From: Minisyncoccota bacterium
GTDB taxonomy: Bacteria; Patescibacteriota; Minisyncoccia; JAHIHE01; JAGLIN01
DNA: 64,000 bases
Direction of reading: 5' to 3'
Assembly (NCBI GenBank): GCA_041661265.1
Contig: JBAZUT010000002.1
Location: forward strand, 140,316-204,315
Part shown: positions 1-64,000 of the stretch, one piece after another
Position numbering within the stretch: the first letter of the stretch is position 1
Layout: each line of letters begins with the position of its first letter
Translations under genes and position numbers: made by a program
The notes under the pieces: model-generated
Seen by the model: the letters and a program-made list of their open reading frames with translations, nothing else
Database searches by the model: none
What the model was told of the DNA's origin: nothing

Positions 1-348
1 GTCCAAAAGGTCAATTGCTTTTCGTATCAGATCCCGCTTTTGATGCTCCAGACCCGCCTCAGCAAAGATCTCAGCTTCCTTAACCTGAAGACCGATCTGC
101 GCCTCAACATATTCATTCGGATCTTTTTCTTCATTGACGATATCGTACTCGGTCTTATTCCATTGCAAAAACTCCTGAGTAAAAACAATATCGTCGGGAC
201 CGTTTTCTTTGAGCAGCTCTTTCAGCCTTGAAATGCGTTCTTCCTGCTCTTCTTTTCTTTTCTCCTTCCTGATAGCCGCATCGATCTCGATCTGTCCGGT
301 TGTCAGGAATAATTCATCATCCTTGATATTTCCGATTTTTTCAAACAT
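1..348 (-). CDS. hypothetical protein; the gene's 3' portion runs off the window edge (position 1), so only the N-terminal ~116 aa are present (MFEKIGNIKDDELFLTTGQIEIDAAIRKEK...)
   Basis: Minus-strand ATG at 348..346 with an open frame to position 1. Absent from the ORF track because there is no in-window stop. Charged, coiled-coil-like composition. Confidence 0.35.
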   Translation of the reverse strand, partial: MFEKIGNIKDDELFLTTGQIEIDAAIRKEKRKEEQEERISRLKELLKENGPDDIVFTQEFLQWNKTEYDIVNEEKDPNEYVEAQIGLQVKEAEIFAEAGLEHQKRDLIRKAIDLLD

Positions 349-373
349 ATGGAATAATAAATAATTAGATCTG

Positions 374-871
374 CTATGTCCTGTCAAAATATGATTTCCG
401 GTCATAGTTTTCCTCGAGTTTTTCGATCTCTCTCTTTTCTTCAGGATCGATGCCTGAAGCGAATTTGATTATCATAGGCTTTATGGAAATTCCGCCTCTC
501 ACTGTAAAGTCGGCCCAGATCCTCATATATTTCGGACCTATTTTCTTCCAGATATCTCTGAATATCTTGTTGGCGACATCTTCGTGAAAATTTCCTTGAT
601 CCCTGAATGAGAAAAGATATAATTTCAATGACTTGCTTTCAAGACAAACTTTGTCCGGAACATAAACTATCTCGATCCTGGCAAAATCGGGCTGTCCTGT
701 GATCGGGCACAGAGTTGTAAATTCGTTGCACACGAATGGTACGAGATAATCGACATCACGATTTTTGTTTTCAAAAACAGCCAAGCGGATCGGGCCTTTG
801 TTTGCGATTTCTTTTCCGCAATTCTGCTTGTCTGAATAAAGCATTTTTTGTTTCTTCATGTCTTGAGACAT
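374..871 (-). CDS. queF: NADPH-dependent 7-cyano-7-deazaguanine reductase (preQ0 reductase)
   Basis: 165 aa, the typical QueF size. Carries the catalytic-Cys motif [10 protein letters not shown] and an E-S-K-S-L-K-L-Y-style QueF motif ([13 protein letters not shown]). Confidence 0.85.
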
Positions 872-901
872 TTATATGGTTATGTGCTTTTAAACTATCC
901 A

Positions 902-1975
902 TCACGAAGGATCGCTCTGCACGTCGCACCTCCCGACACATCCTGAGAAAGTAAGGTCATACGCTTTGAATTTTCCTTCCTTCGACCTGATCTTCAGAAC
1001 CCCCGAAACGGGAAAATCCGCTTTTATGATCTTATACGCCCTATATCCTGCAATATGGATATTTCCCAAGTCATCAACATCCTCGCCCCTGATCTCCTTC
1101 GGAAGCGGATCCCCTTCGAACATCACTTCCGCTCCCGCCTCTTTTCCAAAAGGCTCCATAACAAGATCTATCTCAGTGGCATTAAAATTCAGATATATCG
1201 ATGAACCGACCTTCTGGGTCTGAATACAGCCGGGCGCGGAAAAAAACTCTCCCTCAAGCGCCATCTCGTTTTGCGGAATTATCCTCGGACGTTTGTATAA
1301 AGCATCCTTGTCCGGAACATATCCGGAAGCATTCGCAGGAATCCCTTTTTTATAGCCAAAATGAATATCGGGCGTAGCGGAAAAACAAATATTATTCGTT
1401 CTTTCAGTGACCATCTCGGGAGATTTGACCTTTGTCTTTTTCATCTTGAGCAGCTCCTGGATAATTTTATCAAGCGTCGCATACCCGCCCTCCCCTATGT
1501 GGCAATAGACCACTTCGCCATTTTTGTTTATCAAGTAGTTCGTAGGCCAATACTTATTCTTGAATCTCTTCCAGTTCTTATATTCATTGTCCAGCGCGAT
1601 CGGCCAGTACATATCATTATCGATAAGTTTCCGCTTCACGCATTGGGGTCTTTTTTCAAACTCGAACTGTGGAGTGTGGATCCCGATCATCAGAAACTTC
1701 TGGTCTTTATATTTATTCCAAAGTTCTCTCATGCGCGGAAAAGACCTTGAGCAATTCACGCAGGTAAACGACCAGAAATTTACCAGAACGACGTAGCCCG
1801 AAAGATCTTTTTCGCTCAAAGGCTCGGAGTTAAACCATTTATTGCTCGTTATTTTTAGTTTCATAGATTTCGGTGAAATTTTGAAATATAAATGCTTCAG
1901 CCCTCCCCGGCTTTTCTCATAGATAAACGCTGATCCTTGCACAAATTGCCGTTCAAAAAAACAAAAAAACAGCAC
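902..1975 (-). CDS. thioredoxin-fold thiol-disulfide oxidoreductase (TlpA/redoxin-like) with a ~170-aa C-terminal extension
   Basis: CxxC motif embedded in FWSFTCVNCSRSFP, followed by a redoxin-like stretch (WPTNYLINKNGEVV). The start codon is uncertain; an internal Met (MKLKITSN) is possible. Confidence 0.6.
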   Translation of the reverse strand: MLFFCFFERQFVQGSAFIYEKSRGGLKHLYFKISPKSMKLKITSNKWFNSEPLSEKDLSGYVVLVNFWSFTCVNCSRSFPRMRELWNKYKDQKFLMIGIHTPQFEFEKRPQCVKRKLIDNDMYWPIALDNEYKNWKRFKNKYWPTNYLINKNGEVVYCHIGEGGYATLDKIIQELLKMKKTKVKSPEMVTERTNNICFSATPDIHFGYKKGIPANASGYVPDKDALYKRPRIIPQNEMALEGEFFSAPGCIQTQKVGSSIYLNFNATEIDLVMEPFGKEAGAEVMFEGDPLPKEIRGEDVDDLGNIHIAGYRAYKIIKADFPVSGVLKIRSKEGKFKAYDLTFSGCVGRCDVQSDPS

Positions 1976-2241
1976 AAGACCTATTGATATTTTTATCGAA
2001 TAATAATGTTCTTCTTGGTTAGCATAAATAGTTATTTAACCTCAAGAAAAAATTATCGTCTTTAACTCGCTGCTTGATCCGCTAATTCAAATGTAGCATA
2101 AGAATACCACCAAATAGCCAAATGTCAATAGTACCGGGATGCTCACGGATCTGATCCTAAATATATACGCGTCAATGAAACTTCTTGGATACTTGACATT
2201 TCCGTTTTTTTTCTTTAGCATCATCTTCAGGAGGGCTGAAT

Positions 2242-2697
2242 ATGCCTGATTATGTAATATTAGCTGTCATGGCTTTAGTGGTAATATATTGGCTATTGTC
2301 CGTATTTACCGCTATAAGAAGAAGACGGAAACAAACTCAAAACGACAACAGAAGGAAAGAAGAACTGAACAAGTTCTTCAAACTGGACATAATAGATCCA
2401 ACAGAAAGCAAGGGAGCCCTGAAAACCGTCGAGGTCGTCGTCACTTTGCCAAAAGGAGAAGAATGCGACATTGAAGCAACCGACGATTTGTACGAAAAAA
2501 GCAATTCCCGATATAGCAGTTTCGTGCCAAGCTTTAAATCTGCCGGAGAACAGAAAATCATTGAGGACGGCGCTACTGTCATAAAAGTATCTCAGAAATT
2601 TGAAGTAAAATCCGCCACCAGAACGAAAATATCCGTAAAAGTCGGAGACTGGTGCACAACACTTGCCGAAAAGACTGCATTTATCCCACCGCAATAA
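2242..2697 (+). CDS. hypothetical membrane-anchored protein
   Basis: N-terminal hydrophobic helix (ILAVMALVVIYWLLSVFTAI) followed by an RRRRK stretch. No recognisable domain. Its 3' end overlaps the convergent neighbour by 17 nt. Confidence 0.4.
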   Translation: MPDYVILAVMALVVIYWLLSVFTAIRRRRKQTQNDNRRKEELNKFFKLDIIDPTESKGALKTVEVVVTLPKGEECDIEATDDLYEKSNSRYSSFVPSFKSAGEQKIIEDGATVIKVSQKFEVKSATRTKISVKVGDWCTTLAEKTAFIPPQ

Positions 2698-3229
2698 GAG
2701 AAAAACGCTTTCTCTTTTTTATTTTGCGCAAAGAAGGATAGATAGCGATCAGCTGCCGCATTACCAGCTCATTGGGCCTGATCTGACCCCCTCTGAAATC
2801 AAACCATACCCGCACAAAATCAGATCTCCTGATCTTCCTTATCCTTCCAATCTCAGGATCCTGCAGATAAATAGATCTCTTATCCAATCCAACCGCCACC
2901 GAATAATGTCCGTCTGCCATTTCCGAACCCGAATTATCCGGCCTTCCTCCCGTAAACCAATTAACGATCACGGGAATGCCGCCATCAAGCCAGTTTTGAA
3001 TATCACGATAGTTGCTCCGGTTCTTTACCCTTACCCTGAAACCCAGCCCCTCCGCTGCTTTTTTGATCCCGGAGTCATCAACTCCGAGACGCTTATTCCA
3101 TCCGGAAAGTTCCGCAAGTTCCTTTTCTGTTTTTTCAACACCATAAAAACGCAAAACCATCTTCAGGCTTGCGGGACCGCAATAGCTCATATTTAATGTC
3201 TCTTGAAAAGGCTTTACTTTCAAAATCAT
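2681..3229 (-). CDS. papain-like cysteine peptidase domain protein (C39-like / BtrH_N-like)
   Basis: Motif Y-C-G-P-A-S-L-K-M-V-L-R-F-Y-G resembles the Cys-containing N-terminal motif of C39 peptidases. There is a downstream His (ADGHYSVAV). Confidence 0.5.
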   Translation of the reverse strand: MILKVKPFQETLNMSYCGPASLKMVLRFYGVEKTEKELAELSGWNKRLGVDDSGIKKAAEGLGFRVRVKNRSNYRDIQNWLDGGIPVIVNWFTGGRPDNSGSEMADGHYSVAVGLDKRSIYLQDPEIGRIRKIRRSDFVRVWFDFRGGQIRPNELVMRQLIAIYPSLRKIKKRKRFSLIAVG

Positions 3230-3255
3230 ACTTATCGCTTAGCCGCTAGACATGA

Positions 3256-3903
3256 CTATATCAATTTCTTTTCTTCAGAGTTCCTTATAACCTCCTCCAT
3301 ATTCTCATATTCATATTGCTTTCCCTGCACTTTTGTCGCTTCCTCGTCATATTCTTCCCAAGGAAACAGGTGTATATCGCTTGAAAGTCCGAGTTTTTTC
3401 GCCTCAAGCTTGTCCAGGGTTCTGGTTTCATTGGTAAGCTTCCCATAAAATATCTCATCGGCATAATTGTTCTTCTGATAGGAAAAATCCATATGATCTG
3501 CTGCATACAATATCTTCGAATCGGAAAATTTTTCCTTGAGATCCTTCGCTGCCGTCTGCGAAGCCTGTCCGAAGCAATGGTTATTCTCAACCAGAAGGAA
3601 AGTGGGTTTGTGATTGAAGCTGACATATTCCGGAAAACCGAGGATCTTCCTAAGCTGTACCTTTCCATCCTTGAAAAAATATTTGTACTGCATCGGAACG
3701 ATCCTAAGCATCTTCAACTTGAAAGCAAGAAAAGTTCCGGGAAAATTCCCTCCCCGAAGAAGAGGCACCACGGCATCTATCTTGGTCCCGCTTTCCCTTA
3801 CATATTTGTATACTTTCCCAAAAAGTGAATCCAGAGTCTGCCCATATTCACCCCAGGTTATCCTCGCAAAGTCCTCCCTCGTGTATTGCTCCGTATATGG
3901 CAT
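3256..3903 (-). CDS. phosphoribosyltransferase-like protein
   Basis: A hydrophobic beta-strand followed by an acidic/Gly-Thr loop (TFLLVENNHCFGQASQTAA) resembles the PRPP-binding motif of type I PRTases. The call is weak. Confidence 0.4.
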   Translation of the reverse strand: MPYTEQYTREDFARITWGEYGQTLDSLFGKVYKYVRESGTKIDAVVPLLRGGNFPGTFLAFKLKMLRIVPMQYKYFFKDGKVQLRKILGFPEYVSFNHKPTFLLVENNHCFGQASQTAAKDLKEKFSDSKILYAADHMDFSYQKNNYADEIFYGKLTNETRTLDKLEAKKLGLSSDIHLFPWEEYDEEATKVQGKQYEYENMEEVIRNSEEKKLI

Positions 3904-3912
3904 ATTTTTATT

Positions 3913-4332
3913 TTATTTATTATTTATAATATTTTCAACTATACGCTTCATATTTTCAGGCCTTAGGTCTGTCTTTTCCAGATCCTCCAGGGACAGCCAC
4001 TCCGGCACATGCGACCCTTCATAGAGACCATTGTCTGCATATTCCGGACCATTGCCGCATCCGACTTCCCCTCCCAAGACCCGGCATATATGGAACCGGT
4101 GTTCCTGATCGACCCCATCAAAAGCGACAATCTCGCTGCAGACATATTTTTCACTCGCAACCTCGACCCCCAATTCCTCCATGCATTCTCTTTTCAACGC
4201 CATAATCTCATCTTCGTCCTCCTCATCCACTCCGCCTCCCGGAAAAACCCAATAGTCATCATCCGCCTTGATCCTGTGTATCAGCAAAATCTTGCCGTTT
4301 TCAACTATGATCGCCCTGACTCTTTTTTTCAT
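3913..4332 (-). CDS. NUDIX hydrolase
   Basis: Nudix box GGGVDEEDEDEIMALKRECMEELGV (GX5EX7REUXEEXGU pattern). Confidence 0.75.
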   Translation of the reverse strand: MKKRVRAIIVENGKILLIHRIKADDDYWVFPGGGVDEEDEDEIMALKRECMEELGVEVASEKYVCSEIVAFDGVDQEHRFHICRVLGGEVGCGNGPEYADNGLYEGSHVPEWLSLEDLEKTDLRPENMKRIVENIINNK

Positions 4333-4856
4333 TGATCGAATATTATTTTCTTGTAATTATATTTTTTCAGATCCTCCTCCAGCTCGTTGTATTTCATTCC
4401 GGCAAGAAATCCTCCCGCGAATGGAAGTTCCTGCGTGACATCGGCAAGACAAAAATCCGGCATCTTGAAATTGTCTTTTTCCGTCATAGTTTTAAATTCA
4501 AAATCCGCCAGAACCAAACCCTTCAATTCATCCTGAAAAATACCGATCTCCGCCATATGATCTTCGGACGGATAAAAATATCGCAATTTCCTGATCTTTC
4601 TTCCTTTGGCCTTTTCCAATATTTCAAATTCCTCACTGGAAAGCTTGATCGTATGTTCGTACTGGCACGAAGAATCTCTGCCTTCAACGGGAGTTTTTTT
4701 CGTTATCTCATAACTTTCCCCTCTTTTCCTTATTCTGAGGATCGGATGTCCCTCTTTTCGCGGAATATAGAGATCGCGGATCTCAACATGCTCGCAGTCC
4801 ATCATATCCGAAGGTATTTTTTTGACCAGAAACGTTCTCTCAAGTTCTATTTCCAT
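4329..4856 (-). CDS. CYTH-domain (triphosphate tunnel metalloenzyme) protein
   Basis: The N-terminal EIELERTFLV matches the ExExK signature of CYTH domains. Size is ~175 aa. Confidence 0.55.
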   Translation of the reverse strand: MEIELERTFLVKKIPSDMMDCEHVEIRDLYIPRKEGHPILRIRKRGESYEITKKTPVEGRDSSCQYEHTIKLSSEEFEILEKAKGRKIRKLRYFYPSEDHMAEIGIFQDELKGLVLADFEFKTMTEKDNFKMPDFCLADVTQELPFAGGFLAGMKYNELEEDLKKYNYKKIIFDQ

Positions 4857-4947
4857 GCCATTATATCAGTTACTTTTATGTCATTTTAACATTTTTCTGA
4901 CAGCTTAGCAACAATAAAAAATAGCCTTTTTAAAAGGCTATCGGTTA

Positions 4948-6408
4948 TTATTCCATTTTGTTCAATGGCTTTATCGGATATCTTCCTCCGAAACATCCGC
5001 TGCAGATCCCGCAGTTATAGGTTCTTTTTACAACCTCATTGAGGCCTTGCAAGCTCAGATAGATAAGTTCGTCCGCCTCGATTATTTCCCTGATCTCTTC
5101 GATCGTTTTGTTGTAAGCTATGATCTGGCTTGTTTCCTGGTAGTCCATGCCGTTGGGACAGACATTCGTAATGGGAGGCGATGCGATGCACACTATCACT
5201 CTTTTTGCTCCTGCGCTTTTCAGCATTTGGACAATTATTTTCATTGTCGTGGATCTGACTATTGAGTCGTCAATGACTATAATGTCCTTCCCTACGACTT
5301 CGCCTTTCTTAAGGTGCAGTTTCTGCTCGACTATTCTCTTTCTTTCCTCGAAAGTCGGAGCCGTAAAAGACCTTGATTGAAGGATCTTGTAGCTGTGTGT
5401 CCTCTGGAATATCTCGTCGTACGGGATCTTAAGCTCTCTGGCAAGCCCTATGGCAGCGTGCTTTCCCGAATCGAGTATGGGTATCACGACTTCTCCTTTT
5501 ATATGGGGATTCTCAAGAGCGATCTGGCGGCCTGTTTCTTTCCTGAAATCTTCATGATAGCAGCCGTGATACAGCGTTCTTGGATTGGAAAAATATATTC
5601 CTTCAAATATGCAAAAGCATTCATCAGGTTCGGCATACTTCAGCCTTGTGAAATCTTTCTTACCCTTTCGGAATATGATCATTTCTCCGGGCGGAACGTC
5701 GAACAGGAATTTCGCCTGTGGAAATTGATCAAAAGCGATCGTCTCAGAACAAACCAGATATCCTTTATCGCATTTGGCCACGCTTAGCGGACGAACTCCG
5801 AATCTATCCCTTATGGCATATAGCTTTTCCTCAGTGAGAATGAGCAGAGAATATGCCGCTTCAACTTGCGTTAATGCGTATATTATCGCTTCATCTATCG
5901 TCTTTTTTCCGGAATTCGCGATAAGATGCACCAGAAGTTCCGTATCCGTGGTTGATTGGAAAACCGCGCCTTTTTCGAGAAGCATGTCCTCGATCTTTCT
6001 CACATTTACGAGCGTTCCGTTGTGCGCGATCGCAAAAGAACCGTATTTCGATTTCTCGATAATGAGCGGCTGCACATTGGCAACATCCAGATGATTTCCC
6101 TGAGTGGGATAGCGATTATGGCCTATGGCGATCCTTCCCGGCAAACCGTCATTGAACGCATCCTGTTTATATTTGCTGAACTGGGTGCTCACCGATCCTA
6201 TTCTTCTTTTTTGAAAAAAATTTCTTCCTCTTTTGCTGATTATGCCCACAGCGGATTCTCCTCTATGCTCCTGATGAAGGAGGCATTGAAAAACGCGATA
6301 TGACGCGCTTTCTATATTCACGGCAGCGGCTAATGCGCAATTTTCCGGAAATATCTTCCTGAGATCAAAATTCGTTTCACCTTTTAAGCTTCCTTTCAGA
6401 TATAACAT
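4948..6408 (-). CDS. purF: amidophosphoribosyltransferase (glutamine PRPP amidotransferase)
   Basis: Ntn-amidotransferase motifs (LLHQEHRGESAVGI) and a PRTase motif (IIVIDDSIVRSTTMK). C-terminal Cys cluster CGICSGCFGG as in [4Fe-4S] PurF. The catalytic Cys is preceded by ~23 residues, so a propeptide is likely. Confidence 0.85.
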   Translation of the reverse strand: MLYLKGSLKGETNFDLRKIFPENCALAAAVNIESASYRVFQCLLHQEHRGESAVGIISKRGRNFFQKRRIGSVSTQFSKYKQDAFNDGLPGRIAIGHNRYPTQGNHLDVANVQPLIIEKSKYGSFAIAHNGTLVNVRKIEDMLLEKGAVFQSTTDTELLVHLIANSGKKTIDEAIIYALTQVEAAYSLLILTEEKLYAIRDRFGVRPLSVAKCDKGYLVCSETIAFDQFPQAKFLFDVPPGEMIIFRKGKKDFTRLKYAEPDECFCIFEGIYFSNPRTLYHGCYHEDFRKETGRQIALENPHIKGEVVIPILDSGKHAAIGLARELKIPYDEIFQRTHSYKILQSRSFTAPTFEERKRIVEQKLHLKKGEVVGKDIIVIDDSIVRSTTMKIIVQMLKSAGAKRVIVCIASPPITNVCPNGMDYQETSQIIAYNKTIEEIREIIEADELIYLSLQGLNEVVKRTYNCGICSGCFGGRYPIKPLNKME

Positions 6409-6790
6409 GTTTTTTCTCCTTTTTTCGTCAACATTCGATTTTCAAATAGCACTTTCTCTTTATTCTAACAGATATGGCCACGCTTGCAAATGAAAAAAAA
6501 TGGATCGTTGTCCATTTTGATGGGTCATATTTTTGTTCCCTCCGGGATCACTTTTGCGCAAGTTAAACATAGGATATAGGATACGTTTTGCACCTTTTTT
6601 ACCTGAACATCGCGCTCCTTACAGCAGAATTCCGCAATGGGACACACCTCAAACATATCCTCGATCTCCTTCCTTAAATCTTCGTTTTCCATATTTTTGC
6701 TCACCTGATAAATAAATAGCATATTGATCGAGTTCTGACAATCCCCATGGCGGCAAATTCAGCACTGCGATCCGAAATCTTTTTCCGCAT

Positions 6791-6816
6791 AGAAAAAAAT
6801 GACTCTTAAAGTCATT
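6791..6816 (-). terminator. rho-independent terminator downstream of the 438-aa gene
   Basis: Perfect hairpin AATGACT-CTTAA-AGTCATT (6798..6816) followed on the minus strand by a U-run (plus-strand A-run 6792..6799). Confidence 0.5.
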
Positions 6817-6829
6817 AGTTTTTATTATT

Positions 6830-8146
6830 TTACCTTCTTTCCCAGATCGGAATTTCCAGCAGTCTTTCAATAATTTCATTTCCGAAATATGCCTTTGAAT
6901 GATCCCTGATCTTCTTGTTCTTCATTATATATTCGAAGAAGATTCTTCCCGTATCGATATAGGAACTGTCAGTGGATAATTTTACTTCGTTAAACTCCAC
7001 CAGCATCATCTGGTCATATGTGGGATTTTCTACATTCACGGTTCTTGCGGACATGAATCCGATCCTCAGCTTATCCCTCCTTAACATTCCGTATTCCTTC
7101 CGCATAAACTCGGATCCGAAAGACTCCGGCTCATAGATGTTGTCAAAATACCAATTCCAGACATCGTCGGGCACCTTCTTGAAATCCCGCCTTTGCCGGA
7201 AACTTACATAATTCATAAATCCTCGGAATGACAAATAGTGGGAAACGTGATTCCTTCTTGGAAATAGAACTTCATAGGTTCCCCTGTCATTAATTCCATC
7301 TCTGTAATACGGAGTGAGCTCGGTTTTATCGCTGAATCTGACGTATGCCACTTCCTCAAAGCTGAAAAATGCATGTTGCGGAAAGCCGATAGGCTTGGCG
7401 ATCGTGACAGCCAGGGTCGGAACGAATTTCCGCCAATCGTCCTTGGGATGCGCGCAATCGAAATACACTTCTTCGCGCGCTTCCCCTTTTGCAAAACGGT
7501 CCTGAGAACCGGTTTTTCGCGACATGAAGCCATATGGCAGAGGCAAGGACAATTTTTCAATTGTGCCTTCTATGATATGTTTCATCCGGTCGAATTGGAT
7601 GCGCTCTTCTGTGTAATGATGCCCATACAGGTTCTGCCTTTCTTCGCACGAGATTATATTCTCCGGAACAAGTCCGACTTCGATGCTTCGGGCCAGATGC
7701 GGAAATATATATATCGCGGAATAGAGAATTCCATTCAAAGCGTTGATCCGCTCATTCACTTCATCTCCGGTCAATTCGCCGCTTTTTTCCTTGAGCTCCG
7801 TAAAGAGTTTGTTTATTCGCTCATTCATTCCCTGAATGCCGTTCTCTTCGAACATCGAAAGATATGGCAGCATGAGAAGGAAGTGCTTGACCTTCACCTC
7901 AACATTCGAACCTATCTTTTTGTCCTGAAATTCCTGCAACTTCAAAAGAAGATACCTGGCATTGTGTTCGGCGCCGTCATAAACTATGCCAGTTCCCCTG
8001 CTTCCCGCAAGGACATGGCGCAATTCAAGCTGCACTTCACTGTGAGCCTTTTTTGCATCATCCTCCTGCCGGATAATGTTGTTCAACTCTTCCAAGAATT
8101 CACCTAGGGTGTTGTTAACGAACTTTTTTATTGCTTCATCTTCCAT
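6830..8146 (-). CDS. hypothetical protein (438 aa, soluble)
   Basis: Long ORF followed by a clean terminator. No motif I can assign. Confidence 0.5.
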   Translation of the reverse strand: MEDEAIKKFVNNTLGEFLEELNNIIRQEDDAKKAHSEVQLELRHVLAGSRGTGIVYDGAEHNARYLLLKLQEFQDKKIGSNVEVKVKHFLLMLPYLSMFEENGIQGMNERINKLFTELKEKSGELTGDEVNERINALNGILYSAIYIFPHLARSIEVGLVPENIISCEERQNLYGHHYTEERIQFDRMKHIIEGTIEKLSLPLPYGFMSRKTGSQDRFAKGEAREEVYFDCAHPKDDWRKFVPTLAVTIAKPIGFPQHAFFSFEEVAYVRFSDKTELTPYYRDGINDRGTYEVLFPRRNHVSHYLSFRGFMNYVSFRQRRDFKKVPDDVWNWYFDNIYEPESFGSEFMRKEYGMLRRDKLRIGFMSARTVNVENPTYDQMMLVEFNEVKLSTDSSYIDTGRIFFEYIMKNKKIRDHSKAYFGNEIIERLLEIPIWERR

Positions 8147-8301
8147 TATTTCGCCTCCATTTGAAATAAATTCATTATAGTTTCGCTAAATATGATTCTC
8201 TAGCGAACAGAACATGATAACATAAATCTATAAAATGTCAACGATCTTTTATACACTAAAAAAGACGCATTTTATACGTCTGATTTCAACCCGACGTTTC
8301 A

Positions 8302-9108
8302 CTATTTCCCGTCAGAAGCACCACCTATATGCTTGAAAATATGCTTGCCGTATTTTGGATGCGCATTCCTTTCTTTCGCCAGTTTTTCATACTCCGCCTT
8401 GATGCTTTCGATCGGCGGAACATCCAATCCTTTCAGCTTCAAAAATACGAGCGGATCGAACACGGCTTCCCTTCCGATCATCACGCCCCTGCAGTCTTTG
8501 AACTTTTCGACGTCTTCTTTCGTTTTTATGTCCCCGTTTGCGATTATATTCTTTCCTGTTTTCACGCATTCGGCGATGACCGTCCAATCGGCCTTATCGG
8601 CATAGGTTTCTTTTGCATGCCGTGCATGCATAACGAAATAATCCGCATCGACATTATTTATGAGATTCAGATATACTTTTCTGTCCTTTTCGAATTGGTT
8701 TAGCCCGGGTCTCATTTTTATGCTCGCCTCATAGCCGAAGCTTTTGATCATATCAATAAGCTTTTTCACTTTTGAGATCCTTTTTATCATCGCCGCTCCA
8801 TGACCGGAGCGCACTTCTTCCGGATCCGGACAGCCTAAGTTAAAATTGAATCCGCGGAATCCCTTTTCGGGCTTATACTCCGAAAGGAAACTGCGAAGAG
8901 AATCTTCTTTGTGGCCGATCAGCTGGATCGTGCAAGGAGTGTCGTCATAAAGCCTTATTCTTTCCCAAGCAAAGGGATCGCCTTTTGCCAGAGCCTCAAG
9001 GCTCGTCATTTCCGTGAAAGTCATATCCGCGCCATGGCAAATCGAACGGAAACATGAATCCGTCATATTCTCGATCGGCGCCAGCATATAATAGAATTTG
9101 TTTTCCAT
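8302..9108 (-). CDS. dus: tRNA-dihydrouridine synthase
   Basis: Dus-family motifs LAPIENMTDSCFR (LAPMxxxTD) and NFNLGCPDPEEVRSGHGAAM (NxGCP). Confidence 0.75.
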   Translation of the reverse strand: MENKFYYMLAPIENMTDSCFRSICHGADMTFTEMTSLEALAKGDPFAWERIRLYDDTPCTIQLIGHKEDSLRSFLSEYKPEKGFRGFNFNLGCPDPEEVRSGHGAAMIKRISKVKKLIDMIKSFGYEASIKMRPGLNQFEKDRKVYLNLINNVDADYFVMHARHAKETYADKADWTVIAECVKTGKNIIANGDIKTKEDVEKFKDCRGVMIGREAVFDPLVFLKLKGLDVPPIESIKAEYEKLAKERNAHPKYGKHIFKHIGGASDGK

Positions 9109-9224
9109 AAAGAATTGTTTATTTAATATTCATCCTAATCAGTATAAATTAGTAATCAATTTAATACAAGGCAAATGCATCCTCCGGGTCTCAGTCAAAA
9201 TATCCGATCAAAAAATAAATGGGT

Positions 9225-9518
9225 TTATGCCGCAGCATTCACCCATTCGGTTTGCAACTCTGCCGTTGCTTGTTTTAAGGCCTCCAGCAGAAGATATGTG
9301 ATCCTGCTCGAATCGTATTTTATCCCCGGCCAATGAAATGGCTGGCGATTCACTTCAACATTAATATCCCTTCCGTCTTCGAAATGAGACTGGAGATCCA
9401 ACTTGATCTTCTGCTTCATTTTATTGATAGCTTTTTCTTCCTCTTCGTTAAGTTCTTCCATGGCCTTGCCTCCATTTGAATATACTTTTTGTTTCGATAC
9501 TATTCCTGAACATAACAT
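9225..9518 (-). CDS. small hypothetical protein (probably begins at MEELNEEEEK)
   Basis: Short acidic ORF with no motif. Confidence 0.25.
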   Translation of the reverse strand: MLCSGIVSKQKVYSNGGKAMEELNEEEEKAINKMKQKIKLDLQSHFEDGRDINVEVNRQPFHWPGIKYDSSRITYLLLEALKQATAELQTEWVNAAA

Positions 9519-9631
9519 GAAAGTCTATCAGTTCCCTGAAAAAAGTCAAGCCTTCCCCCTGACAGCCTTCCCCCTGACAGAATTCTATATCGGACTATAT
9601 GAAAAAAGAATATGAAAAAGTCATATTCCTG

Positions 9632-10048
9632 TTATTTTGATGTAGTGTTTTTCTCTATGGAAACGTTTATACCTGCCGATTTCAACATCTGCATCTGAGT
9701 GCTGTTTGAAGGATCGAGGGGCTTTGATCTTGTTACAAACCCCATAAGTACGTCCCAGGCCTCCAGTTGCTCCTTTAGTCCGGGATATACAACCGTTACA
9801 TCGCCCGCGAAAGAGCCATCTCTGTTTCTTACAGCAAAGTTCTTGCCTCCGTCAACTGAGACCAAATTGTAATTCAGACCTTCAGTCCCGTTATAATTGG
9901 TCATTCCGCTTTTGAACACAATATGGCTTCTGTACCATTGCTGATCCTCTCGCATTCCCGAATCGAGATCCTGTTTCACCAGATATCCGGCAACAAATGT
10001 TATTGCCATAAGGATACATACTACCGCTATAGTTTTTTTGTCGAACAA
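9632..10048 (-). CDS. membrane-anchored hypothetical protein
   Basis: N-terminal TM helix (IAVVCILMAITFVAGYLV) and an extracytoplasmic domain with N-rich sites. Confidence 0.4.
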   Translation of the reverse strand: MFDKKTIAVVCILMAITFVAGYLVKQDLDSGMREDQQWYRSHIVFKSGMTNYNGTEGLNYNLVSVDGGKNFAVRNRDGSFAGDVTVVYPGLKEQLEAWDVLMGFVTRSKPLDPSNSTQMQMLKSAGINVSIEKNTTSK

Positions 10049-10139
10049 TTCAATAACCTCCTTGTCTTAATTTCCGACTTATCATTATAATATATTTTAT
10101 ACAAATGTCAAGAGCATGCCCTATCAGAACTTTACGCGC

Positions 10140-10796
10140 CTAACTAAAAATAAATCTTACCGGATCGGGAAATCTTCTGGCATTTTGTTCGATATCCTTT
10201 CCCGATCCATATCCATCAAGCTCGTCCCATAGATTCTTTTCCTCAATTTCACGATAATATTCTTCAGTGATCGCCTGAAGATGCAAATGCTCGAACCAAT
10301 TTCCATTGAAAGGAGGTTTGCCGATTTTGGCAAAAACGTCGCCTATCCCGAACTCATCTCCAACCTCACATTCCACTTTCCTGTCCAAATGCGCATATAT
10401 GAGATACAAAGACTCTGATCTATTCTTCAAAATAACTCTCGTCCCCCAGCCTCCCACTTCAGGATAATCATCGTCAATTTTGACCACTTCCGCATCAAAA
10501 GTCGCCGCGATCGGAGTTTCGGCTCGCGCGCTGATATCTATCCCTAAATGGACATAGATCTTTTTTTCATCAAGATAACTCCCCTTCCACAAAAAGCTCC
10601 TGTCTTCCATCCATCCGCCATAGGAAAGATCCAGATTATATTTCCCGTTGGTGTCATTGACCATTTCCCGGCACACATTCGGATCCAAAAACGAATCCTT
10701 TCCTTGATCAAACTTCTTGCCCGCGATCCACCTTCTCGCCTCAAGATCCAAATTCACATATCCGAATTTCTTGTTTTTTAGGGTTGGAAAAATCAT
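10140..10796 (-). CDS. M23-family (LytM-like) metallopeptidase domain protein
   Basis: HxxxD and HxH motifs of M23 peptidases (HLGIDISA ... WFEHLHLQ). No signal peptide is evident. Confidence 0.6.
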   Translation of the reverse strand: MIFPTLKNKKFGYVNLDLEARRWIAGKKFDQGKDSFLDPNVCREMVNDTNGKYNLDLSYGGWMEDRSFLWKGSYLDEKKIYVHLGIDISARAETPIAATFDAEVVKIDDDYPEVGGWGTRVILKNRSESLYLIYAHLDRKVECEVGDEFGIGDVFAKIGKPPFNGNWFEHLHLQAITEEYYREIEEKNLWDELDGYGSGKDIEQNARRFPDPVRFIFS

Positions 10797-11164
10797 ATAT
10801 AAGATTATTGAAAAAGATTACACAAAAACCAGCACGGCGAATGCCATGTTAAGGGTATGTCGACAAACTCACTAACGTCGCTTGTTAGCTTTTTGCCTGT
10901 TGCGCTTCGATGTGCTTGCCCTTGATCTCCTGGTGATGGTGGTGTGCTTCTTCATTCCTGTGCAAATTAAGATTATACCTAATTATACTCTTCTTGATCA
11001 ACTCGGTACAATACAATTTTAAAAGCACCGAACTTATGATTTTGAATGTTTTATTTGCCTGATCCAAACGCAGACCTCCGTCACTTGTCTTGACTTTTCT
11101 TAATATTAATTTATACTGCCTTGTTGAGTTTATCATAAACTCTACGCGAAAAGAAGTTGATAAA

Positions 11165-11623
11165 ATGAGATCAGTAAAAAGTGTATTTGAAGATTACGCA
11201 AAGATCGACGGATTTTTGAACGGAATTGTGAAAAGATTGGAAAAGAATAACCCGGATCTGGCGGACATGATCGCCAGTGAAATGGAACACGAAAAAGAAG
11301 AAAATGCAAAAGAAAGAATATTCGAAATGATGCTTCTTGCCAGCGAGGTCATGGGGTTAACGGATCCCGAAGATCCCGACTTCGTCATAATCCTGCCGAA
11401 TAAGAAGCTAAAAAAACACAAATCGACAATAACAGAGATACGTCCGGAATACTTCTCAGAACTGATGCCGCCCATCTACAAGCTGAATGATGACACAAAC
11501 AAAAAGGGAGCATCTAAAGGTTTGCCGGAAGTTCCTTTTCCCAACATCTGGAACAAGATATTGAAAATAGCAATAACCGCATCTGATTCAAGAAAACATA
11601 ATTTATCCCAAAATCGAAAATAA
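11165..11623 (+). CDS. hypothetical protein
   Basis: ORF 11090..11623 probably starts at the internal MRSVKSVFED. Charged, helical composition. Confidence 0.35.
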   Translation: MRSVKSVFEDYAKIDGFLNGIVKRLEKNNPDLADMIASEMEHEKEENAKERIFEMMLLASEVMGLTDPEDPDFVIILPNKKLKKHKSTITEIRPEYFSELMPPIYKLNDDTNKKGASKGLPEVPFPNIWNKILKIAITASDSRKHNLSQNRK

Positions 11624-11725
11624 TTATTCGAAAAAGCGCGACAACTATAAGGTCAGCGCTATTTTTTATATTCCAAGACGCAAAATAAAAAAGAGGTGGA
11701 ATACCTCTCGTATCTGTTATATTCT

Positions 11726-12016
11726 TTAGATATGTTTTGAAGGGCTAACATAAATTTTCATTTGATATTTACCCTTTTCTGTTTTAACGTGAACGATCTG
11801 ATCCACTTGCCAGAGATCAGAATATATCCACACGTCTTCATCTCCCCATACTAATGACGGCTTTGTTTCTTTTATGAAATCCAGCTCGACCACTTCGCTT
11901 TTTTGCAGACGCATCGGCAAATTGATAATATACGTTACCCCCCTTGATTCCATTGGTCTTTCACATGGATATATCAGGCATTTCATTTCATTCGAACCTC
12001 CGATTGTTTTAGTCAC
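11726..12016 (-). CDS. hypothetical protein (96 aa)
   Basis: ORF only. Confidence 0.3.
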   Translation of the reverse strand: MTKTIGGSNEMKCLIYPCERPMESRGVTYIINLPMRLQKSEVVELDFIKETKPSLVWGDEDVWIYSDLWQVDQIVHVKTEKGKYQMKIYVSPSKHI

Positions 12017-12249
12017 AAGGACTAAACTGGCTGCCGTTTAACTACGGACAATTTAATCATTGTGACGATAGAAAAGATGACTTTGTATCATATATTGATA
12101 TTTCCAAGCTGTCAAACACATGCCGAAACCCGGCCTTAATATATAAAGAAGTATCGTGTTTATCCTAAATAAAAAAAGGGTAAATGGTACCCTTAAACTT
12201 TGTATTTTGATTTATTGAGACTTTTTATGGAACATCATCCCGTCATATA

Positions 12250-12666
12250 TTACACGAGAGCTACTTCCTCTTTCAGAATGGCTTTCAATATCAGAACCAG
12301 ATCGTTCAAATTTTCTTCAAACTCCTTGTCAGTGATCCGGATCTTCAGTCCATTATATGTTCTATTGTTGCATCCGCCCGGATTGAATTCATTTGTCAGA
12401 TCATCCGGTTCGCCGATTTGCGCGTCCGAATCAACTATTGCAACAACTCTATTGCCGGAAAGCAAGATTACTTTCGGATAATTTCCCCTATCGAGAGAAA
12501 GTCCCGCTTCCTTTGCTGCGGCAGAAAACATACTATAATATACGTTCCTGCCTCCGTTCCTCAGTTTATGAGGTAATATAACTTTGTCCATTTGTATTCC
12601 TCCATAGCAATACCTCTGTTTGATATTATTCAATTTCTCGATCTCCCGGGAAATAGAATTTGCCAC
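12250..12666 (-). CDS. hypothetical protein (138 aa)
   Basis: ORF with no recognisable motif. Confidence 0.35.
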   Translation of the reverse strand: MANSISREIEKLNNIKQRYCYGGIQMDKVILPHKLRNGGRNVYYSMFSAAAKEAGLSLDRGNYPKVILLSGNRVVAIVDSDAQIGEPDDLTNEFNPGGCNNRTYNGLKIRITDKEFEENLNDLVLILKAILKEEVALV

Positions 12667-12828
12667 AAATATTTCATCGTGACCGGTCAGTATAGCAATT
12701 TTCGGTGAAATGTCAATTGTTAATTTTTTATTGACTTTTCCCGCCAGGATCCAAATTCAGAACTCAAATATGCAACGATATATTGGGCCATTGAAAAGAG
12801 CCCTTTCGAATAAAGGCCCTTTTACTAG

Positions 12829-12899
12829 TTCGGGAACAGGGATTCGAACCCCAATTAGTTGCTCCAGAGGCAACTGTCCTACCGTTAGACGATTCCCGA
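12829..12899 (-). tRNA. tRNA-Gln (anticodon CUG)
   Basis: Cloverleaf folded by hand. Acceptor UCGGGAA/UUCCCGA with the U1:A72 pair typical of tRNA-Gln. Anticodon loop CUCUGGA, T-loop UUCGAAU. CCA is not encoded. Confidence 0.8.
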
Positions 12900-13011
12900 A
12901 TAAACATAAAACATGAAACACATAGCTTGAAACATTGTAATACAGAACTTAAAAACTTTCAAGTCCCTGCAATATGTTTCGGGTTTTATGCTTCATGCTT
13001 CAAGATCTTCC

Positions 13012-13926
13012 TTATATCTTCAGATATCTCCTGATGGCGATCACGCTGCTTATCACGCCAATTCCCACGCCCATTGAAAGCAGCAATAATGTGATATTGT
13101 AAAGATTTCCGATAAAATAGTTATTAAGATCGAATCCCGGTATGAATTGCGCGATCTTTGGAGAAACATAGGAAACGGCCGGAAACATCAGCGCGATCGC
13201 AACCGCACAGCTTACGACACCAAAAACGATTCCCTCGATGATAAATGGCATCCTGATATACCAATTCCCCGCACCGACCAGCCTCATGATCTCGATCTCA
13301 GTCTTATGCGCATACATTGCAAGCCTTATAGTATTGAATGCGACCATAACGCCGATAAGCACGAAAAGAACGCTGAGCGCCAATATGCCTTCCTTGATGG
13401 CCGCAAGAATATTTGAAAAATTATTTATCGCAGTCTCATTCTCTTTGAAATTCACTTTTTCGATTATATCCTTGTAGTTCTCGTTTCCGACTACGAAATT
13501 ATCTATATCTTTATACTGATCGAGCTCGTTTGCCTTCACATTGAGAACCGCAAAAAGCGGATTATCCCCCAATTCCGTCAATGAATCATTGATATAACTG
13601 TCATCCTTATGCGCTTCTTTGAAATTCGTAAGTGCCTGATCCTTCGATATATATTCAACATTTTTTACATCACTCCGTCCCTGAAGATCCTTCTGAAGCT
13701 CCAGGATCTTTCCCTCATCCGCGTTGTCTTTGAATTGCACTGTGATATCGATCTTCTCCTTCAATGCCCCGAGAGCATGATCTCCGATCGCATCCACTGC
13801 AAGCATCACCGTCACCGTGAAAAGAGATATAACCAGAATTATGACCGTTGCGACATTAAGCCATATATTTCGGAGGAGGTCCTTGCTTGCGGAAACCAGA
13901 AGTCTTTTTATTTTATTTCGAAACAT
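13012..13926 (-). CDS. ftsX: cell-division permease-like protein FtsX
   Basis: N-terminal cytoplasmic segment, TM1, a large extracytoplasmic loop and three C-terminal TMs. Lies immediately downstream of ftsE. Confidence 0.8.
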   Translation of the reverse strand: MFRNKIKRLLVSASKDLLRNIWLNVATVIILVISLFTVTVMLAVDAIGDHALGALKEKIDITVQFKDNADEGKILELQKDLQGRSDVKNVEYISKDQALTNFKEAHKDDSYINDSLTELGDNPLFAVLNVKANELDQYKDIDNFVVGNENYKDIIEKVNFKENETAINNFSNILAAIKEGILALSVLFVLIGVMVAFNTIRLAMYAHKTEIEIMRLVGAGNWYIRMPFIIEGIVFGVVSCAVAIALMFPAVSYVSPKIAQFIPGFDLNNYFIGNLYNITLLLLSMGVGIGVISSVIAIRRYLKI

Positions 13927-13941
13927 CTATTTTGCTCTTAA

Positions 13942-14691
13942 TTAAATAATATATTTTCCCTTATCCAGCTGATCCTTGATTATCCTTCCCCTGTCAACCG
14001 TTATAACGCGCTTGTTGATCAGATTCACGATCTCTCTGTTGTGTGTTGCAAGAACGATCGTCGTTCCAAACTGGTTGATCTTCATCAGAAGCTGAACGAC
14101 ATCCCACGTGTTCACAAGATCCAAATTTCCCGTCGGCTCATCCGCAATTATTATGTCAGGCCTGTGCACCAGTGCTCGCGCTATTGCAGTCCTCTGTTTC
14201 TCTCCGCCCGAAAGTTCATTGACATAGCTGTTATATTTTTTCAGAAGTCCCACGATCTCCAGGACCTGCGACACGTCTTCCCTTATATCTTTGTCCGATC
14301 TTCCCGAAACTTCCATAGCGAAAGCCACATTCTCAAAAACGGTTTTCCTGTCCAAAAGCTTGAAGTCCTGAAAAACAACTCCGATGTGGCGCCTCAGGAT
14401 CGGCAGTCTTCCGCTTTTTATCTTGCTTATATCTTTCCCTCTTATAAGGACATTTCCCTTGCTTGGCTTTTCTTCAGCAAAAATCAACTTCAATAAAGTT
14501 GATTTTCCCGCGCCGCTTTGGCCTACTATTGAAACAAACTCGCCGCTCGAGATGGAAAAATTTATGTCCTCCAAGGCCGTAGCGTTCGTATTATAATACT
14601 TATAGACATCATCAAAAACTATCATCTTGTTTTCAAAATTTACATTTCTTAAATTACTTTGCTCTTGATTTGTAGACTTTTCTTCTTGCAT
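13942..14691 (-). CDS. ftsE: cell-division ATP-binding protein FtsE (ABC ATPase)
   Basis: Walker A GQSGAGKST, ABC signature LSGGEKQR and Walker B IIIADEPTGNLD. The true start may be the internal Met at 14625. Confidence 0.9.
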   Translation of the reverse strand: MQEEKSTNQEQSNLRNVNFENKMIVFDDVYKYYNTNATALEDINFSISSGEFVSIVGQSGAGKSTLLKLIFAEEKPSKGNVLIRGKDISKIKSGRLPILRRHIGVVFQDFKLLDRKTVFENVAFAMEVSGRSDKDIREDVSQVLEIVGLLKKYNSYVNELSGGEKQRTAIARALVHRPDIIIADEPTGNLDLVNTWDVVQLLMKINQFGTTIVLATHNREIVNLINKRVITVDRGRIIKDQLDKGKYII

Positions 14692-15118
14692 ATTCTGAAA
14701 CTTTACCTTTGTTCCATTGCTGAACCGGCCTCAAATAACCCACCACCCTCGAATAAACTTCGCATGGCTGTTCGATGAGACATTTTGGACACACGAAATG
14801 CTCTCCCGGAAGATACCCGTGATTCGGACACACACTGAAAGTCGGCGTAATGGAAAGATATGGAAGGGCATATTTCTCAAACACTTTTTTTATCAAAATC
14901 TTCGCCTCTTTTCCGCTTGGAAGCCTTTCCCCCAAAAAAGCATGAAGAACGGTTCCTCCCGTATATTTCGTCTGGAGCGGATCCTGCAGTTTCAGAGCCT
15001 CAAAAAGGTCATCTGTGTGGCCAACCGGAAGCTGTGTAGAGTTCGTATAGAAAGGATCCCTGGGAAGCTCCCTTGTTTCCTTTGTCTCTGTCTTCTCCAA
15101 TAACACGTTCTTTGCCAT
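14654..15118 (-). CDS. standalone C-terminal domain of anaerobic ribonucleoside-triphosphate reductase (NrdD-like glycyl-radical domain with Zn ribbon)
   Basis: LPVGHTDDLFEALKLQDPLQTKYTGGTV block, Cys/His cluster CPNHG...CPKC...C, an RVVGY glycyl-radical-type motif and a trailing NKGKxxE...RRK. The ORF is only 154 aa, whereas full NrdD is ~600-700 aa. Confidence 0.6.
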   Translation of the reverse strand: MAKNVLLEKTETKETRELPRDPFYTNSTQLPVGHTDDLFEALKLQDPLQTKYTGGTVLHAFLGERLPSGKEAKILIKKVFEKYALPYLSITPTFSVCPNHGYLPGEHFVCPKCLIEQPCEVYSRVVGYLRPVQQWNKGKVSEYARRKVYKSRAK

Positions 15119-15346
15119 ATATTTGAATTATTTTTTAACTTGTATGAGCATTATAGCACAGATTGAAATTTATATGAATAGCGTCTGCGTTTCTTCGTTT
15201 AAACATACAATTTATGCCATTAAATAATACGATACAAAGAATTATCAATTCCTACTCTTCAATCAATGATCAAAAAAAATTATCGATTGAATATTGTAAA
15301 ATTGAAAATTTATTGAAAATTGATAATTGTGAATTGGAAATTTTCA

Positions 15347-16457
15347 CTATTTCCTATCGCTCCTTTGGACCACTCCCTTAAGCCTCGCCTCGATGAACAT
15401 GTCGATATTGCCATTCAGAACTTCTTCCGCATTCGAAGTTTCCACTCCCGTTCTATGGTCTTTGACCATTTTATACGGATGAAGAACATAGGACCTGATC
15501 TGATTTCCCCATTCTGCAGAAGTGAACTCTCCGCGAAGCTTCTTTTTCTCCTCCTCCTCTTTTTCCTGCTGCAATTTATATAATTTTGATCTCAAGATCT
15601 GCATTGCCCTTTCTTTATTCTGCAGCTGGCTTCTTTCGTTCTGGCATTCCACAACTGTTTTGGTCGGAATATGCGTGATCCTGACAGCCGAATCGGTTTT
15701 ATTCACTTTCTGGCCTCCGGCTCCGCTTGACCTGAACGTATCGATCCGCAGATCTTCGTCTTTAATTTTTTCTTCATCCTCAGAAGCGATCTCGGGAAGA
15801 ACTTCAACAAGCGCGAACGATGTCTGCCGGAGATTGTCTGCATTGAACGGGGAAAGGCGCACAAGCCTGTGCACTCCCGCTTCGTTCTTCAAATGGCCAT
15901 ATGCATATGCGCCCGAAACCATGAACATTACGCTCTTGATCCCGGCTTCCTCCCCTCTGGACATATGTATGATCTCCGTTTTATATTTATGGTCTTCACT
16001 GTATCGGAGATACATCCGAAGCAGCATTTCCGACCAATCCTGCGCATCAACCCCTCCCGCACCGCTATGTATCGCCAAGATCGCGCTCGCTCCGTCATAT
16101 TTCCCGCTCATCAAAGCTTCGAATTCATGCTCCAAAAAAGTTTTTTCCAGCTTAAAAAGTTTTTCTTTCGTTTCTTTCAGCAGATCTTTGTCTTTTTTCT
16201 CATCAATGACGCTCAACATCTCATCGAGCTCGTTTATCCTGTTTTCCATACTTTCCCAAAAATCCACGATGTTTTTGTATTCATCGAGCTTTCGCATGAC
16301 CTCTTTCGCCTTTCTGGTGTCGAGCCAGAAACCTTTCTCGTTTATATCAGCGTCGAAACCCACGATCTCAGCTTTTTTCTTACGGATGTCAAAGACAGTC
16401 CTTCACAAGAAGGGTCCTTTTTTTTAGGTCTTTAATTTTTTCTATGGTTTCTTTCAT
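15347..16457 (-). CDS. prfB: peptide chain release factor 2, expressed through a +1 programmed ribosomal frameshift
   Basis: GGQ motif (SGAGGQKVNKTDSAVRITHIPT) and the RF2-specific SPF motif. A short ORF0 (MKETIEKIKDLKKRTLLVKDCL) ends at CUU UGA C; the +1 frame continues into the main ORF. Confidence 0.85.
16388..16400 (-). promoter_or_regulatory. RF2 +1 programmed frameshift site (AAGGAC UGU CUU UGA C)
   Basis: Slippery CUU followed by in-frame UGA and C, with an SD-like AAGGA a few nt upstream. This matches the autoregulatory prfB site of other bacteria. Confidence 0.8.
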
Positions 16458-16570
16458 GGTTATATATTAGCAGATAATTCCGGAAGTGACAAAACCGTTC
16501 CCGGCTTGAATTATGGCAATATATCTTGACAATTATTGATAACCCCCTATCATGACACTATCCCCAGGAG

Positions 16571-16873
16571 ATGAAAAAAATGGGAAATACAGACATACAA
16601 ACAGATTTGGGCAACATAAAAATAGAATTGGACAAAATAGGAGCGGACTATGAGATCGACATTTATGGCAATATACAAGCGACTCTTCCGAAAACTTCCA
16701 CAATAGCTTCAGTGCCTTTCAAGGATAAAAAAAACCGGCGCACCCCGCGGGAAGTCAGAGAAAGATATTATTTCCAGAATGGCGTTGCGATCCTATATCC
16801 ATCTCGAAATAATTATCTGATAGATAGCATATCGGGCTATAATATTATCATGACGCACATAAACCACAAATGA
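16571..16873 (+). CDS. hypothetical protein (100 aa)
   Basis: ORF followed by an intrinsic terminator. Confidence 0.4.
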   Translation: MKKMGNTDIQTDLGNIKIELDKIGADYEIDIYGNIQATLPKTSTIASVPFKDKKNRRTPREVRERYYFQNGVAILYPSRNNYLIDSISGYNIIMTHINHK

Positions 16874-16894
16874 TCCTTTCGGATCTTTTTTTCT
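16872..16894 (+). terminator. rho-independent terminator
   Basis: GATCC-TTTC-GGATC hairpin followed by TTTTTTT. Confidence 0.5.
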
Positions 16895-16952
16895 GCCTTG
16901 ATGACAATTTCCATAAAAAAAAGTGAATCCAGTTCACTTTGTTTGTTGATTA

Positions 16953-17513
16953 TTATTCTATTTTACTCTCTTTTTTATTCTCCTTTTTCACCTTTTTCTT
17001 TCCCGTAACTTTCAAAATATCTCCGGGAATACTGAACGCGCCTTCTTTGGCAATTTCCGCAAGTATTATTTGCATGGCCTCTGAAGGCTCGAAACCTGCA
17101 GCGACATATGCCTTCTTCATTGCGGCCATTCTTTCTGCCCGCGCTTTCATGTGCTTCTTGAAACTTTCAAAAGTGCCTTCATTTATCTGGGCTGATTTTT
17201 CGTAAGCGTATCCGATTGTCCCCGCTATGACATTACACAACTCATCAGATAGCGGCTTCAAGGCTCCGCCGTATGCCTGTGTGATCTTATTTATCACCAC
17301 AGCCAATTCAGGACTCACTGCCGCAACCTTTTCTGCGAGAGCCAAGGCGCACCCAACTGCAACCTTAGTATCTCCGCTGTCAAGCGACTCCTGTATTTTT
17401 TCTATTAATTCCCCGATCTCACTGATAGGGTCTTTCTGTTCTTCTTTCTGCTCTCCGACTTCCTTTTCGCTATCGATACCCTTTTTTGTTTTATTTTCTT
17501 CTGATTCAGACAT
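16953..17513 (-). CDS. hypothetical protein (186 aa, acidic N-terminus, Lys-rich C-terminus)
   Basis: ORF only. Confidence 0.4.
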   Translation of the reverse strand: MSESEENKTKKGIDSEKEVGEQKEEQKDPISEIGELIEKIQESLDSGDTKVAVGCALALAEKVAAVSPELAVVINKITQAYGGALKPLSDELCNVIAGTIGYAYEKSAQINEGTFESFKKHMKARAERMAAMKKAYVAAGFEPSEAMQIILAEIAKEGAFSIPGDILKVTGKKKVKKENKKESKIE

Positions 17514-17701
17514 TTCTTATACCTCGTCCTTCTTTTCGGACTTGTGAAGACTATCATAATTACTATATCTTGTCAATACCTAAGCGTAATACCCGATAAC
17601 TTGGAAACGTTTTCTGCCTGGATATATCCCCATGAACAAAAAAATCCTTAGTTTAAAGGAAATAACAGCTCCATTCCTGCTGATTTTGATTATCCAGACT
17701 A

Positions 17702-18097
17702 TTAGTGATCTTTGTCTCTCTCTTCACTCAGCTTCAGAAGATATTCCAGTTTCTTTATTTGTTTTTCCTTTCCCTCTATTAGACTTCTGGAAAAAGTGGA
17801 AAGGATATAAAGCTCCAAGCCCACCCCGGTGAATATATAGAATATGGTGAATATTTTAGACGAAGCGGACGTTGGATGCAGATCTCCATAGCCCACTGTC
17901 GCTAAAGTGGTAACACTGAAATAGAAAGAGTCGAGATAGCTCCATTTTTCCACATTCGAATAGAACAACATTCCGGTAATAAGAAGCAGAAGAAGCAGAA
18001 GAAGCAGAACATAAGACGCCATGAACCCGGGGGGAGGTTTGACTCCCGTAAGATGTTCGTGAGTGTTATGGAAAAAATCGACTGCTATCTTTTTCAT
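17702..18097 (-). CDS. two-TM potassium channel (KcsA/Kcv-like pore-only subunit)
   Basis: K+ selectivity filter TVGYGD between two hydrophobic helices. There is a poly-Leu run in TM1. Confidence 0.7.
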   Translation of the reverse strand: MKKIAVDFFHNTHEHLTGVKPPPGFMASYVLLLLLLLLLITGMLFYSNVEKWSYLDSFYFSVTTLATVGYGDLHPTSASSKIFTIFYIFTGVGLELYILSTFSRSLIEGKEKQIKKLEYLLKLSEERDKDH

Positions 18098-18181
18098 TTT
18101 GACTTATGTTAATTTCACGACAAGATATAAAAATAACGCGACACTCCTTTTTTTATGTTTTAAGTTTCATGCTTTATGGAT

Positions 18182-18288
18182 TGAGCCACCTGTCGGAGTC
18201 GAGCCTCCTCCCGAGGCGGACAGAGACGACCAAGGTTGCAGTTTATCCGCCCACTGGCGGAATACCGTTGCTTTTGCCAATCTATCTT
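18182..18288 (-). pseudogene. decayed tRNA-Thr-like copy (no acceptor 5' strand, broken T-stem)
   Basis: Shares a 21-nt 3' end (18182..18202 equals 18289..18309) and a D-loop/anticodon-stem segment (ATTGGCAAAAGCAACGGTAT) with the adjacent tRNA-Thr. It cannot form a cloverleaf. Contains the hairpin TCCGCC-AGTG-GGCGGA. Confidence 0.45.
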
Positions 18289-18290
18289 TG

Positions 18291-18363
18291 AGCCACCTGT
18301 CGGAGTCGAACCGACGACCTACGGTTTACGATACCGTTGCTCTGCCAATTGAGCTAAGGTGGC
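18291..18363 (-). tRNA. tRNA-Thr (anticodon CGU)
   Basis: Hand-folded cloverleaf: GCCACCU/AGGUGGC acceptor, GCUC/GAGC D-stem, anticodon loop AUCGUAA, T-loop UUCGACU. Confidence 0.85.
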
Positions 18364-18618
18364 AAGTCTTAAATGTGGAAAGTGAAATATGACAATTGGT
18401 AAATAGGACGAACAATATTATCAAAAAATCCCTATTTCCTCAACAAACTAATAATACCCTACTATATGTTTTGGTCAAGACCGGAATTCCTTGGAATAAT
18501 CTCTAAAAAAATGGAGATTTTCAAATTGATTTTCAAATTTCGGCCATTGACAAATTCATATTTTATGCTATCCTTATCTGCTATAACAACGTTATAGTTC
18601 AAACAGGAGGTTAACATC

Positions 18619-18870
18619 TTGCATAATAACAAATTACTGCCCTATTTCTGCATTGCCGGATTAGTGGCAGGAGCTGTGGCAGCAATATATTCAAAAAATA
18701 TCGTAGAAAATCTTGCGACATTCCTTACAATAGGTGCGTTCACGGCACAAATTTTTATCGGTATTGTCATACCCAGGTTCAGGAACATCATCTCGCACAT
18801 TTTCTGGAATTCGATAGGTATCGGATTTTGCGCTCTAGCAGGAGAATATATCGTCAAACTGATAACCTAG
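18619..18870 (+). CDS. small membrane protein (83 aa, 2-3 TM)
   Basis: A strong AGGAGG sits 7 nt upstream of the start. Hydrophobic throughout. Confidence 0.4.
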   Translation: MHNNKLLPYFCIAGLVAGAVAAIYSKNIVENLATFLTIGAFTAQIFIGIVIPRFRNIISHIFWNSIGIGFCALAGEYIVKLIT

Positions 18871-18928
18871 CGCTATGTACGGACATAGCACTTTTTTATT
18901 GTCTATTTTTATGTCGATCTTTCATCTT

Positions 18929-19399
18929 TTACTTTTCAATCGCTATAGACTTTTCATCCGTCCAATAATGTTTTCCGCCTATGATCGAATGCGCCCGAAA
19001 ATAGAGAGTTCCGGCTTTGCTTATAGATAAATTCGCGTCAAAAGTCTTCGGAATGGCTTCTTCCTTGCTCGCATATTGGTTAGTGAAATTCGGATATTTG
19101 GCCAGATATGCGGTCACGTTCCCATCCAGATCTCCCGCATGCGATGAATAGTCGTAATATATTGCCGTGTGCGAAATTGTACCGGAAGGCCCGCTGATCT
19201 CCCAAAGTATCCTTGCAACCTTAGAATCGCACAGTTTCAGGACCGTCTGGGCAGATTTGATGCTTATCGAATATTTGTCCTCCACTTCTTCTTTCAAAAG
19301 AGCTGCAAAACTTTTACTTTCCGGTTCTGTTTTCGCCAAATCTTTCTTGTTCTGAAAATAAACCGCCATTACGGCGGCGGAAATCACAACAACTGCCAT
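18929..19399 (-). CDS. hypothetical exported or membrane-anchored protein
   Basis: N-terminal hydrophobic segment MAVVVISAAVMAVYF. Confidence 0.4.
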   Translation of the reverse strand: MAVVVISAAVMAVYFQNKKDLAKTEPESKSFAALLKEEVEDKYSISIKSAQTVLKLCDSKVARILWEISGPSGTISHTAIYYDYSSHAGDLDGNVTAYLAKYPNFTNQYASKEEAIPKTFDANLSISKAGTLYFRAHSIIGGKHYWTDEKSIAIEK

Positions 19400-19683
19400 T
19401 ACGGCGATTTGCGATACTTTTTTCCTATCTATATGTTTATATTTATTTTTTTATTATTTATGCTTCTATGCCATAATTTTACCGCATTCTGAAAAAATAT
19501 GCCAATACTTACCCTGTCGGTTTTTTAGTCCCCGCTCCTAAGCATCCGAATCGGAATTTCCAGCTTTTCAAAAAGTTTTATTGCGGATCCCGTGCGAAGA
19601 TCTGTGGTTATGTTATTCATCCGTTCATCTGCATATTCGTAGCTTCTCCGGCTCTATTCATTTGATACAACATTCTGCTTTCA

Positions 19684-20427
19684 TTACATTCCCGGCTCCG
19701 TATGTGAAATATAGATCTTATTTTTAATCGGGCCTTTCTTCTTGTCGGCCAAAATGACATATTTTCCCGTCAGGACCTGAGGCCACAGCCTTAGCATCGT
19801 TTTTCTGATAAACGACGGGATCAATCTTCGCGGCAAGATACCTCCTGCCATAAAATTAAATTGAATACTTTTAGGATAGAAACCGCAGACACTAAGAAGC
19901 TCTTCAAGCTCATCATAAAGCAAAAATCTGATATGCCCATATGACCAAGAATGGACATTTTTATATTTCCTATGCGACCAATGAATGATCCCGCCGCCAA
20001 AAAGCATGTTCAGGCGGTTCCGAAGATCAAATTGGTTGGGATATGAGATAATAACCTTTCCATCCGCTTTCAATATGCGAAAAACCTCCTTCAACACCCC
20101 CTCTTCGTCGTATAGATGTTCAAGTGTGTCCAGCGCCAAAACCAGATCGAATGCTGAATCTTGAAAAGGAAGCTTTGCCTCGATGTCCGCCTCAATGGCG
20201 TTTATCCCCTTCTTTTTCGCATCCTCGATCCCATTTGGAAATATATCAACACCCCAAACTTCATGACCCTTTCGGACAAGCTCGGCGCTGAGCCTTCCAT
20301 CGCCGCATCCCAGATCCAATATCTTTAATCCTGGTACATCAAAATCGAATACCGACTCTATTTTTTTTAGAGTTGCCGGATAATCGAAGCAAATATTGTT
20401 TTTATGATATGTGGCGGTTTTATTCAT
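19684..20427 (-). CDS. class I SAM-dependent methyltransferase
   Basis: Motif I ILDLGCGDGRLS and the acidic post-beta2 residue (VWGVDI). Confidence 0.7.
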   Translation of the reverse strand: MNKTATYHKNNICFDYPATLKKIESVFDFDVPGLKILDLGCGDGRLSAELVRKGHEVWGVDIFPNGIEDAKKKGINAIEADIEAKLPFQDSAFDLVLALDTLEHLYDEEGVLKEVFRILKADGKVIISYPNQFDLRNRLNMLFGGGIIHWSHRKYKNVHSWSYGHIRFLLYDELEELLSVCGFYPKSIQFNFMAGGILPRRLIPSFIRKTMLRLWPQVLTGKYVILADKKKGPIKNKIYISHTEPGM

Positions 20428-20623
20428 ACGGGATTATGCGGATATTTTTGAAAACTAAGAGCCTGTCTGAGAAGTTTCTTTTGTGCTATAAAATTCAAAA
20501 TTTTGAGCGAAACTTATGAAAAATAAGGAGGTTTAACTTGTGTTAAGCTAACGAGTTTTGAATGATTTGCAGCCAAAATTGTGAGTTTTTGGCCAAATAT
20601 GAACTTCTCAGACAGGCTCTAAA

Positions 20624-21568
20624 TCAGGAAGCGGCCAGGAAACCGATCTGCGTAGCTAAGAATAACAAATATATCAAAATAAGAACCAATCCTTCTTTTC
20701 CGGTAAGAACGTTATCGGTTCTATAGAAATACAGAAATGCTCCGTAGATCAAAACTGAAAAAAATATCAGAGCAAAATAAGACATATTTACTTCCACCTG
20801 AAACGGTCTGAACAATGCGAACACTCCGATAATTACGATATTGGAGATTGCGGATCCGATGATATTGCTCATGGATAAATCGCTTAATTTGTTGTGATAG
20901 GAACGCAGGGCAACGATCAGCTCCGGAAGATTGGTTCCAAGGGAGAACATAATCAGTCCGACTATGAAGATCGAAACATGCCAGCCGTTCAATGCATAAA
21001 CGAATAAATTCATGATCACGTTCGATATCATGATCACCAAAAATATTCCTACAACGATCATCAGTATTTTTTTTAAAATCTCATTGCCTTCGCTCGTTAT
21101 GCATATTTCCAGATGATTATGTTTTTTTTGATCAATGTAGAATATATAAAGAAGGTAGATGTAAACCGTAATGAGGATAAAAGCGTCTATGGGACCTATT
21201 CTGCCATCAAGACCTAAGAAAAGCGGAATTATCATATAGACGAAAGCAAAAGCAAAATCCGTGATATTGCCATTTGTCTTGATCCTTCTGTTATAAAAAA
21301 TACTCAATCCGAGTATCAAGCCAAAAAGCACGATAGTACCTCCAAGCAGATTTCCCAACGAAACCTCCGGCACTCCATTCACTATCGCATTTATACCGAG
21401 AAAAAGTTCCGGCAGGGACGTTAGGAAACCCAAGATTATCCCCAAAAAGAATATCTGTATCCCAAGCTTCTCTCCTATAGCCCTTATGTTCGTAATAATA
21501 AGATCCGCCGCCTTTCCCAAAAAATAAAAAGAGGCTATTAGAGCAATAATTGCCAATGCATGATCCAT
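20624..21568 (-). CDS. CaCA-family cation/Ca2+ exchanger (YrbG-like)
   Basis: ~10 TM helices with two alpha-repeats carrying GNLLGGT and SNIIGSAISN motifs. Confidence 0.65.
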   Translation of the reverse strand: MDHALAIIALIASFYFLGKAADLIITNIRAIGEKLGIQIFFLGIILGFLTSLPELFLGINAIVNGVPEVSLGNLLGGTIVLFGLILGLSIFYNRRIKTNGNITDFAFAFVYMIIPLFLGLDGRIGPIDAFILITVYIYLLYIFYIDQKKHNHLEICITSEGNEILKKILMIVVGIFLVIMISNVIMNLFVYALNGWHVSIFIVGLIMFSLGTNLPELIVALRSYHNKLSDLSMSNIIGSAISNIVIIGVFALFRPFQVEVNMSYFALIFFSVLIYGAFLYFYRTDNVLTGKEGLVLILIYLLFLATQIGFLAAS

Positions 21569-21682
21569 ATTTATAGATTATGGTTAAATATACTAGGTAT
21601 CTGAGAATCTTCCCCGTCGTCTGAAAGCAATTCAGGACGTAATAATATTTTGAGAGGTTATCCGACTCCGAAGTAATAAATG

Positions 21683-21753
21683 AGCGAGTGAAGGGAATCG
21701 AACCCTCGACTCAACCTTGGGAAGGTCGCGTATTGCCATTATACTACACTCGC
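21683..21753 (-). tRNA. tRNA-Gly (anticodon CCC)
   Basis: Hand-folded: acceptor GCGAGUG/CACUCGC, D-stem GUAU/AUAC, anticodon loop UUCCCAA, T-loop UUCGAUU. Confidence 0.85.
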
Positions 21754-21881
21754 ATGTTTGCGGAGGCGGAGGAAGAACCTTTGTTTACCGATATACTATA
21801 CCCGCATATAATAATTTCTAATTTTCAATTTCTAATTTCTAATCAAAATTTAAAATTCAATGATCGGATATTCGTTGGAAA

Positions 21882-22289
21882 TTATTTTTCCTCATTTTCA
21901 AAGAAGTAGTTCCACCATTTCAGATAATTCGGATAATTGTCGTTGTTGATTATTTCTAGGCCGCCCTGTTCAATGTTTTCGCTTTGAACTCCCTGCTTTA
22001 TGATCGCCACGCTTTCTCCTTCTTTTTTTACGCCCAGCCGTTTTCTTGCCTCTATTTCCTTATATTCTTCCGTGTTATAATACTCCACAAGTTTTGAAAG
22101 TTCATAGTTGTTATTCTCCATCGCCGCAATTTCACCCTTGAGCGATCCGATCTCTTTTTCGATCTGATAATTGCGATAGAATTCTCCGCCCAAGGCCGGG
22201 CCGAAAACAAAAGCTACGCAAATCCCTGCAAGAAAAAAAAGCTTAAAAGACAACACCCTTCTTATAATGCTTTTTCTTTTTTTTATCAT
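21882..22289 (-). CDS. septum-formation initiator-like protein (FtsB/DivIC family)
   Basis: Short cytoplasmic N-terminus, one TM helix, then a coiled-coil segment (IEKEIGSLKGEIAAMENNNYELSKL). Size ~135 aa. Confidence 0.5.
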   Translation of the reverse strand: MIKKRKSIIRRVLSFKLFFLAGICVAFVFGPALGGEFYRNYQIEKEIGSLKGEIAAMENNNYELSKLVEYYNTEEYKEIEARKRLGVKKEGESVAIIKQGVQSENIEQGGLEIINNDNYPNYLKWWNYFFENEEK

Positions 22290-22475
22290 ATCTTCCTGTT
22301 AGTTCATAGCGATTTAACAGCGATCCGCCTTTTCAATTTCGATATAAAACATTATAGATCATCCGGTTATTAATGCAATCATGCGTTGGACAAAGAGAAA
22401 GCTCAATGCTATAATTCAGGCAACATTAGCCTGCTTTCTCATCCTTGGGAAATAATAATACATAAGTTATTTTAC

Positions 22476-22586
22476 ATGAACATGAAAATCAAGAAGAAAA
22501 AGATATTCGACGTGATAAAATTCATAACCATAAGCATAATATTCCTTAGCTTGATTCTGTCCCTCGTGTTCCCGTTATTCCTGTAA
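22476..22586 (+). CDS. small hydrophobic peptide (36 aa, MNMKIKKKKIFDVIKFITISIIFLSLILSLVFPLFL)
   Basis: A lone plus-strand ORF among minus-strand genes. A Lys-rich head is followed by a single TM. An intrinsic terminator follows directly. The listed ORF starts at a TTG at 22386; the ATG at 22476 is preferred. Confidence 0.3.
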   Translation: MNMKIKKKKIFDVIKFITISIIFLSLILSLVFPLFL

Positions 22587-22603
22587 ATTTCGCGATCCGC
22601 ACG

Positions 22604-22628
22604 CAGCCCGCACTCCGGGCTTTTTTTA
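22604..22628 (+). terminator. rho-independent terminator
   Basis: AGCCCG-CACT-CCGGGCT hairpin followed by TTTTTTT. Confidence 0.55.
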
Positions 22629-22688
22629 TTTGCCGCAAAAAACAACTTCTCCTTTTCTCAATATCTTCTTCGAGTTTTGATCTTTTTA

Positions 22689-24779
<2,091 letters not shown>

Positions 24780-24790
24780 TTATCTGCGAA

Positions 24791-27157
24791 TTAATTTCTT
24801 ATTTTTCCTCCGATCTTATCAAGCTCTTTCACGACTTTATCCTGCACCGCTTTCGCCTCTTCGTCTTTGAGCGTTCGGTCTTGCGCCTGATAGGTTATCC
24901 TGAAGGCAACGCTTTTCTTTCCTTTTTCAAGCCCTTTTCCGCGATAAACGTCAAAAGTCTCGACATTCCTTATCAATGCATTATCGGCTTTCATGATTAT
25001 TCTTCTTATATCATCCCATTTTATGCTTTCATCGAACACGATCGCAAGATCAAGCTGAACAGAAGGCAGCCGGTTTATTTGCTTATATCTTTTTTCATCT
25101 CTGCCCAGACCGACGACATCGACAACATATAGTTCAAAATATGCCGCTCGGCATCCCGCATCAAAAAAATTCAATGTCATCGGATTTATCTCGCCCAGTC
25201 TGCCGACAATTTTTCCATCAGCGGCTATTTCTGCGGACCTTCCCTTGTGCCAGAAAGATTCAGGCGATTGTATTTCCTTATAGATCGCTTTTTCGAATCC
25301 GAATTTCCGGAGAAGCACATCAACCTTTCCCTTGAGATCATAGAAAAGATCCGTCTTTGCATTCTTATCCGCCAATATCGCAGCAAGCACTTTTCGTTCC
25401 TCCGGAAGGTCCTGCCCCGTCATCAGATACTCTCTTCCAACCTCGAATATCCGGAAATTATCCCTATACTTCGAATTTAGGCCCGCATTCTTGATCAATC
25501 CGAAGGCCAATGTCGTTCTGAGAAATCTATGGTCATCGCTGAGCGGATTTTGAAGCTCATAGTGATCATCCTTTTTCAGTCCCATTCCGTTTATATCTCT
25601 CTCGCTCAGGAATGAATAATTATATGCCTCAGTGAATCCCAGCCCTTCCATTACAAGACGCATCCCTTTCTCAAGGATCATTTCCTTGTCCTGTTTCACT
25701 GATCTCATTTGGACATTCGATGGAACTTCCGGAATGTTCTCATATCCGTTGATCCTCGCGATCTCCTCGATGATATCATTAGCCCTTTCGACATCTATCC
25801 TGAATGTCGGAACCGTTACTTCCATATTCTCCCCATTCTGCAAAACCGCGAAACCCAATCCCTCCAGGATCTCTTTCGCTTTCTCTTGCGCAATAGATAT
25901 TCCGAGAAGCTTTTCCACTCTTCCATAATCAAACGATATTTTTTTATTCGAAACAGGCTTCAAATATGCATCAACGATAGGTTCGATCGCTTCTCCGCCG
26001 GCCAGTTCTTTCGTTAATGCAATTGCCATCCCGATCGCTTGGAGCGTCAGTTCCGGATCGATCTCGCGTTCAAATCTATACGAAGATTCACTGGAAAGCT
26101 TCAGCCGCTGAGATGTTTTTCGGATGTTCACGCCCAGAAAGTTAGCCGACTCGAAAATTATATTCTTCGTCCTGTCACTCACGGCAGTTTCGCTTCCGCC
26201 CATCACTCCCGCGATCGCGATCGGCTTTTGCTCATCCGCTATCACAAGATCATTTTCGCTCAGCTCATATTCCTTATCATCCAGTGCCAATATCTTCTCC
26301 CCTTTTTTAGCCTTGCGTACGATGATCTTTCCATTCAATTTGTCCGCATCAAAAGCATGCATGGGCTGGCCCAAGTAGAACATAACGTAATTTGTGATAT
26401 CGACAATGTTGTTTATGGATCTTACGCCGACGCTTTCAAGCCTTTTTTTCAGCCACTTCGGAGACGGCTTTATTTCTATCCCCTTCACAATCGCCGCCGA
26501 ATATCTCCTGCACAGATCTTCATCTATAATCTCAACCTTCAGTGATTCGCTTGAATTTGAAGTTTCTGTCCTTAACTTTTCATTTTTAATTTTTAACTTT
26601 GCATTTGTAAGAGCTCCCGCCTCTCTTGCCACGCCCATATGACTAAGAAGGTCATGCGCGCGATTCGGCAGTATTGCGATCTCAAAAATGGCATCATCAA
26701 GCCCCATTGCATCCTTCGCAGGCATTCCTATCTTTGAATCCTTATCGAGAACGATGATCTCGCTGTGCTTGTCGCTAAGTCCGAGTTCATCTTCCGCACA
26801 GACCATTCCGCACGAATAGATTCCCCGCACTTTTCTTTTTTCGATCTTCATACCGCATGGAAGCTCGGCGCCAAGCAGTGCGACGGGAACTTTTTGTCCG
26901 ACATCGATATTCGGCGCTCCGCAGACGATCTCAAGCGGCTCGCCTTCATTCACCTTCACCTTCACAAGATTAAGCTTATCCGCATCCGGATGTTTTTTCT
27001 TTTCAAGCACTTCTCCCACAACCACATTTTCAAGGCCCTTTCCCTGAACAGTCAGGCTTTCAACCTCAAAAGAATGCATCGTAAAAAGCTCCGCCAGTTT
27101 TTCAGGAGTTACGCTTATATCAACATATTCCTTTAGCCAATTGTATGAAATTTTCAT
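24791..27157 (-). CDS. pheT: phenylalanine--tRNA ligase beta subunit
   Basis: N-terminus MKISYNWLKEYVDI is typical of PheT. Start chosen at the internal Met; the listed ORF extends to 27193. Sits downstream of pheS. Confidence 0.9.
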   Translation of the reverse strand: MKISYNWLKEYVDISVTPEKLAELFTMHSFEVESLTVQGKGLENVVVGEVLEKKKHPDADKLNLVKVKVNEGEPLEIVCGAPNIDVGQKVPVALLGAELPCGMKIEKRKVRGIYSCGMVCAEDELGLSDKHSEIIVLDKDSKIGMPAKDAMGLDDAIFEIAILPNRAHDLLSHMGVAREAGALTNAKLKIKNEKLRTETSNSSESLKVEIIDEDLCRRYSAAIVKGIEIKPSPKWLKKRLESVGVRSINNIVDITNYVMFYLGQPMHAFDADKLNGKIIVRKAKKGEKILALDDKEYELSENDLVIADEQKPIAIAGVMGGSETAVSDRTKNIIFESANFLGVNIRKTSQRLKLSSESSYRFEREIDPELTLQAIGMAIALTKELAGGEAIEPIVDAYLKPVSNKKISFDYGRVEKLLGISIAQEKAKEILEGLGFAVLQNGENMEVTVPTFRIDVERANDIIEEIARINGYENIPEVPSNVQMRSVKQDKEMILEKGMRLVMEGLGFTEAYNYSFLSERDINGMGLKKDDHYELQNPLSDDHRFLRTTLAFGLIKNAGLNSKYRDNFRIFEVGREYLMTGQDLPEERKVLAAILADKNAKTDLFYDLKGKVDVLLRKFGFEKAIYKEIQSPESFWHKGRSAEIAADGKIVGRLGEINPMTLNFFDAGCRAAYFELYVVDVVGLGRDEKRYKQINRLPSVQLDLAIVFDESIKWDDIRRIIMKADNALIRNVETFDVYRGKGLEKGKKSVAFRITYQAQDRTLKDEEAKAVQDKVVKELDKIGGKIRN

Positions 27158-27331
27158 TTTGTTGTCGTTATTCCAATATTTTAATTTTGTCATCCTGAAT
27201 TTATTTCAGGATCTTTTTAAAATCTACCATAAAAACCAATCGATACAAAGTAAACGTATCAGACGATAGATTCTGAAACAAGTTCAGAATGACAATTCCT
27301 AGATTCAGAAACTAAAAAACTACAAGCTATC

Positions 27332-28357
27332 CTAAAATTGCTCTAGAAATCTCAGATCGCCTGAATGGAATAGTCTTATGTCGTCGATCCCGAATTTTAT
27401 CATCGCCATTCTCTCCAGTCCGAATCCGAAAGCAAAACCTTCATATTTATCTTCCGGAAACCCAACCGACGTAAATACCTTCTGATTCACTATCCCTGAT
27501 CCGCCAAGCTCGATCCATCCGGAATTTTTGCAAATTCTGCATCCTTTTTGTCCGCAATATGGACAGCTTACATCCGTCTCAAATCCAGGCTCGACAAAAG
27601 GGAAATAACTCGGTCGAAGTCTGACTTTCACATCAGTGCCGAAGAGACCTTTCATAAATTCATGAAGAACCGCTTTGAAACTGGAAACTGTGATCGATCC
27701 TGCTTCATCCACCATCAGGCACTCGATCTGATGGAAATTCGATTCATGCGTCGCATCTGAAGCCTCTTTCCTGAACACTCTTCCAGGAGAAACTATGCGA
27801 AATGGCGGTTTATTCTTTTCCATAAATCTTATCTGAACAGAAGATGTCTGCGTTCTTGGAACTGCACCGCTTTTCAGCCAGAATGTGTCCTGCATGTCGC
27901 GCGCCGGATGATCTTTAGGCATATTCAAAGCATCGAAATTATGGAACTCGTCTTCGATCTCCCTGTCTTCCACGACCAAAAATCCCATCGACTTGAATAT
28001 CTCCTCGATCGCATATCTCGTCTGAGTCAATGGATGGAGATGCCCTTCTTCCATCTTTGCGCCAGGATATGTGACATCGATCCTTTCTTTTTCTTCCATT
28101 TCCCCGAATTCCTTATTCTTTATTTCCGCCTCCCGCTGTTCGATTCCCGCTTCAATCACTTCTCTTATCTCATTCGCCTTTTCTCCGACGCTTTTCTTCT
28201 CCTCACCCGGAAGATCTTTCAGATTGCGGAGCACAGCAGTAAGCTCGCTCTTCCTTCCGAGATATTTCACCCTGAAAGCCTCAAGTTCGTCCGAGCTTGC
28301 GATCTTTTTCAGATCTTTCAAGGCATTTATTTTTATCTTCTCAAGTTTATTTTTCAT
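27332..28357 (-). CDS. pheS: phenylalanine--tRNA ligase alpha subunit
   Basis: Class II aaRS motifs (FRIVSPGRVFRKE..., HQIECLMVDE). 341 aa. Confidence 0.9.
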   Translation of the reverse strand: MKNKLEKIKINALKDLKKIASSDELEAFRVKYLGRKSELTAVLRNLKDLPGEEKKSVGEKANEIREVIEAGIEQREAEIKNKEFGEMEEKERIDVTYPGAKMEEGHLHPLTQTRYAIEEIFKSMGFLVVEDREIEDEFHNFDALNMPKDHPARDMQDTFWLKSGAVPRTQTSSVQIRFMEKNKPPFRIVSPGRVFRKEASDATHESNFHQIECLMVDEAGSITVSSFKAVLHEFMKGLFGTDVKVRLRPSYFPFVEPGFETDVSCPYCGQKGCRICKNSGWIELGGSGIVNQKVFTSVGFPEDKYEGFAFGFGLERMAMIKFGIDDIRLFHSGDLRFLEQF

Positions 28358-28420
28358 CGTATTGTATTAAATTGAATGACAACTTTTTTTCCAATAAGCT
28401 AAAAGCTACCGGCTAATAAG

Positions 28421-29182
28421 CTATACATCGCACGGTATATCTATAAATTCGGCCTTGATCTTGAATCTCTTTTCGATCAGCTTACCCAGATTCTGAATGC
28501 CTAATTTTTCCGTATTATAATGTCCGGCGTTTATAAAATTGAATCTTATCTCCTCTATCTTCCGGACAACCTCCTCCCTGATGTCTCCTCCAATAAAGAC
28601 ATCCGCTCCCCGATCAAATGCCTGCTTAAAGTCAACAGATGACCCGCCAGAAATAACAGCGATCTTCTTTACTCTATTCTTTCCATAAGGCAAAACTAAA
28701 CTTCCGGTTTGCAATCTGTCATTAACGATTTTCACAAATTCAGCAAGATCAACCGCCTCATCAAGTTCTCCGACAAAACCAACATCAAATGGCCTGCACT
28801 TTTTCATTCCAAATAATTTACACAGGCTGATATTATTTCCTATCACGGGATGAGCATCCAAAGGAAGATGATACCCTGCAAAATTTATATCATTATGTAA
28901 TATCTCTTTTATTCTTGCCTTATACAAACCCCCAAGCTGAAGAGGAGAAGGTATATCCCTCAGAAATATTCCATGATGGACAATGATCATTTCTGCCTTC
29001 TCTTTTATGGCTTCTCCAATAAGAGCCATGCTCATAGTGACTCCCGTAATAACCTTAGAAACATCTTCTTTTCCCTCTATCTGAAGACCATTATGACAAT
29101 AATCCTGAAAATCTTTAACCTTCAAATATTCATTCAAATATTCAATTATTTCGTCTCTTTTAACACTCATAACATTATACAA
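28421..29182 (-). CDS. Nif3-family dinuclear-metal-centre protein (YqfO/YbgI-like)
   Basis: The conserved His motifs of the NIF3 family (IVHHG ... NAGHYNTE). 253 aa. Confidence 0.7.
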   Translation of the reverse strand: MYNVMSVKRDEIIEYLNEYLKVKDFQDYCHNGLQIEGKEDVSKVITGVTMSMALIGEAIKEKAEMIIVHHGIFLRDIPSPLQLGGLYKARIKEILHNDINFAGYHLPLDAHPVIGNNISLCKLFGMKKCRPFDVGFVGELDEAVDLAEFVKIVNDRLQTGSLVLPYGKNRVKKIAVISGGSSVDFKQAFDRGADVFIGGDIREEVVRKIEEIRFNFINAGHYNTEKLGIQNLGKLIEKRFKIKAEFIDIPCDV

Positions 29183-30188
29183 CTTTATAAATTATCTCTT
29201 TATTGTTCTTTAATTCATTCAAATTCCTCGCGCCGACAAGCATCATCGCTGTCTTGAGTTCCAGTATAAAATTATCCAGATATTCGATGACTTTTTCCGG
29301 ACTGATGTTTGCGGCTTTGAGAAGCGGCCCTGCCAAACCGACCAGATCCGCGCCAAGCGCAAACGCCTTGCATGCCGTGATCCCGTCATATATGCCTCCG
29401 CTTGCTATTATAGGCATTTTTACGGCTTTCCTGCATTGAACAAGGCTCTCTGCGGTTGGGATCCCCCATTCCGAGAACCTGTTTGCGAGCCCGCTGTCGG
29501 CTTGTCTGAAACTCTCAACCCTCGTCCAGCTTGTTCCTCCCGCTCCCGCAACATCGATCGCCCGCACTCCGGTTCTTTCCAATATTTTTGCTGTCTTTCC
29601 GGATATCCCGAAACCGACCTCTTTAGTGATTACAGGCAAATCCATGAATTTGACGAAATTAGTCAGATTTTGCGTAGAATCAGCGAAATTACGCTCTCCT
29701 TCCGCCTGAACCAGCTCTTGCGCAAGATTCAAATGCACAAAAACCCCATCGGCATTTATGCTCTTTATGGCTGACCTAATTTTAGCAAAATTCTCATAAT
29801 TTTTCAAGTAATCCAGCCCTATGTTTCCCATGTATAGAATGCCCGGCGCAACGCTTCTGATCTCATATGTACAAGCCTGTTTTTTGTCTTTTATCATCGC
29901 TTTTTGCGATCCGCAGCTCATTGCAATATTCAACCTGTCAGCGGCAATGGCCAAGTTCGTATTTATCTTTCTTGCCCTCTCGCAACCTCCCGTAATCGAA
30001 GAAATGATGATCGGATGATCGATCTTCTTTCCCAAAAAATCGGACGAGATATCTATGTCTTCAAAATTAAAATCAGCTATTGCATTGTGCAAAAGCTCAT
30101 ATTTCTCGAATCCGCTTTTTTTACAAAACCCCGATCCCTCTTTCAAACAGATCTCAATATGATCTTCTTTTCTCTTAGTTATGCTCAT
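29175..30188 (-). CDS. fni: type 2 isopentenyl-diphosphate delta-isomerase (FMN-dependent)
   Basis: N-terminal KRKEDHI, a TIM-barrel Gly-rich FMN site (ASGGIYDG) and the ...GAGGTSW... motif. 337 aa. Confidence 0.8.
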   Translation of the reverse strand: MSITKRKEDHIEICLKEGSGFCKKSGFEKYELLHNAIADFNFEDIDISSDFLGKKIDHPIIISSITGGCERARKINTNLAIAADRLNIAMSCGSQKAMIKDKKQACTYEIRSVAPGILYMGNIGLDYLKNYENFAKIRSAIKSINADGVFVHLNLAQELVQAEGERNFADSTQNLTNFVKFMDLPVITKEVGFGISGKTAKILERTGVRAIDVAGAGGTSWTRVESFRQADSGLANRFSEWGIPTAESLVQCRKAVKMPIIASGGIYDGITACKAFALGADLVGLAGPLLKAANISPEKVIEYLDNFILELKTAMMLVGARNLNELKNNKEIIYKVV

Positions 30189-30191
30189 GCG

Positions 30192-30563
30192 TTAATTTCT
30201 GCTCATGAAATAAAACTCCAAAAGGCTTATGCCGAATATAAATAACGCCGCATTATATGTATTCAAAAGTTCGATGCTTTTCAAAAAAAGCATCCCAACG
30301 AACATAAAAGACAACAAGACTCCTTCCCTGAATGAGATTCCAACTTGAGAAAATTCCGCTTTATTCAACACGATCTTTCTTCTTGCCCAAAAACCCAGGA
30401 ACGAGAACAGACCAGAAAGAGCAAAGAATAGGCTCAGATAAAAAACAACTAGTCCGGGAAAACCGGTGTTATTCGGATCCACATTCAGAACGATCAGAGC
30501 CCATGCAACAAAGCAAATGATCGTGCTCAGAACGTTCAACGTTAAATATGTCCGCAGAGTCAT
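30192..30563 (-). CDS. hypothetical integral membrane protein (4 TM)
   Basis: Hydrophobic ORF of 123 aa. Confidence 0.4.
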   Translation of the reverse strand: MTLRTYLTLNVLSTIICFVAWALIVLNVDPNNTGFPGLVVFYLSLFFALSGLFSFLGFWARRKIVLNKAEFSQVGISFREGVLLSFMFVGMLFLKSIELLNTYNAALFIFGISLLEFYFMSRN

Positions 30564-30731
30564 TGAGTTGGATTATTCGCTTCTTATATCATAAATATTA
30601 GCTCATTTTGGCCAAAACCGCAATATATGTGAATATTAAAGCTCGACCCTTGCATATTTAATAAAACTACTTTATAATTTACTAGTAACAGCTTTTTACG
30701 TGCAAATCGGATGTTTGCCGGAAAATATTAT

Positions 30732-30804
30732 CGCGGGGTAGAGCAGCGGCAGCTCGCAAGGCCCATAACCTTGAGGACGCAGGTTCGAATCCTGCCCCCG
30801 CAAC
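30732..30804 (+). tRNA. initiator tRNA-fMet (anticodon CAU)
   Basis: Acceptor CGCGGGG...CCCCGCA-A with the C1:A72 mismatch that marks bacterial initiators. Anticodon loop CCCAUAA carries C at position 33, which is unusual. T-loop UUCGAAU. Confidence 0.8.
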
Positions 30805-30906
30805 AAATGCAATGTAAAATTTAAACGTCAAAAATGAAAAATTAAGGTGTTCGCCTTTGGCGAACTCCAAAATTTTGATCTTTGATATTTGCATTTTTAA
30901 GTATTT

Positions 30907-30980
30907 GCCAGGGTAGCTCAGTTGGCTAGAGCGTGGGACTCATAAGCCCGAGGTCGTGGGTTCGATCCCCACTCCTGGCA
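30907..30980 (+). tRNA. tRNA-Met or tRNA-Ile2 (anticodon CAU)
   Basis: Acceptor GCCAGGG/UCCUGGC, anticodon loop CUCAUAA, T-loop UUCGAUC. Elongator Met and lysidine-Ile cannot be told apart from sequence alone. Confidence 0.75.
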
Positions 30981-31185
30981 CAAAGGCATTAATTTCAAAT
31001 TTTAAATTTACAATTTTAATTGAATTTTTAATGACAAAATTTTTAATGTAAATTAGAAATTAATTAATTTAAAATTTAATGAAAATTGAAAATTAGAAAT
31101 TGAAAATTCAAGGTCTTGCTATAGTATATTGCTTTTATTAATATTTTGTGTTATAAGTTATTTGTTATAAGTTATACGTTTATAC

Positions 31186-31243
31186 GGGGGCGTAGCTCAG
31201 TTGGTTAGATCCGCCGGTTGGCGGACTGTCCCGCAGCAGGCCC
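31186..31243 (+). pseudogene. decayed tRNA-Asp copy: first 24 nt identical, D/anticodon junction replaced by a hairpin, T-arm and acceptor 3' strand missing
   Basis: GGGGGCGTAGCTCAGTTGGTTAGA is identical to the 5' end of the intact tRNA-Asp. It is followed by TCCGCCGGTTGGCGGA and then CTGTCCCGCAGCAGGCCC, a close relative of the tRNA's anticodon-loop and variable-loop segment CTGTCACGCAGTAGGTCA. Confidence 0.5.
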
Positions 31244-31274
31244 TTTGAGAAAGAGATATTTGAAATTTATATAC

Positions 31275-31348
31275 GGGGGCGTAGCTCAGTTGGTTAGAGC
31301 GACTGCCTGTCACGCAGTAGGTCACCGGTTCGAGCCCGGCCGTCCCCG
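31275..31348 (+). tRNA. tRNA-Asp (anticodon GUC)
   Basis: Hand-folded: acceptor GGGGGCG/CGUCCCC, discriminator G73, anticodon loop CUGUCAC, T-loop UUCGAGC. Confidence 0.85.
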
Positions 31349-31370
31349 CAAAAAATAGATATTTTGAATA

Positions 31371-31393
31371 AACATACCTTAGGGGTGTGTTTT
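31371..31393 (+). terminator. rho-independent terminator after tRNA-Asp
   Basis: AACAUACC-UUAGG-GGUGUGUU hairpin (one G.U pair) followed by UUUU. Confidence 0.5.
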
Positions 31394-31403
31394 ATGATGC
31401 TCG

Positions 31404-31640
31404 AACTCGAACGGGAAGGGGTCGGGAAACGGTAGTTTCCCGCTTGGGGTGACCGATCCGCCAACCGGCGGAGAGGACCAGAGGGCGGAAGCCCTATGAA
31501 TCGCAGTCCCGAGGATTCGGGACGAGCAGTGAGATGCCCGGCCGTCCCCGCCTTCGCCTCGCTGAAGCTCGGCTATGGCGCGGTAATACCCGCCAATCGC
31601 CGAGCAAAAGCGGGACTTTTTAGAACATTAGTTTCTACAA
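31404..31640 (+). ncRNA. candidate structured non-coding RNA (unclassified)
   Basis: A GC-rich island of stacked perfect hairpins (CGGGAAAC-GGUA-GUUUCCCG, UCCGCC-AACC-GGCGGA, GGGC-GGAA-GCCC, GUCCCGA-GGAU-UCGGGAC) lying between two intrinsic terminators. The overlapping 93-aa ORF is implausible as a coding sequence. The strand is assumed from the flanking terminators. Confidence 0.35.
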
Positions 31641-31643
31641 TAA

Positions 31644-31669
31644 AACATACCATCATGGTATGTTTTTTG
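31644..31669 (+). terminator. rho-independent terminator, a near-duplicate of the one at 31371
   Basis: AACAUACC-AUCAU-GGUAUGUU hairpin followed by UUUUUUG. The stem sequence is the same as in the terminator at 31371..31393. Confidence 0.55.
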
Positions 31670-31705
31670 TTTAAAGCTCAAAAAGAGAGTTCACACACAT
31701 CAAAA

Positions 31706-31732
31706 AACATCCCCGCACGGTGCGGGGATGTT
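31706..31732 (-). terminator. rho-independent terminator of the 2650-aa giant gene
   Basis: A 12-bp perfect hairpin (AACAUCCCCGCAC-GG-UGCGGGGAUGUU) begins 9 nt past the TAA stop at 31742..31744. On the minus strand it is followed by UUUUUUG. Confidence 0.7.
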
Positions 31733-31741
31733 CTGAACGTC

Positions 31742-34700
31742 TTATGGAGTTGTCTCGTCCCACTTGAGGGTACTTAGAACGGGTACTGTATTGGAATCAG
31801 TATATATAGGGGAGTTGTTCACAGCTCTTACTCTATAGAATGCAAATCCCGGAAGCGGATCATTATCCATGCATATCCTGTTATCGGAATCAACCGGGAA
31901 ATCCGCGACATTCAGGCATATGACTTCTGCCGAACTGAAATCCGAATTATCATCCCTGTAGACCGTATATACCGGCGGTCCGCCTTTTACAGAATACTCT
32001 GCCGCAGACCAATCCAACCTTACCCTATTCGGAAGATTTTCATAATCAAGCATAAAGTCTCCCGGAGGAGCGATCGGAACATAAACGGGAGATATGATAT
32101 TTGAACTCGTCGTGCCTGCCGCATTCACTGCCCTGATCTGATATTCATAGGTCGTATCCTCCTGGGCTGTCAGATCATTGAATGTAACAAAACCTGTTGG
32201 AGGAGGATCCTCATAATCGGTTCCCGAGACCATCGAATCCAAAGGCGTTGAATAGGCTGCCGTCGCTTTATTGATGAACAGGCCGAACAGGTCATCCATC
32301 TTTTCGCCCATGCCCACATAAGCAAACTCCGAATCACCCTGGAGCCTTCTGAATATCTCATATGAAGTTTCATTCTGCGTATCGCTCCATTTGATCTCAA
32401 CATTACCGCCCGCACTCAAGGTGTAGCTTGCGGAAACAAGAGAAAGGAATGGCGGATAAAAAGGCGGAATATTCAGACAATCGCAAGATGTTGTCTGCAA
32501 GCTGGGATCCGATTCCACCGAATTATCAACGCCCGAGCCCACAGCTTCCACTTTATATACATAATTCTCCACACTGTTTATATTGCCGTCAATATAGGTT
32601 CTGGCCAGATACGGCATATTCTCCCTGATCTTGCTGAAATTTGTTTCGCCTGCCGACACATTCTTTCTCAAAATATTATACGAGAAGGTCTTGCTTTCGT
32701 CATAGGGCGCCCAATTGATCTGCATACGCGATGAAGAACCCGCGCATATCGGCAACACGGTGTTATCGGTATTGCCCGGCAAAGCTCCGCCGCATACATA
32801 TCCGGAATCCCTGCTGATCACGGGTTTTGCGGGAACATCAAAGCACTCCATGGCAATGGCTGTCTTTTCTTCGGAAAATGCGACGCTGCTGCTTCCATGC
32901 GCCTCAATATAATAATCATAGCTGGCGCTGCTTTCAACATTCAGGTCGATATATGAAGTCAAAGTTGTCCCCGGACAATTAATACATGTATATGCCGCAA
33001 ACGGCTCGCTGGTGCGCTTTTTATATATGGTCCAATAGGATGTGTTCGGATCCGGCAGCCACGAAAGCGCTATCTGCGTTCCCGAAACATCACAACCCGG
33101 AGTCAGGATCAGATTCGCCTGAACCGGCGAACAATCCGGCGCAATAATGGAAACTTCATTCGACATAGCGCTCTCATTTCCGATCCCCATCGCCTTCACC
33201 GCATATTTATAGTTTTTATTCGATTCCAGAGGAAGAGAACTTAGTATATTCGGAGAATCAGACTGTCTTTCGGGACCATTGATCAATGTTCCGTCGGAAC
33301 CATTCCCGGAATTGTCATATGCCGCTACTCCCGCTTTTTCATCAAAATGCCAGACACCGGCCAGGCCAAGTTCGTTTTTATAGATAGCATTATATTGCTC
33401 CGCAATTTCTATTCCACTTAAACTTCTTCCGTAGATGCGGACCTCGTCGATCGATCCGTCAAAAAGCTCATGCCACTGCGGTGACCCGCCCTGGCGCGCG
33501 CCGATCGTTACCGGCGCATCGCTCAATATCGTATTGCTTAATGAATTTTCATCGATTGTAACACCAAGAGAGATCCCGTCTTCATATATCCTTACGCCAC
33601 TTGCCAGACTGGAACCGTCATAAGTGATCACGTAATGGTGCCAACCGCCATCATTCAGCATGCTTGGCGATGTAGTGCTCACCGTGATAGCGTTTGAAGA
33701 CCAAGTATTGACCATCATGAAAGATATGGTTCCAGCCCTCACCTGCGAGGTTGGAAAATAGTAATTCGTTATCAGATGCCATCCTCTATACGGACTGTAA
33801 TCCGACGCCTTTGTGATCACTTCCTGAATTCCGGTACTTGATGCATCCGGCTTAAGCCAAGCTGTGATCGAAAATGCTCGATCTCGCTCAAAATCAAAGT
33901 TTGATTCATTCGCGATTGCCGCATAATCATCCGATCCATCAAACTGCAGGCTCCTCGACCCGCCATCGGTTATTGGCGACCTGACGGAAAAATAGACGGA
34001 TTGCAGAGAATCTGAGACATTATTTCGATATAAATTATAAGAATAAGCATTAGCACTTGCCGTCCAGGACAGATCCGCATATGGCACGTTCAGATCGCAA
34101 TAAGTACTGCCGAGAGCCAGAGTAGAAACGTCAGGAACTCCGCAGAACAATGTCGTCACCGACCTCGAGCTCGAAAAGGATGTGAGGGCGGTGGGCCCTA
34201 TTGCTTTTATCCAATAGTAATATGTCCAAAGATCCTGAAGTCCCGCCGAACTGTCCGTCCATGCCCTGGAATTGAATTCAGCAAGATCGGAAGGAATGGT
34301 TTTGTCCAAAGCCTTAACTAGCAATGCCGAACCCATGTTATCGATCGTATTGCGATATATCTCATATTTTTGGGTGCCGGAAGGAAAATCATCCGACCAC
34401 GAGATCATATTATAGGGATCATTTGTACTGCAATTGGAGTAAATTGGGTCAATAACCGGCGTGAAAGGAACGCAATAATTGCCGATGCCGATCAAGGCAA
34501 CATTGGAACCTGCTCCCTCACCTGCGTCATTTTCCGCTTTGACGACATAGGAATAGGCAGTGTTGACCGCTATACCCATATCATCATAGGAATTTGTCGT
34601 TCTGCTCGTCAGATAGGATCCATCTCGATAAATGTTATAAGAAGTGGCGTTTGGAACATTGTCCCACCCGAGAGCCGCATAGGGGTTCGAGCCAGAACAT

Positions 34701-37700
34701 GCAAAAGATGCGTTCAGACTTGCTACCGGCGGCATTGCCTCACAGGAAAAGGTCTCTGTGGCTCCCGCAGAGAAAGAGAGTAAGCCCGTCGGACCGTTTG
34801 CCTTAATCCAATAGAGATATTCGGTTAACGGCAAGAGCGGCCCATTATCCGTCCATGTCAGAGTATTTTTGCCGACTGTCTGCAATAGCGCTGCCGAATC
34901 GATTGAAACGATCCGGACATTATCTATCCAAGCCCTATCGCTTCCGCCGATCGTACTGTCATCTTTGGCATAAACCCAGCGAAAACTGTGCGCTCCTGCC
35001 GAGATAGGCACGATCATTTCCGCGAAAGATGCCATGGACGTTCCGCTTATCCTGTTCCTGTATCCGGTAGCTCTTGTGCACCCATCATTGTCCAGGCAAA
35101 AAAGAAGAAAATCATAACTATCTTCAGAACTGACTTTCCAATGGAACCTTAATGCGGATGGGCTGGAGACCGTGATGTCATAATCAATAAAAGCGGATTG
35201 ACTGTTTCCAATTGCACCACTGGCGGCCGAAGCCGATCCATCGCTTGAGGCCGACGTATCCCTGAACCAATTCGCATCTCCTCCGGTCGTCCATCCGGGA
35301 GGCGTAAAAGTTACGCTTTCAAAATTAGAGATTGAGACGCTGCCGGTGCTTCTATAAATTTCAAAATTATTGGTATTATCGGGCGTTGCATCCGTCCATG
35401 AGACAGTATTCTTCGACTGATCGCTTTCGCAAACCGTTACGATCGGATCAATAGCCGGCACCGACGGCGTGCAATAGTGTCCAGCCGCGATCGAAATGAC
35501 ATTTGAATCCGCCCCTTGTCCGAAAGGGCTTCTGCCTCTGACGGTGTATCCATACGCAGTATTGACATCAATAGTATAATCATCGTGAGTAAGGGTTGTT
35601 ACATTTGTCAAAAATATCCCGTTCCTATATACGTCATAAGAAGTCGCATGTCCGATCGAAAGCCAAGACATATGCGCATACGGGTTCGAAGGGGGCGTTC
35701 CGGAACATTGGAATGAACCTATCAGAGTGTTTGTGGACTCGGGAGGTCCGCAAAAAAGATTCACAATATTCGTAGCATCGGAAAGGGTCGTATAATTCAT
35801 TGGGGCCGGCCCGATAGACTGGACCCAATAGTAATATGTCGCCTCATCTTCCAGCCGGGGACTTGAAGGATTGTCGATAATTGTTCTGGCACCAAAGGCA
35901 GCAGGTTGGGTCGCCTTGTCAATAGTTTTGATCAAAACAGTCCCGGCATCCACAAAATTATTTGTCGTTCCTCTGTATATCTTATATATTGCCGTGTTCG
36001 GATATGTTTCACCGGTCCAACTTATATTATTGGCGGGATTTCCACCCGAACAACCCGCGCCTAAACTGACTACCGGCTTTTGCGGAGTACAATATTTTCC
36101 AAGCGAGATCGATGCGATGCTTGAATCAGAACTCTCCCCTCCCGAATTCTTTGCTCTCACCGTATAGTCATAAAGCGTATTGACAGTGACCGTGGTGTCT
36201 TCATGCGTCAAAACTGTTTCATTCACCAAAAATAATCCATTGCGATAGATATCATATGAAGCCGCGCCGGGAACGGCATTCCAGCTTAGCGACACCCTGG
36301 GAGTCGAAGCAGGCGTACCGGTGCATGAAAAAGCGGCAGTTAATCCCGTAGGGGCAGACAAAACAGCGCAATAAACCGTTGTAACAACACGATTGGCAGA
36401 CTGGCTGCTTGCACTGCTCGGACTGATTGATTTGATATAATACGTGTAATTAGTTGAATCGCTGAGTCCCGCCCCGGCATTATCATCCGTCCATTTTCTT
36501 AGATCCGGATCTATGCTTTGGGCGGCAGTTCTGACCAAAACGCCATTCCGATAGATCTCATAAGTTGAAGTATCAATCGCATACGGCCATGAAATATCCA
36601 CTACCGCTTTGTTCGAACTGCATAGCGGAGACAAGACCAGATTTGATCTTTGAGGCGGACATTCCGGCGTTAAAAATGGAGATATCGTATTTGAACTGGC
36701 GCTGCCGCCGGAACTGAATGCATCCACCCTCCAGCTGTAATTTGTCTTTGAGAGAAGACCGCTTCCCCATGCCGGATCATCGCTGTCCGCTCCGGCAGCG
36801 CTTCCCAATGTCGCATTTCTGCCATAGTTCGAACTATCCGATGCGATCTGCCCGCCTCCTTCATCGAAATACCACAAACCGACCAGATCCGCTTCGTTGG
36901 CATAAACTCCATTCTTGTGCTCCGCCACTTCCGTTGAAGAAAGGGCGCGCCTATAGATCCTTACTTCTCCGACAGAACCATTGAAATAATACGGATTATA
37001 GCTTCTTCCGATCTCAAGGGCTTTTGTCGGATTGCTCAATGTATTGATCGTTCCATTGTATTCGCCTGCACTGGATCCATTCACCCACGCCTCAAGATGA
37101 TTGGTTTTTTTTATTCCCACAATATGCGTCCAGCCCCAGGTTTCATAAAGAGGAAGTGAAACCGCCTTATATCCGGAGCTATCTTTTACTCCGAATGAAT
37201 ATCTGTTACTGGGAGAATATGCCTCTGAAATAAAATATCCGGTCGAACCCCATCCGCCCTTATTGACTATCCCTCTGCCATAAGTGCCGCCATCGGCTTT
37301 TGCCCAAACTTCAACCGTAAAATCATTTGTGGTCATGTCCAGATCGGCGGAAGTGCCTGCATTCACGTAATCATCGGATCCGTCAAAATTCAGAATATTT
37401 CCGTGTCCGACATCGCCAAAGGGCGATATTACGCCATTGATCGTGGCAGGAGAAGACACAGAACGCAAAAGGTCATATGAAGTGGCATTGGCGCTGTTTG
37501 TCCAATCCAATTGCACTTTCGGATATGGGCCTTGGCAGCTTGCACTTGGAGGATCGGTCAGGATGAAGGGTCCGGGAGGCGAGCAATTGCTCGTCGTTAC
37601 CGGCTGATAGACGGAAGATGCCTCCTGGCCGGCATTGTAACCCGCCGCCACAACCTTATATTTATAAGTTGTTGTGATAAGCAAAGGATTCGGATCGATG

Positions 37701-39694
37701 ATCGAATATGTCCCTCCGACCGGAACAGTCGCAATTGGAAGTCCCAGATCCTCTCTGAAAACTTTAAAGTTTTGGGTGTTTGCATCATCCGAAATCCAGC
37801 TGATAGTTACTTTCGGGTTTCCGCCGGAACAAGAATCCAGCAGACTGACAACCGGTAAAGTTGGGAGACAGGAATCCGTTGTTATGGACTGCACAGCGGA
37901 ATATCCCCGCGCGACACCCGGATCGCCATTGGCAATGACCTGATAATAATAAGCGGTAGATGGATTCAGACTGTCGGTGTCATTCCAAGAATATGTGGTA
38001 TTGCCCACGGTGGCTTTCGTTGCCATACCGGCCTCAGACAACCCTCTTTTTATTTCATAGTTGATCGTGTTGCTTGTTGAAGACCATGAAAGACCAACCT
38101 TCGGATTGCCAAGCACGCACGATCCGGCAATAGAAAGAATGGGGGCATTTGGCGGAATACAATTCGATGCATTAATGGTCTCAGCCATGCTCGGAGCGGT
38201 CTGAGTCCCTTCCCTGCCGTTTGCAATGACGTAGTAGGTATATTCGGACCCCGCCTCGACTCCGGAATCGATATATGTCGTATTTGTCAGATTAAGAAGA
38301 GATGTGCCATTCCTATAAAGAGTATAATAGATCACGTTTTCCGAAGACGTCCAGCTGAGCCTTATCCTGGAATCCCCGCTGGCGCAGAAGACCTCGGGAC
38401 TGTTCAGGACCGGAGTGGGAGACGGTGGAACTATCGTGGCGCAATTAATGCTCTGGCTCACCGTATTGGAAGTGAAATTCGGATAACCGGTGACTCCGGC
38501 AACAACCTTATAATTCTGAGTACAGTTCGCCCCCGGACAATCGTCGGGGCTTAAATAGTCCACGAAAGAATTCGTACCGCTGCCGTACTGCCCCAAAAAA
38601 GATGTATCGTTTCTGAATAAATTATAAAAATCGGAATTCATTATCTTCGTCCAGCTGACATGCATCTCGGGATTTCCGGAGGCATCGCACATGCCGCTTG
38701 AACTGGCAAATGGCGAACAATAATAATTGGCTGTTTGTTTTGACAGTGAATTTTTTGCAACTTCCTCAAGATCCTTTATCCAGACCGCCTTGATGAAATA
38801 ATCCATGTTTCCGCTCTGCCAATAATTCAGAGGCATACTTCCCACAAGACTATCATCGTATGTCGTAGTGGCGGCATCAACGCTCATTAACAAAGAATAA
38901 TCCGGATCGCTTGGGGTTTTGCGGTATATTTCATATCTTGCCGCTCCCATCAGGCTGTTCCAGGATAAGCTTATTTTTTGCCCTCCCGGAGCACTGCTAT
39001 TGCAGCTTGTATTTGAACTCAATATTACAGGACAAGCCCTTGCCTCGATCGAAACGCTTGCCGAATTTTTTTTCGTTCCATCCTGCCAATTCGCCCGCAC
39101 GGAATATGAATATGAATTGGTTCCGATGATATTCGGACCGTCGTCATAAACATGGTCCGTTGTCTCGCCAATCTTCACGAACTCCGCTTCTTCGAGTGTG
39201 TCATTCTTCCTCAGGATCTCATATTTCAGGATATTCCCCGTTGCAGTGCTCCAGGTCAGACTATTGTGCGGACCATTGGCCTTGCACTCTGCATCCATCT
39301 CGGAAAAAACAGCTGCACAATAATTGGCTCCCGATGTCTTTTCGTTGGAAAAGATATCTCCGGATTTAACAGCTTTTATTTTGTAATGATAGCTTTTATC
39401 GCTTAAAGCGGAATTGTCAGTGTAGGACAAGGCTTCTGTATTTCCGATCTCCGAATAATTGATCTCGCTGGACAGTTTTCTCATAACATAGTACGTCGGA
39501 TTTCCGGGAATATCCGATGACCATGAAAGATCCACCACTCTTTTCGCATCAAGACAATCTTGGAGAGGTTCATTCTGGGTGATTGTCGAAGCAAAGGATG
39601 TCGGGACGAAAATAAAAAACAGCATAAAACCGATCAGACCTATAAACAAGATTCTTAACTTTGTGAAATCATATATCAAATGCATTTTTATCAT
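31742..39694 (-). CDS. giant secreted surface protein (2650 aa): N-terminal signal/TM, long array of FN3-like beta-sandwich repeats and two LamG (concanavalin-A-like) domains; C-terminal tail ...LKWDETTP
   Basis: N-terminal hydrophobic segment ILFIGLIGFMLFFIFVPTSFAS. Recurrent LSW...YxIYR... FN3-like units. Two LamG-like blocks (LNFDGSDDYVNAG...GEVRIYRRALSSTEV and LQFDGSDDYAAIA...IDEVRIYGRSLSGIEI). Confidence 0.85.
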   Translation of the reverse strand: MIKMHLIYDFTKLRILFIGLIGFMLFFIFVPTSFASTITQNEPLQDCLDAKRVVDLSWSSDIPGNPTYYVMRKLSSEINYSEIGNTEALSYTDNSALSDKSYHYKIKAVKSGDIFSNEKTSGANYCAAVFSEMDAECKANGPHNSLTWSTATGNILKYEILRKNDTLEEAEFVKIGETTDHVYDDGPNIIGTNSYSYSVRANWQDGTKKNSASVSIEARACPVILSSNTSCNSSAPGGQKISLSWNSLMGAARYEIYRKTPSDPDYSLLMSVDAATTTYDDSLVGSMPLNYWQSGNMDYFIKAVWIKDLEEVAKNSLSKQTANYYCSPFASSSGMCDASGNPEMHVSWTKIMNSDFYNLFRNDTSFLGQYGSGTNSFVDYLSPDDCPGANCTQNYKVVAGVTGYPNFTSNTVSQSINCATIVPPSPTPVLNSPEVFCASGDSRIRLSWTSSENVIYYTLYRNGTSLLNLTNTTYIDSGVEAGSEYTYYVIANGREGTQTAPSMAETINASNCIPPNAPILSIAGSCVLGNPKVGLSWSSTSNTINYEIKRGLSEAGMATKATVGNTTYSWNDTDSLNPSTAYYYQVIANGDPGVARGYSAVQSITTDSCLPTLPVVSLLDSCSGGNPKVTISWISDDANTQNFKVFREDLGLPIATVPVGGTYSIIDPNPLLITTTYKYKVVAAGYNAGQEASSVYQPVTTSNCSPPGPFILTDPPSASCQGPYPKVQLDWTNSANATSYDLLRSVSSPATINGVISPFGDVGHGNILNFDGSDDYVNAGTSADLDMTTNDFTVEVWAKADGGTYGRGIVNKGGWGSTGYFISEAYSPSNRYSFGVKDSSGYKAVSLPLYETWGWTHIVGIKKTNHLEAWVNGSSAGEYNGTINTLSNPTKALEIGRSYNPYYFNGSVGEVRIYRRALSSTEVAEHKNGVYANEADLVGLWYFDEGGGQIASDSSNYGRNATLGSAAGADSDDPAWGSGLLSKTNYSWRVDAFSSGGSASSNTISPFLTPECPPQRSNLVLSPLCSSNKAVVDISWPYAIDTSTYEIYRNGVLVRTAAQSIDPDLRKWTDDNAGAGLSDSTNYTYYIKSISPSSASSQSANRVVTTVYCAVLSAPTGLTAAFSCTGTPASTPRVSLSWNAVPGAASYDIYRNGLFLVNETVLTHEDTTVTVNTLYDYTVRAKNSGGESSDSSIASISLGKYCTPQKPVVSLGAGCSGGNPANNISWTGETYPNTAIYKIYRGTTNNFVDAGTVLIKTIDKATQPAAFGARTIIDNPSSPRLEDEATYYYWVQSIGPAPMNYTTLSDATNIVNLFCGPPESTNTLIGSFQCSGTPPSNPYAHMSWLSIGHATSYDVYRNGIFLTNVTTLTHDDYTIDVNTAYGYTVRGRSPFGQGADSNVISIAAGHYCTPSVPAIDPIVTVCESDQSKNTVSWTDATPDNTNNFEIYRSTGSVSISNFESVTFTPPGWTTGGDANWFRDTSASSDGSASAASGAIGNSQSAFIDYDITVSSPSALRFHWKVSSEDSYDFLLFCLDNDGCTRATGYRNRISGTSMASFAEMIVPISAGAHSFRWVYAKDDSTIGGSDRAWIDNVRIVSIDSAALLQTVGKNTLTWTDNGPLLPLTEYLYWIKANGPTGLLSFSAGATETFSCEAMPPVASLNASFACSGSNPYAALGWDNVPNATSYNIYRDGSYLTSRTTNSYDDMGIAVNTAYSYVVKAENDAGEGAGSNVALIGIGNYCVPFTPVIDPIYSNCSTNDPYNMISWSDDFPSGTQKYEIYRNTIDNMGSALLVKALDKTIPSDLAEFNSRAWTDSSAGLQDLWTYYYWIKAIGPTALTSFSSSRSVTTLFCGVPDVSTLALGSTYCDLNVPYADLSWTASANAYSYNLYRNNVSDSLQSVYFSVRSPITDGGSRSLQFDGSDDYAAIANESNFDFERDRAFSITAWLKPDASSTGIQEVITKASDYSPYRGWHLITNYYFPTSQVRAGTISFMMVNTWSSNAITVSTTSPSMLNDGGWHHYVITYDGSSLASGVRIYEDGISLGVTIDENSLSNTILSDAPVTIGARQGGSPQWHELFDGSIDEVRIYGRSLSGIEIAEQYNAIYKNELGLAGVWHFDEKAGVAAYDNSGNGSDGTLINGPERQSDSPNILSSLPLESNKNYKYAVKAMGIGNESAMSNEVSIIAPDCSPVQANLILTPGCDVSGTQIALSWLPDPNTSYWTIYKKRTSEPFAAYTCINCPGTTLTSYIDLNVESSASYDYYIEAHGSSSVAFSEEKTAIAMECFDVPAKPVISRDSGYVCGGALPGNTDNTVLPICAGSSSRMQINWAPYDESKTFSYNILRKNVSAGETNFSKIRENMPYLARTYIDGNINSVENYVYKVEAVGSGVDNSVESDPSLQTTSCDCLNIPPFYPPFLSLVSASYTLSAGGNVEIKWSDTQNETSYEIFRRLQGDSEFAYVGMGEKMDDLFGLFINKATAAYSTPLDSMVSGTDYEDPPPTGFVTFNDLTAQEDTTYEYQIRAVNAAGTTSSNIISPVYVPIAPPGDFMLDYENLPNRVRLDWSAAEYSVKGGPPVYTVYRDDNSDFSSAEVICLNVADFPVDSDNRICMDNDPLPGFAFYRVRAVNNSPIYTDSNTVPVLSTLKWDETTP

Positions 39695-39712
39695 ATGGTT
39701 CTTTCGAAAATA

Positions 39713-40213
39713 TTATAAAGAAGATTTTACTACTATTTTAGCTGCCAAAAAATCGTCCGCTTTGCTTATATCGGAACTGGAAATAGCCTCGATATAATCC
39801 CCCGGTTTCAAATCGCTAAGCCGTATATTTTTTTCTACGGGAGTGCGATTGACAAAAGTCAGACTGCTCACCTTGGTTTGAGGATTCACGATCGCCTTTC
39901 TTTCTTCCTCGCGGACCGTACGCACACCCTCTTCATCGACATTGTACATCTCGGCATTGAAAACAATCGTATTGCCGTCGATTTTCGTTATTTTACCGGA
40001 AAGATTATAGATAATTTTCGGAACGATAATCCTTTCCTGCTCCGGTATCGGCTTTATGTCCGATCTTTCAACTACCGGTTCCTCGGTTGTTCCGCCCTCT
40101 TTTTGACGCAATCCCAAACCTATTGCGACCGCCACAACCAAAACCATCAATACGATGATCAAAATGTTCTTCGGGACAATGGGCGGAGTTGCCGCATTTT
40201 CTGTTGAATCCAT
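39713..40213 (-). CDS. small single-pass membrane protein (166 aa)
   Basis: Short N-terminal tail, TM helix ILIIVLMVLVVAVAIGLGL and an extracytoplasmic charged domain. Confidence 0.5.
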   Translation of the reverse strand: MDSTENAATPPIVPKNILIIVLMVLVVAVAIGLGLRQKEGGTTEEPVVERSDIKPIPEQERIIVPKIIYNLSGKITKIDGNTIVFNAEMYNVDEEGVRTVREEERKAIVNPQTKVSSLTFVNRTPVEKNIRLSDLKPGDYIEAISSSDISKADDFLAAKIVVKSSL

Positions 40214-40254
40214 ATTTTTATATTATTTTATTTTTTTAACGGTCCGAAATTTTT

Positions 40255-40692
40255 TTATGGAGAATAACTCAGTTCGATCGCCCTGTTCACATTGCGATAG
40301 CTTCCTCTGACCTTTATCACGTTTCCTATCACAACGATCCTATAAGAGCCATCCCCGACGGTTACCACTTCATTGTTAGGCGGAGTGTCCGCATCAGTAC
40401 AATCATTATCATTTATGCATTTGGCAAGATAATCCATGCTCTGATATGCTCCATAAGTGGCGGTTAGGGGACTGCTGATCTGAAGCTTAAGTTCATAAAG
40501 AAATCTTTCGACGCCGGTGTCCGCCAGATAAAATGACTCAACGGAATTTTGCGCATCTATCAATGCCCTCCTTTCCCCCACTCCCCTGTTCATTGTATAT
40601 AGGCCTAAATAAAGCAAAAAAGCGCTAATGGAAACAGCCACGAACAAAGCCACTTGTCCCTTTCTATTCAAATTTATCTTTTTGGTTGGCAT
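40255..40692 (-). CDS. pilin-like or minor pseudopilin-like protein with a non-canonical N-terminus
   Basis: N-terminal region NRKGQVALFVAVSISAFLLYLGL has a Gly followed by a hydrophobic helix, with no Glu at +5. Lies inside the pilin gene array. Confidence 0.35.
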   Translation of the reverse strand: MPTKKINLNRKGQVALFVAVSISAFLLYLGLYTMNRGVGERRALIDAQNSVESFYLADTGVERFLYELKLQISSPLTATYGAYQSMDYLAKCINDNDCTDADTPPNNEVVTVGDGSYRIVVIGNVIKVRGSYRNVNRAIELSYSP

Positions 40693-40725
40693 TTTGTTTT
40701 TGAAAATCTTAGCTCTTTATGATCA

Positions 40726-41283
40726 TTAATAAACCCTAGGAACAACGGATGTCTGCAATTTAATCGTGACGCTGGGATCCCTCGAACTTTCCAGTTCAAG
40801 CAGAATGGTAATGATCGGCTGTTCCGCCGGAGATGCAACCAGATCGCCATTTGAATAAAAATGCAAATTGGTCACTTTTATATTCGGAGAGCTTATTGGG
40901 ACAAAACTCCCGTCATAACCCACCGAAACAGCGACAGCGCTCGCACCGCTCGCGCAAACCCCGGACGAATCCGCCTGGCAATAGACCGCACTCTTGCTTT
41001 CGTGATTGGTGAAATTTATCCTTGGCCCAGGATTCGGAGTTCCGCTGTCATCGTAATTCCTTATTCGCATATCATCGATCTTATTCGCCATCCTGATCTC
41101 CCGGCCCATTCTTTCCAAAAGAAAACTTGCTTCATTATTGACCAGATTCATCTCGCTTGCGCGCGCCTGAGACTTTATTCCGCTTATGAAAAGCCCCATC
41201 GTAAAAACTATGACAAGCGAAAACAGCCCGAGTGCCACCATGGTTTCAAGAAGCGTCATTCCTTTTTGGTCAAGTTCATGCAT
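40726..41283 (-). CDS. type IV pilin / pseudopilin-like protein (class III signal peptide)
   Basis: Prepilin-peptidase motif KG-MTLLETMVALGLFSLVIV (G at -1, E at +5). The start was moved to the internal Met to avoid overlap with the upstream pilin. Confidence 0.7.
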   Translation of the reverse strand: MHELDQKGMTLLETMVALGLFSLVIVFTMGLFISGIKSQARASEMNLVNNEASFLLERMGREIRMANKIDDMRIRNYDDSGTPNPGPRINFTNHESKSAVYCQADSSGVCASGASAVAVSVGYDGSFVPISSPNIKVTNLHFYSNGDLVASPAEQPIITILLELESSRDPSVTIKLQTSVVPRVY

Positions 41284-41293
41284 CTGGGTTAAT

Positions 41294-41845
41294 TTATCTG
41301 AGATCATTAAGATATGACGTCAATGAATACAGTTCTTTTCCGCCTCGTTCCACTTTTACCGTTGCCTTCATGACGCCTACAGCAGGATAGCTTATATTAA
41401 CATACCGCTGAAAACCCGAATTATGCCATTCGCCGGACGACGTAATTTCCGTATCATATTCACACTGAATATATCCATTGATTTCTTTGGTCAATACCTG
41501 CATGCTTTGCGCGGTTTTATCCTTCAACTCAAACCCGTCCGTTATCTTTGCATTCTTGCACTGCCCATAGTTACTGGAATTTATCACCACAATGACCTTG
41601 TCTCCCTCCAAGAGCGCATCTGTGAGCGGAAAGTTAGCGTCATCGTCCCTTATCTTTCTCATTATTTCCATCCCATCCTGTGCAAGATAAACAGCATTAA
41701 GCCTTGCTTCAATATCTATTTCGTCTCTCAGTGATGACGTAAGTATGTTCACGATTGGTATGACACTGATCATGATCACCGAAATGCTTACCGCGATCTC
41801 CAGCAATCCGAATCCTTTTTTGTTTTTTATTATTTTTCCGATCAT
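41294..41845 (-). CDS. type IV pilin / pseudopilin-like protein
   Basis: Prepilin motif KKGFGLLEIAVSISVIMISV. Confidence 0.7.
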   Translation of the reverse strand: MIGKIIKNKKGFGLLEIAVSISVIMISVIPIVNILTSSLRDEIDIEARLNAVYLAQDGMEIMRKIRDDDANFPLTDALLEGDKVIVVINSSNYGQCKNAKITDGFELKDKTAQSMQVLTKEINGYIQCEYDTEITSSGEWHNSGFQRYVNISYPAVGVMKATVKVERGGKELYSLTSYLNDLR

Positions 41846-41849
41846 TGAT

Positions 41850-42431
41850 TTATTTTATCTGGCCCTGAGAATTAACCGTAACGGTCCTGCAGAACGTCGG
41901 ACAGCCTTCGGGACTTCTCAATATTTTGACCTCCAGGGTTGCCCCGCTGCCCTGCAGTGTTCCATTAAATGTCATATTCACCTTCCCGTAAGGCGGCCCA
42001 AACAGAATATCCGCATTCGGAAGATCAGAGACACCGTTCAGAGTTTCGATCGTAACACTTGGAGAAAGAACTATTGTTTCGACGATCTGGTCTTCGCCGG
42101 AAACATAAGCCTTGTTCAATACTGATGGAGAATTAAGAAATATGATATAGCCGGCGCCATCCCTTTCGAAATGGATCCCGTATCCGCCGGATATGTCATA
42201 ATCCTCGAATTTCTTTATATTTATCGAATAATTTTGAACTCTTCTTATGTCATCCGAAATCTTTTGGATCGCGAACTGCATCTCCTTGGTTTTTTTCTGG
42301 GAATTATAGTTATTCATGACCACAACCGACATTATCGAAATTATGACGATAACAAGCATCATCTCCAGCAACGTAAAACCATTCGAATTCCTCAGGGTAA
42401 ACTCTTTTTTGTTTAATTTCGGATCTGACAT
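41850..42431 (-). CDS. type IV pilin / pseudopilin (GFTLLE class III signal)
   Basis: Canonical NGFTLLEMMLVIVIISIMSV N-terminus. Confidence 0.75.
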   Translation of the reverse strand: MSDPKLNKKEFTLRNSNGFTLLEMMLVIVIISIMSVVVMNNYNSQKKTKEMQFAIQKISDDIRRVQNYSINIKKFEDYDISGGYGIHFERDGAGYIIFLNSPSVLNKAYVSGEDQIVETIVLSPSVTIETLNGVSDLPNADILFGPPYGKVNMTFNGTLQGSGATLEVKILRSPEGCPTFCRTVTVNSQGQIK

Positions 42432-42441
42432 ATTTTTTGTT

Positions 42442-43650
42442 TCAACTTAATGTGCTGGTCATTCCATAGATCGGCTGCAAGATCGACAATATGAATATCA
42501 GCACGCCGATCCCAAGAACAAATATCAAAACCGGTTCGATAAGCGCCATTATGCCTTCGATCGCAAGATCGATTTCTTTCTCATAGAAAGAAGATATATC
42601 CTGAAGTATCTTGCCGAACTGCCCGGACTTTTCTCCGATCCTCATCATTTTCGAAACCACAACGGGGAAATTATCGCTTCTTTCAAAAACATAAGATACT
42701 GACCCGCCGATCTTAACCTCATCGATACTGCTGAAGATCAATTCCTTGTATACATTATTCCCCACGATATTTCCGGTGATCTTGAGCGCATCAGTTATGG
42801 GTATTCCGCTTGCGATAAGCATGGACAGATTTCCCGCAAATCTTGAAACATAGACTTTTTGCAATATGGTTTTTATTTTGGGAATTTTCAAGATCATGGC
42901 ATCAAATATTTTTTTTCCATTGGGCGTGGATATATAGCTCTTCAAAAGATAAGCAAAACTAATGGAAAGGACAATGATCACAACAAGATAGTCCTGGAAG
43001 AACTTCGACAAGCTGATCAGAGCCTTCGTTGTGAACGGAAGCTCCTGTCCGGCTTTGTCGAACACTGAAACCAATTGAGGCATTACAAACACCATTACGC
43101 CGACACCGACAACTCCGAATCCCGCGATCACAACAACGGGATATATCATTGCATTCTTTAGTTTTGCGTTCAAATAGCTTTGCTTGTCCATATATGTCGA
43201 AAGGTGCACGAATGTTTCCTGCAATTTTCCCGAAGCTTCGCCCGCCCTGACGATATTGATATAAAAATCCGAAAAAAGATTCGGAGACTCCGCAAGCGCC
43301 GATGAAAAAGGCATGCCGTCATCCACTTTGCTCGCTATGCTGTATATCTGCTCTTTGAAATATTCATTCTCCTCCTGCCCATAGAGTATTCTGAGCGCTT
43401 CGACGAGAGGTATGCCGGATTCAAGCATAACAGCCAGCTCTTTCGAGAACATGATTATTTTCTCTCTTTTGACCTTATGAAGGAACGAGAACATTTTCCC
43501 GAGCGAAAGGTATTCCCTGACAGGCTTTATCGAAACAATAACGAGCTTATGCCTCTGCAGGATCTCAATGGCTTTTTCCTGGGTGGTGGCCTCGATCTTC
43601 CCCTCCTGCTGGTTCCCGCTGATCGTGATCGCCTTGAATTGAAATTTCAT
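42442..43650 (-). CDS. pilC: type IV pilus / type II secretion platform protein (GspF/PilC family)
   Basis: Two T2SS-F repeats (GIPLVEALRIL ... SGIPITDALKITG) and three TM segments. 402 aa. Confidence 0.85.
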   Translation of the reverse strand: MKFQFKAITISGNQQEGKIEATTQEKAIEILQRHKLVIVSIKPVREYLSLGKMFSFLHKVKREKIIMFSKELAVMLESGIPLVEALRILYGQEENEYFKEQIYSIASKVDDGMPFSSALAESPNLFSDFYINIVRAGEASGKLQETFVHLSTYMDKQSYLNAKLKNAMIYPVVVIAGFGVVGVGVMVFVMPQLVSVFDKAGQELPFTTKALISLSKFFQDYLVVIIVLSISFAYLLKSYISTPNGKKIFDAMILKIPKIKTILQKVYVSRFAGNLSMLIASGIPITDALKITGNIVGNNVYKELIFSSIDEVKIGGSVSYVFERSDNFPVVVSKMMRIGEKSGQFGKILQDISSFYEKEIDLAIEGIMALIEPVLIFVLGIGVLIFILSILQPIYGMTSTLS

Positions 43651-43705
43651 ATTTATATGATTATTCCGCTTTAAGCGCTATATACTATATTATAATAAAT
43701 TTACG

Positions 43706-44953
43706 TCAATTGTTCAACTTTTTCACCGCTGCATCCCTGATCTTATTGAAATTTTTCGCCACAATATATGCTATGACAATGAATATAACAAAAATCGCAG
43801 CTATCATGCCCGCCAATTTACTCTCCTTTTCGCCAATGATCTTTCTCTCGATCTTCACGGCAAGCTTCCCCTCATACGCATCGATTATTTTATCATCAGC
43901 TTTAATAACAGCTCTTACGTTCAGCGAGTTATCGTCCACAGGAACGCTCGAAACGACCTCAACCTCGAAATTGCCGCTTCTTATCTCGATCGGCCGGCTT
44001 TGCGTTTCCAGCGTTTGAAAAGTTCTGTCTTTCAGTTCGATGGTCAGCTGCGCATTCCTCGTCTCCCCCGCAGGAACAGACCCTTCGATTCCGATAATCA
44101 GTTTATTTTCCTTTCCGGGATAATACAATCCGTCCTTCGTTTCTATGTTCGATATCTTCGCATCCTTGTTTATAATCTTCCAGCTGAAACTTTCTATGCT
44201 GGATATGTTTTCTCCTTGATAAAGAAACTCCATTTCGGCGGCATAAACACCTTGCTGGCCGAGCTTCGGCATATCAACCCTGAACTTATCGTTCTTCCTG
44301 GAAAGCAATTCAACCTCGCTTCCAAAAAATTGATCCGACTCCGTCTTGGAAGGATCAATCCTCCACAAAGTTATTCTTGGAACCAAAACTACGCTGATAT
44401 CATTGGGATTATAAACATCCGCTTCGATCTCGGGAACATCTTCCGGATAATATTCTGGGATCTCTTTTACATCCAGCGCCTCTCCGTCCTTCAGGATATA
44501 GCTATTAGTCACGTTTACAAAAAAATTGTTCCCTTCTATTGATATCTCTTTTTCCTCCCAATTCAAAGCGAATCCGTCTTCCGAATATAACTGGATCTTC
44601 AGGACATATTCTCCAGTCCTGATATTGACCGGCAATCCGTATTCGATCTCTTGAATTATGTTTTTTTCCGGCTGGACCTGCTCCTTGACTTGAAACGTAA
44701 CCCGATCAAAAATCTTTCCGTCTTGGATCAAGGTAATTTCATAGCTCAGATCGGAACCTCCTTCAGAATTGTTCTGGATCAAAAAATTCCCCCTGACGAT
44801 ATCGCTATTTTTATATTCCGCTGACTCAAGTTTCAGTTCATTGATCGTGATATCGTTTCCGGCAGTTGCATATGCGAAAAAAAACGGTACAAAAAAACAG
44901 ATTACGGAAAGAACCGATGGTATTATTTTTATTTTGTGGAATTCGATATTCAT
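43706..44953 (-). CDS. hypothetical surface protein with N-terminal signal peptide and C-terminal TM anchor
   Basis: The internal start MNIEFHKIKIIPSVLSVICFFVPFFFAYATAG gives a signal peptide. The C-terminal helix MIAAIFVIFIVIAYIVA is followed by basic residues. The listed ORF extends to 45094. Confidence 0.55.
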   Translation of the reverse strand: MNIEFHKIKIIPSVLSVICFFVPFFFAYATAGNDITINELKLESAEYKNSDIVRGNFLIQNNSEGGSDLSYEITLIQDGKIFDRVTFQVKEQVQPEKNIIQEIEYGLPVNIRTGEYVLKIQLYSEDGFALNWEEKEISIEGNNFFVNVTNSYILKDGEALDVKEIPEYYPEDVPEIEADVYNPNDISVVLVPRITLWRIDPSKTESDQFFGSEVELLSRKNDKFRVDMPKLGQQGVYAAEMEFLYQGENISSIESFSWKIINKDAKISNIETKDGLYYPGKENKLIIGIEGSVPAGETRNAQLTIELKDRTFQTLETQSRPIEIRSGNFEVEVVSSVPVDDNSLNVRAVIKADDKIIDAYEGKLAVKIERKIIGEKESKLAGMIAAIFVIFIVIAYIVAKNFNKIRDAAVKKLNN

Positions 44954-45024
44954 AACGTTAGGCCGCATGGCGTTCTCGAAAGCGTACGGCGTTCTTTCAA
45001 AACTAAATTTGAGCGGCAAAGCTT

Positions 45025-47622
45025 TTAATCTTCCGGACAAACAGCTGCGACTGTGCTCAAGGCTCCGGCGTTGCTTACTGTGAGTCTGTGGCAAGCTCCA
45101 TCCGGAGATCTCATTATTAACCCCTTGCCCAATGTGCTGATCGAAACATCCCCGTCTGCCGTTATCAGCATTCTGTCACCATTGACGCCGCCGCTATCTG
45201 TAGTAATAAATCTATACTTATCGCTCGAAGGCCCGGCTACTGCAGGGCTCATGTTAAAGACAACATCGCCACCCGATCCGGGCCAAATTGGATAATCCGC
45301 GGACGTTCTGGCGATCAGAAATTCTCCGGCATCAGTACTGAATCTGATCCTAGTCTTCGCGCCCGAATTATTAGTGTTTTTGATCATGATGCTGCTGTCA
45401 TCCGCTCCGGTTAAATTTGATTCAATTTGCAGCCTGTCAGTTGGGCTTGATGTACCTATGCCCACCTTGCCATTCTCGTGAACTTTGAATATCGAATTAG
45501 TCGCCTGATCCTCTATATTCAAGTAAGCGAAACCCATGGCCGCATCTCTTTTTATATGTAGACCTTCCGTCGCGACAGCGCTTGACATCTTGACATCCAA
45601 AGTCGCATTCGGACGCACACCACTTGTGAAAGATCCTGCTCCGATCCTGCGATACTCGGAATCGATCGTCATTGCCAAAGGTCCGTCCGTAGATCCACCG
45701 ATGCTTTGATTGCCGAAAATCATGAGATTGTTTTTTCCTGCCACATCAATGTGTCTGAAAGCAAAAACGGAATCCACCCCCCCTCCCACGATCACATCAG
45801 CACTGGGCATAGAGAGTCCGGCATAATTCGGCGGTGTTTCAGCGCCTTCCGTCGTTCCGCTGATTTTCAAACTTCCATTGACTTCAAGAGTTGATTTGGG
45901 ATCCATTGTCCCGATGCCGACATTGCCGTTATTTTTTATGGTCATCCGCTCAACAGGCGCATCTGTTCCGTCAAGTGTGGTTGAAAACATCAATCTGCCC
46001 GGCACATCATTGTTCCCGGTCGCGCCATCAATCTGAGCTTGTATTGATGCGCTTGCCCGGCCGCCGGAATTTGGCCATTCGTCGCCGTCATATGCCTTGA
46101 ATCGAATACCTCCAATATAATCTCCATTTTGAACTGTAGCCGGAATTCCCGGGCCCGCTCCTTCTCTTGCCCGATAAATATCATAATCCGGTCCGGACGT
46201 TCCAACTGCACTGTTTATTTCATAATGCGCAACATCTCCTCCGCCGATCGTGAGCTTTTCTTTTGGAGCCGAAGCTGGAAATAAAGTCCCTATACCCACG
46301 CTCCCCGAATTGCTGTTATACATGTCCGTTCCGCTAAGAGTCCACTGTCCGCCTGCACCGCCGCTAATGCAATCCGTCCAAGTCCCATTTTGGTAGCACT
46401 GAAATTTATTAGACGTTGAGTCATAATACATCGTCCCGTTTGAAGGTGCAGCGGGCACAGCGGATGGTCTCATTTTTATAGCACCATTCACATCGAGTTT
46501 CTGGCTCGGATCAGGCGCGCCGATTCCGACATTGCCGAAGTCGGGGTTAAGGATCAAATTAAGACCCGGCCCGCTCAGGGCGCCGCTATTATCAAACTGT
46601 CCAGACTGAATACTGCCGAATGAATCATCGTTCTTTGCTCCCAATGTTAATCCGTATCCGAAAGATCCTACGCCATTGGCTTTATTATTATAGAATGCAG
46701 CCGTGTGCATAGTCGGACCCGTGGCATTTCCATGAACAGAAAGCATCCTGTCGGTTGTGTTTTGCGCAGCACCACCATCTGAAACTTCGAGCTTGGATCC
46801 TGGAGCTAGCGTCCCAATTCCGACTCTGGCGTTTCTTGTGTCTATGACCATGGTATTTGGTGTGCCTACATTCTCCTTGTGATTTCCGAAAATAAACATG
46901 CTGCTGGGCTTGGTAGCGATATCTTCTTGCCTGAATTTGAATATTCCATCAGTCCCGCCTCCGAGAAGCATATCCATATTGGGAATATATATGCCTCCTA
47001 TGCCTTCATAATCGCTTAAGAAACTGACCGAGCCGCTCGTAGTCAATGCACCTGTGGTCTTTATGCCATTAGGATGTATGATATATTTAAAATTTCCATT
47101 CCAATTCGCTTTCTGGTCTATCCTAACTTGAGTAACAGGAGGAACACCTATCAAAGATGTCACCGTACGAACATCATCATAGGGAGTCGCTCCGCCGAAG
47201 TGGAAAATCAATTGACTGACACCCGGGACCATGTTGTTGAAATTGTCGCCTGATATCGTCACGGTGTCCGTATATCCGCCAGTGCTGATTGTTGCCGCTC
47301 CGCCATCCACAGCCGCATCACCGATCACGTCCAGTTTTGAGTCCGGTGTCAGCGTTCCGATCCCCACATTGCCGGCAGCAACGGAAAGCCCGTTCGGCCA
47401 GCCTGCCGTGTTCAAGATGAGCCCTCCTCCCTTGGTCTGTCCGGCATTGCCTACATTAAGCGGAGCATCGCATCCGGGATATCCAGCCGGACAATCGGGA
47501 GGATCGGCGGGAGCGGGAGACCAGGCGATGACCGTATAGCCAAACGCCATAATGCATATGGCAACGCTAAGAAGAACGGAAGCTATTCTTGTTTTTTCAA
47601 AATTTTTTTTCACGATTGGCAT
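45025..47622 (-). CDS. Gly-rich fibre-like surface protein (865 aa) with reiterated N-V-G-I-G-T-x-x-P-x-S-K-L-x-V motifs
   Basis: N-terminal TM/signal. Contains PLNVGNAGQTKGGGLILN...GNVGIGTLTPDSKLDV, then further repeats of (G)NVGIGT..P.SKLEV, and ends in a Cys pair. Paralogous to the 464-aa protein at 52099..53493. Confidence 0.75.
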   Translation of the reverse strand: MPIVKKNFEKTRIASVLLSVAICIMAFGYTVIAWSPAPADPPDCPAGYPGCDAPLNVGNAGQTKGGGLILNTAGWPNGLSVAAGNVGIGTLTPDSKLDVIGDAAVDGGAATISTGGYTDTVTISGDNFNNMVPGVSQLIFHFGGATPYDDVRTVTSLIGVPPVTQVRIDQKANWNGNFKYIIHPNGIKTTGALTTSGSVSFLSDYEGIGGIYIPNMDMLLGGGTDGIFKFRQEDIATKPSSMFIFGNHKENVGTPNTMVIDTRNARVGIGTLAPGSKLEVSDGGAAQNTTDRMLSVHGNATGPTMHTAAFYNNKANGVGSFGYGLTLGAKNDDSFGSIQSGQFDNSGALSGPGLNLILNPDFGNVGIGAPDPSQKLDVNGAIKMRPSAVPAAPSNGTMYYDSTSNKFQCYQNGTWTDCISGGAGGQWTLSGTDMYNSNSGSVGIGTLFPASAPKEKLTIGGGDVAHYEINSAVGTSGPDYDIYRAREGAGPGIPATVQNGDYIGGIRFKAYDGDEWPNSGGRASASIQAQIDGATGNNDVPGRLMFSTTLDGTDAPVERMTIKNNGNVGIGTMDPKSTLEVNGSLKISGTTEGAETPPNYAGLSMPSADVIVGGGVDSVFAFRHIDVAGKNNLMIFGNQSIGGSTDGPLAMTIDSEYRRIGAGSFTSGVRPNATLDVKMSSAVATEGLHIKRDAAMGFAYLNIEDQATNSIFKVHENGKVGIGTSSPTDRLQIESNLTGADDSSIMIKNTNNSGAKTRIRFSTDAGEFLIARTSADYPIWPGSGGDVVFNMSPAVAGPSSDKYRFITTDSGGVNGDRMLITADGDVSISTLGKGLIMRSPDGACHRLTVSNAGALSTVAAVCPED

Positions 47623-47650
47623 AGTGTTTATTTAAAATTATTATAATGGA

Positions 47651-47968
47651 CTATCTATTGGTTCCATAGGAATCAAGTATTTCCTTCGGGATCACTACTT
47701 CATTTTTGGGGTCCGGTGCGACCGCGCCATCAGGACCATATGCCTCCAGCACTTCTTTAGACGGAACGATCTCCGGTTTCTTTTTTAATGATTCATCGTC
47801 AGATGGTCCATAGCTGTCATACACATCCCGCATAGTTCTTTTAGGCTGATCCGGCTGTTCGGGCGTCTCGGGTTTTACGTTCAGCAAAACATAGCATACA
47901 GCAACAATGAACACCAGAAAAACGGCAAACACCGCATAGATCAATTTTTTATCGTATTTAACCTGCAT
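47651..47968 (-). CDS. small single-pass membrane protein (105 aa), paralogue of the gene at 53519..53860
   Basis: TM helix LIYAVFAVFLVFIVAVCYVLL and a Pro/Glu/Lys-rich ectodomain. Shares the motif VIPKEILDSYG / EIPKELIDSVT with its paralogue. Confidence 0.6.
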   Translation of the reverse strand: MQVKYDKKLIYAVFAVFLVFIVAVCYVLLNVKPETPEQPDQPKRTMRDVYDSYGPSDDESLKKKPEIVPSKEVLEAYGPDGAVAPDPKNEVVIPKEILDSYGTNR

Positions 47969-47987
47969 TTTTTTATATTTATAATGA

Positions 47988-50900
47988 CTAAGGGGCCGCC
48001 TCGTTCCATTTTGGCTTATTACTCATGATATTTACGTCTTTTTGCTTGTCCCTGTCATGCGCCCAGCACTCTATCCCGCCGGAGTCTCTCACTCTAAGAT
48101 CAACTCGATAAACATTCGGCGTCGGATATGAGTATGTTTCCGTGTATCCGGGAGGAGGAGTTATCGCCTCGGCATCGGGCGTCACAGGGTTCGTTGCATA
48201 ATCAAAGAACCACTGATATCTGTCGATCGTATATGGCGGATCATCCGACCAGGACAATGAGGGATCAAAAACTATAGGCATGAACAGGAGTATGTTGCCG
48301 GCAGGAGCATATGTGAATTCCGCCCTGGGATATTGATGATCGGGAGAAGGATTCGGACTTCCAAGTTCATCCACACTGTCGGGAAACGGATCTCCGATCA
48401 TAAAATCTCCTTCGTTTATATTATTGTCGCTGTCGTAAACCCTAAGTTTCCAAATATATGTGAATCCTCCGTAATCTATAAAATTCGCGCCGCACAATGC
48501 CACTGAATTTATTTCGGTTCCCAAAAGATTGGTGGCATTATCATTCTTCTTGCCGGGTTTGCATTCAGCGACAAAATTTCCGATGCTATCGTATTTCGTA
48601 AGTTCGATCTCATAGGCCGACTGCATTCCATAGCCGTCTTCGGCATCGTTATACTCCCACCTCAGCGACACCGCTCCGGGCAGATCTTTCTTGCAATAAT
48701 CAATGCCCATCTGGCCGAATATCCATAAAGCCGGTTTATTGTCGCCTATCCTGATCTTTACGCCATCAAAGCTTATCCAGCCTCCGACAAGTCCCGACCA
48801 ACCCCATCCCGAAAGATCGCTTCCCGCCAGCACAACTTTATAGTTTGAAGTGCCGCAGCTGGCATCATTGATGCAATTCAAGGAGATCCATCCGTCCCAC
48901 CCTCCTCTTTCCTCGGGCGGACGAAGTGGTCCTGTACAATTATTTGCAAAAACGCTGCAAGCTCTGGCCCAGCCTTTAAATTCATTTCCGTCCAAGCGTG
49001 CCTGACAATTGCCCCCGTTTGGACATTCGGTCAGAATGAATGGCGGAGTAACAACATCTTTGATATCCGGCCAGTTGAAACTGACCCAGCCGAAATTCTC
49101 TCCCCAGGCATAACCCGAAAGATCATTAGTGCTTGTGCTAATTCTCGCTCCATAAGGGAAAGCGGTTCCCAAAGAAGGACAATTCGCCGGAGCGGCGCCT
49201 CCGTCCTCCAAAGCTCCTTCAAAAGTTCCATCGCCGTCAGTATCGCAATCCTTGCTGCTGAAACTTATCCATCCGATCGTATCACTCCAGCCAAACCCAT
49301 AAAGATTCGAATATTCTGCCGCCGGAATTACTGTCAATTTAAAAGTTTTCTCTTTGTTGGCAAGTCCCGCACTTTGGCCGGTTATTTTTATGATATAATC
49401 GCCTGTCGGAGTGCTCGGATCGATATCTATATCAAACGTGCGGGTGCAGTCCGGCTGGCAAACATTGCCTACCGACCAGCTTATGCCGATCAGAGGCTCG
49501 GAAGGGCTTATACTATAGGAAAGAAGGACGTCTTGCGCCGGCGCCTGGACCAAATTAATAACGGCACCCCTTGTTGCTGACGCTCCCGTCGTCAGAACCA
49601 TGTCCGACATATCCGATATTTCATAGTTGAAAAATGTTCCTATAGTGATCATGCCTGAATAGTCGCTTACTCCGTCGGAAGCCACGCCATAAACATAGTA
49701 ATTTCCGGGAACAATGCCAGCCGTATTCCAGTTACATATTGCCCCTGCGCTCTCCGGAACAGATCCACAGAGTGCGATTGCGCCCACGTAACCATTTGCA
49801 TTATTCATATCGTTATCATAATACAAAGCTGCGGTAGCTATATCATCCGGATCAATTAAAGAATAATTGATCCCAAAAACATCTCCCTGTGCCACTGAAT
49901 CGCCGTTTGGCGATGTTATATTGAGAATGGAGGGAATGTCAGCTGAAATTTCTTCCGCTCCGATACAGACTCCCGGTTCAGGCGAGGCATATTTGCTTCT
50001 GAGATAGTATCTGCTAATTTCACCTGCGGAAAGCGCACGGTCATAGAGGCGAACTTCATCCATCTCGCCATCAAACACCTCCCCCGGGTGCTCAGAGCCG
50101 AACACAGCACTATTTCCTATATAATATTGGGTCGTTCCGGAAGATGAATTATTGAAAAAGAATTTGCTGGCTGCGTTTCCCGCGTCATAATTAACAACAG
50201 CCTGCTTTACGCCATCAAGATAGAACTCATTTCCTGAGCCGGAAACGACATATGCAACAAGATGCCAATTGGTCGGATTAGATACCTGGACATAACCGTC
50301 AAATTCCGCATTACAATCGCCATTAGCGCTTCCCCAAACCTCAAAATAAGTCGTGCCAGCAACAGTAGTCATGGCTATTTCAAACGGATACGTGCAATTT
50401 CCCGAATCCGCTGTAAATATCGAGTCAAAACCAGATGCTCCGGCATTGGCCTTGACCCACGCCATAAAAGTTCCGGAGGTCAGTCCATCAAAGACGTTGT
50501 CTGGCGAAATGGATACATAATCATTTGTTCCGTCAAAGCTGAGTGAATTTCCGGCAGAAAACTGCAGATTACGGCTGTCCCATTGACCTCCATCCGAGGA
50601 AGTCCGGATAGGATTGTCGGGTGCACCGCCCATTGTTCCGCCGTTTCCACTACCCGAACTGTCCGAAACTGTCGCACCTGCCGCTTCATCCATATGCCAA
50701 AGTCCCACAAGTCCGGACTCCGCGTAGTCTTTTGTGAAAGTGTTGTCATAACTGCCGACGCTTGATGCAGCCGCATTTCCATAGTACATATATATCGTAT
50801 CGGTTGCAAAAGCAGGTACGTTTGGAACCTTTACCCAAAAATCGGCTGTTGAAGAATCAGTTTTGCTTTCAAGCCAGTAATAGATCGGGGTCGATCCATC

Positions 50901-51482
50901 CGAAGATGTAAATCTGATATCGTCAAAATCCGATTGCATATCTGCATCATATGCAATTGTCACTTTTATCTGATGATCAACAAGATTCGATCCTGAATTC
51001 TCGGAAATGATTATCGGTTTCCTCTTTGTCCAATTAGAATCAAGCCATGATCCTCCTCCGGTCTTAAGACAACCCAGGCCAACCGGAATAGCACTTGCCT
51101 CATCAGACTGTGGACCTTCGCCAATCAAATTAACGGCTGACACTTTGTAAAAATATGCAGTGCCATTGGCAAGACCAGAGTCAGTGCAGATTGTTGTATT
51201 TCCAAGACTTGAACAGCCTCCCAAAGCAAGCAATGAATATGAACCATTAGTCGGGCTGCTACGATAAACTCTGTAATTTGTGATCGCAGAACCGCCATTG
51301 TCCGGCGCGGTCCAAGATAAAGATATTTGAGTATTGCCGGAAGTAGCATTCAAACCGGCTACTTGAGCGGGAGCAGATGCGGCACCTGCATAATAGACAT
51401 ATTCAAAACACAATAAAACAGCAGCAACAATAATTATTGCCGGAATATATTTTTTATTTTTTAATGCCAAACCTACTGGCAT
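47988..51482 (-). CDS. giant secreted surface protein (1164 aa): FN3 domain, LamG domain, C-terminal GW-rich repeats; C-terminal tail ...SNKPKWNEAAP
   Basis: Signal/TM IPAIIIVAAVLLCF. The FN3 block (ISLSWTAPDNGGSAITNYRVYRSSPTNGSYSLL...YFYKVSAVNLIGEGPQSDEASAIPV) is ~75% identical to an FN3 in the 2848-aa ORF. LamG block LSFDGTNDYVSIS...MDEVRLYDRALSAGEI. The C-terminal GWISF/GWVSF repeat region is homologous to the C-terminus of the 2848-aa ORF. Confidence 0.85.
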   Translation of the reverse strand: MPVGLALKNKKYIPAIIIVAAVLLCFEYVYYAGAASAPAQVAGLNATSGNTQISLSWTAPDNGGSAITNYRVYRSSPTNGSYSLLALGGCSSLGNTTICTDSGLANGTAYFYKVSAVNLIGEGPQSDEASAIPVGLGCLKTGGGSWLDSNWTKRKPIIISENSGSNLVDHQIKVTIAYDADMQSDFDDIRFTSSDGSTPIYYWLESKTDSSTADFWVKVPNVPAFATDTIYMYYGNAAASSVGSYDNTFTKDYAESGLVGLWHMDEAAGATVSDSSGSGNGGTMGGAPDNPIRTSSDGGQWDSRNLQFSAGNSLSFDGTNDYVSISPDNVFDGLTSGTFMAWVKANAGASGFDSIFTADSGNCTYPFEIAMTTVAGTTYFEVWGSANGDCNAEFDGYVQVSNPTNWHLVAYVVSGSGNEFYLDGVKQAVVNYDAGNAASKFFFNNSSSGTTQYYIGNSAVFGSEHPGEVFDGEMDEVRLYDRALSAGEISRYYLRSKYASPEPGVCIGAEEISADIPSILNITSPNGDSVAQGDVFGINYSLIDPDDIATAALYYDNDMNNANGYVGAIALCGSVPESAGAICNWNTAGIVPGNYYVYGVASDGVSDYSGMITIGTFFNYEISDMSDMVLTTGASATRGAVINLVQAPAQDVLLSYSISPSEPLIGISWSVGNVCQPDCTRTFDIDIDPSTPTGDYIIKITGQSAGLANKEKTFKLTVIPAAEYSNLYGFGWSDTIGWISFSSKDCDTDGDGTFEGALEDGGAAPANCPSLGTAFPYGARISTSTNDLSGYAWGENFGWVSFNWPDIKDVVTPPFILTECPNGGNCQARLDGNEFKGWARACSVFANNCTGPLRPPEERGGWDGWISLNCINDASCGTSNYKVVLAGSDLSGWGWSGLVGGWISFDGVKIRIGDNKPALWIFGQMGIDYCKKDLPGAVSLRWEYNDAEDGYGMQSAYEIELTKYDSIGNFVAECKPGKKNDNATNLLGTEINSVALCGANFIDYGGFTYIWKLRVYDSDNNINEGDFMIGDPFPDSVDELGSPNPSPDHQYPRAEFTYAPAGNILLFMPIVFDPSLSWSDDPPYTIDRYQWFFDYATNPVTPDAEAITPPPGYTETYSYPTPNVYRVDLRVRDSGGIECWAHDRDKQKDVNIMSNKPKWNEAAP

Positions 51483-51564
51483 GGATAATTTTATTTTTGT
51501 TTATTGTTCTTTCCAAATCCTATTTACGAAAGACAGATATTCCCACACCCCATGCCGGACAAAT

Positions 51565-51858
51565 TTATTTTGTCGCGCCATCAGCCGGGGCCGGATCCTG
51601 CTTCAGACAGCTGACACTTATCAGCTGGACCTGCTCTTTGTCATTGTAAATGGAGAATGGATCGCATTTTTCGTTTTTAGCCTGGGAGATCGCCGCATTT
51701 ATCATGTCGGTCTTGCCCTGCTGGTATCCCGATTGCAACGCAGCGCTCAACTGCTCTTTTTTGAAATCATCCCAAATATCTATAGCGACATATACAACAG
51801 AAAAAAGAATCCAAAAACTGACTGCGACCAAACTGACGGCTTTTTTGTCTATCTTCAT
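51565..51858 (-). CDS. small single-pass membrane protein (97 aa)
   Basis: TM helix AVSLVAVSFWILFSVVYVAI. Confidence 0.45.
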   Translation of the reverse strand: MKIDKKAVSLVAVSFWILFSVVYVAIDIWDDFKKEQLSAALQSGYQQGKTDMINAAISQAKNEKCDPFSIYNDKEQVQLISVSCLKQDPAPADGATK

Positions 51859-52098
51859 TGCTTTATTTATTTATTTAGCTAATCTTTGCATACTGCATCA
51901 ATTACAACACTTATAGTATAACACATTTCACGCATTATTACACAACAAAATATCGTATCAAAAAATTATCTATTTATCATGTTTCAATGCCCTCAATTTC
52001 CTTTTGCTTATTTCTGTCATTTCCCGCTATTCCTGAATTGCCTTTGTAGGATATGGGATGATTTCGTCTGTTTTCATTTCCAACATTTCATCCTCTCT

Positions 52099-53493
52099 TT
52101 AATTTATAGCATTGCATGTACAAGATCCCGTTGCATCCGGCTGAGTCGAGCAGTACCCTATTGTCTTATCGGCTCTCCAGCAAAGAGCTTTGTTCGCTTG
52201 TGCGGCGCCGCTTCCGATGCTTACATTTCCCCTGACATCCAATTTTGCATTCGGACTATTCGTTCCAATCCCGACATTAACGTTTCCGCCACCCGTATAC
52301 CTGTTAACTACTCCCCATCCGAGGGTATTATTCCAATCTGCTTCATTTTGCGCACTGACTCCCAAATAACTTCCGGTTCCTCCGCCAAATCTCCAATTTA
52401 TATCCCCGACATCAGAGTCGATAAAGTTTATTTCCGGACTTCCATCTTGGACAAGAACTTCATCGCCCACAACGTCAAGTTTAGCTGCTGGCGTCGCCGT
52501 CCCGATGCCGACATTGCCATCACTCTTTATTGTCATTCTTTCTACAGGAGCAATCGTGCCATCCGGAGTCGTACTGAACACGAGTTTCACGGGAAGACTG
52601 GTCGCAGAAACTGTCCCGCTATCCATCACCGCTCCGAATCTTCCAAGCCTGCTAACATACCCATTTCCGTTATATGCTCCGAAGCCTATCCATCCCAGCT
52701 CGGTAGGATTTGGAAGGGTGTTGTTGACGATAGTCGGATTTTCGGGTGTTCCTCTGGATCTGAAAATATCAAAGTCGAATTTATCGCTATACCCATCAGA
52801 TGAACTGGTTGCATTCATATCCATATTCTTCCCAGACATGGCAATAAGGCTGTCATCGGAGCCAGTTATATATGGCGTTTTTGTTCCAAAATCTCCCAAC
52901 ATCAGATTTCCCTTGCTGGAAACTGCAAATCTGTTCGCTCCCGCGCTGTTTGAAAAATTTACGATTGATGATTCATATGTGAAAGCCGTACCAGCCGGAA
53001 GAGCCGGACTGAATACTTCAGACTCAATTGACGTATCGCTTACGATCCTTTTGATTATTTTCGTCTGGCCTGCTGCTGTTATTCTTGATCCCACTCCGAT
53101 CTCATCTAAAAATTTCGTACCAACACCGGTTATGACGCCAGCCCCGGAAATCGTACCCGTGCCAACCTTGCCGGCTGCACCCCTTATGCTCAACGTTGAG
53201 GCTGGTGTTGTCGTTCCGATCCCGACATTGCCTTCATCGACCCTGACATTTCCCTTATTGACTATCAGGCCGTTCGGAGCGCCATTAACATTCAGGGTAA
53301 GACCGCCCAATTTAACCTGTCCGGTCGCCCCGATATTCAGTGGCAGATCAACATTATTCCCCGGCGCGGGCGCCGTCGGCTCCGTCCAATTCGCAGCCAG
53401 AACCACATAGCTCAAGGAAACACTGAACACCAAAGCGCTGGCCAGAAATGCAGCCGTCTTTGCATTTTTAGAAAACATTTTTGTCTTTATCAT
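52099..53493 (-). CDS. Gly-rich fibre-like surface protein (464 aa), paralogue of the 865-aa protein
   Basis: Contains WTEPTAPAPGNNVDLPLNIGATGQVKLGGLTLNVNGAPNGLIVNKGNVRVDEGNVGIGTTTPASTLSIRG, then further DGNVGIGTATPAAKLDV and NVNVGIGTNSPNAKLDV repeats, and a Cys-rich C-terminus. Confidence 0.75.
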   Translation of the reverse strand: MIKTKMFSKNAKTAAFLASALVFSVSLSYVVLAANWTEPTAPAPGNNVDLPLNIGATGQVKLGGLTLNVNGAPNGLIVNKGNVRVDEGNVGIGTTTPASTLSIRGAAGKVGTGTISGAGVITGVGTKFLDEIGVGSRITAAGQTKIIKRIVSDTSIESEVFSPALPAGTAFTYESSIVNFSNSAGANRFAVSSKGNLMLGDFGTKTPYITGSDDSLIAMSGKNMDMNATSSSDGYSDKFDFDIFRSRGTPENPTIVNNTLPNPTELGWIGFGAYNGNGYVSRLGRFGAVMDSGTVSATSLPVKLVFSTTPDGTIAPVERMTIKSDGNVGIGTATPAAKLDVVGDEVLVQDGSPEINFIDSDVGDINWRFGGGTGSYLGVSAQNEADWNNTLGWGVVNRYTGGGNVNVGIGTNSPNAKLDVRGNVSIGSGAAQANKALCWRADKTIGYCSTQPDATGSCTCNAIN

Positions 53494-53518
53494 TTTTATA
53501 AAATTAATATTATATAAA

Positions 53519-53860
53519 TTATTTCTGAGCAGATGTTGTAGAATCTATTAACTCTTGTATTTTTCTCTCCCTTTCTTTGGAACTTAATTCCGTTTCATTC
53601 GGATCCGGAACCTTCTCCGGAGCAGTCACTGAGTCGATCAGCTCCTTCGGAATCTCCTTTTTGATTCCATCGTCCGGCGCATTCACAGTTTTCATCATTT
53701 CCTCTAGCGGATCTGCCTCCTTCTCCGGAACTGCTTTCGGAATTCTTCCTATGTATCCGCCAACATACAGTATAATGAGCACCAGAGCAACAACGAAAAA
53801 TACTATTGCGTTAAGCAGATATTCGTTGTCTTTCCTTTTCGGCAGCTTCCTCGGTTTCAT
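53519..53860 (-). CDS. small single-pass membrane protein (~113 aa from MKPRKLPKRK)
   Basis: The listed ORF (to 53965) overlaps the 3' end of the giant gene. The internal start at 53860 lies 23 nt past the giant's stop. TM helix LLNAIVFFVVALVLIILYVGGYI. Confidence 0.55.
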   Translation of the reverse strand: MKPRKLPKRKDNEYLLNAIVFFVVALVLIILYVGGYIGRIPKAVPEKEADPLEEMMKTVNAPDDGIKKEIPKELIDSVTAPEKVPDPNETELSSKERERKIQELIDSTTSAQK

Positions 53861-53883
53861 GTTTTTTTTTAATATATTAATTT

Positions 53884-56800
53884 CTATGGCGCAGCTTCGT
53901 TCCATTTCGGCCTCTCGCTCATGACATCTATGGGCTGCAGAGTGAATCTTTCGCTCGCATAGCAACTATATACCTGAGCGGAAGAATCGGTTACTTTCAG
54001 GTCCACCGCAAAGGTTCCCTGATCTGCGTAATTGTGGACTACATTATAACCCAAAGCCGGTCCGGGGTCGGAGAAGGTGTCAATGTCATTCGGCGTCCCA
54101 TCTCCAAAGATCCATTCCATTTCTTTTATATAATATCCGGCCGCAACCGAAGTCGGCTCCGCAAGCGGATTTCCGGAAACATCATTAAAAGGATCGAGTG
54201 TCACGTCCATGAATTGCAGGATGTCCGTATCCGGAGAGTATGAAAAATTAGCGACAGGATAAGAATGGTCCGGGGTCGCAATAGGACTATTCGGATCCGA
54301 ACTGTTATAAGGGAACTTCACCCCCGGAGTCACTGCGCTTGCATTATCCTCACTGTCATAAACAGTAACATTCCATGAATATGTAAAATTTCCATAATCT
54401 ATAAACCCGGGACAGAAGCCGTTGATATCATTACCCGTCAAAGTGTTTATGAAATCAAATTGTTTTCCCGTCGAACACACGGCCAGGTCGCTCCTCTCAA
54501 CGTCAACCCGATATGCACTCTGAGACGTTCCTGCCGCGTCATCTTCCACGTCAGTGAAGACCCACGAGATCCTTTCCGCCCACGGATCCTGCCTGCAAGG
54601 ATCGATCGAGGTCGCGTTTGCATTCGTAACGGACGGGTTAAACGTTCCGACGCTGACGCAATAATCAGCTCCGTTGCAAAAACTGATCCAGCCTGTCACG
54701 TCGCCTCCCCACGCCCAGCCGTTGAAATTTCCGCCACTCAGGATAACTTTGTAATTGCCCGAATTAACCGGAATCGTCAGATTATCAATGCCGCCGCAAG
54801 CCACGTCAAGAAACTCATTATTATCCGTATCGCAATCATCGGCCAATATGATGCCATCGCCTCCGCAGCTTACATCAAGTCTCCCGTTATTATCCGTATC
54901 GCAATTATTTATATTTCCTTTCAAATTGATCCACCCGTCCCAGTCACCGGTTTCCCAAGGATTTTTAAGCGCGCCCGAACAGTCTGCACTAAACACCGAA
55001 CAAGCCCTCGCCCAGCCGATAAAATCACCTGCGCCATCAAGACTTGCCTGGCAGGCTCCCGACGGACAGCCGGAAATATCGCCAAAATCAGGATCTCCCG
55101 AAACTCCATAACCGAAAGTTATCCACCCGATATTCTCACTCCATGCATAACCCGACAGAATTCCGCCTGAGTCCAGATTTACTCCATAAGATTTGACTGC
55201 GCCATTGGTCTGGCAGCCTGGAGGCGCGGGAGTTGAACCGACAGGAACCCCTTCGCTGTTTCCTTCATATATCCCATCCTTGTCAACATCGCAATTCTTG
55301 CTGTTGAAGCTTATCCAGCCTGCAGTCGAGCTCCACGCAAAACCCATAACATTTGAATTTTGAGCTTCGCACCCGGGCTTTGAAGGATCCGTCGTAATAT
55401 TCGGTCCGTCCGTTACCGCGCTCGAAAGAACATCCGTCTCATCCCAAACAGTGAGATCCCAATACAAAGTTTTTCCATATGCAGCCGCTCCAAAATCCGC
55501 ATCATAGGTTGTGCTCGATGATAATACAATTCCCGTATTCAAAATATTATTCGTCTTTCCTGCATCATCATACACCCTGATCCGGTATGATTTTTGCGCA
55601 AATTGCGGAGTCGTATTGGATTGATATGTCCAGGAAAGATCATATCTGTTGTCGCTTGTGCAATTATTTATCGGACCCGCAACACTAAGACCGGACACCG
55701 TTGGCGGGACACATTGAAAAACGGTTCCCTGCTGACCATTGTCGCCCCCATTGATTCCCGTACCGCCATTAACATTAAAGCTGCCTCCGTAAGTATTAGA
55801 ATTAGAACAATTCACAATCCTTCCGCCACCGCCGCCGCCATTGCCATTTATATTTCCTCCATTGCCGCCATTTGAAGTGATAAGACCGGAAGCCAAACCG
55901 GTTAGATTATTTGAAATCAAGAAAATCGATCCTCCGGCGCCTCCCCCTCTCGGGCCAACCGCACTTAAACCGGAAGCGTCAATTATTCCGCTGTTGGTAA
56001 GACTATTTGTGATCATTATTTTGATCATTCCGCCGCCAGTGCCACTGGCAGGAGCTCCGGCACCCGCGAAAGCCGAGCCGCCATCGCCTCCGATTCCGCC
56101 ATATCCGCCTCCTCTATTGTTCTGGAAACTACCCGTTTGTCCTCCCGAACCCAGATCATTCGGATTAGTGAGAGATCCATACGTATTGCCTCCGGTGTTT
56201 CCCGAACCGGGTCCTTCGTCGGCAGAATAACCCTTTCCAATCGCATCAATTTTGCCTCCGGCAATTATAGTAAGATTATTAAGATTCAAATCGATATAAT
56301 TAACCTTGGCATTTGTGTTCGCAATATGACTCAGCGTTCCAGCGATGGTTAAATTCCTTAAATTTGGAAAATTCGTCGTAGTTGGCGAGAAAGTATTCAC
56401 GGTAAAGTTGCCGTTAAGCGTCATATCCGTGAAACCCAGGCTTATTGCATTGAGATTCCCGGTATTGGTTCCAATACCGTTTATGTTTATCACATCCGCG
56501 CCATTAACCGTAAACAGACTGTTATTATCCAGCACGCCGACAGATGTAAGATTCGTGACGCCATTTGCGGTAAAAGTTCCATTATTGGTTATACCCCAGA
56601 AAGACCATGCCCCCGTATTTAAAGCTGTGATATTTACACCCGGATTGATCTTGAAATGCCCTCCATTTGTGATCGTGAGATAATCAATGTTCATATTGGC
56701 ACCGACAGGAGTCATTTCCCCGGCCACACCGTTATTTATCAGACTTAAATATCCGTTTGGATTTGCACCATCGTCTTTGTCTTTTGAATAAATAGTTCCC

Positions 56801-59800
56801 GCACCTCCATATACAGCCGAACCGGATGGCGCCCCGCCATAGGCTATCGCCGATCCTAAATAAGATTTTGCATTGTAGCGATATGAGATCCTTCCGCCGC
56901 CGCCGCCGCCATTATTATTTGTATTGCCGCCATTCCCGCCGCTTGCGATCATTGAGCCCGTAGCTGCTCCTCCAAAATTATTCGTATCGACATATATTGT
57001 TCCGCCCGATCCTCCCGCCCTCGTTCCCGTAGCATTGCTTCCCGAGACATTGATCGTACCATTAAGCATGAGAGTGTTCCCGATCGTCAATTTAACCAAT
57101 CCGCCGCCCGTGCCGCCGCCCGCCGGCGCTCCGGCTCCGGCCCAAGCCGAACCTCCATCGCCTCCGATACCTCCGAATCCGCCTCCCCTATTATTCTGGA
57201 AACTTCCTGATTTACCGCCGGAACCCAAGTCATTCGGATCGGTAATCGATCCATATGCATTGCCTCCGGTGTTTCCTGAACCCGCACCCTGATCTGCCGC
57301 GTAACCTTTGCCAGCCGCATCGATCTTTCCTCCTGCATTAACTGTCAGATTATCAAGAGTCAGATCAATATAATTGACGGGAGTATTATTATTTGCAAGA
57401 TGACCCAAAGTTCCGTTCACGGTCATATTTACAAGTGAAGCAAAACTAGTTGTTGTCGGCGAGAAAGTATTGACGATAAGCGTACCGTCAATTGTAAGAT
57501 TGGGAACATTATTAGCTATTAAATTCCCATTATTAGTGACAGTTGCGGTATTGTTTATCGTTAAGTTGTTTATATTCCGAACATCGAAATAGCTGTTATT
57601 ATTAAGAACGCCGGTTACAGTCAGACTCGCCACACCCAATGCCGAGAAATTCCCGTTATTGGTTATGCTCGAGAAAGACCATACGCCGGTGTTGTAAGCG
57701 TCCAAATTAACGCCGGAATTTATGCTGAGATGGGCGCCATTCGCAACCGTTAGAATATCAATCAGCATGCTGTTCTCGAGTGGCGTGATCTCTCCGGAAA
57801 ATCCATTATTATCGAGAGTCAGATAACCGTTCGGGTTCAGGGCGTCTGATTTATTCTTTGAATACACCGTGCCGGCTCCGCCATATGTAGCCGCGCCTGT
57901 TCGCGCTCCGCCAAAAGCAACGGCAGTTCCTGTATATGTTTTTGAATTAAAGTAGTATGCGATCCTTCCGCCTCCGCCTCCGCCATTGTCATTGGATGCG
58001 CCCGCTGACCCGCCATTTGCGATCATCGAACCCGTTGCGGCGCCTGCCAGATTGTTCACATCGACATATATCGATCCGCCCGATCCACCGGCTCTTGTTC
58101 CGGTAGAATTAACTGCCGAAGCATTTATCGAGCCATCCAAGGTCAGAATGTTGCTGATAGTCAATTTTACCGAACCGCCGCCGGCCCCACCGGTCGCAGG
58201 CGCTCCGCAGCATCCCCCGGTACCCGCCCCTCCTTTTCCGCCATAGCCCGCGCCTCTTCTTCCGGCAAATGCCCCTGATTCTCCGCCGGAACCCATTTCA
58301 TTGGGATTAGTGATAGATCCATAAGTATTACCCCCTAAATTCCCCGAACCGGCGCCCTGGTCTGCAGCATATCCCCTGCCGACTGCGTTTAGTACGCCCG
58401 TAGCGGCAATATTTCCGCTGGTCGCAATTATTTCAACCTTGCCATAATTCGTTCCGTCATAAGCTTTGACATAAACCGTCCTGCCGGCGGGTATGCTGAA
58501 ATTATTGATATTGCAATGCGTTCCCGCTATGTCTATTATTCCGGCAGTCGCATTCAAATCCCAAGCATCTCCGTCCGTCGGAGTCCAATTTGCCCCACCA
58601 TGATCGATCCCGGCGCATGGAGCGACGGGAACAGCGCTCGCCTCATCCGATTGAGGACCTTCGCCTATGATATTCGAAGCTGAAACTTTATAGTAATAAG
58701 TAGTGCCATTAACCAGTCCCGTATCCGTGCATGTGAGCACATTTCCAAGGCTTGAACAGCCACCTGCTATTAATAAAGAATAAGAACCATTAGTGGGACT
58801 ACTTCGATACACTTTGTAATTGGTAATAGGTGAACCGCCATCAGCCGGAGCGGTCCAAGACAAAACTACCTGAGCATTCCCAGCTGCAGCCGCTAAGCCA
58901 GTTACTTTATCGGGAGATGATATAACGCAACGGATAGAATTCGCGTCTACTTTAGACCAACTATCGGGGTCTCCTCCTTTTGGAACACCAGAATAAAGAT
59001 ATCTTAGAAATGCATCGCTTGCATTAATCTGAGTCGACGACCAAAGATGCGTATCAGCACCAATATCCCAAAAATTATTAAAAGAATAGCTACCACTCCA
59101 AAGCGCCTCGAATCCCGCTTGACCGCCCTGGTCAAGTTCTGCTTCAGCATCTGAATATCCATAGAAACCTATCACATAATTTCTTAAGATATCGAACTCT
59201 GATTGCTGAGGAATATGCCATCCGGCGGGACAGAGCCCCTGAACAGGCTGAGTTATGAATGCGGAACAGTCGCCTGTCCTGCACGAATTAGGCACCCGTA
59301 AAGCTTCCGTCCACTGATATAAACCGCCATACATATTGCAATTATTATTTCCGGTTGCGATCTGTCCGGCATTTCCATCTGTCATATAGCCATAGCAATA
59401 TTTTTCAACAATTCCATTATCGGTCTGATCTTGATAGGTTACGTTATCATCCAGCTTTCGGCTGATCATCTTTCCCAAAGTAAGGTTTTCTTTTGTCCAG
59501 CATTGATTTCCTATCTTAACGGTGTTATAGATATTGCCTTCGACATCCGCAGCTGAAGGAAACGGCGGACAAGCATTGGTAAGGGCAGCAAGGATCGTCG
59601 TCGGAGCCGATAACATTGAAGCACCGTTTACGGTTCCATCATTGGGAATGACTTCAACCGTGATCACATTTCCGGCGACATAATTCGCGGAAGTTAAAGT
59701 TGAAGCCGTTGCTCCGGCAATATCCACACCTCCCTTTTTCCATTGATAAGCATAGGTTATCGGGTCCCCATCGGCGTCCGTGGCGGAAACAAGCGCCGCC

Positions 59801-62340
59801 AAATTCGGCGTGCTGGCATATGCAGGACTCGGGGTTATGGTTACCAAAGTCATGACAGGAGATGCGTTCGACGAACCTGAACATGCTGCTAAAGGATTGG
59901 ATTCATTGCAATCCTCTCCCACAAAATCGCGAGTGCCATTGTTTATTCCAAGCTGATTCCAGCACGATCCCCCTGTTGACTTGCATGAACAATTTGAAAG
60001 CGTCGCACCGGTCACTCTCAGGGTCCCGCCCGCACCGGTTGCGCTGGTTCCCGGAAGATCAAAAAATCCCGATCCCATCCAGTCTATGAGACCTCCGTTC
60101 TTCGCCTCAAGAACAGTTGAAGAGCAGTTGGGAGCATAATAAGTGTCAAGTCCGGTCATATCGATCGTCCCGCCATTTTGTCCGCAAACTCCGAAATTTT
60201 CGCACGAATTGGCATGTATCCCGCCCTTGAAATAACCCGAACCAGTTATACTGACATTTCCCGCTTTTCTTGAGCTTGATGTTGAGATCAGACTGCCGGA
60301 ACCCTCAACGCCGATGCTTCCGCTGCCGGTCAGATTCACAACGCCTCCGTTCACGCCGGCAATATTCGTGTTCCCGGTTTTGATCAACGACGATCCGCTT
60401 AATACTGTGTCATTTGAAAAAGTTATATTGACATTGCCGCCTGTTTTTGCCGGCCCGCCTGCCGCATTGCTCCCCTCGGTATAGATCTTCAAATTCGATC
60501 CTCCCGGAAAAATCGAGGCCCCACCCGCCCCGGTAACATCCAAATTTCCGCCGTTTCCAGTCAAAGTGTCCGGAACACTGAGGTCAACAATAAGCCCTCC
60601 GTTCGGATAGAAGATATCTCCGCCGGTCATATTGATATTTCTGGCGTTCGTGCTTGATGTTGCTTTTCCGTCTATCAGAACTTCAGTGTTCGCTCCGACA
60701 AACTTGTTTCTGAAATCGATATCCGTTCCCGTCAGGTCAAGATCGCTCGACAGGATTATTCTCAGAGGATTTGGCGTGTTCGCATTGACATCAATACTGA
60801 CGCCTGTATGCGAACCTCCAAGATAGCATGGATTTTGGGTTATCGTGCAATTTCCAGAAACTGGACAGCACTGAGACGCCGTGACCATAAATGAATATTT
60901 TCCCACTGCGGGACTCAAGCTGATATTTCCGGCTCCATCAGTCGCTTCCGATTGATATTCGATCACATCGCCCGGAGTAAGCGGACCGTTTATCGCAAGT
61001 TGATGCAAACCTCCCGTAGCCCAGGTGCTCACAGGCTGAAGGACTCCGTTTATCCAATATCTTATCTTGTGATCAACGATTATGCCTGAATCATCCGAGG
61101 CTGTTGAATAGATCGTCACTTTTTCAGTGGGTTGATCGATATCCGCATAATTGACAACTCCCCCATCAGCAACCTGAACACCCAAAGAATCCGGCCTCCA
61201 TGCAGCTGTCGTCAAAGTTGGATTTATCGTGTCGGGAATCCCGCTGATTATACTGAATTTGCTCGTGCCTTCAGAAGAAACATAAGAATATCCGCTTCTG
61301 AAAGAAAGACCGTAAGGCATATCTAGATTGGCAGAATCCTGTAAGAAATCCGCTATTACTGGATTATTAGCGTTAGAAATATTAACTAACGTTAAAGTAT
61401 CGGAATCATAAGCGGAAACATATGCCATGAAACCGAAAACCTTAACCCCTTTCGCACCATTCAGTCGATTATTGTCTTTAACAGAACCGACTATTACAGG
61501 ATTCGCAGGATCAGAAATGTTCACAATGGTCAATCTGTCTCCTTCAGGTGTCACAGGTCCCGTCCCACGTGATGTCACATAAGCGTAAGGACTGGCAATA
61601 TCAACTCCATATGCTGTATTCAGCTGCTCATCATCCCTCACGGATCCCACATAACTCATTGCAAGGGGATTGGAAATATCTATAATAGTCAATCGATTAC
61701 CTTCGGTCGGACAAGCACCATTTCCTCCTCTCGCCGTAACATATGCAAGACTGCCGACAATTTTCAAATCCCACGCTCCGCATAATTCATTATTTCTCTG
61801 AATTGATGATGCAACGGAAGGGTTTGCCGGATTTGAAATGTTCACTGCCGTTAATCGATTTTGATATCTCGCAGTTACATACGCATAATTTCCCGAAACA
61901 AAAACGCCCGTTGGAGTATCAAGATTTACTCCATCGGCTACAAAACCCGCAATAAATGGCACTGCAGGATTTGTAATATCTACAACACTTAATGTGTCGG
62001 CTGCGCGCGATACAACATATGCGTAATTTCCATATACATAAACACTGTATGCCTCGTTAAGCGTTACCCCATCACAGACCGATCCGACATAACTGGGAGC
62101 TGTCACAGTTGTAATGTCGAGAATTGTAAGACAATCAACAGAAGGTGCGGTCACATAAGCATAATTACCGGAAATTGTCGAATTCCATGCGCCGCTCATA
62201 TTCGGATGAGTGTATGAACCGACTATTCCGAGCGCTGCATCCGCCTTGCCGGCAGATAAACTTGAAATTAAAAATAAAACCAAAAAACACAAAAGGCTCG
62301 TGATCGTTTTTCTCACTTTTGAAATGTTTTTTAATTTCAT
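53884..62340 (-). CDS. giant secreted surface protein (~2818 aa): signal peptide, LVIVD-repeat beta-propeller, Fibrobacter-succinogenes-type paralogous domain, FN3, 3 x ~355-aa Gly/Asn-rich tandem repeats, GW-rich C-terminal region; C-terminal tail ...SERPKWNEAAP
   Basis: Start taken at the internal MKLKNISKVRKTITSLLCFLVLFLISSLSAGKADA; the listed ORF runs to 62430. LVIVD repeats (GNYAYVTA...LTIIDISNPANP). FISUMP-like block (GNQCWTKENL...GGLYQWTEAL...GLCPAGWHIPQQSEFDIL). An FN3 shared with the 1164-aa ORF. Three GKGYAADQGAGSGNTGGN... repeat units. Confidence 0.85.
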   Translation of the reverse strand: MKLKNISKVRKTITSLLCFLVLFLISSLSAGKADAALGIVGSYTHPNMSGAWNSTISGNYAYVTAPSVDCLTILDITTVTAPSYVGSVCDGVTLNEAYSVYVYGNYAYVVSRAADTLSVVDITNPAVPFIAGFVADGVNLDTPTGVFVSGNYAYVTARYQNRLTAVNISNPANPSVASSIQRNNELCGAWDLKIVGSLAYVTARGGNGACPTEGNRLTIIDISNPLAMSYVGSVRDDEQLNTAYGVDIASPYAYVTSRGTGPVTPEGDRLTIVNISDPANPVIVGSVKDNNRLNGAKGVKVFGFMAYVSAYDSDTLTLVNISNANNPVIADFLQDSANLDMPYGLSFRSGYSYVSSEGTSKFSIISGIPDTINPTLTTAAWRPDSLGVQVADGGVVNYADIDQPTEKVTIYSTASDDSGIIVDHKIRYWINGVLQPVSTWATGGLHQLAINGPLTPGDVIEYQSEATDGAGNISLSPAVGKYSFMVTASQCCPVSGNCTITQNPCYLGGSHTGVSIDVNANTPNPLRIILSSDLDLTGTDIDFRNKFVGANTEVLIDGKATSSTNARNINMTGGDIFYPNGGLIVDLSVPDTLTGNGGNLDVTGAGGASIFPGGSNLKIYTEGSNAAGGPAKTGGNVNITFSNDTVLSGSSLIKTGNTNIAGVNGGVVNLTGSGSIGVEGSGSLISTSSSRKAGNVSITGSGYFKGGIHANSCENFGVCGQNGGTIDMTGLDTYYAPNCSSTVLEAKNGGLIDWMGSGFFDLPGTSATGAGGTLRVTGATLSNCSCKSTGGSCWNQLGINNGTRDFVGEDCNESNPLAACSGSSNASPVMTLVTITPSPAYASTPNLAALVSATDADGDPITYAYQWKKGGVDIAGATASTLTSANYVAGNVITVEVIPNDGTVNGASMLSAPTTILAALTNACPPFPSAADVEGNIYNTVKIGNQCWTKENLTLGKMISRKLDDNVTYQDQTDNGIVEKYCYGYMTDGNAGQIATGNNNCNMYGGLYQWTEALRVPNSCRTGDCSAFITQPVQGLCPAGWHIPQQSEFDILRNYVIGFYGYSDAEAELDQGGQAGFEALWSGSYSFNNFWDIGADTHLWSSTQINASDAFLRYLYSGVPKGGDPDSWSKVDANSIRCVISSPDKVTGLAAAAGNAQVVLSWTAPADGGSPITNYKVYRSSPTNGSYSLLIAGGCSSLGNVLTCTDTGLVNGTTYYYKVSASNIIGEGPQSDEASAVPVAPCAGIDHGGANWTPTDGDAWDLNATAGIIDIAGTHCNINNFSIPAGRTVYVKAYDGTNYGKVEIIATSGNIAATGVLNAVGRGYAADQGAGSGNLGGNTYGSITNPNEMGSGGESGAFAGRRGAGYGGKGGAGTGGCCGAPATGGAGGGSVKLTISNILTLDGSINASAVNSTGTRAGGSGGSIYVDVNNLAGAATGSMIANGGSAGASNDNGGGGGGRIAYYFNSKTYTGTAVAFGGARTGAATYGGAGTVYSKNKSDALNPNGYLTLDNNGFSGEITPLENSMLIDILTVANGAHLSINSGVNLDAYNTGVWSFSSITNNGNFSALGVASLTVTGVLNNNSYFDVRNINNLTINNTATVTNNGNLIANNVPNLTIDGTLIVNTFSPTTTSFASLVNMTVNGTLGHLANNNTPVNYIDLTLDNLTVNAGGKIDAAGKGYAADQGAGSGNTGGNAYGSITDPNDLGSGGKSGSFQNNRGGGFGGIGGDGGSAWAGAGAPAGGGTGGGLVKLTIGNTLMLNGTINVSGSNATGTRAGGSGGTIYVDTNNFGGAATGSMIASGGNGGNTNNNGGGGGGRISYRYNAKSYLGSAIAYGGAPSGSAVYGGAGTIYSKDKDDGANPNGYLSLINNGVAGEMTPVGANMNIDYLTITNGGHFKINPGVNITALNTGAWSFWGITNNGTFTANGVTNLTSVGVLDNNSLFTVNGADVININGIGTNTGNLNAISLGFTDMTLNGNFTVNTFSPTTTNFPNLRNLTIAGTLSHIANTNAKVNYIDLNLNNLTIIAGGKIDAIGKGYSADEGPGSGNTGGNTYGSLTNPNDLGSGGQTGSFQNNRGGGYGGIGGDGGSAFAGAGAPASGTGGGMIKIMITNSLTNSGIIDASGLSAVGPRGGGAGGSIFLISNNLTGLASGLITSNGGNGGNINGNGGGGGGRIVNCSNSNTYGGSFNVNGGTGINGGDNGQQGTVFQCVPPTVSGLSVAGPINNCTSDNRYDLSWTYQSNTTPQFAQKSYRIRVYDDAGKTNNILNTGIVLSSSTTYDADFGAAAYGKTLYWDLTVWDETDVLSSAVTDGPNITTDPSKPGCEAQNSNVMGFAWSSTAGWISFNSKNCDVDKDGIYEGNSEGVPVGSTPAPPGCQTNGAVKSYGVNLDSGGILSGYAWSENIGWITFGYGVSGDPDFGDISGCPSGACQASLDGAGDFIGWARACSVFSADCSGALKNPWETGDWDGWINLKGNINNCDTDNNGRLDVSCGGDGIILADDCDTDNNEFLDVACGGIDNLTIPVNSGNYKVILSGGNFNGWAWGGDVTGWISFCNGADYCVSVGTFNPSVTNANATSIDPCRQDPWAERISWVFTDVEDDAAGTSQSAYRVDVERSDLAVCSTGKQFDFINTLTGNDINGFCPGFIDYGNFTYSWNVTVYDSEDNASAVTPGVKFPYNSSDPNSPIATPDHSYPVANFSYSPDTDILQFMDVTLDPFNDVSGNPLAEPTSVAAGYYIKEMEWIFGDGTPNDIDTFSDPGPALGYNVVHNYADQGTFAVDLKVTDSSAQVYSCYASERFTLQPIDVMSERPKWNEAAP
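55700..58400 (-). repeat. intragenic tandem repeat, 3 copies of ~1065 bp (~355 aa), inside the 2818-aa giant gene
   Basis: Nucleotide-level similarity between 56040..56300, 57090..57340 and 58150..58400. The protein units each begin G(K/R)GY(A/S)ADQGAGSGN and contain GGGFGGIGGDGGSA and GGGGGGRI(S/A/V) blocks. Boundaries are approximate. Confidence 0.7.
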
Positions 62341-62363
62341 TTTTGTTTTAAACTTCTGAATTA

Positions 62364-62936
62364 TTAGTAAGACTCTTTTATCTGAACCCCTCCCTCGCCG
62401 ATCGCCGTGATATCCGTAACCTCTCCGCATTTATTGATCATTAATTTATATGCATCATTATCTTTTTGGAATGGGACCATTTTATCCTGTCCATCGATCT
62501 TCAAAGTGAATCCTGCTATATCGCATTTTTCACCTGTCAGAACCCGAACCTTGATCTCCCCAAGATCGTCTTTACATTCTCCTTTTGCGATCACAGCAAG
62601 TCTTCCGCCGCATTCCGTGACGTCGGCGTTCGCCTTTTCCCTGTCGGACTTTTCGCGATATTTCTTTTCGATAACATCATTGAGATCGGCTGTTTCAATC
62701 CCATAATTTCCTCCGCAGTCGTATATCTTGCAGCTTTTCGATTCCCGCTCATTGCATAGGTAATTGAGATCGCAACTCTTATCAGCGCAATTATCTTTCA
62801 ATATGCTGCATTTTGCGAAATCAATGCCCTTTTCACCGGCTTCTCGCTTGGACAATACGACAGCCAGGATCGCTCCCAATATAAAAATCGACGAAATAAA
62901 AACAAACAGGGCAATATCTATATTTTTATTTTTCAT
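62364..62936 (-). CDS. Cys-rich single-pass membrane protein (190 aa)
   Basis: TM helix IALFVFISSIFILGAILAVVL and an ectodomain with ~14 Cys (CSILKDNCADKSCDLNYLCNE...). Confidence 0.5.
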   Translation of the reverse strand: MKNKNIDIALFVFISSIFILGAILAVVLSKREAGEKGIDFAKCSILKDNCADKSCDLNYLCNERESKSCKIYDCGGNYGIETADLNDVIEKKYREKSDREKANADVTECGGRLAVIAKGECKDDLGEIKVRVLTGEKCDIAGFTLKIDGQDKMVPFQKDNDAYKLMINKCGEVTDITAIGEGGVQIKESY

Positions 62937-62958
62937 TTTTATCTCTTTCTATATTGAA

Positions 62959-63291
62959 TTAGAACGTTTTGTCAAACGGATTATCCCTGCTATTCGGAGT
63001 GCTTTTCTTGATCAGATTATCCAGCTTGTCGTTATATTTATATTCCCCGAATTGTTTATTTCCGACAAGGCTCTTTATCCCTTCACCGGACATCATTCTC
63101 TCATATCTCTCATAAGGATTAAGGCTTATAGCGGCATAATCGCCTATATCGCTTTCTCCGACAACCAGCGAAAACGAGTAATAGATTGCGACCGCAAAAA
63201 ACATGATAAACATAAAGACAGAGAATATGGTATCTTTTCTTCCCTTTACTCCATTTAAAAAATTTTCACTGTTTAACGTTTTAAAATTCAT
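62959..63291 (-). CDS. small single-pass membrane protein (110 aa); could be a PilN/PilO-class pilus assembly component
   Basis: TM helix IFSVFMFIMFFAVAIYYSFSLVV. Lies next to the PilO-like gene. Confidence 0.4.
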   Translation of the reverse strand: MNFKTLNSENFLNGVKGRKDTIFSVFMFIMFFAVAIYYSFSLVVGESDIGDYAAISLNPYERYERMMSGEGIKSLVGNKQFGEYKYNDKLDNLIKKSTPNSRDNPFDKTF

Positions 63292-63302
63292 TTCCGAATA
63301 AA

Positions 63303-63929
63303 TTAATAATAATATGAACTCATTACAATACTCGCGCTAACGGTCTTATTCGTATTTTCAGCGACAATCGCGTCCGCCTCTTTTTGCGCAGTTTTATCGC
63401 TCACGGAAATGCTCAAATTGCTTATTCTGAGCATAGGTACATTGCGCTCGATTGAATGGATAAACATCAGGACATCGCCATAGTCTCCACTGGCTTGGAA
63501 TCCATAATTGACCACTTTCGCCTCTCCGCCGCTAAGACTGATCGCGCCCGCATCTGCTTTTGACGCGATCCCCAAACCGCTCAGCTCAACCTTCATAACT
63601 CTCGCCAATATGTCCAAATTGGACAGGTGAAATTCTATCTTATCATCCACAGGAATGAACGTCTTGATCTTTTCAACGTCGCTTTCGCTTACATCTCTCA
63701 CCTTTCTCTCAAAAGATCGCATTTTGGCAAGAGTCTGATTTTTTTTATCAAGATTGGCGCTTCTCAATCCGTCCTCCAGTTCTGCTATCTTCATATTTTT
63801 ATACGCAGGAACAATAAATGAGAAGAAAAGGACCATCCCGAAAATGAATGACGCGATTGAAAACATCATTTTTCCCGACAAAATTCCTTTTGTGCTGCTA
63901 ACAGTCAATATATCAGGTCCTATGTTCAT
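63303..63929 (-). CDS. PilO-like type IV pilus assembly protein (TM + coiled coil + C-terminal domain)
   Basis: N-terminal TM MMFSIASFIFGMVLFFSFIV, then a helical segment (KIAELEDGLRSANLDKKNQTLAKMRSFERKV), then a ~100-aa C-terminal domain. This architecture is typical of PilN/PilO. Confidence 0.45.
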   Translation of the reverse strand: MNIGPDILTVSSTKGILSGKMMFSIASFIFGMVLFFSFIVPAYKNMKIAELEDGLRSANLDKKNQTLAKMRSFERKVRDVSESDVEKIKTFIPVDDKIEFHLSNLDILARVMKVELSGLGIASKADAGAISLSGGEAKVVNYGFQASGDYGDVLMFIHSIERNVPMLRISNLSISVSDKTAQKEADAIVAENTNKTVSASIVMSSYYY

Positions 63930-64000
63930 TTTGTTCTATTGATAATTTTATATGACATTTCTCGATCACGGCTTTTATTTTTGATCATCTTCACCGTTTA
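63926..64000 (-). CDS. 3' end of an upstream minus-strand gene (only the last ~24 codons are in the window)
   Basis: The open frame ends in a TGA that overlaps the ATG of the PilO-like gene (ATGA overlap). Confidence 0.3.

What the first reader, a model, noticed from the sequence alone, without database searches (positions are those of the whole stretch)
45025..62340. Duplicated three-gene module: giant adhesin, small single-pass TM protein, Gly-rich N-V-G-I-G-T fibre protein
Module A runs 62340->52099 and module B runs 51482->45025. Each consists of a giant protein (2818 or 1164 aa), then a ~105-113-aa membrane protein, then a fibre protein (464 or 865 aa). The components are pairwise paralogous. 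The giants share an FN3 at ~75% identity and a homologous GW-rich C-terminus. The small TM proteins share IPKE(I/L)(L/I)DS. The fibres share WxxPxAPAP...PLN(V/I)G...GNVGIGTxxPxSxL. A conserved gene triad of this kind implies a functional unit, for example adhesin plus dedicated membrane partner plus fibre, rather than random tandem surface genes.
Basis: seen in the sequence. Interest (0 to 1): 0.7.

Follow-up and report, generated by a model that had tools for sequence, protein, structure and literature searches.

The report
Pilus-linked adhesin and fibre gene cassette
An uncultured ultra-small bacterium (Paceibacterota) carries, inside its type IV pilus gene cluster, two copies of a cassette of giant surface protein, small membrane protein and phage-tail-like fibre; the same parts recur together across this bacterial group and probably form its host-attachment gear.

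Summary
Two tandem cassettes on the minus strand each encode a giant protein, a small single-pass membrane protein and a fibre, and the paralogy is not a composition artefact. The window comes from a Candidatus Paceibacterota genome, and the cassettes lie inside a type IV pilus (T4P) cluster.

The fibres are relatives of the Bdellovibrio MAT (mosaic adhesive trimer) fibres and of phage tail fibres. They carry an N-terminal head that I found named only in Patescibacteria. The giants are variable payloads on a conserved ~450-aa C-terminal module: an 8-stranded beta-barrel with no Pfam model, then Ig, then PKD. This module ends in the tag P-x-W-x-E-x-x-P. A third, otherwise unrelated giant in the window carries the same tag.

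In 80 related loci the fibre gene sits just upstream of the barrel-protein gene, and this gene often directly precedes a four-gene set of minor pilins. The small proteins belong to a family with a TM helix plus about three L-x-S-L-T-A-P repeats, found almost always just upstream of fibre genes.

Best model (inferred, not shown): the giants are PilY1-like pilus-tip adhesins docked by their C-terminal tag, and the fibres and small proteins are co-operating partners. This is a new variant of known kinds.

The parts
53884..62340 (-). Giant A (2818 aa). Signal peptide, LVIVD beta-propeller repeats, FISUMP domain, FN3, three 358-aa Gly-rich tandem repeats, then the conserved C-module.
   Evidence: ORF and Pfam/NCBIfam hits. 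Public gene call of 2818 aa. 1074-nt internal repeats.
54661..55365 (-). GW beta-barrel domain of giant A (hairpins of the form GxAWSxxxGWIxF)
   Evidence: Aligned to giant B. Family alignments. No Pfam hit even at E 10.
53887..53910 (-). C-terminal tag of giant A: PKWNEAAP-COOH
58585..58920 (-). FN3 domain of giant A, paralogous to the FN3 of giant B
   Evidence: 68% aa identity, 73-74% nt identity, Pfam fn3
53519..53860 (-). Small A (113 aa). N-in single TM helix plus three degenerate repeats (EEMMKTVNAP, KELIDSVTAP, QELIDSTTSAQ).
   Evidence: Family HMM E 4e-8. Family members lie upstream of fibre genes.
52099..53493 (-). Fibre A (464 aa). Signal peptide, N-head (WTEPTAPAPGNN..PLNIG..GQVKLGGL), and a MAT-like beta-helix with NVGIGT capping loops.
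   Evidence: PDB hits 8ond/8oml/8on4. PHROG tail fibre. 100% identical to NCBI WC788_02480 from Candidatus Paceibacterota.
53236..53394 (-). N-terminal head of fibre A
   Evidence: 862 cluster representatives carry it, always right after a signal peptide
51565..51858 (-). 97-aa TM protein between the cassettes (tm97)
   Evidence: Called as a gene in the public record. Relatives lie directly upstream of GW genes in L032, L067 and L073.
47988..51482 (-). Giant B (1164 aa). Signal peptide, FN3, DUF2341, Laminin_G_3, then the conserved C-module.
48765..49319 (-). GW beta-barrel domain of giant B
47991..48014 (-). C-terminal tag of giant B: PKWNEAAP-COOH
51045..51377 (-). FN3 domain of giant B
47651..47968 (-). 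Small B (105 aa). TM helix plus three degenerate repeats (MRDVYDSYGP, KEVLEAYGP, KEILDSYGT).
   Evidence: Family HMM E 2e-3 and the same syntenic position
45025..47622 (-). Fibre B (865 aa). Signal peptide, N-head, several MAT-like beta-helix units, and a Cys-containing tip.
   Evidence: PDB hits 8oml/8ol4/8ond/8on4. PHROG 9942 at E 2.5e-30.
43706..44965 (-). About 420-aa protein with a TM segment at each end, between fibre B and PilC. No relatives found.
42442..43650 (-). PilC platform protein (T2SSF)
   Evidence: Pfam E 1e-57
40255..42431 (-). Four minor pilins in H-I-J-K order. 41850-42431 is H-like, 41294-41845 I-like, 40726-41307 J-like. 40255-40692 is K-like and has no Glu5 (KG|QVALF).
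   Evidence: N_methyl hits. Weak ComGD/GspH/PilV hits. The same four-gene set follows GW genes in 8 loci.
31742..39694 (-). Giant C (2650 aa; FN3-like repeats, two Laminin_G_3 domains). Unrelated to A and B except for the tag KWDETTP-COOH.
62364..63929 (-). PilO/GspM-like protein (63303-63929) and two small TM proteins (62959-63291, 62364-62936) upstream of giant A
   Evidence: Relatives in the closest locus L001 lie next to PilN and PilC

Best explanation
The region is part of a type IV pilus (T4P) cluster of at least 32 kb in a Paceibacterota (Patescibacteria/CPR) chromosome. It encodes that lineage's attachment toolkit in duplicate.

Shown here:
- The fibres are non-S74 relatives of Bdellovibrio MAT trimeric beta-helix fibres and of phage tail fibres. 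They are secreted through a Sec signal peptide that ends at a conserved A|WTEP junction.
- The giants are secreted mosaics. Their conserved end is a C-terminal module of 8-stranded barrel, Ig and PKD, ending in the tag P-x-W-x-E-x-x-P.
- The small proteins are N-in single-pass membrane proteins that expose about three L-x-S-L-T-A-P-type repeats.

Inferred:
- The tag of each giant, including the unrelated giant C, docks it onto the pilus tip. It would do so by adding a beta-strand to the small K-like minor pilin, as the last ~10 residues of PilC/PilY1 do. The three giants would then be alternative tip adhesins for one pilus.
- The fibres are host-recognition fibres that work with this assembly.
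- The small membrane protein is the fibre's dedicated partner, either an anchor or an assembly factor. Its three repeats may match the three chains of a trimer.
For: T4P context:
- PilC, three N_methyl pilins, a K-like pilin lacking Glu5 and a PilO-like protein flank the cassettes.

Linkage in 80 related loci:
- There are 91 GW genes. A fibre gene sits at -1 in 27%, at -2 in 13% and at +1 in 14%, against a 6% background.
- The H-I-J-K pilin set directly follows the GW gene in L002, L008, L012, L017, L020, L031, L037 and L041.
- T4P genes lie within 10 kb in 26 of 80 loci, many of which are truncated contigs.

Tag:
- W, E and P are at least 90% conserved in a 68-sequence alignment.
- The tag lies at the very end of 76 of 120 database relatives.
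- Among 1243 genes in the loci, 27 carry it and 26 of those are GW genes.
- All three window giants, and no other window ORF, end in KW[ND]E[AT][AT]P.
- Giant C shares nothing else with A and B.
- Paralogs within a locus keep tags more alike than the domain before them (window: 0.80 versus 0.36) and more alike than pairs between loci (mean 0.39).
- In the AF2 monomer the tag is an unstructured tail.

Precedent:
- In PilC/PilY1, the C-terminal ~10 residues add a strand in trans to PilK. The same is predicted for the ~1200-aa MshQ next to its minor pilins (PMC13533445).
- Non-pilin proteins are proposed as tip adhesins in Saccharibacteria T4P loci (PMC11623550).

Fibres:
- PDB sequence hits to Bd2133, Bd1334 and others, down to E 1e-10.
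- NVGIGTxxPxxKL is the published MAT capping-loop motif.
- PHROG tail fibre hits.
- Database proteins P0176 and P0220 combine a prepilin N-terminus with capping loops and Peptidase_S74. P0168 and P0179 combine a prepilin N-terminus with capping loops. Such fibres can therefore be built directly onto pilins.

Small proteins:
- All 9 small ORFs with at least 2 strict repeats, out of 530 small ORFs, lie upstream of a fibre gene (8) or of a GW gene followed by a fibre gene (1).
Against: - No interaction was computed or measured, because no multimer prediction was available.
- 54 of 80 GW loci show no T4P gene within the stored flanks.
- The GW gene usually lies upstream of the H-like pilin gene, not downstream of the K-like one as pilY1 does.
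- The conserved module is not a beta-propeller.
- The tag ends in Pro and carries charged residues, so its beta-strand character is not evident.
- A minority of relatives continue after the tag with an ~18-aa hydrophobic or amphipathic tail. This fits a membrane-proximal sorting signal better than a buried terminal strand.
- Small B is only a marginal member of the small-protein family (E 2e-3).
- The match between three repeats and a trimer is numerology until it is modelled.
Confidence: 0.45

Rival explanations
1. This is a cell-envelope adhesin island that does not depend on the pilus. The giants and fibres are retained on the cell body, and the tag is a wall or membrane sorting or anchoring signal, or a ligand for a PDZ-like receptor. 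The small TM proteins act as anchors. Proximity to T4P genes would only reflect clustering of surface genes in a small genome.
For: - Some relatives have the tag followed by a hydrophobic tail and basic residues, like tripartite sorting signals.
- Most loci show no T4P genes in the flanks.
- The GW gene is often followed by housekeeping genes such as RNase Y.
- CPR genomes are known to carry many giant surface proteins (PMC8080830).
Against: - Most family members, and all three window giants, end at the tag with no membrane segment.
- The GW gene directly precedes the H-I-J-K pilin set in at least 8 loci from different lineages.
- Pilin-fibre fusion proteins exist.
- No sortase or exosortase-like gene was seen in the window cluster or in the Pfam-scanned neighbours.
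Confidence: 0.3
2. The pilus-like machine works as a secretion piston, in the manner of a type II secretion system. The giants and fibres are its exported substrates rather than parts mounted on the filament.
For: The H-I-J-K minor pilins resemble pseudopilins GspH-K and ComGD-G. The substrates are large secreted proteins encoded in the same cluster.
Against: - Both protein types have ordinary Sec signal peptides.
- Patescibacteria are generally regarded as monoderm (my background knowledge, not tested here), so there would be no outer membrane to cross.
- A conserved extreme C-terminal tag and a conserved fibre N-head suggest retention, not release.
Confidence: 0.1
3. This is a remnant of a prophage or tailocin whose tail-fibre genes were duplicated.
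For: The fibres hit phage tail fibre PHROGs at E 1e-18 to 2.5e-30.
Against: - Giant B, both small proteins, the ~420-aa protein and the K-like pilin gave no PHROG hit.
- No phage structural, replication or integrase gene was found.
- The neighbours are pilus and housekeeping genes.
- The same linkage recurs in hundreds of Patescibacteria genomes.
Confidence: 0.03
4. The apparent paralogy is an artefact of Gly/Thr-rich composition.
For: The fibres and giant A are Gly-rich, and the small proteins align poorly pairwise.
Against: BLASTP with compositional adjustment gives E 4e-80, 1e-39 and 1e-18. External-family HMMs and PDB hits agree.
Confidence: 0.01

Closest known systems
MAT (mosaic adhesive trimer) fibres of Bdellovibrio bacteriovorus (Caulton et al. 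2024, PMC10769870) and phage tail fibres or tailspikes
   Same: - The beta-helix repeat is homologous to solved MAT tips (8ond, 8oml, 8ol4, 8on4).
- Both share the NVGIGTxxPxxKL capping loops.
- Both have a signal peptide, one conserved end and one variable end.
- Several paralogs occur per genome.
- Both occur in organisms that live on other bacteria.
   Different: - Neither window fibre has an S74 chaperone domain.
- The fibres are much shorter. The median length of proteins carrying the head is 236 aa, against ~1000 aa for MAT.
- They carry a ~50-aa WTEPTxxPPGGN..PLNVG..GQxKxGGL head. The few head-bearing proteins that carry a source name, and nearly all loci holding them, are labelled Patescibacteria. 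MAT-like hits from Kordia, Flavobacteriales and Elusimicrobiota lack it.
- They are encoded in T4P clusters next to GW-module genes and small repeat proteins.
- Patescibacteria are not among the lineages listed in that paper's Table S3.
[quoted passage not shown] 2026, PMC13533445)
   Same: - Large non-pilin proteins with Sec signals.
- Encoded beside the H-I-J-K minor pilin genes.
- The N-terminal part is variable.
- The extreme C-terminal ~8-10 residues are conserved and shared by redundant paralogs in one genome (compare PilC1 and PilC2).
   Different: - There is no beta-propeller. The conserved module is an 8-stranded barrel, Ig and PKD.
- There is no detectable sequence similarity.
- The gene usually lies upstream of the H-like pilin gene.
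- The K-like pilin is very small (114-153 aa in most loci, 200 aa in one).
- Strand addition was not tested here.
PilX1/PilX2 of Nanosynbacter lyticus TM7x (Saccharibacteria T4P; PMC11623550)
   Same: Large proteins in Patescibacteria pilin loci that lack a PilD-type signal. They are proposed to be pilus-tip lectin-like adhesins needed for host binding.
   Different: Their domains differ (a jelly-roll and an RCC1-type propeller). No relation to the GW module was tested. No fibre or small repeat protein is described there.
Modular pilins such as Streptococcus sanguinis PilB/PilC (PMC8179133)
   Same: They show the principle of grafting an adhesive module onto a pilus subunit. The database fusions P0176 and P0220 (prepilin N-terminus plus S74 fibre) are of this kind.
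   Different: The window fibres and giants have no prepilin motif, so any attachment would have to be non-covalent.

Membership tests
MAT fibre superfamily | Repeated capping-loop motif (N/L)VGIG(T/A)xxPxxKL | tested here: met
   The fibre A/B alignment shows several NVGIGT loops in each, and further copies are readable in the translations. The motif list is in the paper's Supplementary Fig. 18.
MAT fibre superfamily | Beta-helix fibre unit homologous to solved MAT structures | tested here: met
   Fibre A versus 8ond (Bd2133) E 1.1e-10 and 8oml E 4e-8. Fibre B versus 8oml E 1.1e-8 and 8ol4 E 2.1e-7.
MAT fibre superfamily | Conserved ~130-aa beta-rich N-terminal domain right after the signal peptide | tested here: inconclusive
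   A conserved N-head follows the signal peptide. It could not be compared with the Bdellovibrio domain. The PDB chains matched are C-terminal tip fragments, and the search meant to retrieve full-length Bd1334 returned nothing.
MAT fibre superfamily | C-terminal S74 chaperone (13 of 21 Bdellovibrio members) or an alternative tip (NS74 members) | tested here: met
   Neither fibre contains PF13884, so they are of the NS74 type, which the family definition allows.
MAT fibre superfamily | Trimeric assembly and surface display | not testable with these tools
   No multimer prediction or experiment was available.
PilC/PilY1-type pilus tip adhesin | Gene lies within or next to the core minor-pilin (H-I-J-K) operon | tested here: met
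   In the window, giants B and C flank the pilin set. In 8 loci the GW gene directly precedes the four pilin genes.
PilC/PilY1-type pilus tip adhesin | Conserved C-terminal beta-propeller domain | tested here: not met
   The C-module model is an 8-stranded barrel, Ig and PKD. The LVIVD propeller of giant A is N-terminal and is not conserved in the family.
PilC/PilY1-type pilus tip adhesin | Conserved extreme C-terminal ~10-residue peptide | tested here: met
PilC/PilY1-type pilus tip adhesin | The C-terminal peptide completes the beta-sheet of the PilK-like minor pilin | not testable with these tools
   This needs AF3 or AF-multimer, or biochemistry.
Sortase / exosortase-type C-terminal sorting signals | Motif followed by a TM helix and a basic cluster | tested here: not met
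   The window giants end at the tag, as do 76 of 120 relatives. Only a minority have a hydrophobic tail after it.
Type IV pilins / pseudopilins | Prepilin cleavage and methylation motif G|F-x-x-x-E with an N-terminal hydrophobic helix | tested here: not met
   The giants, fibres and small proteins gave no N_methyl hit. The fibres have a Sec-type signal ending in V-x-A|W.
Known Trp-rich wall-binding repeats (Listeria GW module, CW_binding_1) | Match to the Pfam models, or the SH3-like or hairpin-solenoid fold | tested here: not met
   No Pfam hit at E up to 10. The predicted fold is a closed 8-stranded barrel.

The most novel reading that the evidence does not exclude
Paceibacterota and their relatives arm the tip of a type IV pilus with exchangeable, phage-tail-like trimeric fibres. 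In this reading the GW barrel-Ig-PKD protein is an adaptor. Its C-terminal tag completes the K-like minor pilin, and its barrel, or the three-repeat small membrane protein, holds the conserved N-head of a MAT-like fibre trimer. This would also name the kind of surface element that anchors MAT fibres, a question left open for Bdellovibrio.
Probability: 0.2. Interest if true: 0.85.

Novelty: new variant of a known kind. Interest (0 to 1): 0.62.

Why it matters
All cultivated Patescibacteria live attached to other microbes (as stated in PMC11623550). How members outside the Saccharibacteria find and hold a host is largely unknown. This locus points to three widespread, unnamed protein families:
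- the GW barrel module, with more than 1300 relatives;
- the fibre N-head, with 862 cluster representatives;
- the three-repeat small membrane protein.

All three travel together and with pilus genes. If the C-terminal tag works like the PilY1 terminal strand, it gives a simple sequence rule for finding pilus-tip adhesins in these genomes. It would also extend a mechanism proposed as ancestral for type IV filaments to this large, mostly uncultured group. The link between MAT-like fibres and pilus genes also gives a concrete, testable lead on what anchors MAT fibres. The Bdellovibrio study left that question open and itself pointed to type IV pili.

Tried and rejected
- Low-complexity artefact: rejected by the alignments.
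- Prophage origin: rejected, because only the fibres hit PHROGs and the neighbours are pilus and housekeeping genes.
- A dedicated signal peptidase between the fibre and GW genes: found in one locus only (L012, Peptidase_S26). It is not general and is absent from the window.
- The conserved 509-aa gene after many GW genes is RNase Y, and the ~690-aa gene after the pilin sets is DNA ligase. These are operon borders, not components.
- The TM proteins at position -1 of GW genes do not form one family.
- Promoter and terminator scan: counts equal the shuffled expectation. Only one promoter-like site (51961-51934) lies in the 240-nt gap after fibre A.
- The search meant to retrieve Bdellovibrio Bd1334 for an N-domain comparison found nothing.
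- The genomic context of the pilin-fibre fusion P0176 was uninformative.
- Giant C has no homology to A or B beyond the tag.
- Literature searches found no description of this cassette, the GW module or the tag.
Full report
**Observation**

All genes of the region lie on the minus strand.
- Cassette A: giant A 53884-62340 (2818 aa), small A 53519-53860 (113 aa), fibre A 52099-53493 (464 aa).
- Cassette B: giant B 47988-51482 (1164 aa), small B 47651-47968 (105 aa), fibre B 45025-47622 (865 aa).

A public assembly carrying the identical fibre A calls the same genes. The giants share a C-terminal ~500 aa at 37% identity (E 4e-80) and an FN3 domain at 68% identity. The fibres share the N-terminal ~120 aa (41%) and a ~245-aa core (31%, E 1e-18).

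The small proteins align only weakly with each other (E 0.017). An HMM built from ten members in other genomes finds small A (E 4e-8) and small B (E 2e-3), and finds no other window ORF.

At the DNA level the copies are 73-75% identical. The duplicated segments include the junction between giant stop codon and small-gene start. The duplication is therefore old, real and spanned neighbouring genes. A 97-aa TM gene (51565-51858) lies between the cassettes.

**Context**

Fibre A is 100% identical to NCBI protein WC788_02480 of a Candidatus Paceibacterota MAG. Downstream of cassette B lie these genes:
- a ~420-aa protein with a TM segment at each end;
- PilC (T2SSF, E 1e-57);
- three prepilin-type minor pilins;
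- a 145-aa pilin-like protein without Glu5 (KG|QVALF);
- a 166-aa TM protein;
- a third giant, giant C (2650 aa).

Upstream of giant A are a PilO/GspM-like protein and two small TM proteins. The rest of the window is housekeeping (pheST, gyrB, prfA, ftsX, tRNAs). The cassettes therefore sit inside a chromosomal type IV pilus cluster of at least 32 kb.

**The giants**

All three giants, and no other ORF of the window, end in KW[ND]E[AT][AT]P-COOH. Giant C shares nothing else with A and B.

I scanned one genome per species with the shared C-terminal region. More than 447 loci encoded relatives, and 80 were kept, nearly all labelled Patescibacteria. The usual family member is only ~420 aa: a signal or TM segment followed by this module. 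Many end in (L)P-x-W-(K/R/N)-E-(V/I)-x-P with 0-3 further residues.

In the protein database there are 1341 relatives at E<1e-5, named at most 'PKD domain-containing protein'. W, E and P of the tag are at least 90% conserved.

AlphaFold2 models the module with pLDDT 84.7. Its parts are:
- The tag itself is an unstructured tail.

Among 1243 genes in the loci, 27 carry the tag and 26 of those are GW genes. Paralogs within one locus keep their tags more alike than the preceding domain (window: 0.80 versus 0.36). They are also more alike than pairs from different loci (mean 0.39; 3% reach 0.8). A minority of relatives continue after the tag with an ~18-aa hydrophobic or amphipathic tail.

**The fibres**

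Both fibres hit solved Bdellovibrio MAT fibre tips by sequence: 8ond (Bd2133) at E 1e-10, and also 8oml, 8ol4 and 8on4. They also hit phage tail fibre PHROGs.

The shared core is the trimeric beta-helix unit described for these structures. Neither fibre has a Peptidase_S74 domain.

Ahead of the first capping loop lies a ~50-aa head, A|WTEPTxxPPGGNxxxPLNVGxxGQxKxGGLxLN. A full HMMER search finds it in 862 cluster representatives. It always lies at residues ~27-80, directly after a Sec signal peptide with a V-x-A|W junction. The proteins carrying it have a median length of 236 aa. The one named member among the ten looked up is from Candidatus Niyogibacteria. MAT-like hits from other phyla lack the head.

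The MAT paper states that the conserved N-terminal domain must bind an unidentified surface element, and it mentions type IV pili as a possibility. Its list of lineages does not include Patescibacteria. Four database relatives start with a prepilin motif. Two of them also carry Peptidase_S74, so they are pilin-fibre fusions.

**The small proteins**

These form a family: basic N-terminus, one TM helix, then usually three repeats such as EEILQSLTAP. Of 530 small ORFs in the 80 loci, nine have at least two strict repeats. Eight of these lie directly upstream of a fibre gene, and one lies upstream of a GW gene followed by a fibre gene. The window copies are divergent but also have three repeats each.

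**Synteny**

Local HMM labelling of the 80 loci gives 91 GW genes. The share of neighbouring genes that are fibre genes is:

| Position relative to GW gene | Share that are fibre genes |
|---|---|
| -1 | 27% |
| -2 | 13% |
| -3 | 13% |
| +1 | 14% |
| +3 and +4 | 3% |
| Background (all genes) | 6% |

The recurrent order is small TM, fibre(s), sometimes another TM protein, the GW protein, then four minor pilins, then housekeeping genes (RNase Y or DNA ligase). In eight loci the GW gene directly precedes the H-like, I-like, J-like and K-like pilin genes. The fourth is small (114-153 aa in most, 200 aa in L041) and lacks Glu5.

The triad is therefore a real, conserved association. The ancestral reading frame of the module is small, fibre, GW protein. 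The module is part of the pilus system.

**Mechanism**

Shown here: the homologies, the signal peptides, the conserved ends, the linkage and the pilus context.

Inferred: the roles. A 2026 study shows that the last ~10 residues of PilC/PilY1 add the final beta-strand to the PilK-family minor pilin. This licenses assembly and holds the adhesin at the tip. The study predicts the same for the ~1200-aa MshQ encoded beside its minor pilins. Non-pilin tip adhesins are also proposed for Saccharibacteria pili.

By analogy, I propose that the tag docks the giants, including giant C, onto the small K-like pilin. The giants would then be alternative tip adhesins with different payloads:
- giant A: LVIVD propeller, FISUMP, Gly-rich repeats;
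- giant B: DUF2341 and LamG;
- giant C: FN3 arrays and LamG.

The fibres would be host-recognition fibres that co-operate with this assembly, and the three-repeat small protein would be their anchor or assembly partner. I put this composite at 0.45. The main rival, at 0.3, is a pilus-independent envelope adhesin island in which the tag is a sorting or anchoring signal. The tailed variants of the tag favour that rival.

**Comparison and novelty**

The fibres meet the tested MAT criteria: capping loops, a homologous beta-helix and the NS74 tip type. Their N-terminal domain could not be compared with the Bdellovibrio one.

The giants work like PilY1 in position and in having a terminal tag. They fail the propeller criterion, so they are analogues and not members of that family.

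I found no description of the GW module, the tag, the fibre head, the three-repeat protein or their linkage. I rate this a new variant of known kinds, of moderate to high interest, because it yields directly testable predictions about host attachment in Patescibacteria and about the anchoring of MAT fibres.

Noticed in passing
window 31742-39694 (tag at 31745-31768): A third giant (2650 aa; FN3-like arrays and two Laminin_G_3 domains) lies just downstream of the minor pilins. It ends in KWDETTP, the same terminal tag as giants A and B, but has no other similarity to them.
   Followed up: yes
window 55790-58380: Giant A contains three tandem repeats of 1074 nt (358 aa), 68-75% identical at the DNA level. 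They are Gly-rich (GGGGGGRI, GKGYAADQGAGSGN) and have no Pfam assignment.
   Followed up: partly
proteins P0176, P0220, P0168, P0179 (database hits of fibre A): These proteins have a prepilin N_methyl N-terminus followed by capping-loop fibre repeats. Two of them also have a Peptidase_S74 domain. They appear to be pilin-tail-fibre fusions. P0158 and P0166 begin with a hydrophobic N-terminus that I judged, by eye only, to resemble an archaeal-type pilin signal.
   Followed up: partly
homologs P0034, P0043, P0047, P0077, P0094; loci L003, L004, L022, L035, L068: In some GW-family members the tag is followed by an ~18-aa hydrophobic or amphipathic tail (for example PEWREIAPIGWLKKLFASLFSFFRA). Others end in a shorter phi-x-E-F/I-COOH. 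What this variation means is unexplained.
   Followed up: partly
L012:9277-9873: A type I signal peptidase (Peptidase_S26, E 3e-16) is encoded between the fibre gene and the GW gene. This was seen in this one locus only.
   Followed up: yes
window 51565-51858; L032, L067, L073: A 97-aa TM protein lies between the cassettes. Its relatives sit directly upstream of GW genes in three other loci. Its function is unknown.
   Followed up: partly
window 43706-44965: A ~420-aa protein with a TM segment at each end lies between fibre B and PilC. It has no relatives in the 80 loci and no family hit.
   Followed up: partly
window 40255-40692 and the fourth pilin gene in L002, L008, L012, L017, L020, L031, L037, L041: The K-position minor pilin of these Patescibacteria lacks Glu5. 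It is small (114-153 aa in most of these loci, 200 aa in L041) compared with GspK, which I recall as roughly 330 aa.
   Followed up: partly
window 30732-31349: Three tRNA genes (Met, Met, Asp) lie on the plus strand. They are the only plus-strand genes noted, and they mark the downstream border of the pilus/adhesin cluster. GC skew is negative across the whole window.
   Followed up: no
L001 (DAOWDU010000032.1), the closest related locus: This locus has two copies of the PilO-like plus 110-aa TM gene pair. One copy is next to PilC. The other is followed by the 190-aa TM gene and the start of a large protein, as in the window.
   Followed up: partly
window 47988-51482 (giant B residues 259-498): The LamG region gives a weak hit to NCBIfam 'TafC family fimbrial protein' (30.8 bits, far below the cutoff of 410).
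   Followed up: no

Follow-up and report, generated by a model that had tools for sequence, protein, structure and literature searches.

The locus analysed here raises two connected questions, namely what kind of protein is encoded by a gene of 8457 nt in the genome of an uncultured, ultra-small member of Candidatus Paceibacterota (Patescibacteria/CPR), and whether the repeat in the middle of this gene makes it genetically unstable. In the initial annotation, the gene was described as encoding one mosaic protein of ~2818 aa with a near-identical tandem repeat (3 x 1065 bp), which was suggested to drive copy-number change and, in this way, size and phase variation of an adhesin. All coordinates given here refer to the window, i.e. 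the whole stretch of 64,000 nucleotides that was analysed (Table 1). The gene for the 2818-aa protein is real. It is a single uninterrupted open reading frame on the minus strand (53884..62430), in which the MKLKN start at 62340, located 23 nt past the stop of the upstream gene, agrees with both the NCBI and the ENA gene calls. The order of domains proposed for it was also essentially right, and HMM searches support most of its parts. A scan for promoters and terminators around the gene returned background levels only. The protein starts with a Sec-type signal peptide with a basic n-region, a 17-aa hydrophobic core and an A-D-A cleavage motif, in which a lipobox and a prepilin motif are absent.

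Table 1. Features of the gene for the 2818-aa protein and of its neighbours in the window
Feature	Coordinates	Strand	Basis or remark
CDS, 2818-aa protein	53884..62340	-	NCBI MFA6096473.1, "FISUMP domain-containing protein", Candidatus Paceibacterota MAG
Signal peptide, Sec-type, aa 1-35	62236..62340	-	Read from sequence
LVIVD repeat region, aa 36-390	61171..62235	-	PF08309, self-comparison, motif positions
Beta-rich region without family assignment, aa 395-934	59539..61158	-	Pfam/NCBIfam scans, composition
FISUMP (Fibrobacter succinogenes major paralogous) domain, aa 935-1139	58924..59538	-	TIGR02145, PF09603
FN3 domain, aa 1140-1240	58621..58923	-	PF00041
Repeat unit 1, aa 1302-1657	57370..58437	-	A1, Gly-rich, 57835-58437; B1, Asn-rich, 57370-57834
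Repeat unit 2, aa 1658-2015	56296..57369	-	A2, 56761-57369; B2, 56296-56760; AlphaFold model m6f5eec610721
Half unit 3, aa 2016-2212 (end approximate)	55705..56295	-	A3 domain alone, without B spacer
Ig-like domain (Ig_Rha78A_N), aa 2213-2310	55411..55704	-	PF25788, 46.1 bits
GW-rich region, aa 2311-2560	54661..55410	-	Four "G(W/Y)AWS.N.GWI(S/T)F"-type motifs
Insertion in GW-rich region, lineage-specific	54790-54908	-	Two 23-aa "CDTDNN...CGG" copies
Second Ig_Rha78A_N-like domain, aa 2561-2700	54241..54660	-	23.5 bits, under cutoff; profile match to rhamnosidase N-domains
PKD domain, aa 2701-2807	53920..54240	-	PF18911 on segment; family profile vs ColH PKD
C-terminal tail SERPKWNEAAP	53887..53919	-	Instance of family motif P-x-W-x-E-[IVTA]-x-P at the C-terminus
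1164-aa paralog	47988..51482	-	FN3 + DUF2341 + LamG + same C-module and KWNEAAP tail
Type IV pilus genes	40726..43650	-	PilC 42442-43650, three N-methyl pseudopilins 40726-42431; same gene array
2650-aa FN3/LamG giant	31742..39694	-	Ends KWDETTP; tail present, GW/PKD module absent

The internal repeat spans about 55705..58437 and is built from units in which a Gly-rich A domain (~200 aa) is followed by an Asn-rich B spacer (~155 aa). The array has the order A-B-A-B-A, i.e. two full units of ~357 aa and a half unit, or about 2.5 copies, with a period of 1068-1074 nt. The repeat as such is genuine (blastn of unit 1 against unit 2, E=9e-133), and protein pieces of it match each other at E 1e-27 to 1e-50 in searches with sliding 150-aa queries; the copy number, the period and the near-identity originally proposed for it did not hold. 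Codon-aligned DNA identity between units is 57-65%, with 69% in the best blastn alignment, protein identity is 50-60%, and runs of identity in register are no longer than 14-18 nt. The longest exact direct repeat in the gene measures 19 nt, and none reaches 20 nt. Tandem Repeats Finder, run on 52-64 kb, reported nothing inside the gene because the repeat is too diverged for detection, and blastp of the whole protein against itself returned the identity match alone. Between copies, dN is 0.29-0.43 and dS 1.5-1.9, with a dN/dS of about 0.2. Because dS is this high, the copies are old. Thus, judged by these comparisons, the internal array is ancient and strongly diverged, and it probably arose by old duplications that were then followed by purifying selection.

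These properties bear directly on the proposal that the tandem DNA repeats recombine, change in copy number and cause size or phase variation of the adhesin. In its favor, the gene does contain a tandem array, with about 1071 nt per unit, and the range of 1 to 12 copies in the wider family implies that units have been gained or lost in the course of evolution. However, a contingency-type repeat adhesin is defined by tandem DNA repeats that are >~95% identical or by simple-sequence tracts, either of which would permit recombination or slippage, while the copies here are 57-69% identical at the DNA level and synonymously old. The minimal processing segment for RecA-dependent recombination in E. 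coli is ~20-30 nt, and the identical runs between the units fall under this minimum. Moreover, the gene has no homopolymer of ≥7 nt, its sole simple repeat is one in-frame (GGC)5, and a second assembly from the same population has the identical structure. Because the repeats are diverged and homopolymer and microsatellite tracts are absent, we expect neither size or phase variation nor a collapse of the array in k-mer assembly, and we regard a recombinogenic array as very improbable.

It would be a different matter if the repeat had been collapsed or expanded during assembly, in which case the length of 2818 aa would be wrong. Errors of this kind are a general concern with repeats in short-read MAGs, and the array had been flagged as a likely site of assembly collapse. 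However, the units share no k-mer of ≥20 nt, so that collapse in a de Bruijn graph is not expected, the frame is open throughout 8.46 kb, and the ENA MEGAHIT contig k141_252614, which we located via a 99.96%-identical cluster mate, reproduces the gene for the 2818-aa protein with a single SNP over its 8457 nt. The two agreeing assemblies differ by 1 SNP in 20 kb, i.e. they represent the same population and are not a fully independent test. We consider an assembly artefact barely credible. The 914-aa repeat region has no close relative in GTDB genomes or JGI metagenomes.

The N-terminal part of the protein consists largely of recognizable domains. The LVIVD region scores 84.3 bits with PF08309 (gathering cutoff 20.2), three stretches pass by themselves, and self-comparison together with the sequence motif identified seven tandem ~45-aa repeats of the type "YAYV...L.(I/V)(V/I)(D/N)I(S/T)", which is consistent with the seven blades of a propeller. 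The FISUMP domain matches TIGR02145 (69.5 bits vs 41.65; model positions 8-174 of 176) and PF09603 (Fib_succ_major; 65 bits vs 33.9; model positions 1-186 of 187), i.e. above the curated cutoffs across nearly the full model length. The FN3 domain matches PF00041 (37.1 bits; gathering cutoff 25) and is 68% identical at the protein level and 71.5% at the DNA level to the FN3 domain of the 1164-aa neighbour. The LVIVD, FISUMP and FN3 calls of the initial annotation are therefore all upheld. A PDB sequence search gave no relatives for the LVIVD and FISUMP segments. Matches in the beta-rich region aa 395-934 are weak, namely to the Ig-like Big_7 and, for an Ig-like "DADGDPITYAYQW" domain, to ZirU; the region also has a Gly/Asn/Ser-rich stretch (aa 545-834; 18.6% Gly) for which a segment scan found no Pfam family at E≤1. 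Beyond FISUMP, NCBIfam gave sub-threshold matches to choice-of-anchor-B and ZirU.

For the A-B unit, the AlphaFold model of A2 and B2 is all-beta (pLDDT 83.2, pTM 0.84), with the first ~70 residues of the A domain devoid of regular secondary structure and 30 at low confidence. Foldseek searches of this model against PDB and BFVD gave nothing significant (E>0.1); the weak PDB neighbours are solely beta-helix adhesins, i.e. HxuA, Ag43, tapirin, UpaB and Hap (best E 0.2). A beta-solenoid is thus a prediction from the secondary-structure pattern and weak fold neighbours. The earlier suggestion that the units are likely beta-helical fits the all-beta model. Ag43, Hap, UpaB, the HxuA/FHA TPS domains and the Caldicellulosiruptor tapirins are elongated, all-beta repetitive adhesion rods, but with Foldseek E≥0.2 and TM-scores/probability ≤0.33 there is no demonstrable homology. 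Unlike beta-helical passengers, the 2818-aa protein has no autotransporter barrel or TpsB partner and no autotransporter or two-partner-secretion Pfam match, and the group to which the organism belongs lacks a classical outer-membrane secretion pathway.

The A domain belongs to a large family that is absent from the databases of known domains that we searched. The A-B unit matches no Pfam family at E≤1 in a sub-segment scan, the A domain has no NCBIfam model, PHROGs contains nothing similar to the A-B unit or the C-terminal module, and the best match of the A-domain profile among PDB sequences is an insignificant one to a phage spike (E=0.56). By contrast, A-domain searches gave 136 word-indexed matches, and the family comprises 19,772 cluster representatives at E≤1e-3, of which 6,953 remain at E≤1e-30. 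The best-matching proteins measure 1400-7100 aa and have 5-12 copies each, and in homologs the A domain recurs every 240-390 aa; in multi-copy proteins, the array makes up nearly everything and is followed by C-terminal Ig and dockerin domains, as exemplified by the Planctomycetota protein MFH1745535.1 ("dockerin type I domain-containing protein", P0261), in which the same Gly-rich domain is unannotated. The 2818-aa protein differs from these giants of other phyla in having three A domains and a Patescibacteria C-module, and its "GG.G(Y/F)GG.GG" block follows the "YGS.T.P..LGSGG" block, while it precedes this block in the giants. On account of the GGGGGG runs, we considered the ALK/LTK glycine-rich domain as a relative; however, the unit has no Pfam match at E≤1, the 84 family members that we scanned have none either, no ALK/LTK chain was recovered in the PDB profile or fold searches, and the sole related matches are viral and insignificant (E about 3.5 to 3.8). 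The Chlamydia Pmp repeat was dropped as a homolog, with neither HMM nor fold support.

Right-handed beta-helices often bear carbohydrate-active sites, and the A-B region could accordingly be a pectate-lyase/CASH-type polysaccharide lyase or hydrolase, or the protein an S-layer or envelope structural component. For giant proteins of other ultra-small bacteria, a role in the degradation of host surfaces has been put forward (PMC10066038; PMC12057145), and the presence of FISUMP and LamG-type neighbours points to the binding of glycans. However, the A-B region has no enzyme match in Pfam, NCBIfam or PDB sequences, either here or in 84 family members, and of the near-invariant A-domain positions, nearly all are Gly and the others Arg, Asn, Ile, Tyr, Ser and Ala, with no conserved Asp, Glu, His or Lys among them. 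We therefore find a catalytic or envelope-structural role improbable and favor a stalk.

The C-terminal ~500 aa form a second module, in which the GW-type motifs and the KWNEAAP end reported initially are indeed present. Its PKD domain (PF18911/PF00801) scores 26.5 bits in the whole protein, just under the cutoff of 27, and 31.7 bits as an isolated segment; the family profile matches the ColH PKD at E=1.5e-20, and we count it as a PKD domain. The GW-rich segment matches no Pfam family at E≤1, and profile positions 1-240 have no relative among PDB sequences. Listeria-type GW modules and choline-binding repeats (CW_binding) were rejected, with no Pfam match and no fold support. A sortase substrate was also not recognized: there is no LPXTG-like motif anywhere in the protein, the SERPKWNEAAP end lacks a hydrophobic segment, and there is no C-terminal TM helix. 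The module family has 796 matches, mostly in proteins of 400-500 aa with N-terminal signal sequences; the remaining ones carry FISUMP, LamG, SBBP, CARDB, CBM or Big_2 as N-terminal cargo. In most homologs, the C-module makes up a stand-alone secreted protein; here, it carries diverse fused cargo. The tail motif lies 0-4 residues from the end in 79 of 120 C-module proteins and sometimes continues into a ~17-29-aa amphipathic "FLASLFSFF(R/K)" extension, and a second class of neighbours has a mirror-like N-terminal "...AW(T/S/D)(E/G)P..PP..N" just behind the signal or anchor helix. The module occurs in at least 404 stretches of GTDB genomes, almost all from Patescibacteria; because it is absent from the viral contigs searched, a phage origin was rejected. 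Literature searches on GW motif strings and on a CPR C-terminal sorting signal returned nothing relevant.

The gene is part of a one-strand array of about 32 kb, in which genes for the type IV pilus, for two further giants with the tail motif and for two proteins resembling tail fibres are also located. More generally, genes for type IV pili are frequent in the vicinity of the C-module: PilC is inside the locus in 15 of 80 C-module loci of about 13.6 kb, against an expected rate of roughly 1.4-2.7% that is an estimate from random windows, ~1 Mb genomes and one or two pilC genes rather than a measured value, and prepilin-like ORFs occur in 18 of the 80. The protein might therefore be displayed or exported via the type IV pilus machinery, or docked to the pilus by the C-module, rather than be wall-anchored, a reading that overlaps with the one we prefer. 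The position of the gene among PilC and pseudopilin genes, the recurrence of such genes in related loci and a prepilin peptidase upstream in locus L001 all point in this direction. However, the N-terminus is a classical Sec signal and not a class III prepilin signal (G-F/M-T-L-I/L-E), N_methyl matches are found in three neighbours and not in the 2818-aa protein itself, and 65 of the 80 related loci have no PilC within about 10 kb, with none in locus L002. We thus consider dependence on the pilus unlikely, if worth keeping in mind. Equally speculatively, the C-module with its strictly C-terminal P-x-W-x-E-[IVT]-x-P could be a Patescibacteria-specific surface-display or docking system tied to type IV pilus loci and mirror-motif neighbours, with the 2818-aa protein as one cargo of an undescribed sorting or attachment pathway and the A domain as an undescribed fold that builds giant fibres in many uncultured phyla.

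Based on these data, we suggest that the 2818-aa protein is probably a Sec-exported multi-domain surface protein of the head-stalk-anchor adhesin type. In this model, the seven-repeat LVIVD propeller, the Ig-like domains, FISUMP and FN3 would form a head that may bind ligands, the A-B-A-B-A array is predicted to form a continuous, all-beta, solenoid-like rod, and the GW-rich, Ig-like, PKD and P-x-W-x-E-x-x-P module of ~500 aa would be the anchor or docking end. The repeat array would provide length and rigidity, not genetic instability. Because the gene is in an array with pilus genes, tail-bearing giants and tail-fibre-like proteins, the protein likely serves to contact a host or partner cell or to attach to it. 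Gram-positive stalk adhesins such as Rib/alpha C, SasG and Esp have a signal peptide, a binding head, a repeat stalk and a C-terminal anchor, and it is by analogy to these proteins that the C-terminal end is placed next to the cell. While the gene, its domains, the divergence of the repeats, the distribution of the families and the genomic context are observed directly, this polarity, the adhesin function and the role of the stalk are inferred. The head-stalk-anchor logic and export by a Sec signal peptide are shared. However, the 2818-aa protein has no LPXTG or TM anchor, a solenoid-like stalk is predicted for it in place of Ig-like beads, and its repeats are diverged while those of the Gram-positive proteins are nearly identical, which argues against recombinational size variation here.

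In Parcubacteria/OD1, large beta-rich proteins with repeats (>1500 aa) have been interpreted as adhesins (Nelson & Stegen 2015, PMC4508563; see also PMC10066038). The 2818-aa protein shares with those in PMC4508563 the phylum-level group, the large size of a secreted protein, the beta-sheet repeats and the proposed attachment to partner cells; that study gives no domain-level description, while here the LVIVD, FISUMP and FN3 head, the A-B array and the C-module are resolved. Thus, the protein is ordinary in kind, with two undescribed modules. The recombinogenic, near-identical repeat first claimed does not exist, and that claim itself matters little; the protein had already been deposited, and large adhesin-like proteins are a familiar trait of Parcubacteria. 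Of more use are two widespread but unannotated modules, namely the Gly-rich domain, which has about 20,000 cluster representatives and is repeated as often as 12 times in giant proteins from several uncultured phyla, and the Patescibacteria-wide C-terminal module with its conserved terminus. Both are concrete targets for structural and proteomic work, and their definition would help to annotate the "dark" surface proteome, which is presumed to mediate episymbiotic attachment in CPR bacteria.

The best-supported reading of the 2818-aa protein is a three-part surface protein that would leave the cell by Sec export and stay at the surface. As initially annotated, the product has 2818 aa: a single minus-strand ORF runs without interruption over 53884..62430, and within it the product starts at an internal ATG (62340), 23 nt past the stop of the upstream gene. 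Two public gene calls begin at the same ATG, and directly after it lies a Sec-type signal peptide read from the sequence, MKLKNISKVRKTITSLLCFLVLFLISSLSAGKADA. GenBank already lists the protein, and proteins of this general kind are known; the exact sequence is MFA6096473.1, on a 249,682-bp contig, under the title 'MAG: FISUMP domain-containing protein [Candidatus Paceibacterota bacterium]'. HMM matches and composition support the domain order of the initial annotation, including LVIVD and FISUMP, except that the third repeat "unit" is an A domain only, where A is the Gly-rich domain of about 200 aa and B the Asn-rich spacer of about 155 aa that make up a unit.

Features of the 2818-aa protein and of the minus-strand gene array (genes numbered in array order)
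Feature	Residues	Window position (strand)	Basis or remark
Sec signal peptide	1-35		read from sequence
LVIVD, seven repeats	36-390		84.3 bits
Beta-rich region	395-934		Ig-like matches weak only
FISUMP	935-1139		TIGR02145 69.5 bits, PF09603 65 bits
fn3	1148-1235 (match), 1140-1240 (domain)	58621-58923
fn3 of 1164-aa paralog		51093-51384
A-B-A-B-A array	1302-2212
Unit U1	1302-1657		full unit
Unit U2	1658-2015		full unit
Unit U3	2016-~2212		half unit
Relocated Gly block	1710-1745 and equivalents	~57105-57212, ~58180-58290, ~56030-56140
Antisense ORFs		55841-56230, 56345-56683, 56924-57292 (+)	>100 aa
Ig_Rha78A_N	2232-2306		46.1 bits
GW-rich region	2311-2560
GW-region mini-repeat		54790-54908	69 nt, 76% identical
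Second Ig_Rha78A_N-like domain	~2590-2672		23.5 bits, sub-threshold
PKD	~2738-2787		31.7 bits on segment; family profile against ColH PKD E=1.5e-20
Tail SERPKWNEAAP	2808-2818	53887-53919 (-)	PKWNEAAP
End of 1164-aa paralog		47991-48011 (-)	PKWNEAAP
End of 2650-aa giant		31745-31765 (-)	LKWDETTP
1, small TM proteins		(-)
2, 2818-aa gene		53884..62340 (-)
3, small TM protein		53519-53851 (-)	~105-128 aa, acidic IPKE(I/L)(L/I)DS repeats
4, 464-aa tail-fibre-like protein		52099-53493 (-)	PHROG 9942, E=1e-18; AW signature
5, 1164-aa paralog		47988..51482 (-)
6, small TM protein		47651-47968 (-)	~105-128 aa, acidic IPKE(I/L)(L/I)DS repeats
7, 865-aa tail-fibre-like protein		45025-47622 (-)	PHROG 9942, E=2.5e-30; AW signature
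8, 462-aa protein		(-)
9, PilC		(-)
10, three pseudopilins		(-)
11, two small proteins		(-)
12, 2650-aa giant		31742..39694 (-)

The internal repeat is real and far beyond chance (U1 against U2, blastn, 68.8% identity over 1325 columns, E=9e-133; U1 against U3, 65%), but it comprises about 2.5 diverged copies of 1071 nt rather than the three near-identical copies of 1065 bp described initially. Unit borders were set by the motif G(R/K)GY(A/S)AD(Q/E)G, present three times (aa 1321, 1677 and 2035). A repeat search found copies 1068-1074 nt apart with 68-75% identity across short blocks, and Tandem Repeats Finder reported no repeat within the gene. Among the three unit pairs, codon-aligned DNA identity is 62.5%, 57.2% and 65.3%, protein identity 58.7%, 49.5% and 60.5%, and the longest identical in-register DNA run 14, 11 and 18 nt. 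With dN of 0.29-0.43 and dS of 1.5-1.9 between them (Nei-Gojobori), the units are old duplicates under purifying selection. Recombination between units had been proposed to drive size and phase variation, and the repeat had been regarded as a likely site of assembly collapse. Without near-identity there is no basis for homologous recombination, for variation in phase or size, or for collapse. The 8457-nt gene contains no exact direct repeat of at least 20 nt and no homopolymer of at least 7 nt, and its sole microsatellite is an in-frame (GGC)5. As to an assembly artefact, an ENA MEGAHIT contig (ERZ27249449 k141_252614) carries the same gene with 1 substitution in 8457 nt and has 1 mismatch to the window over a 20-kb overlap; this confirms the gene usefully, though not fully independently because the contig is from the same population. 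Three plus-strand ORFs lie antisense to the repeat; the first and third are Pro-rich, the complement of Gly GGN codons, and all are by-products of repeat composition, not genes.

Composition splits the unit halves, with 27-30% Gly in A domains and 19-21% Asn in B spacers. No Pfam, NCBIfam, PHROG or PDB sequence model matched the A-B unit, and Pfam matched the A domain in 0 of 84 family members. The A domain is nevertheless widespread: among 1.84 billion cluster representatives its profile matched 19,772 at E<=1e-3, of which 6,953 reached E<=1e-30. The proteins that match best are giants of 1400-7100 aa, each carrying 5-12 copies; homologs have an A domain every 240-390 aa, and multi-copy proteins are nearly all array, with Ig and dockerin at the end. 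Named members come from Patescibacteria, Planctomycetota, Lentisphaerae, Verrucomicrobia, Desulfobacterales, Dormibacteraeota and bins of DPANN archaea. The AlphaFold2 model of aa 1630-2040, built on an 84-sequence alignment (mean pLDDT 83.2, pTM 0.84), is all-beta with many short strands, lacks regular secondary structure in about the first 70 residues of A, and has low confidence over 30 lineage-specific residues. The suggestion that the units are beta-helical fits this model. The weak top Foldseek matches are the beta-helix adhesins HxuA, Ag43, tapirin, UpaB and Hap, and no match in PDB or BFVD was significant. The A-B-A-B-A array would form a rigid solenoid-like stalk. In the window A domains a GG.G(Y/F)GG.GG block follows the YGS.T.P..LGSGG block, which it precedes in the family consensus; the relocated stretch is the sole low-confidence part of the model.

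The last 509 aa (the C-module) share 37% identity with the C-terminal part of the 1164-aa neighbour, and a search with them retrieved 796 proteins. Most relatives are 400-500 aa long and consist of a signal sequence and the module; others carry FISUMP, LamG/DUF2341, SBBP, CARDB, CBM or Big_2 domains N-terminal to it. Thus, the C-module stays constant while the cargo fused to it varies, and the "mosaic" architecture really stems from this. Relatives occur in at least 404 stretches of GTDB species representatives, nearly all Patescibacteria; none was found in viral contigs. The AlphaFold model of the C-module (pLDDT 83.6) matches FN3/Ig tandems in its C-terminal half, and a profile search found no known relative of the GW part. 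Of 120 homologs, 79 end 0-4 residues past the motif P-x-W-x-E-[IVT]-x-P, and in about 14 an amphipathic FLASLFSFF(R/K) extension of 17-29 aa is present instead; the motif is covered by neither NCBIfam nor Pfam, and no literature on it was found. The 2650-aa giant bears the KWDETTP tail without the GW/PKD module. In another Parcubacteria genome (GCA_023128895.1, 6192-11956), two stand-alone C-module proteins of 431 and 651 aa, both ending PLPNWKE(V/I)IPF, flank a 573-aa LVIVD protein, so domains fused here are neighbouring genes there. Between the 2818-aa and 1164-aa proteins, the fn3 domains share 68% protein and 71.5% DNA identity, far above the 37% of their C-modules, which suggests domain exchange or a later duplication between the genes. 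The GW-region mini-repeat, two CDTDNN(G/E)(R/F)LDV(S/A)CGG copies, is an insertion relative to the 1164-aa paralog, and its Asp-rich loops may be of calcium-binding type.

Every gene from at least 64000 to 31742 is on the minus strand. A cassette of tail-bearing giant, TM protein and tail-fibre-like protein seems to be present in two copies (43706-53851, minus strand). The 2818-aa protein could alternatively be a pilus-dependent factor: PilC and pseudopilins belong to the array, the ENA contig additionally has a prepilin peptidase upstream, and PilC homologs in 15 of 80 related loci are an enrichment over our rough random-window estimate of 1.4-2.7%. Prepilin-like ORFs occur in 18 of the 80, but most loci are without pilus genes. 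Tail-fibre-like and LVIVD neighbours share ...(F/L/V)AW(T/S/D)(E/G)P..PP..N just past the signal or anchor helix (15 of 83 loci; also GCA_023128895.1, 3088-9970). This signature resembles the W-x-E-x-x-P tail, and their co-occurrence at the same locus is weak (both, 7; tail only, 16; N-terminal motif only, 8; neither, 52 loci).

Databases describe neither the A domain nor the GW/P-x-W-x-E-x-x-P module; of most interest is the C-terminal motif, which may be connected with pilus loci. Attachment to other cells is the lifestyle expected of the organism. In Parcubacteria, large beta-rich repeat proteins have earlier been interpreted as adhesins (PMC4508563; PMC10066038). An enzyme or S-layer role is a rival to the three-part surface protein, in which the LVIVD propeller, FISUMP and FN3 would form an N-terminal binding head, a beta-solenoid plus Ig the stalk, and the C-terminal end a conserved docking or anchoring module.
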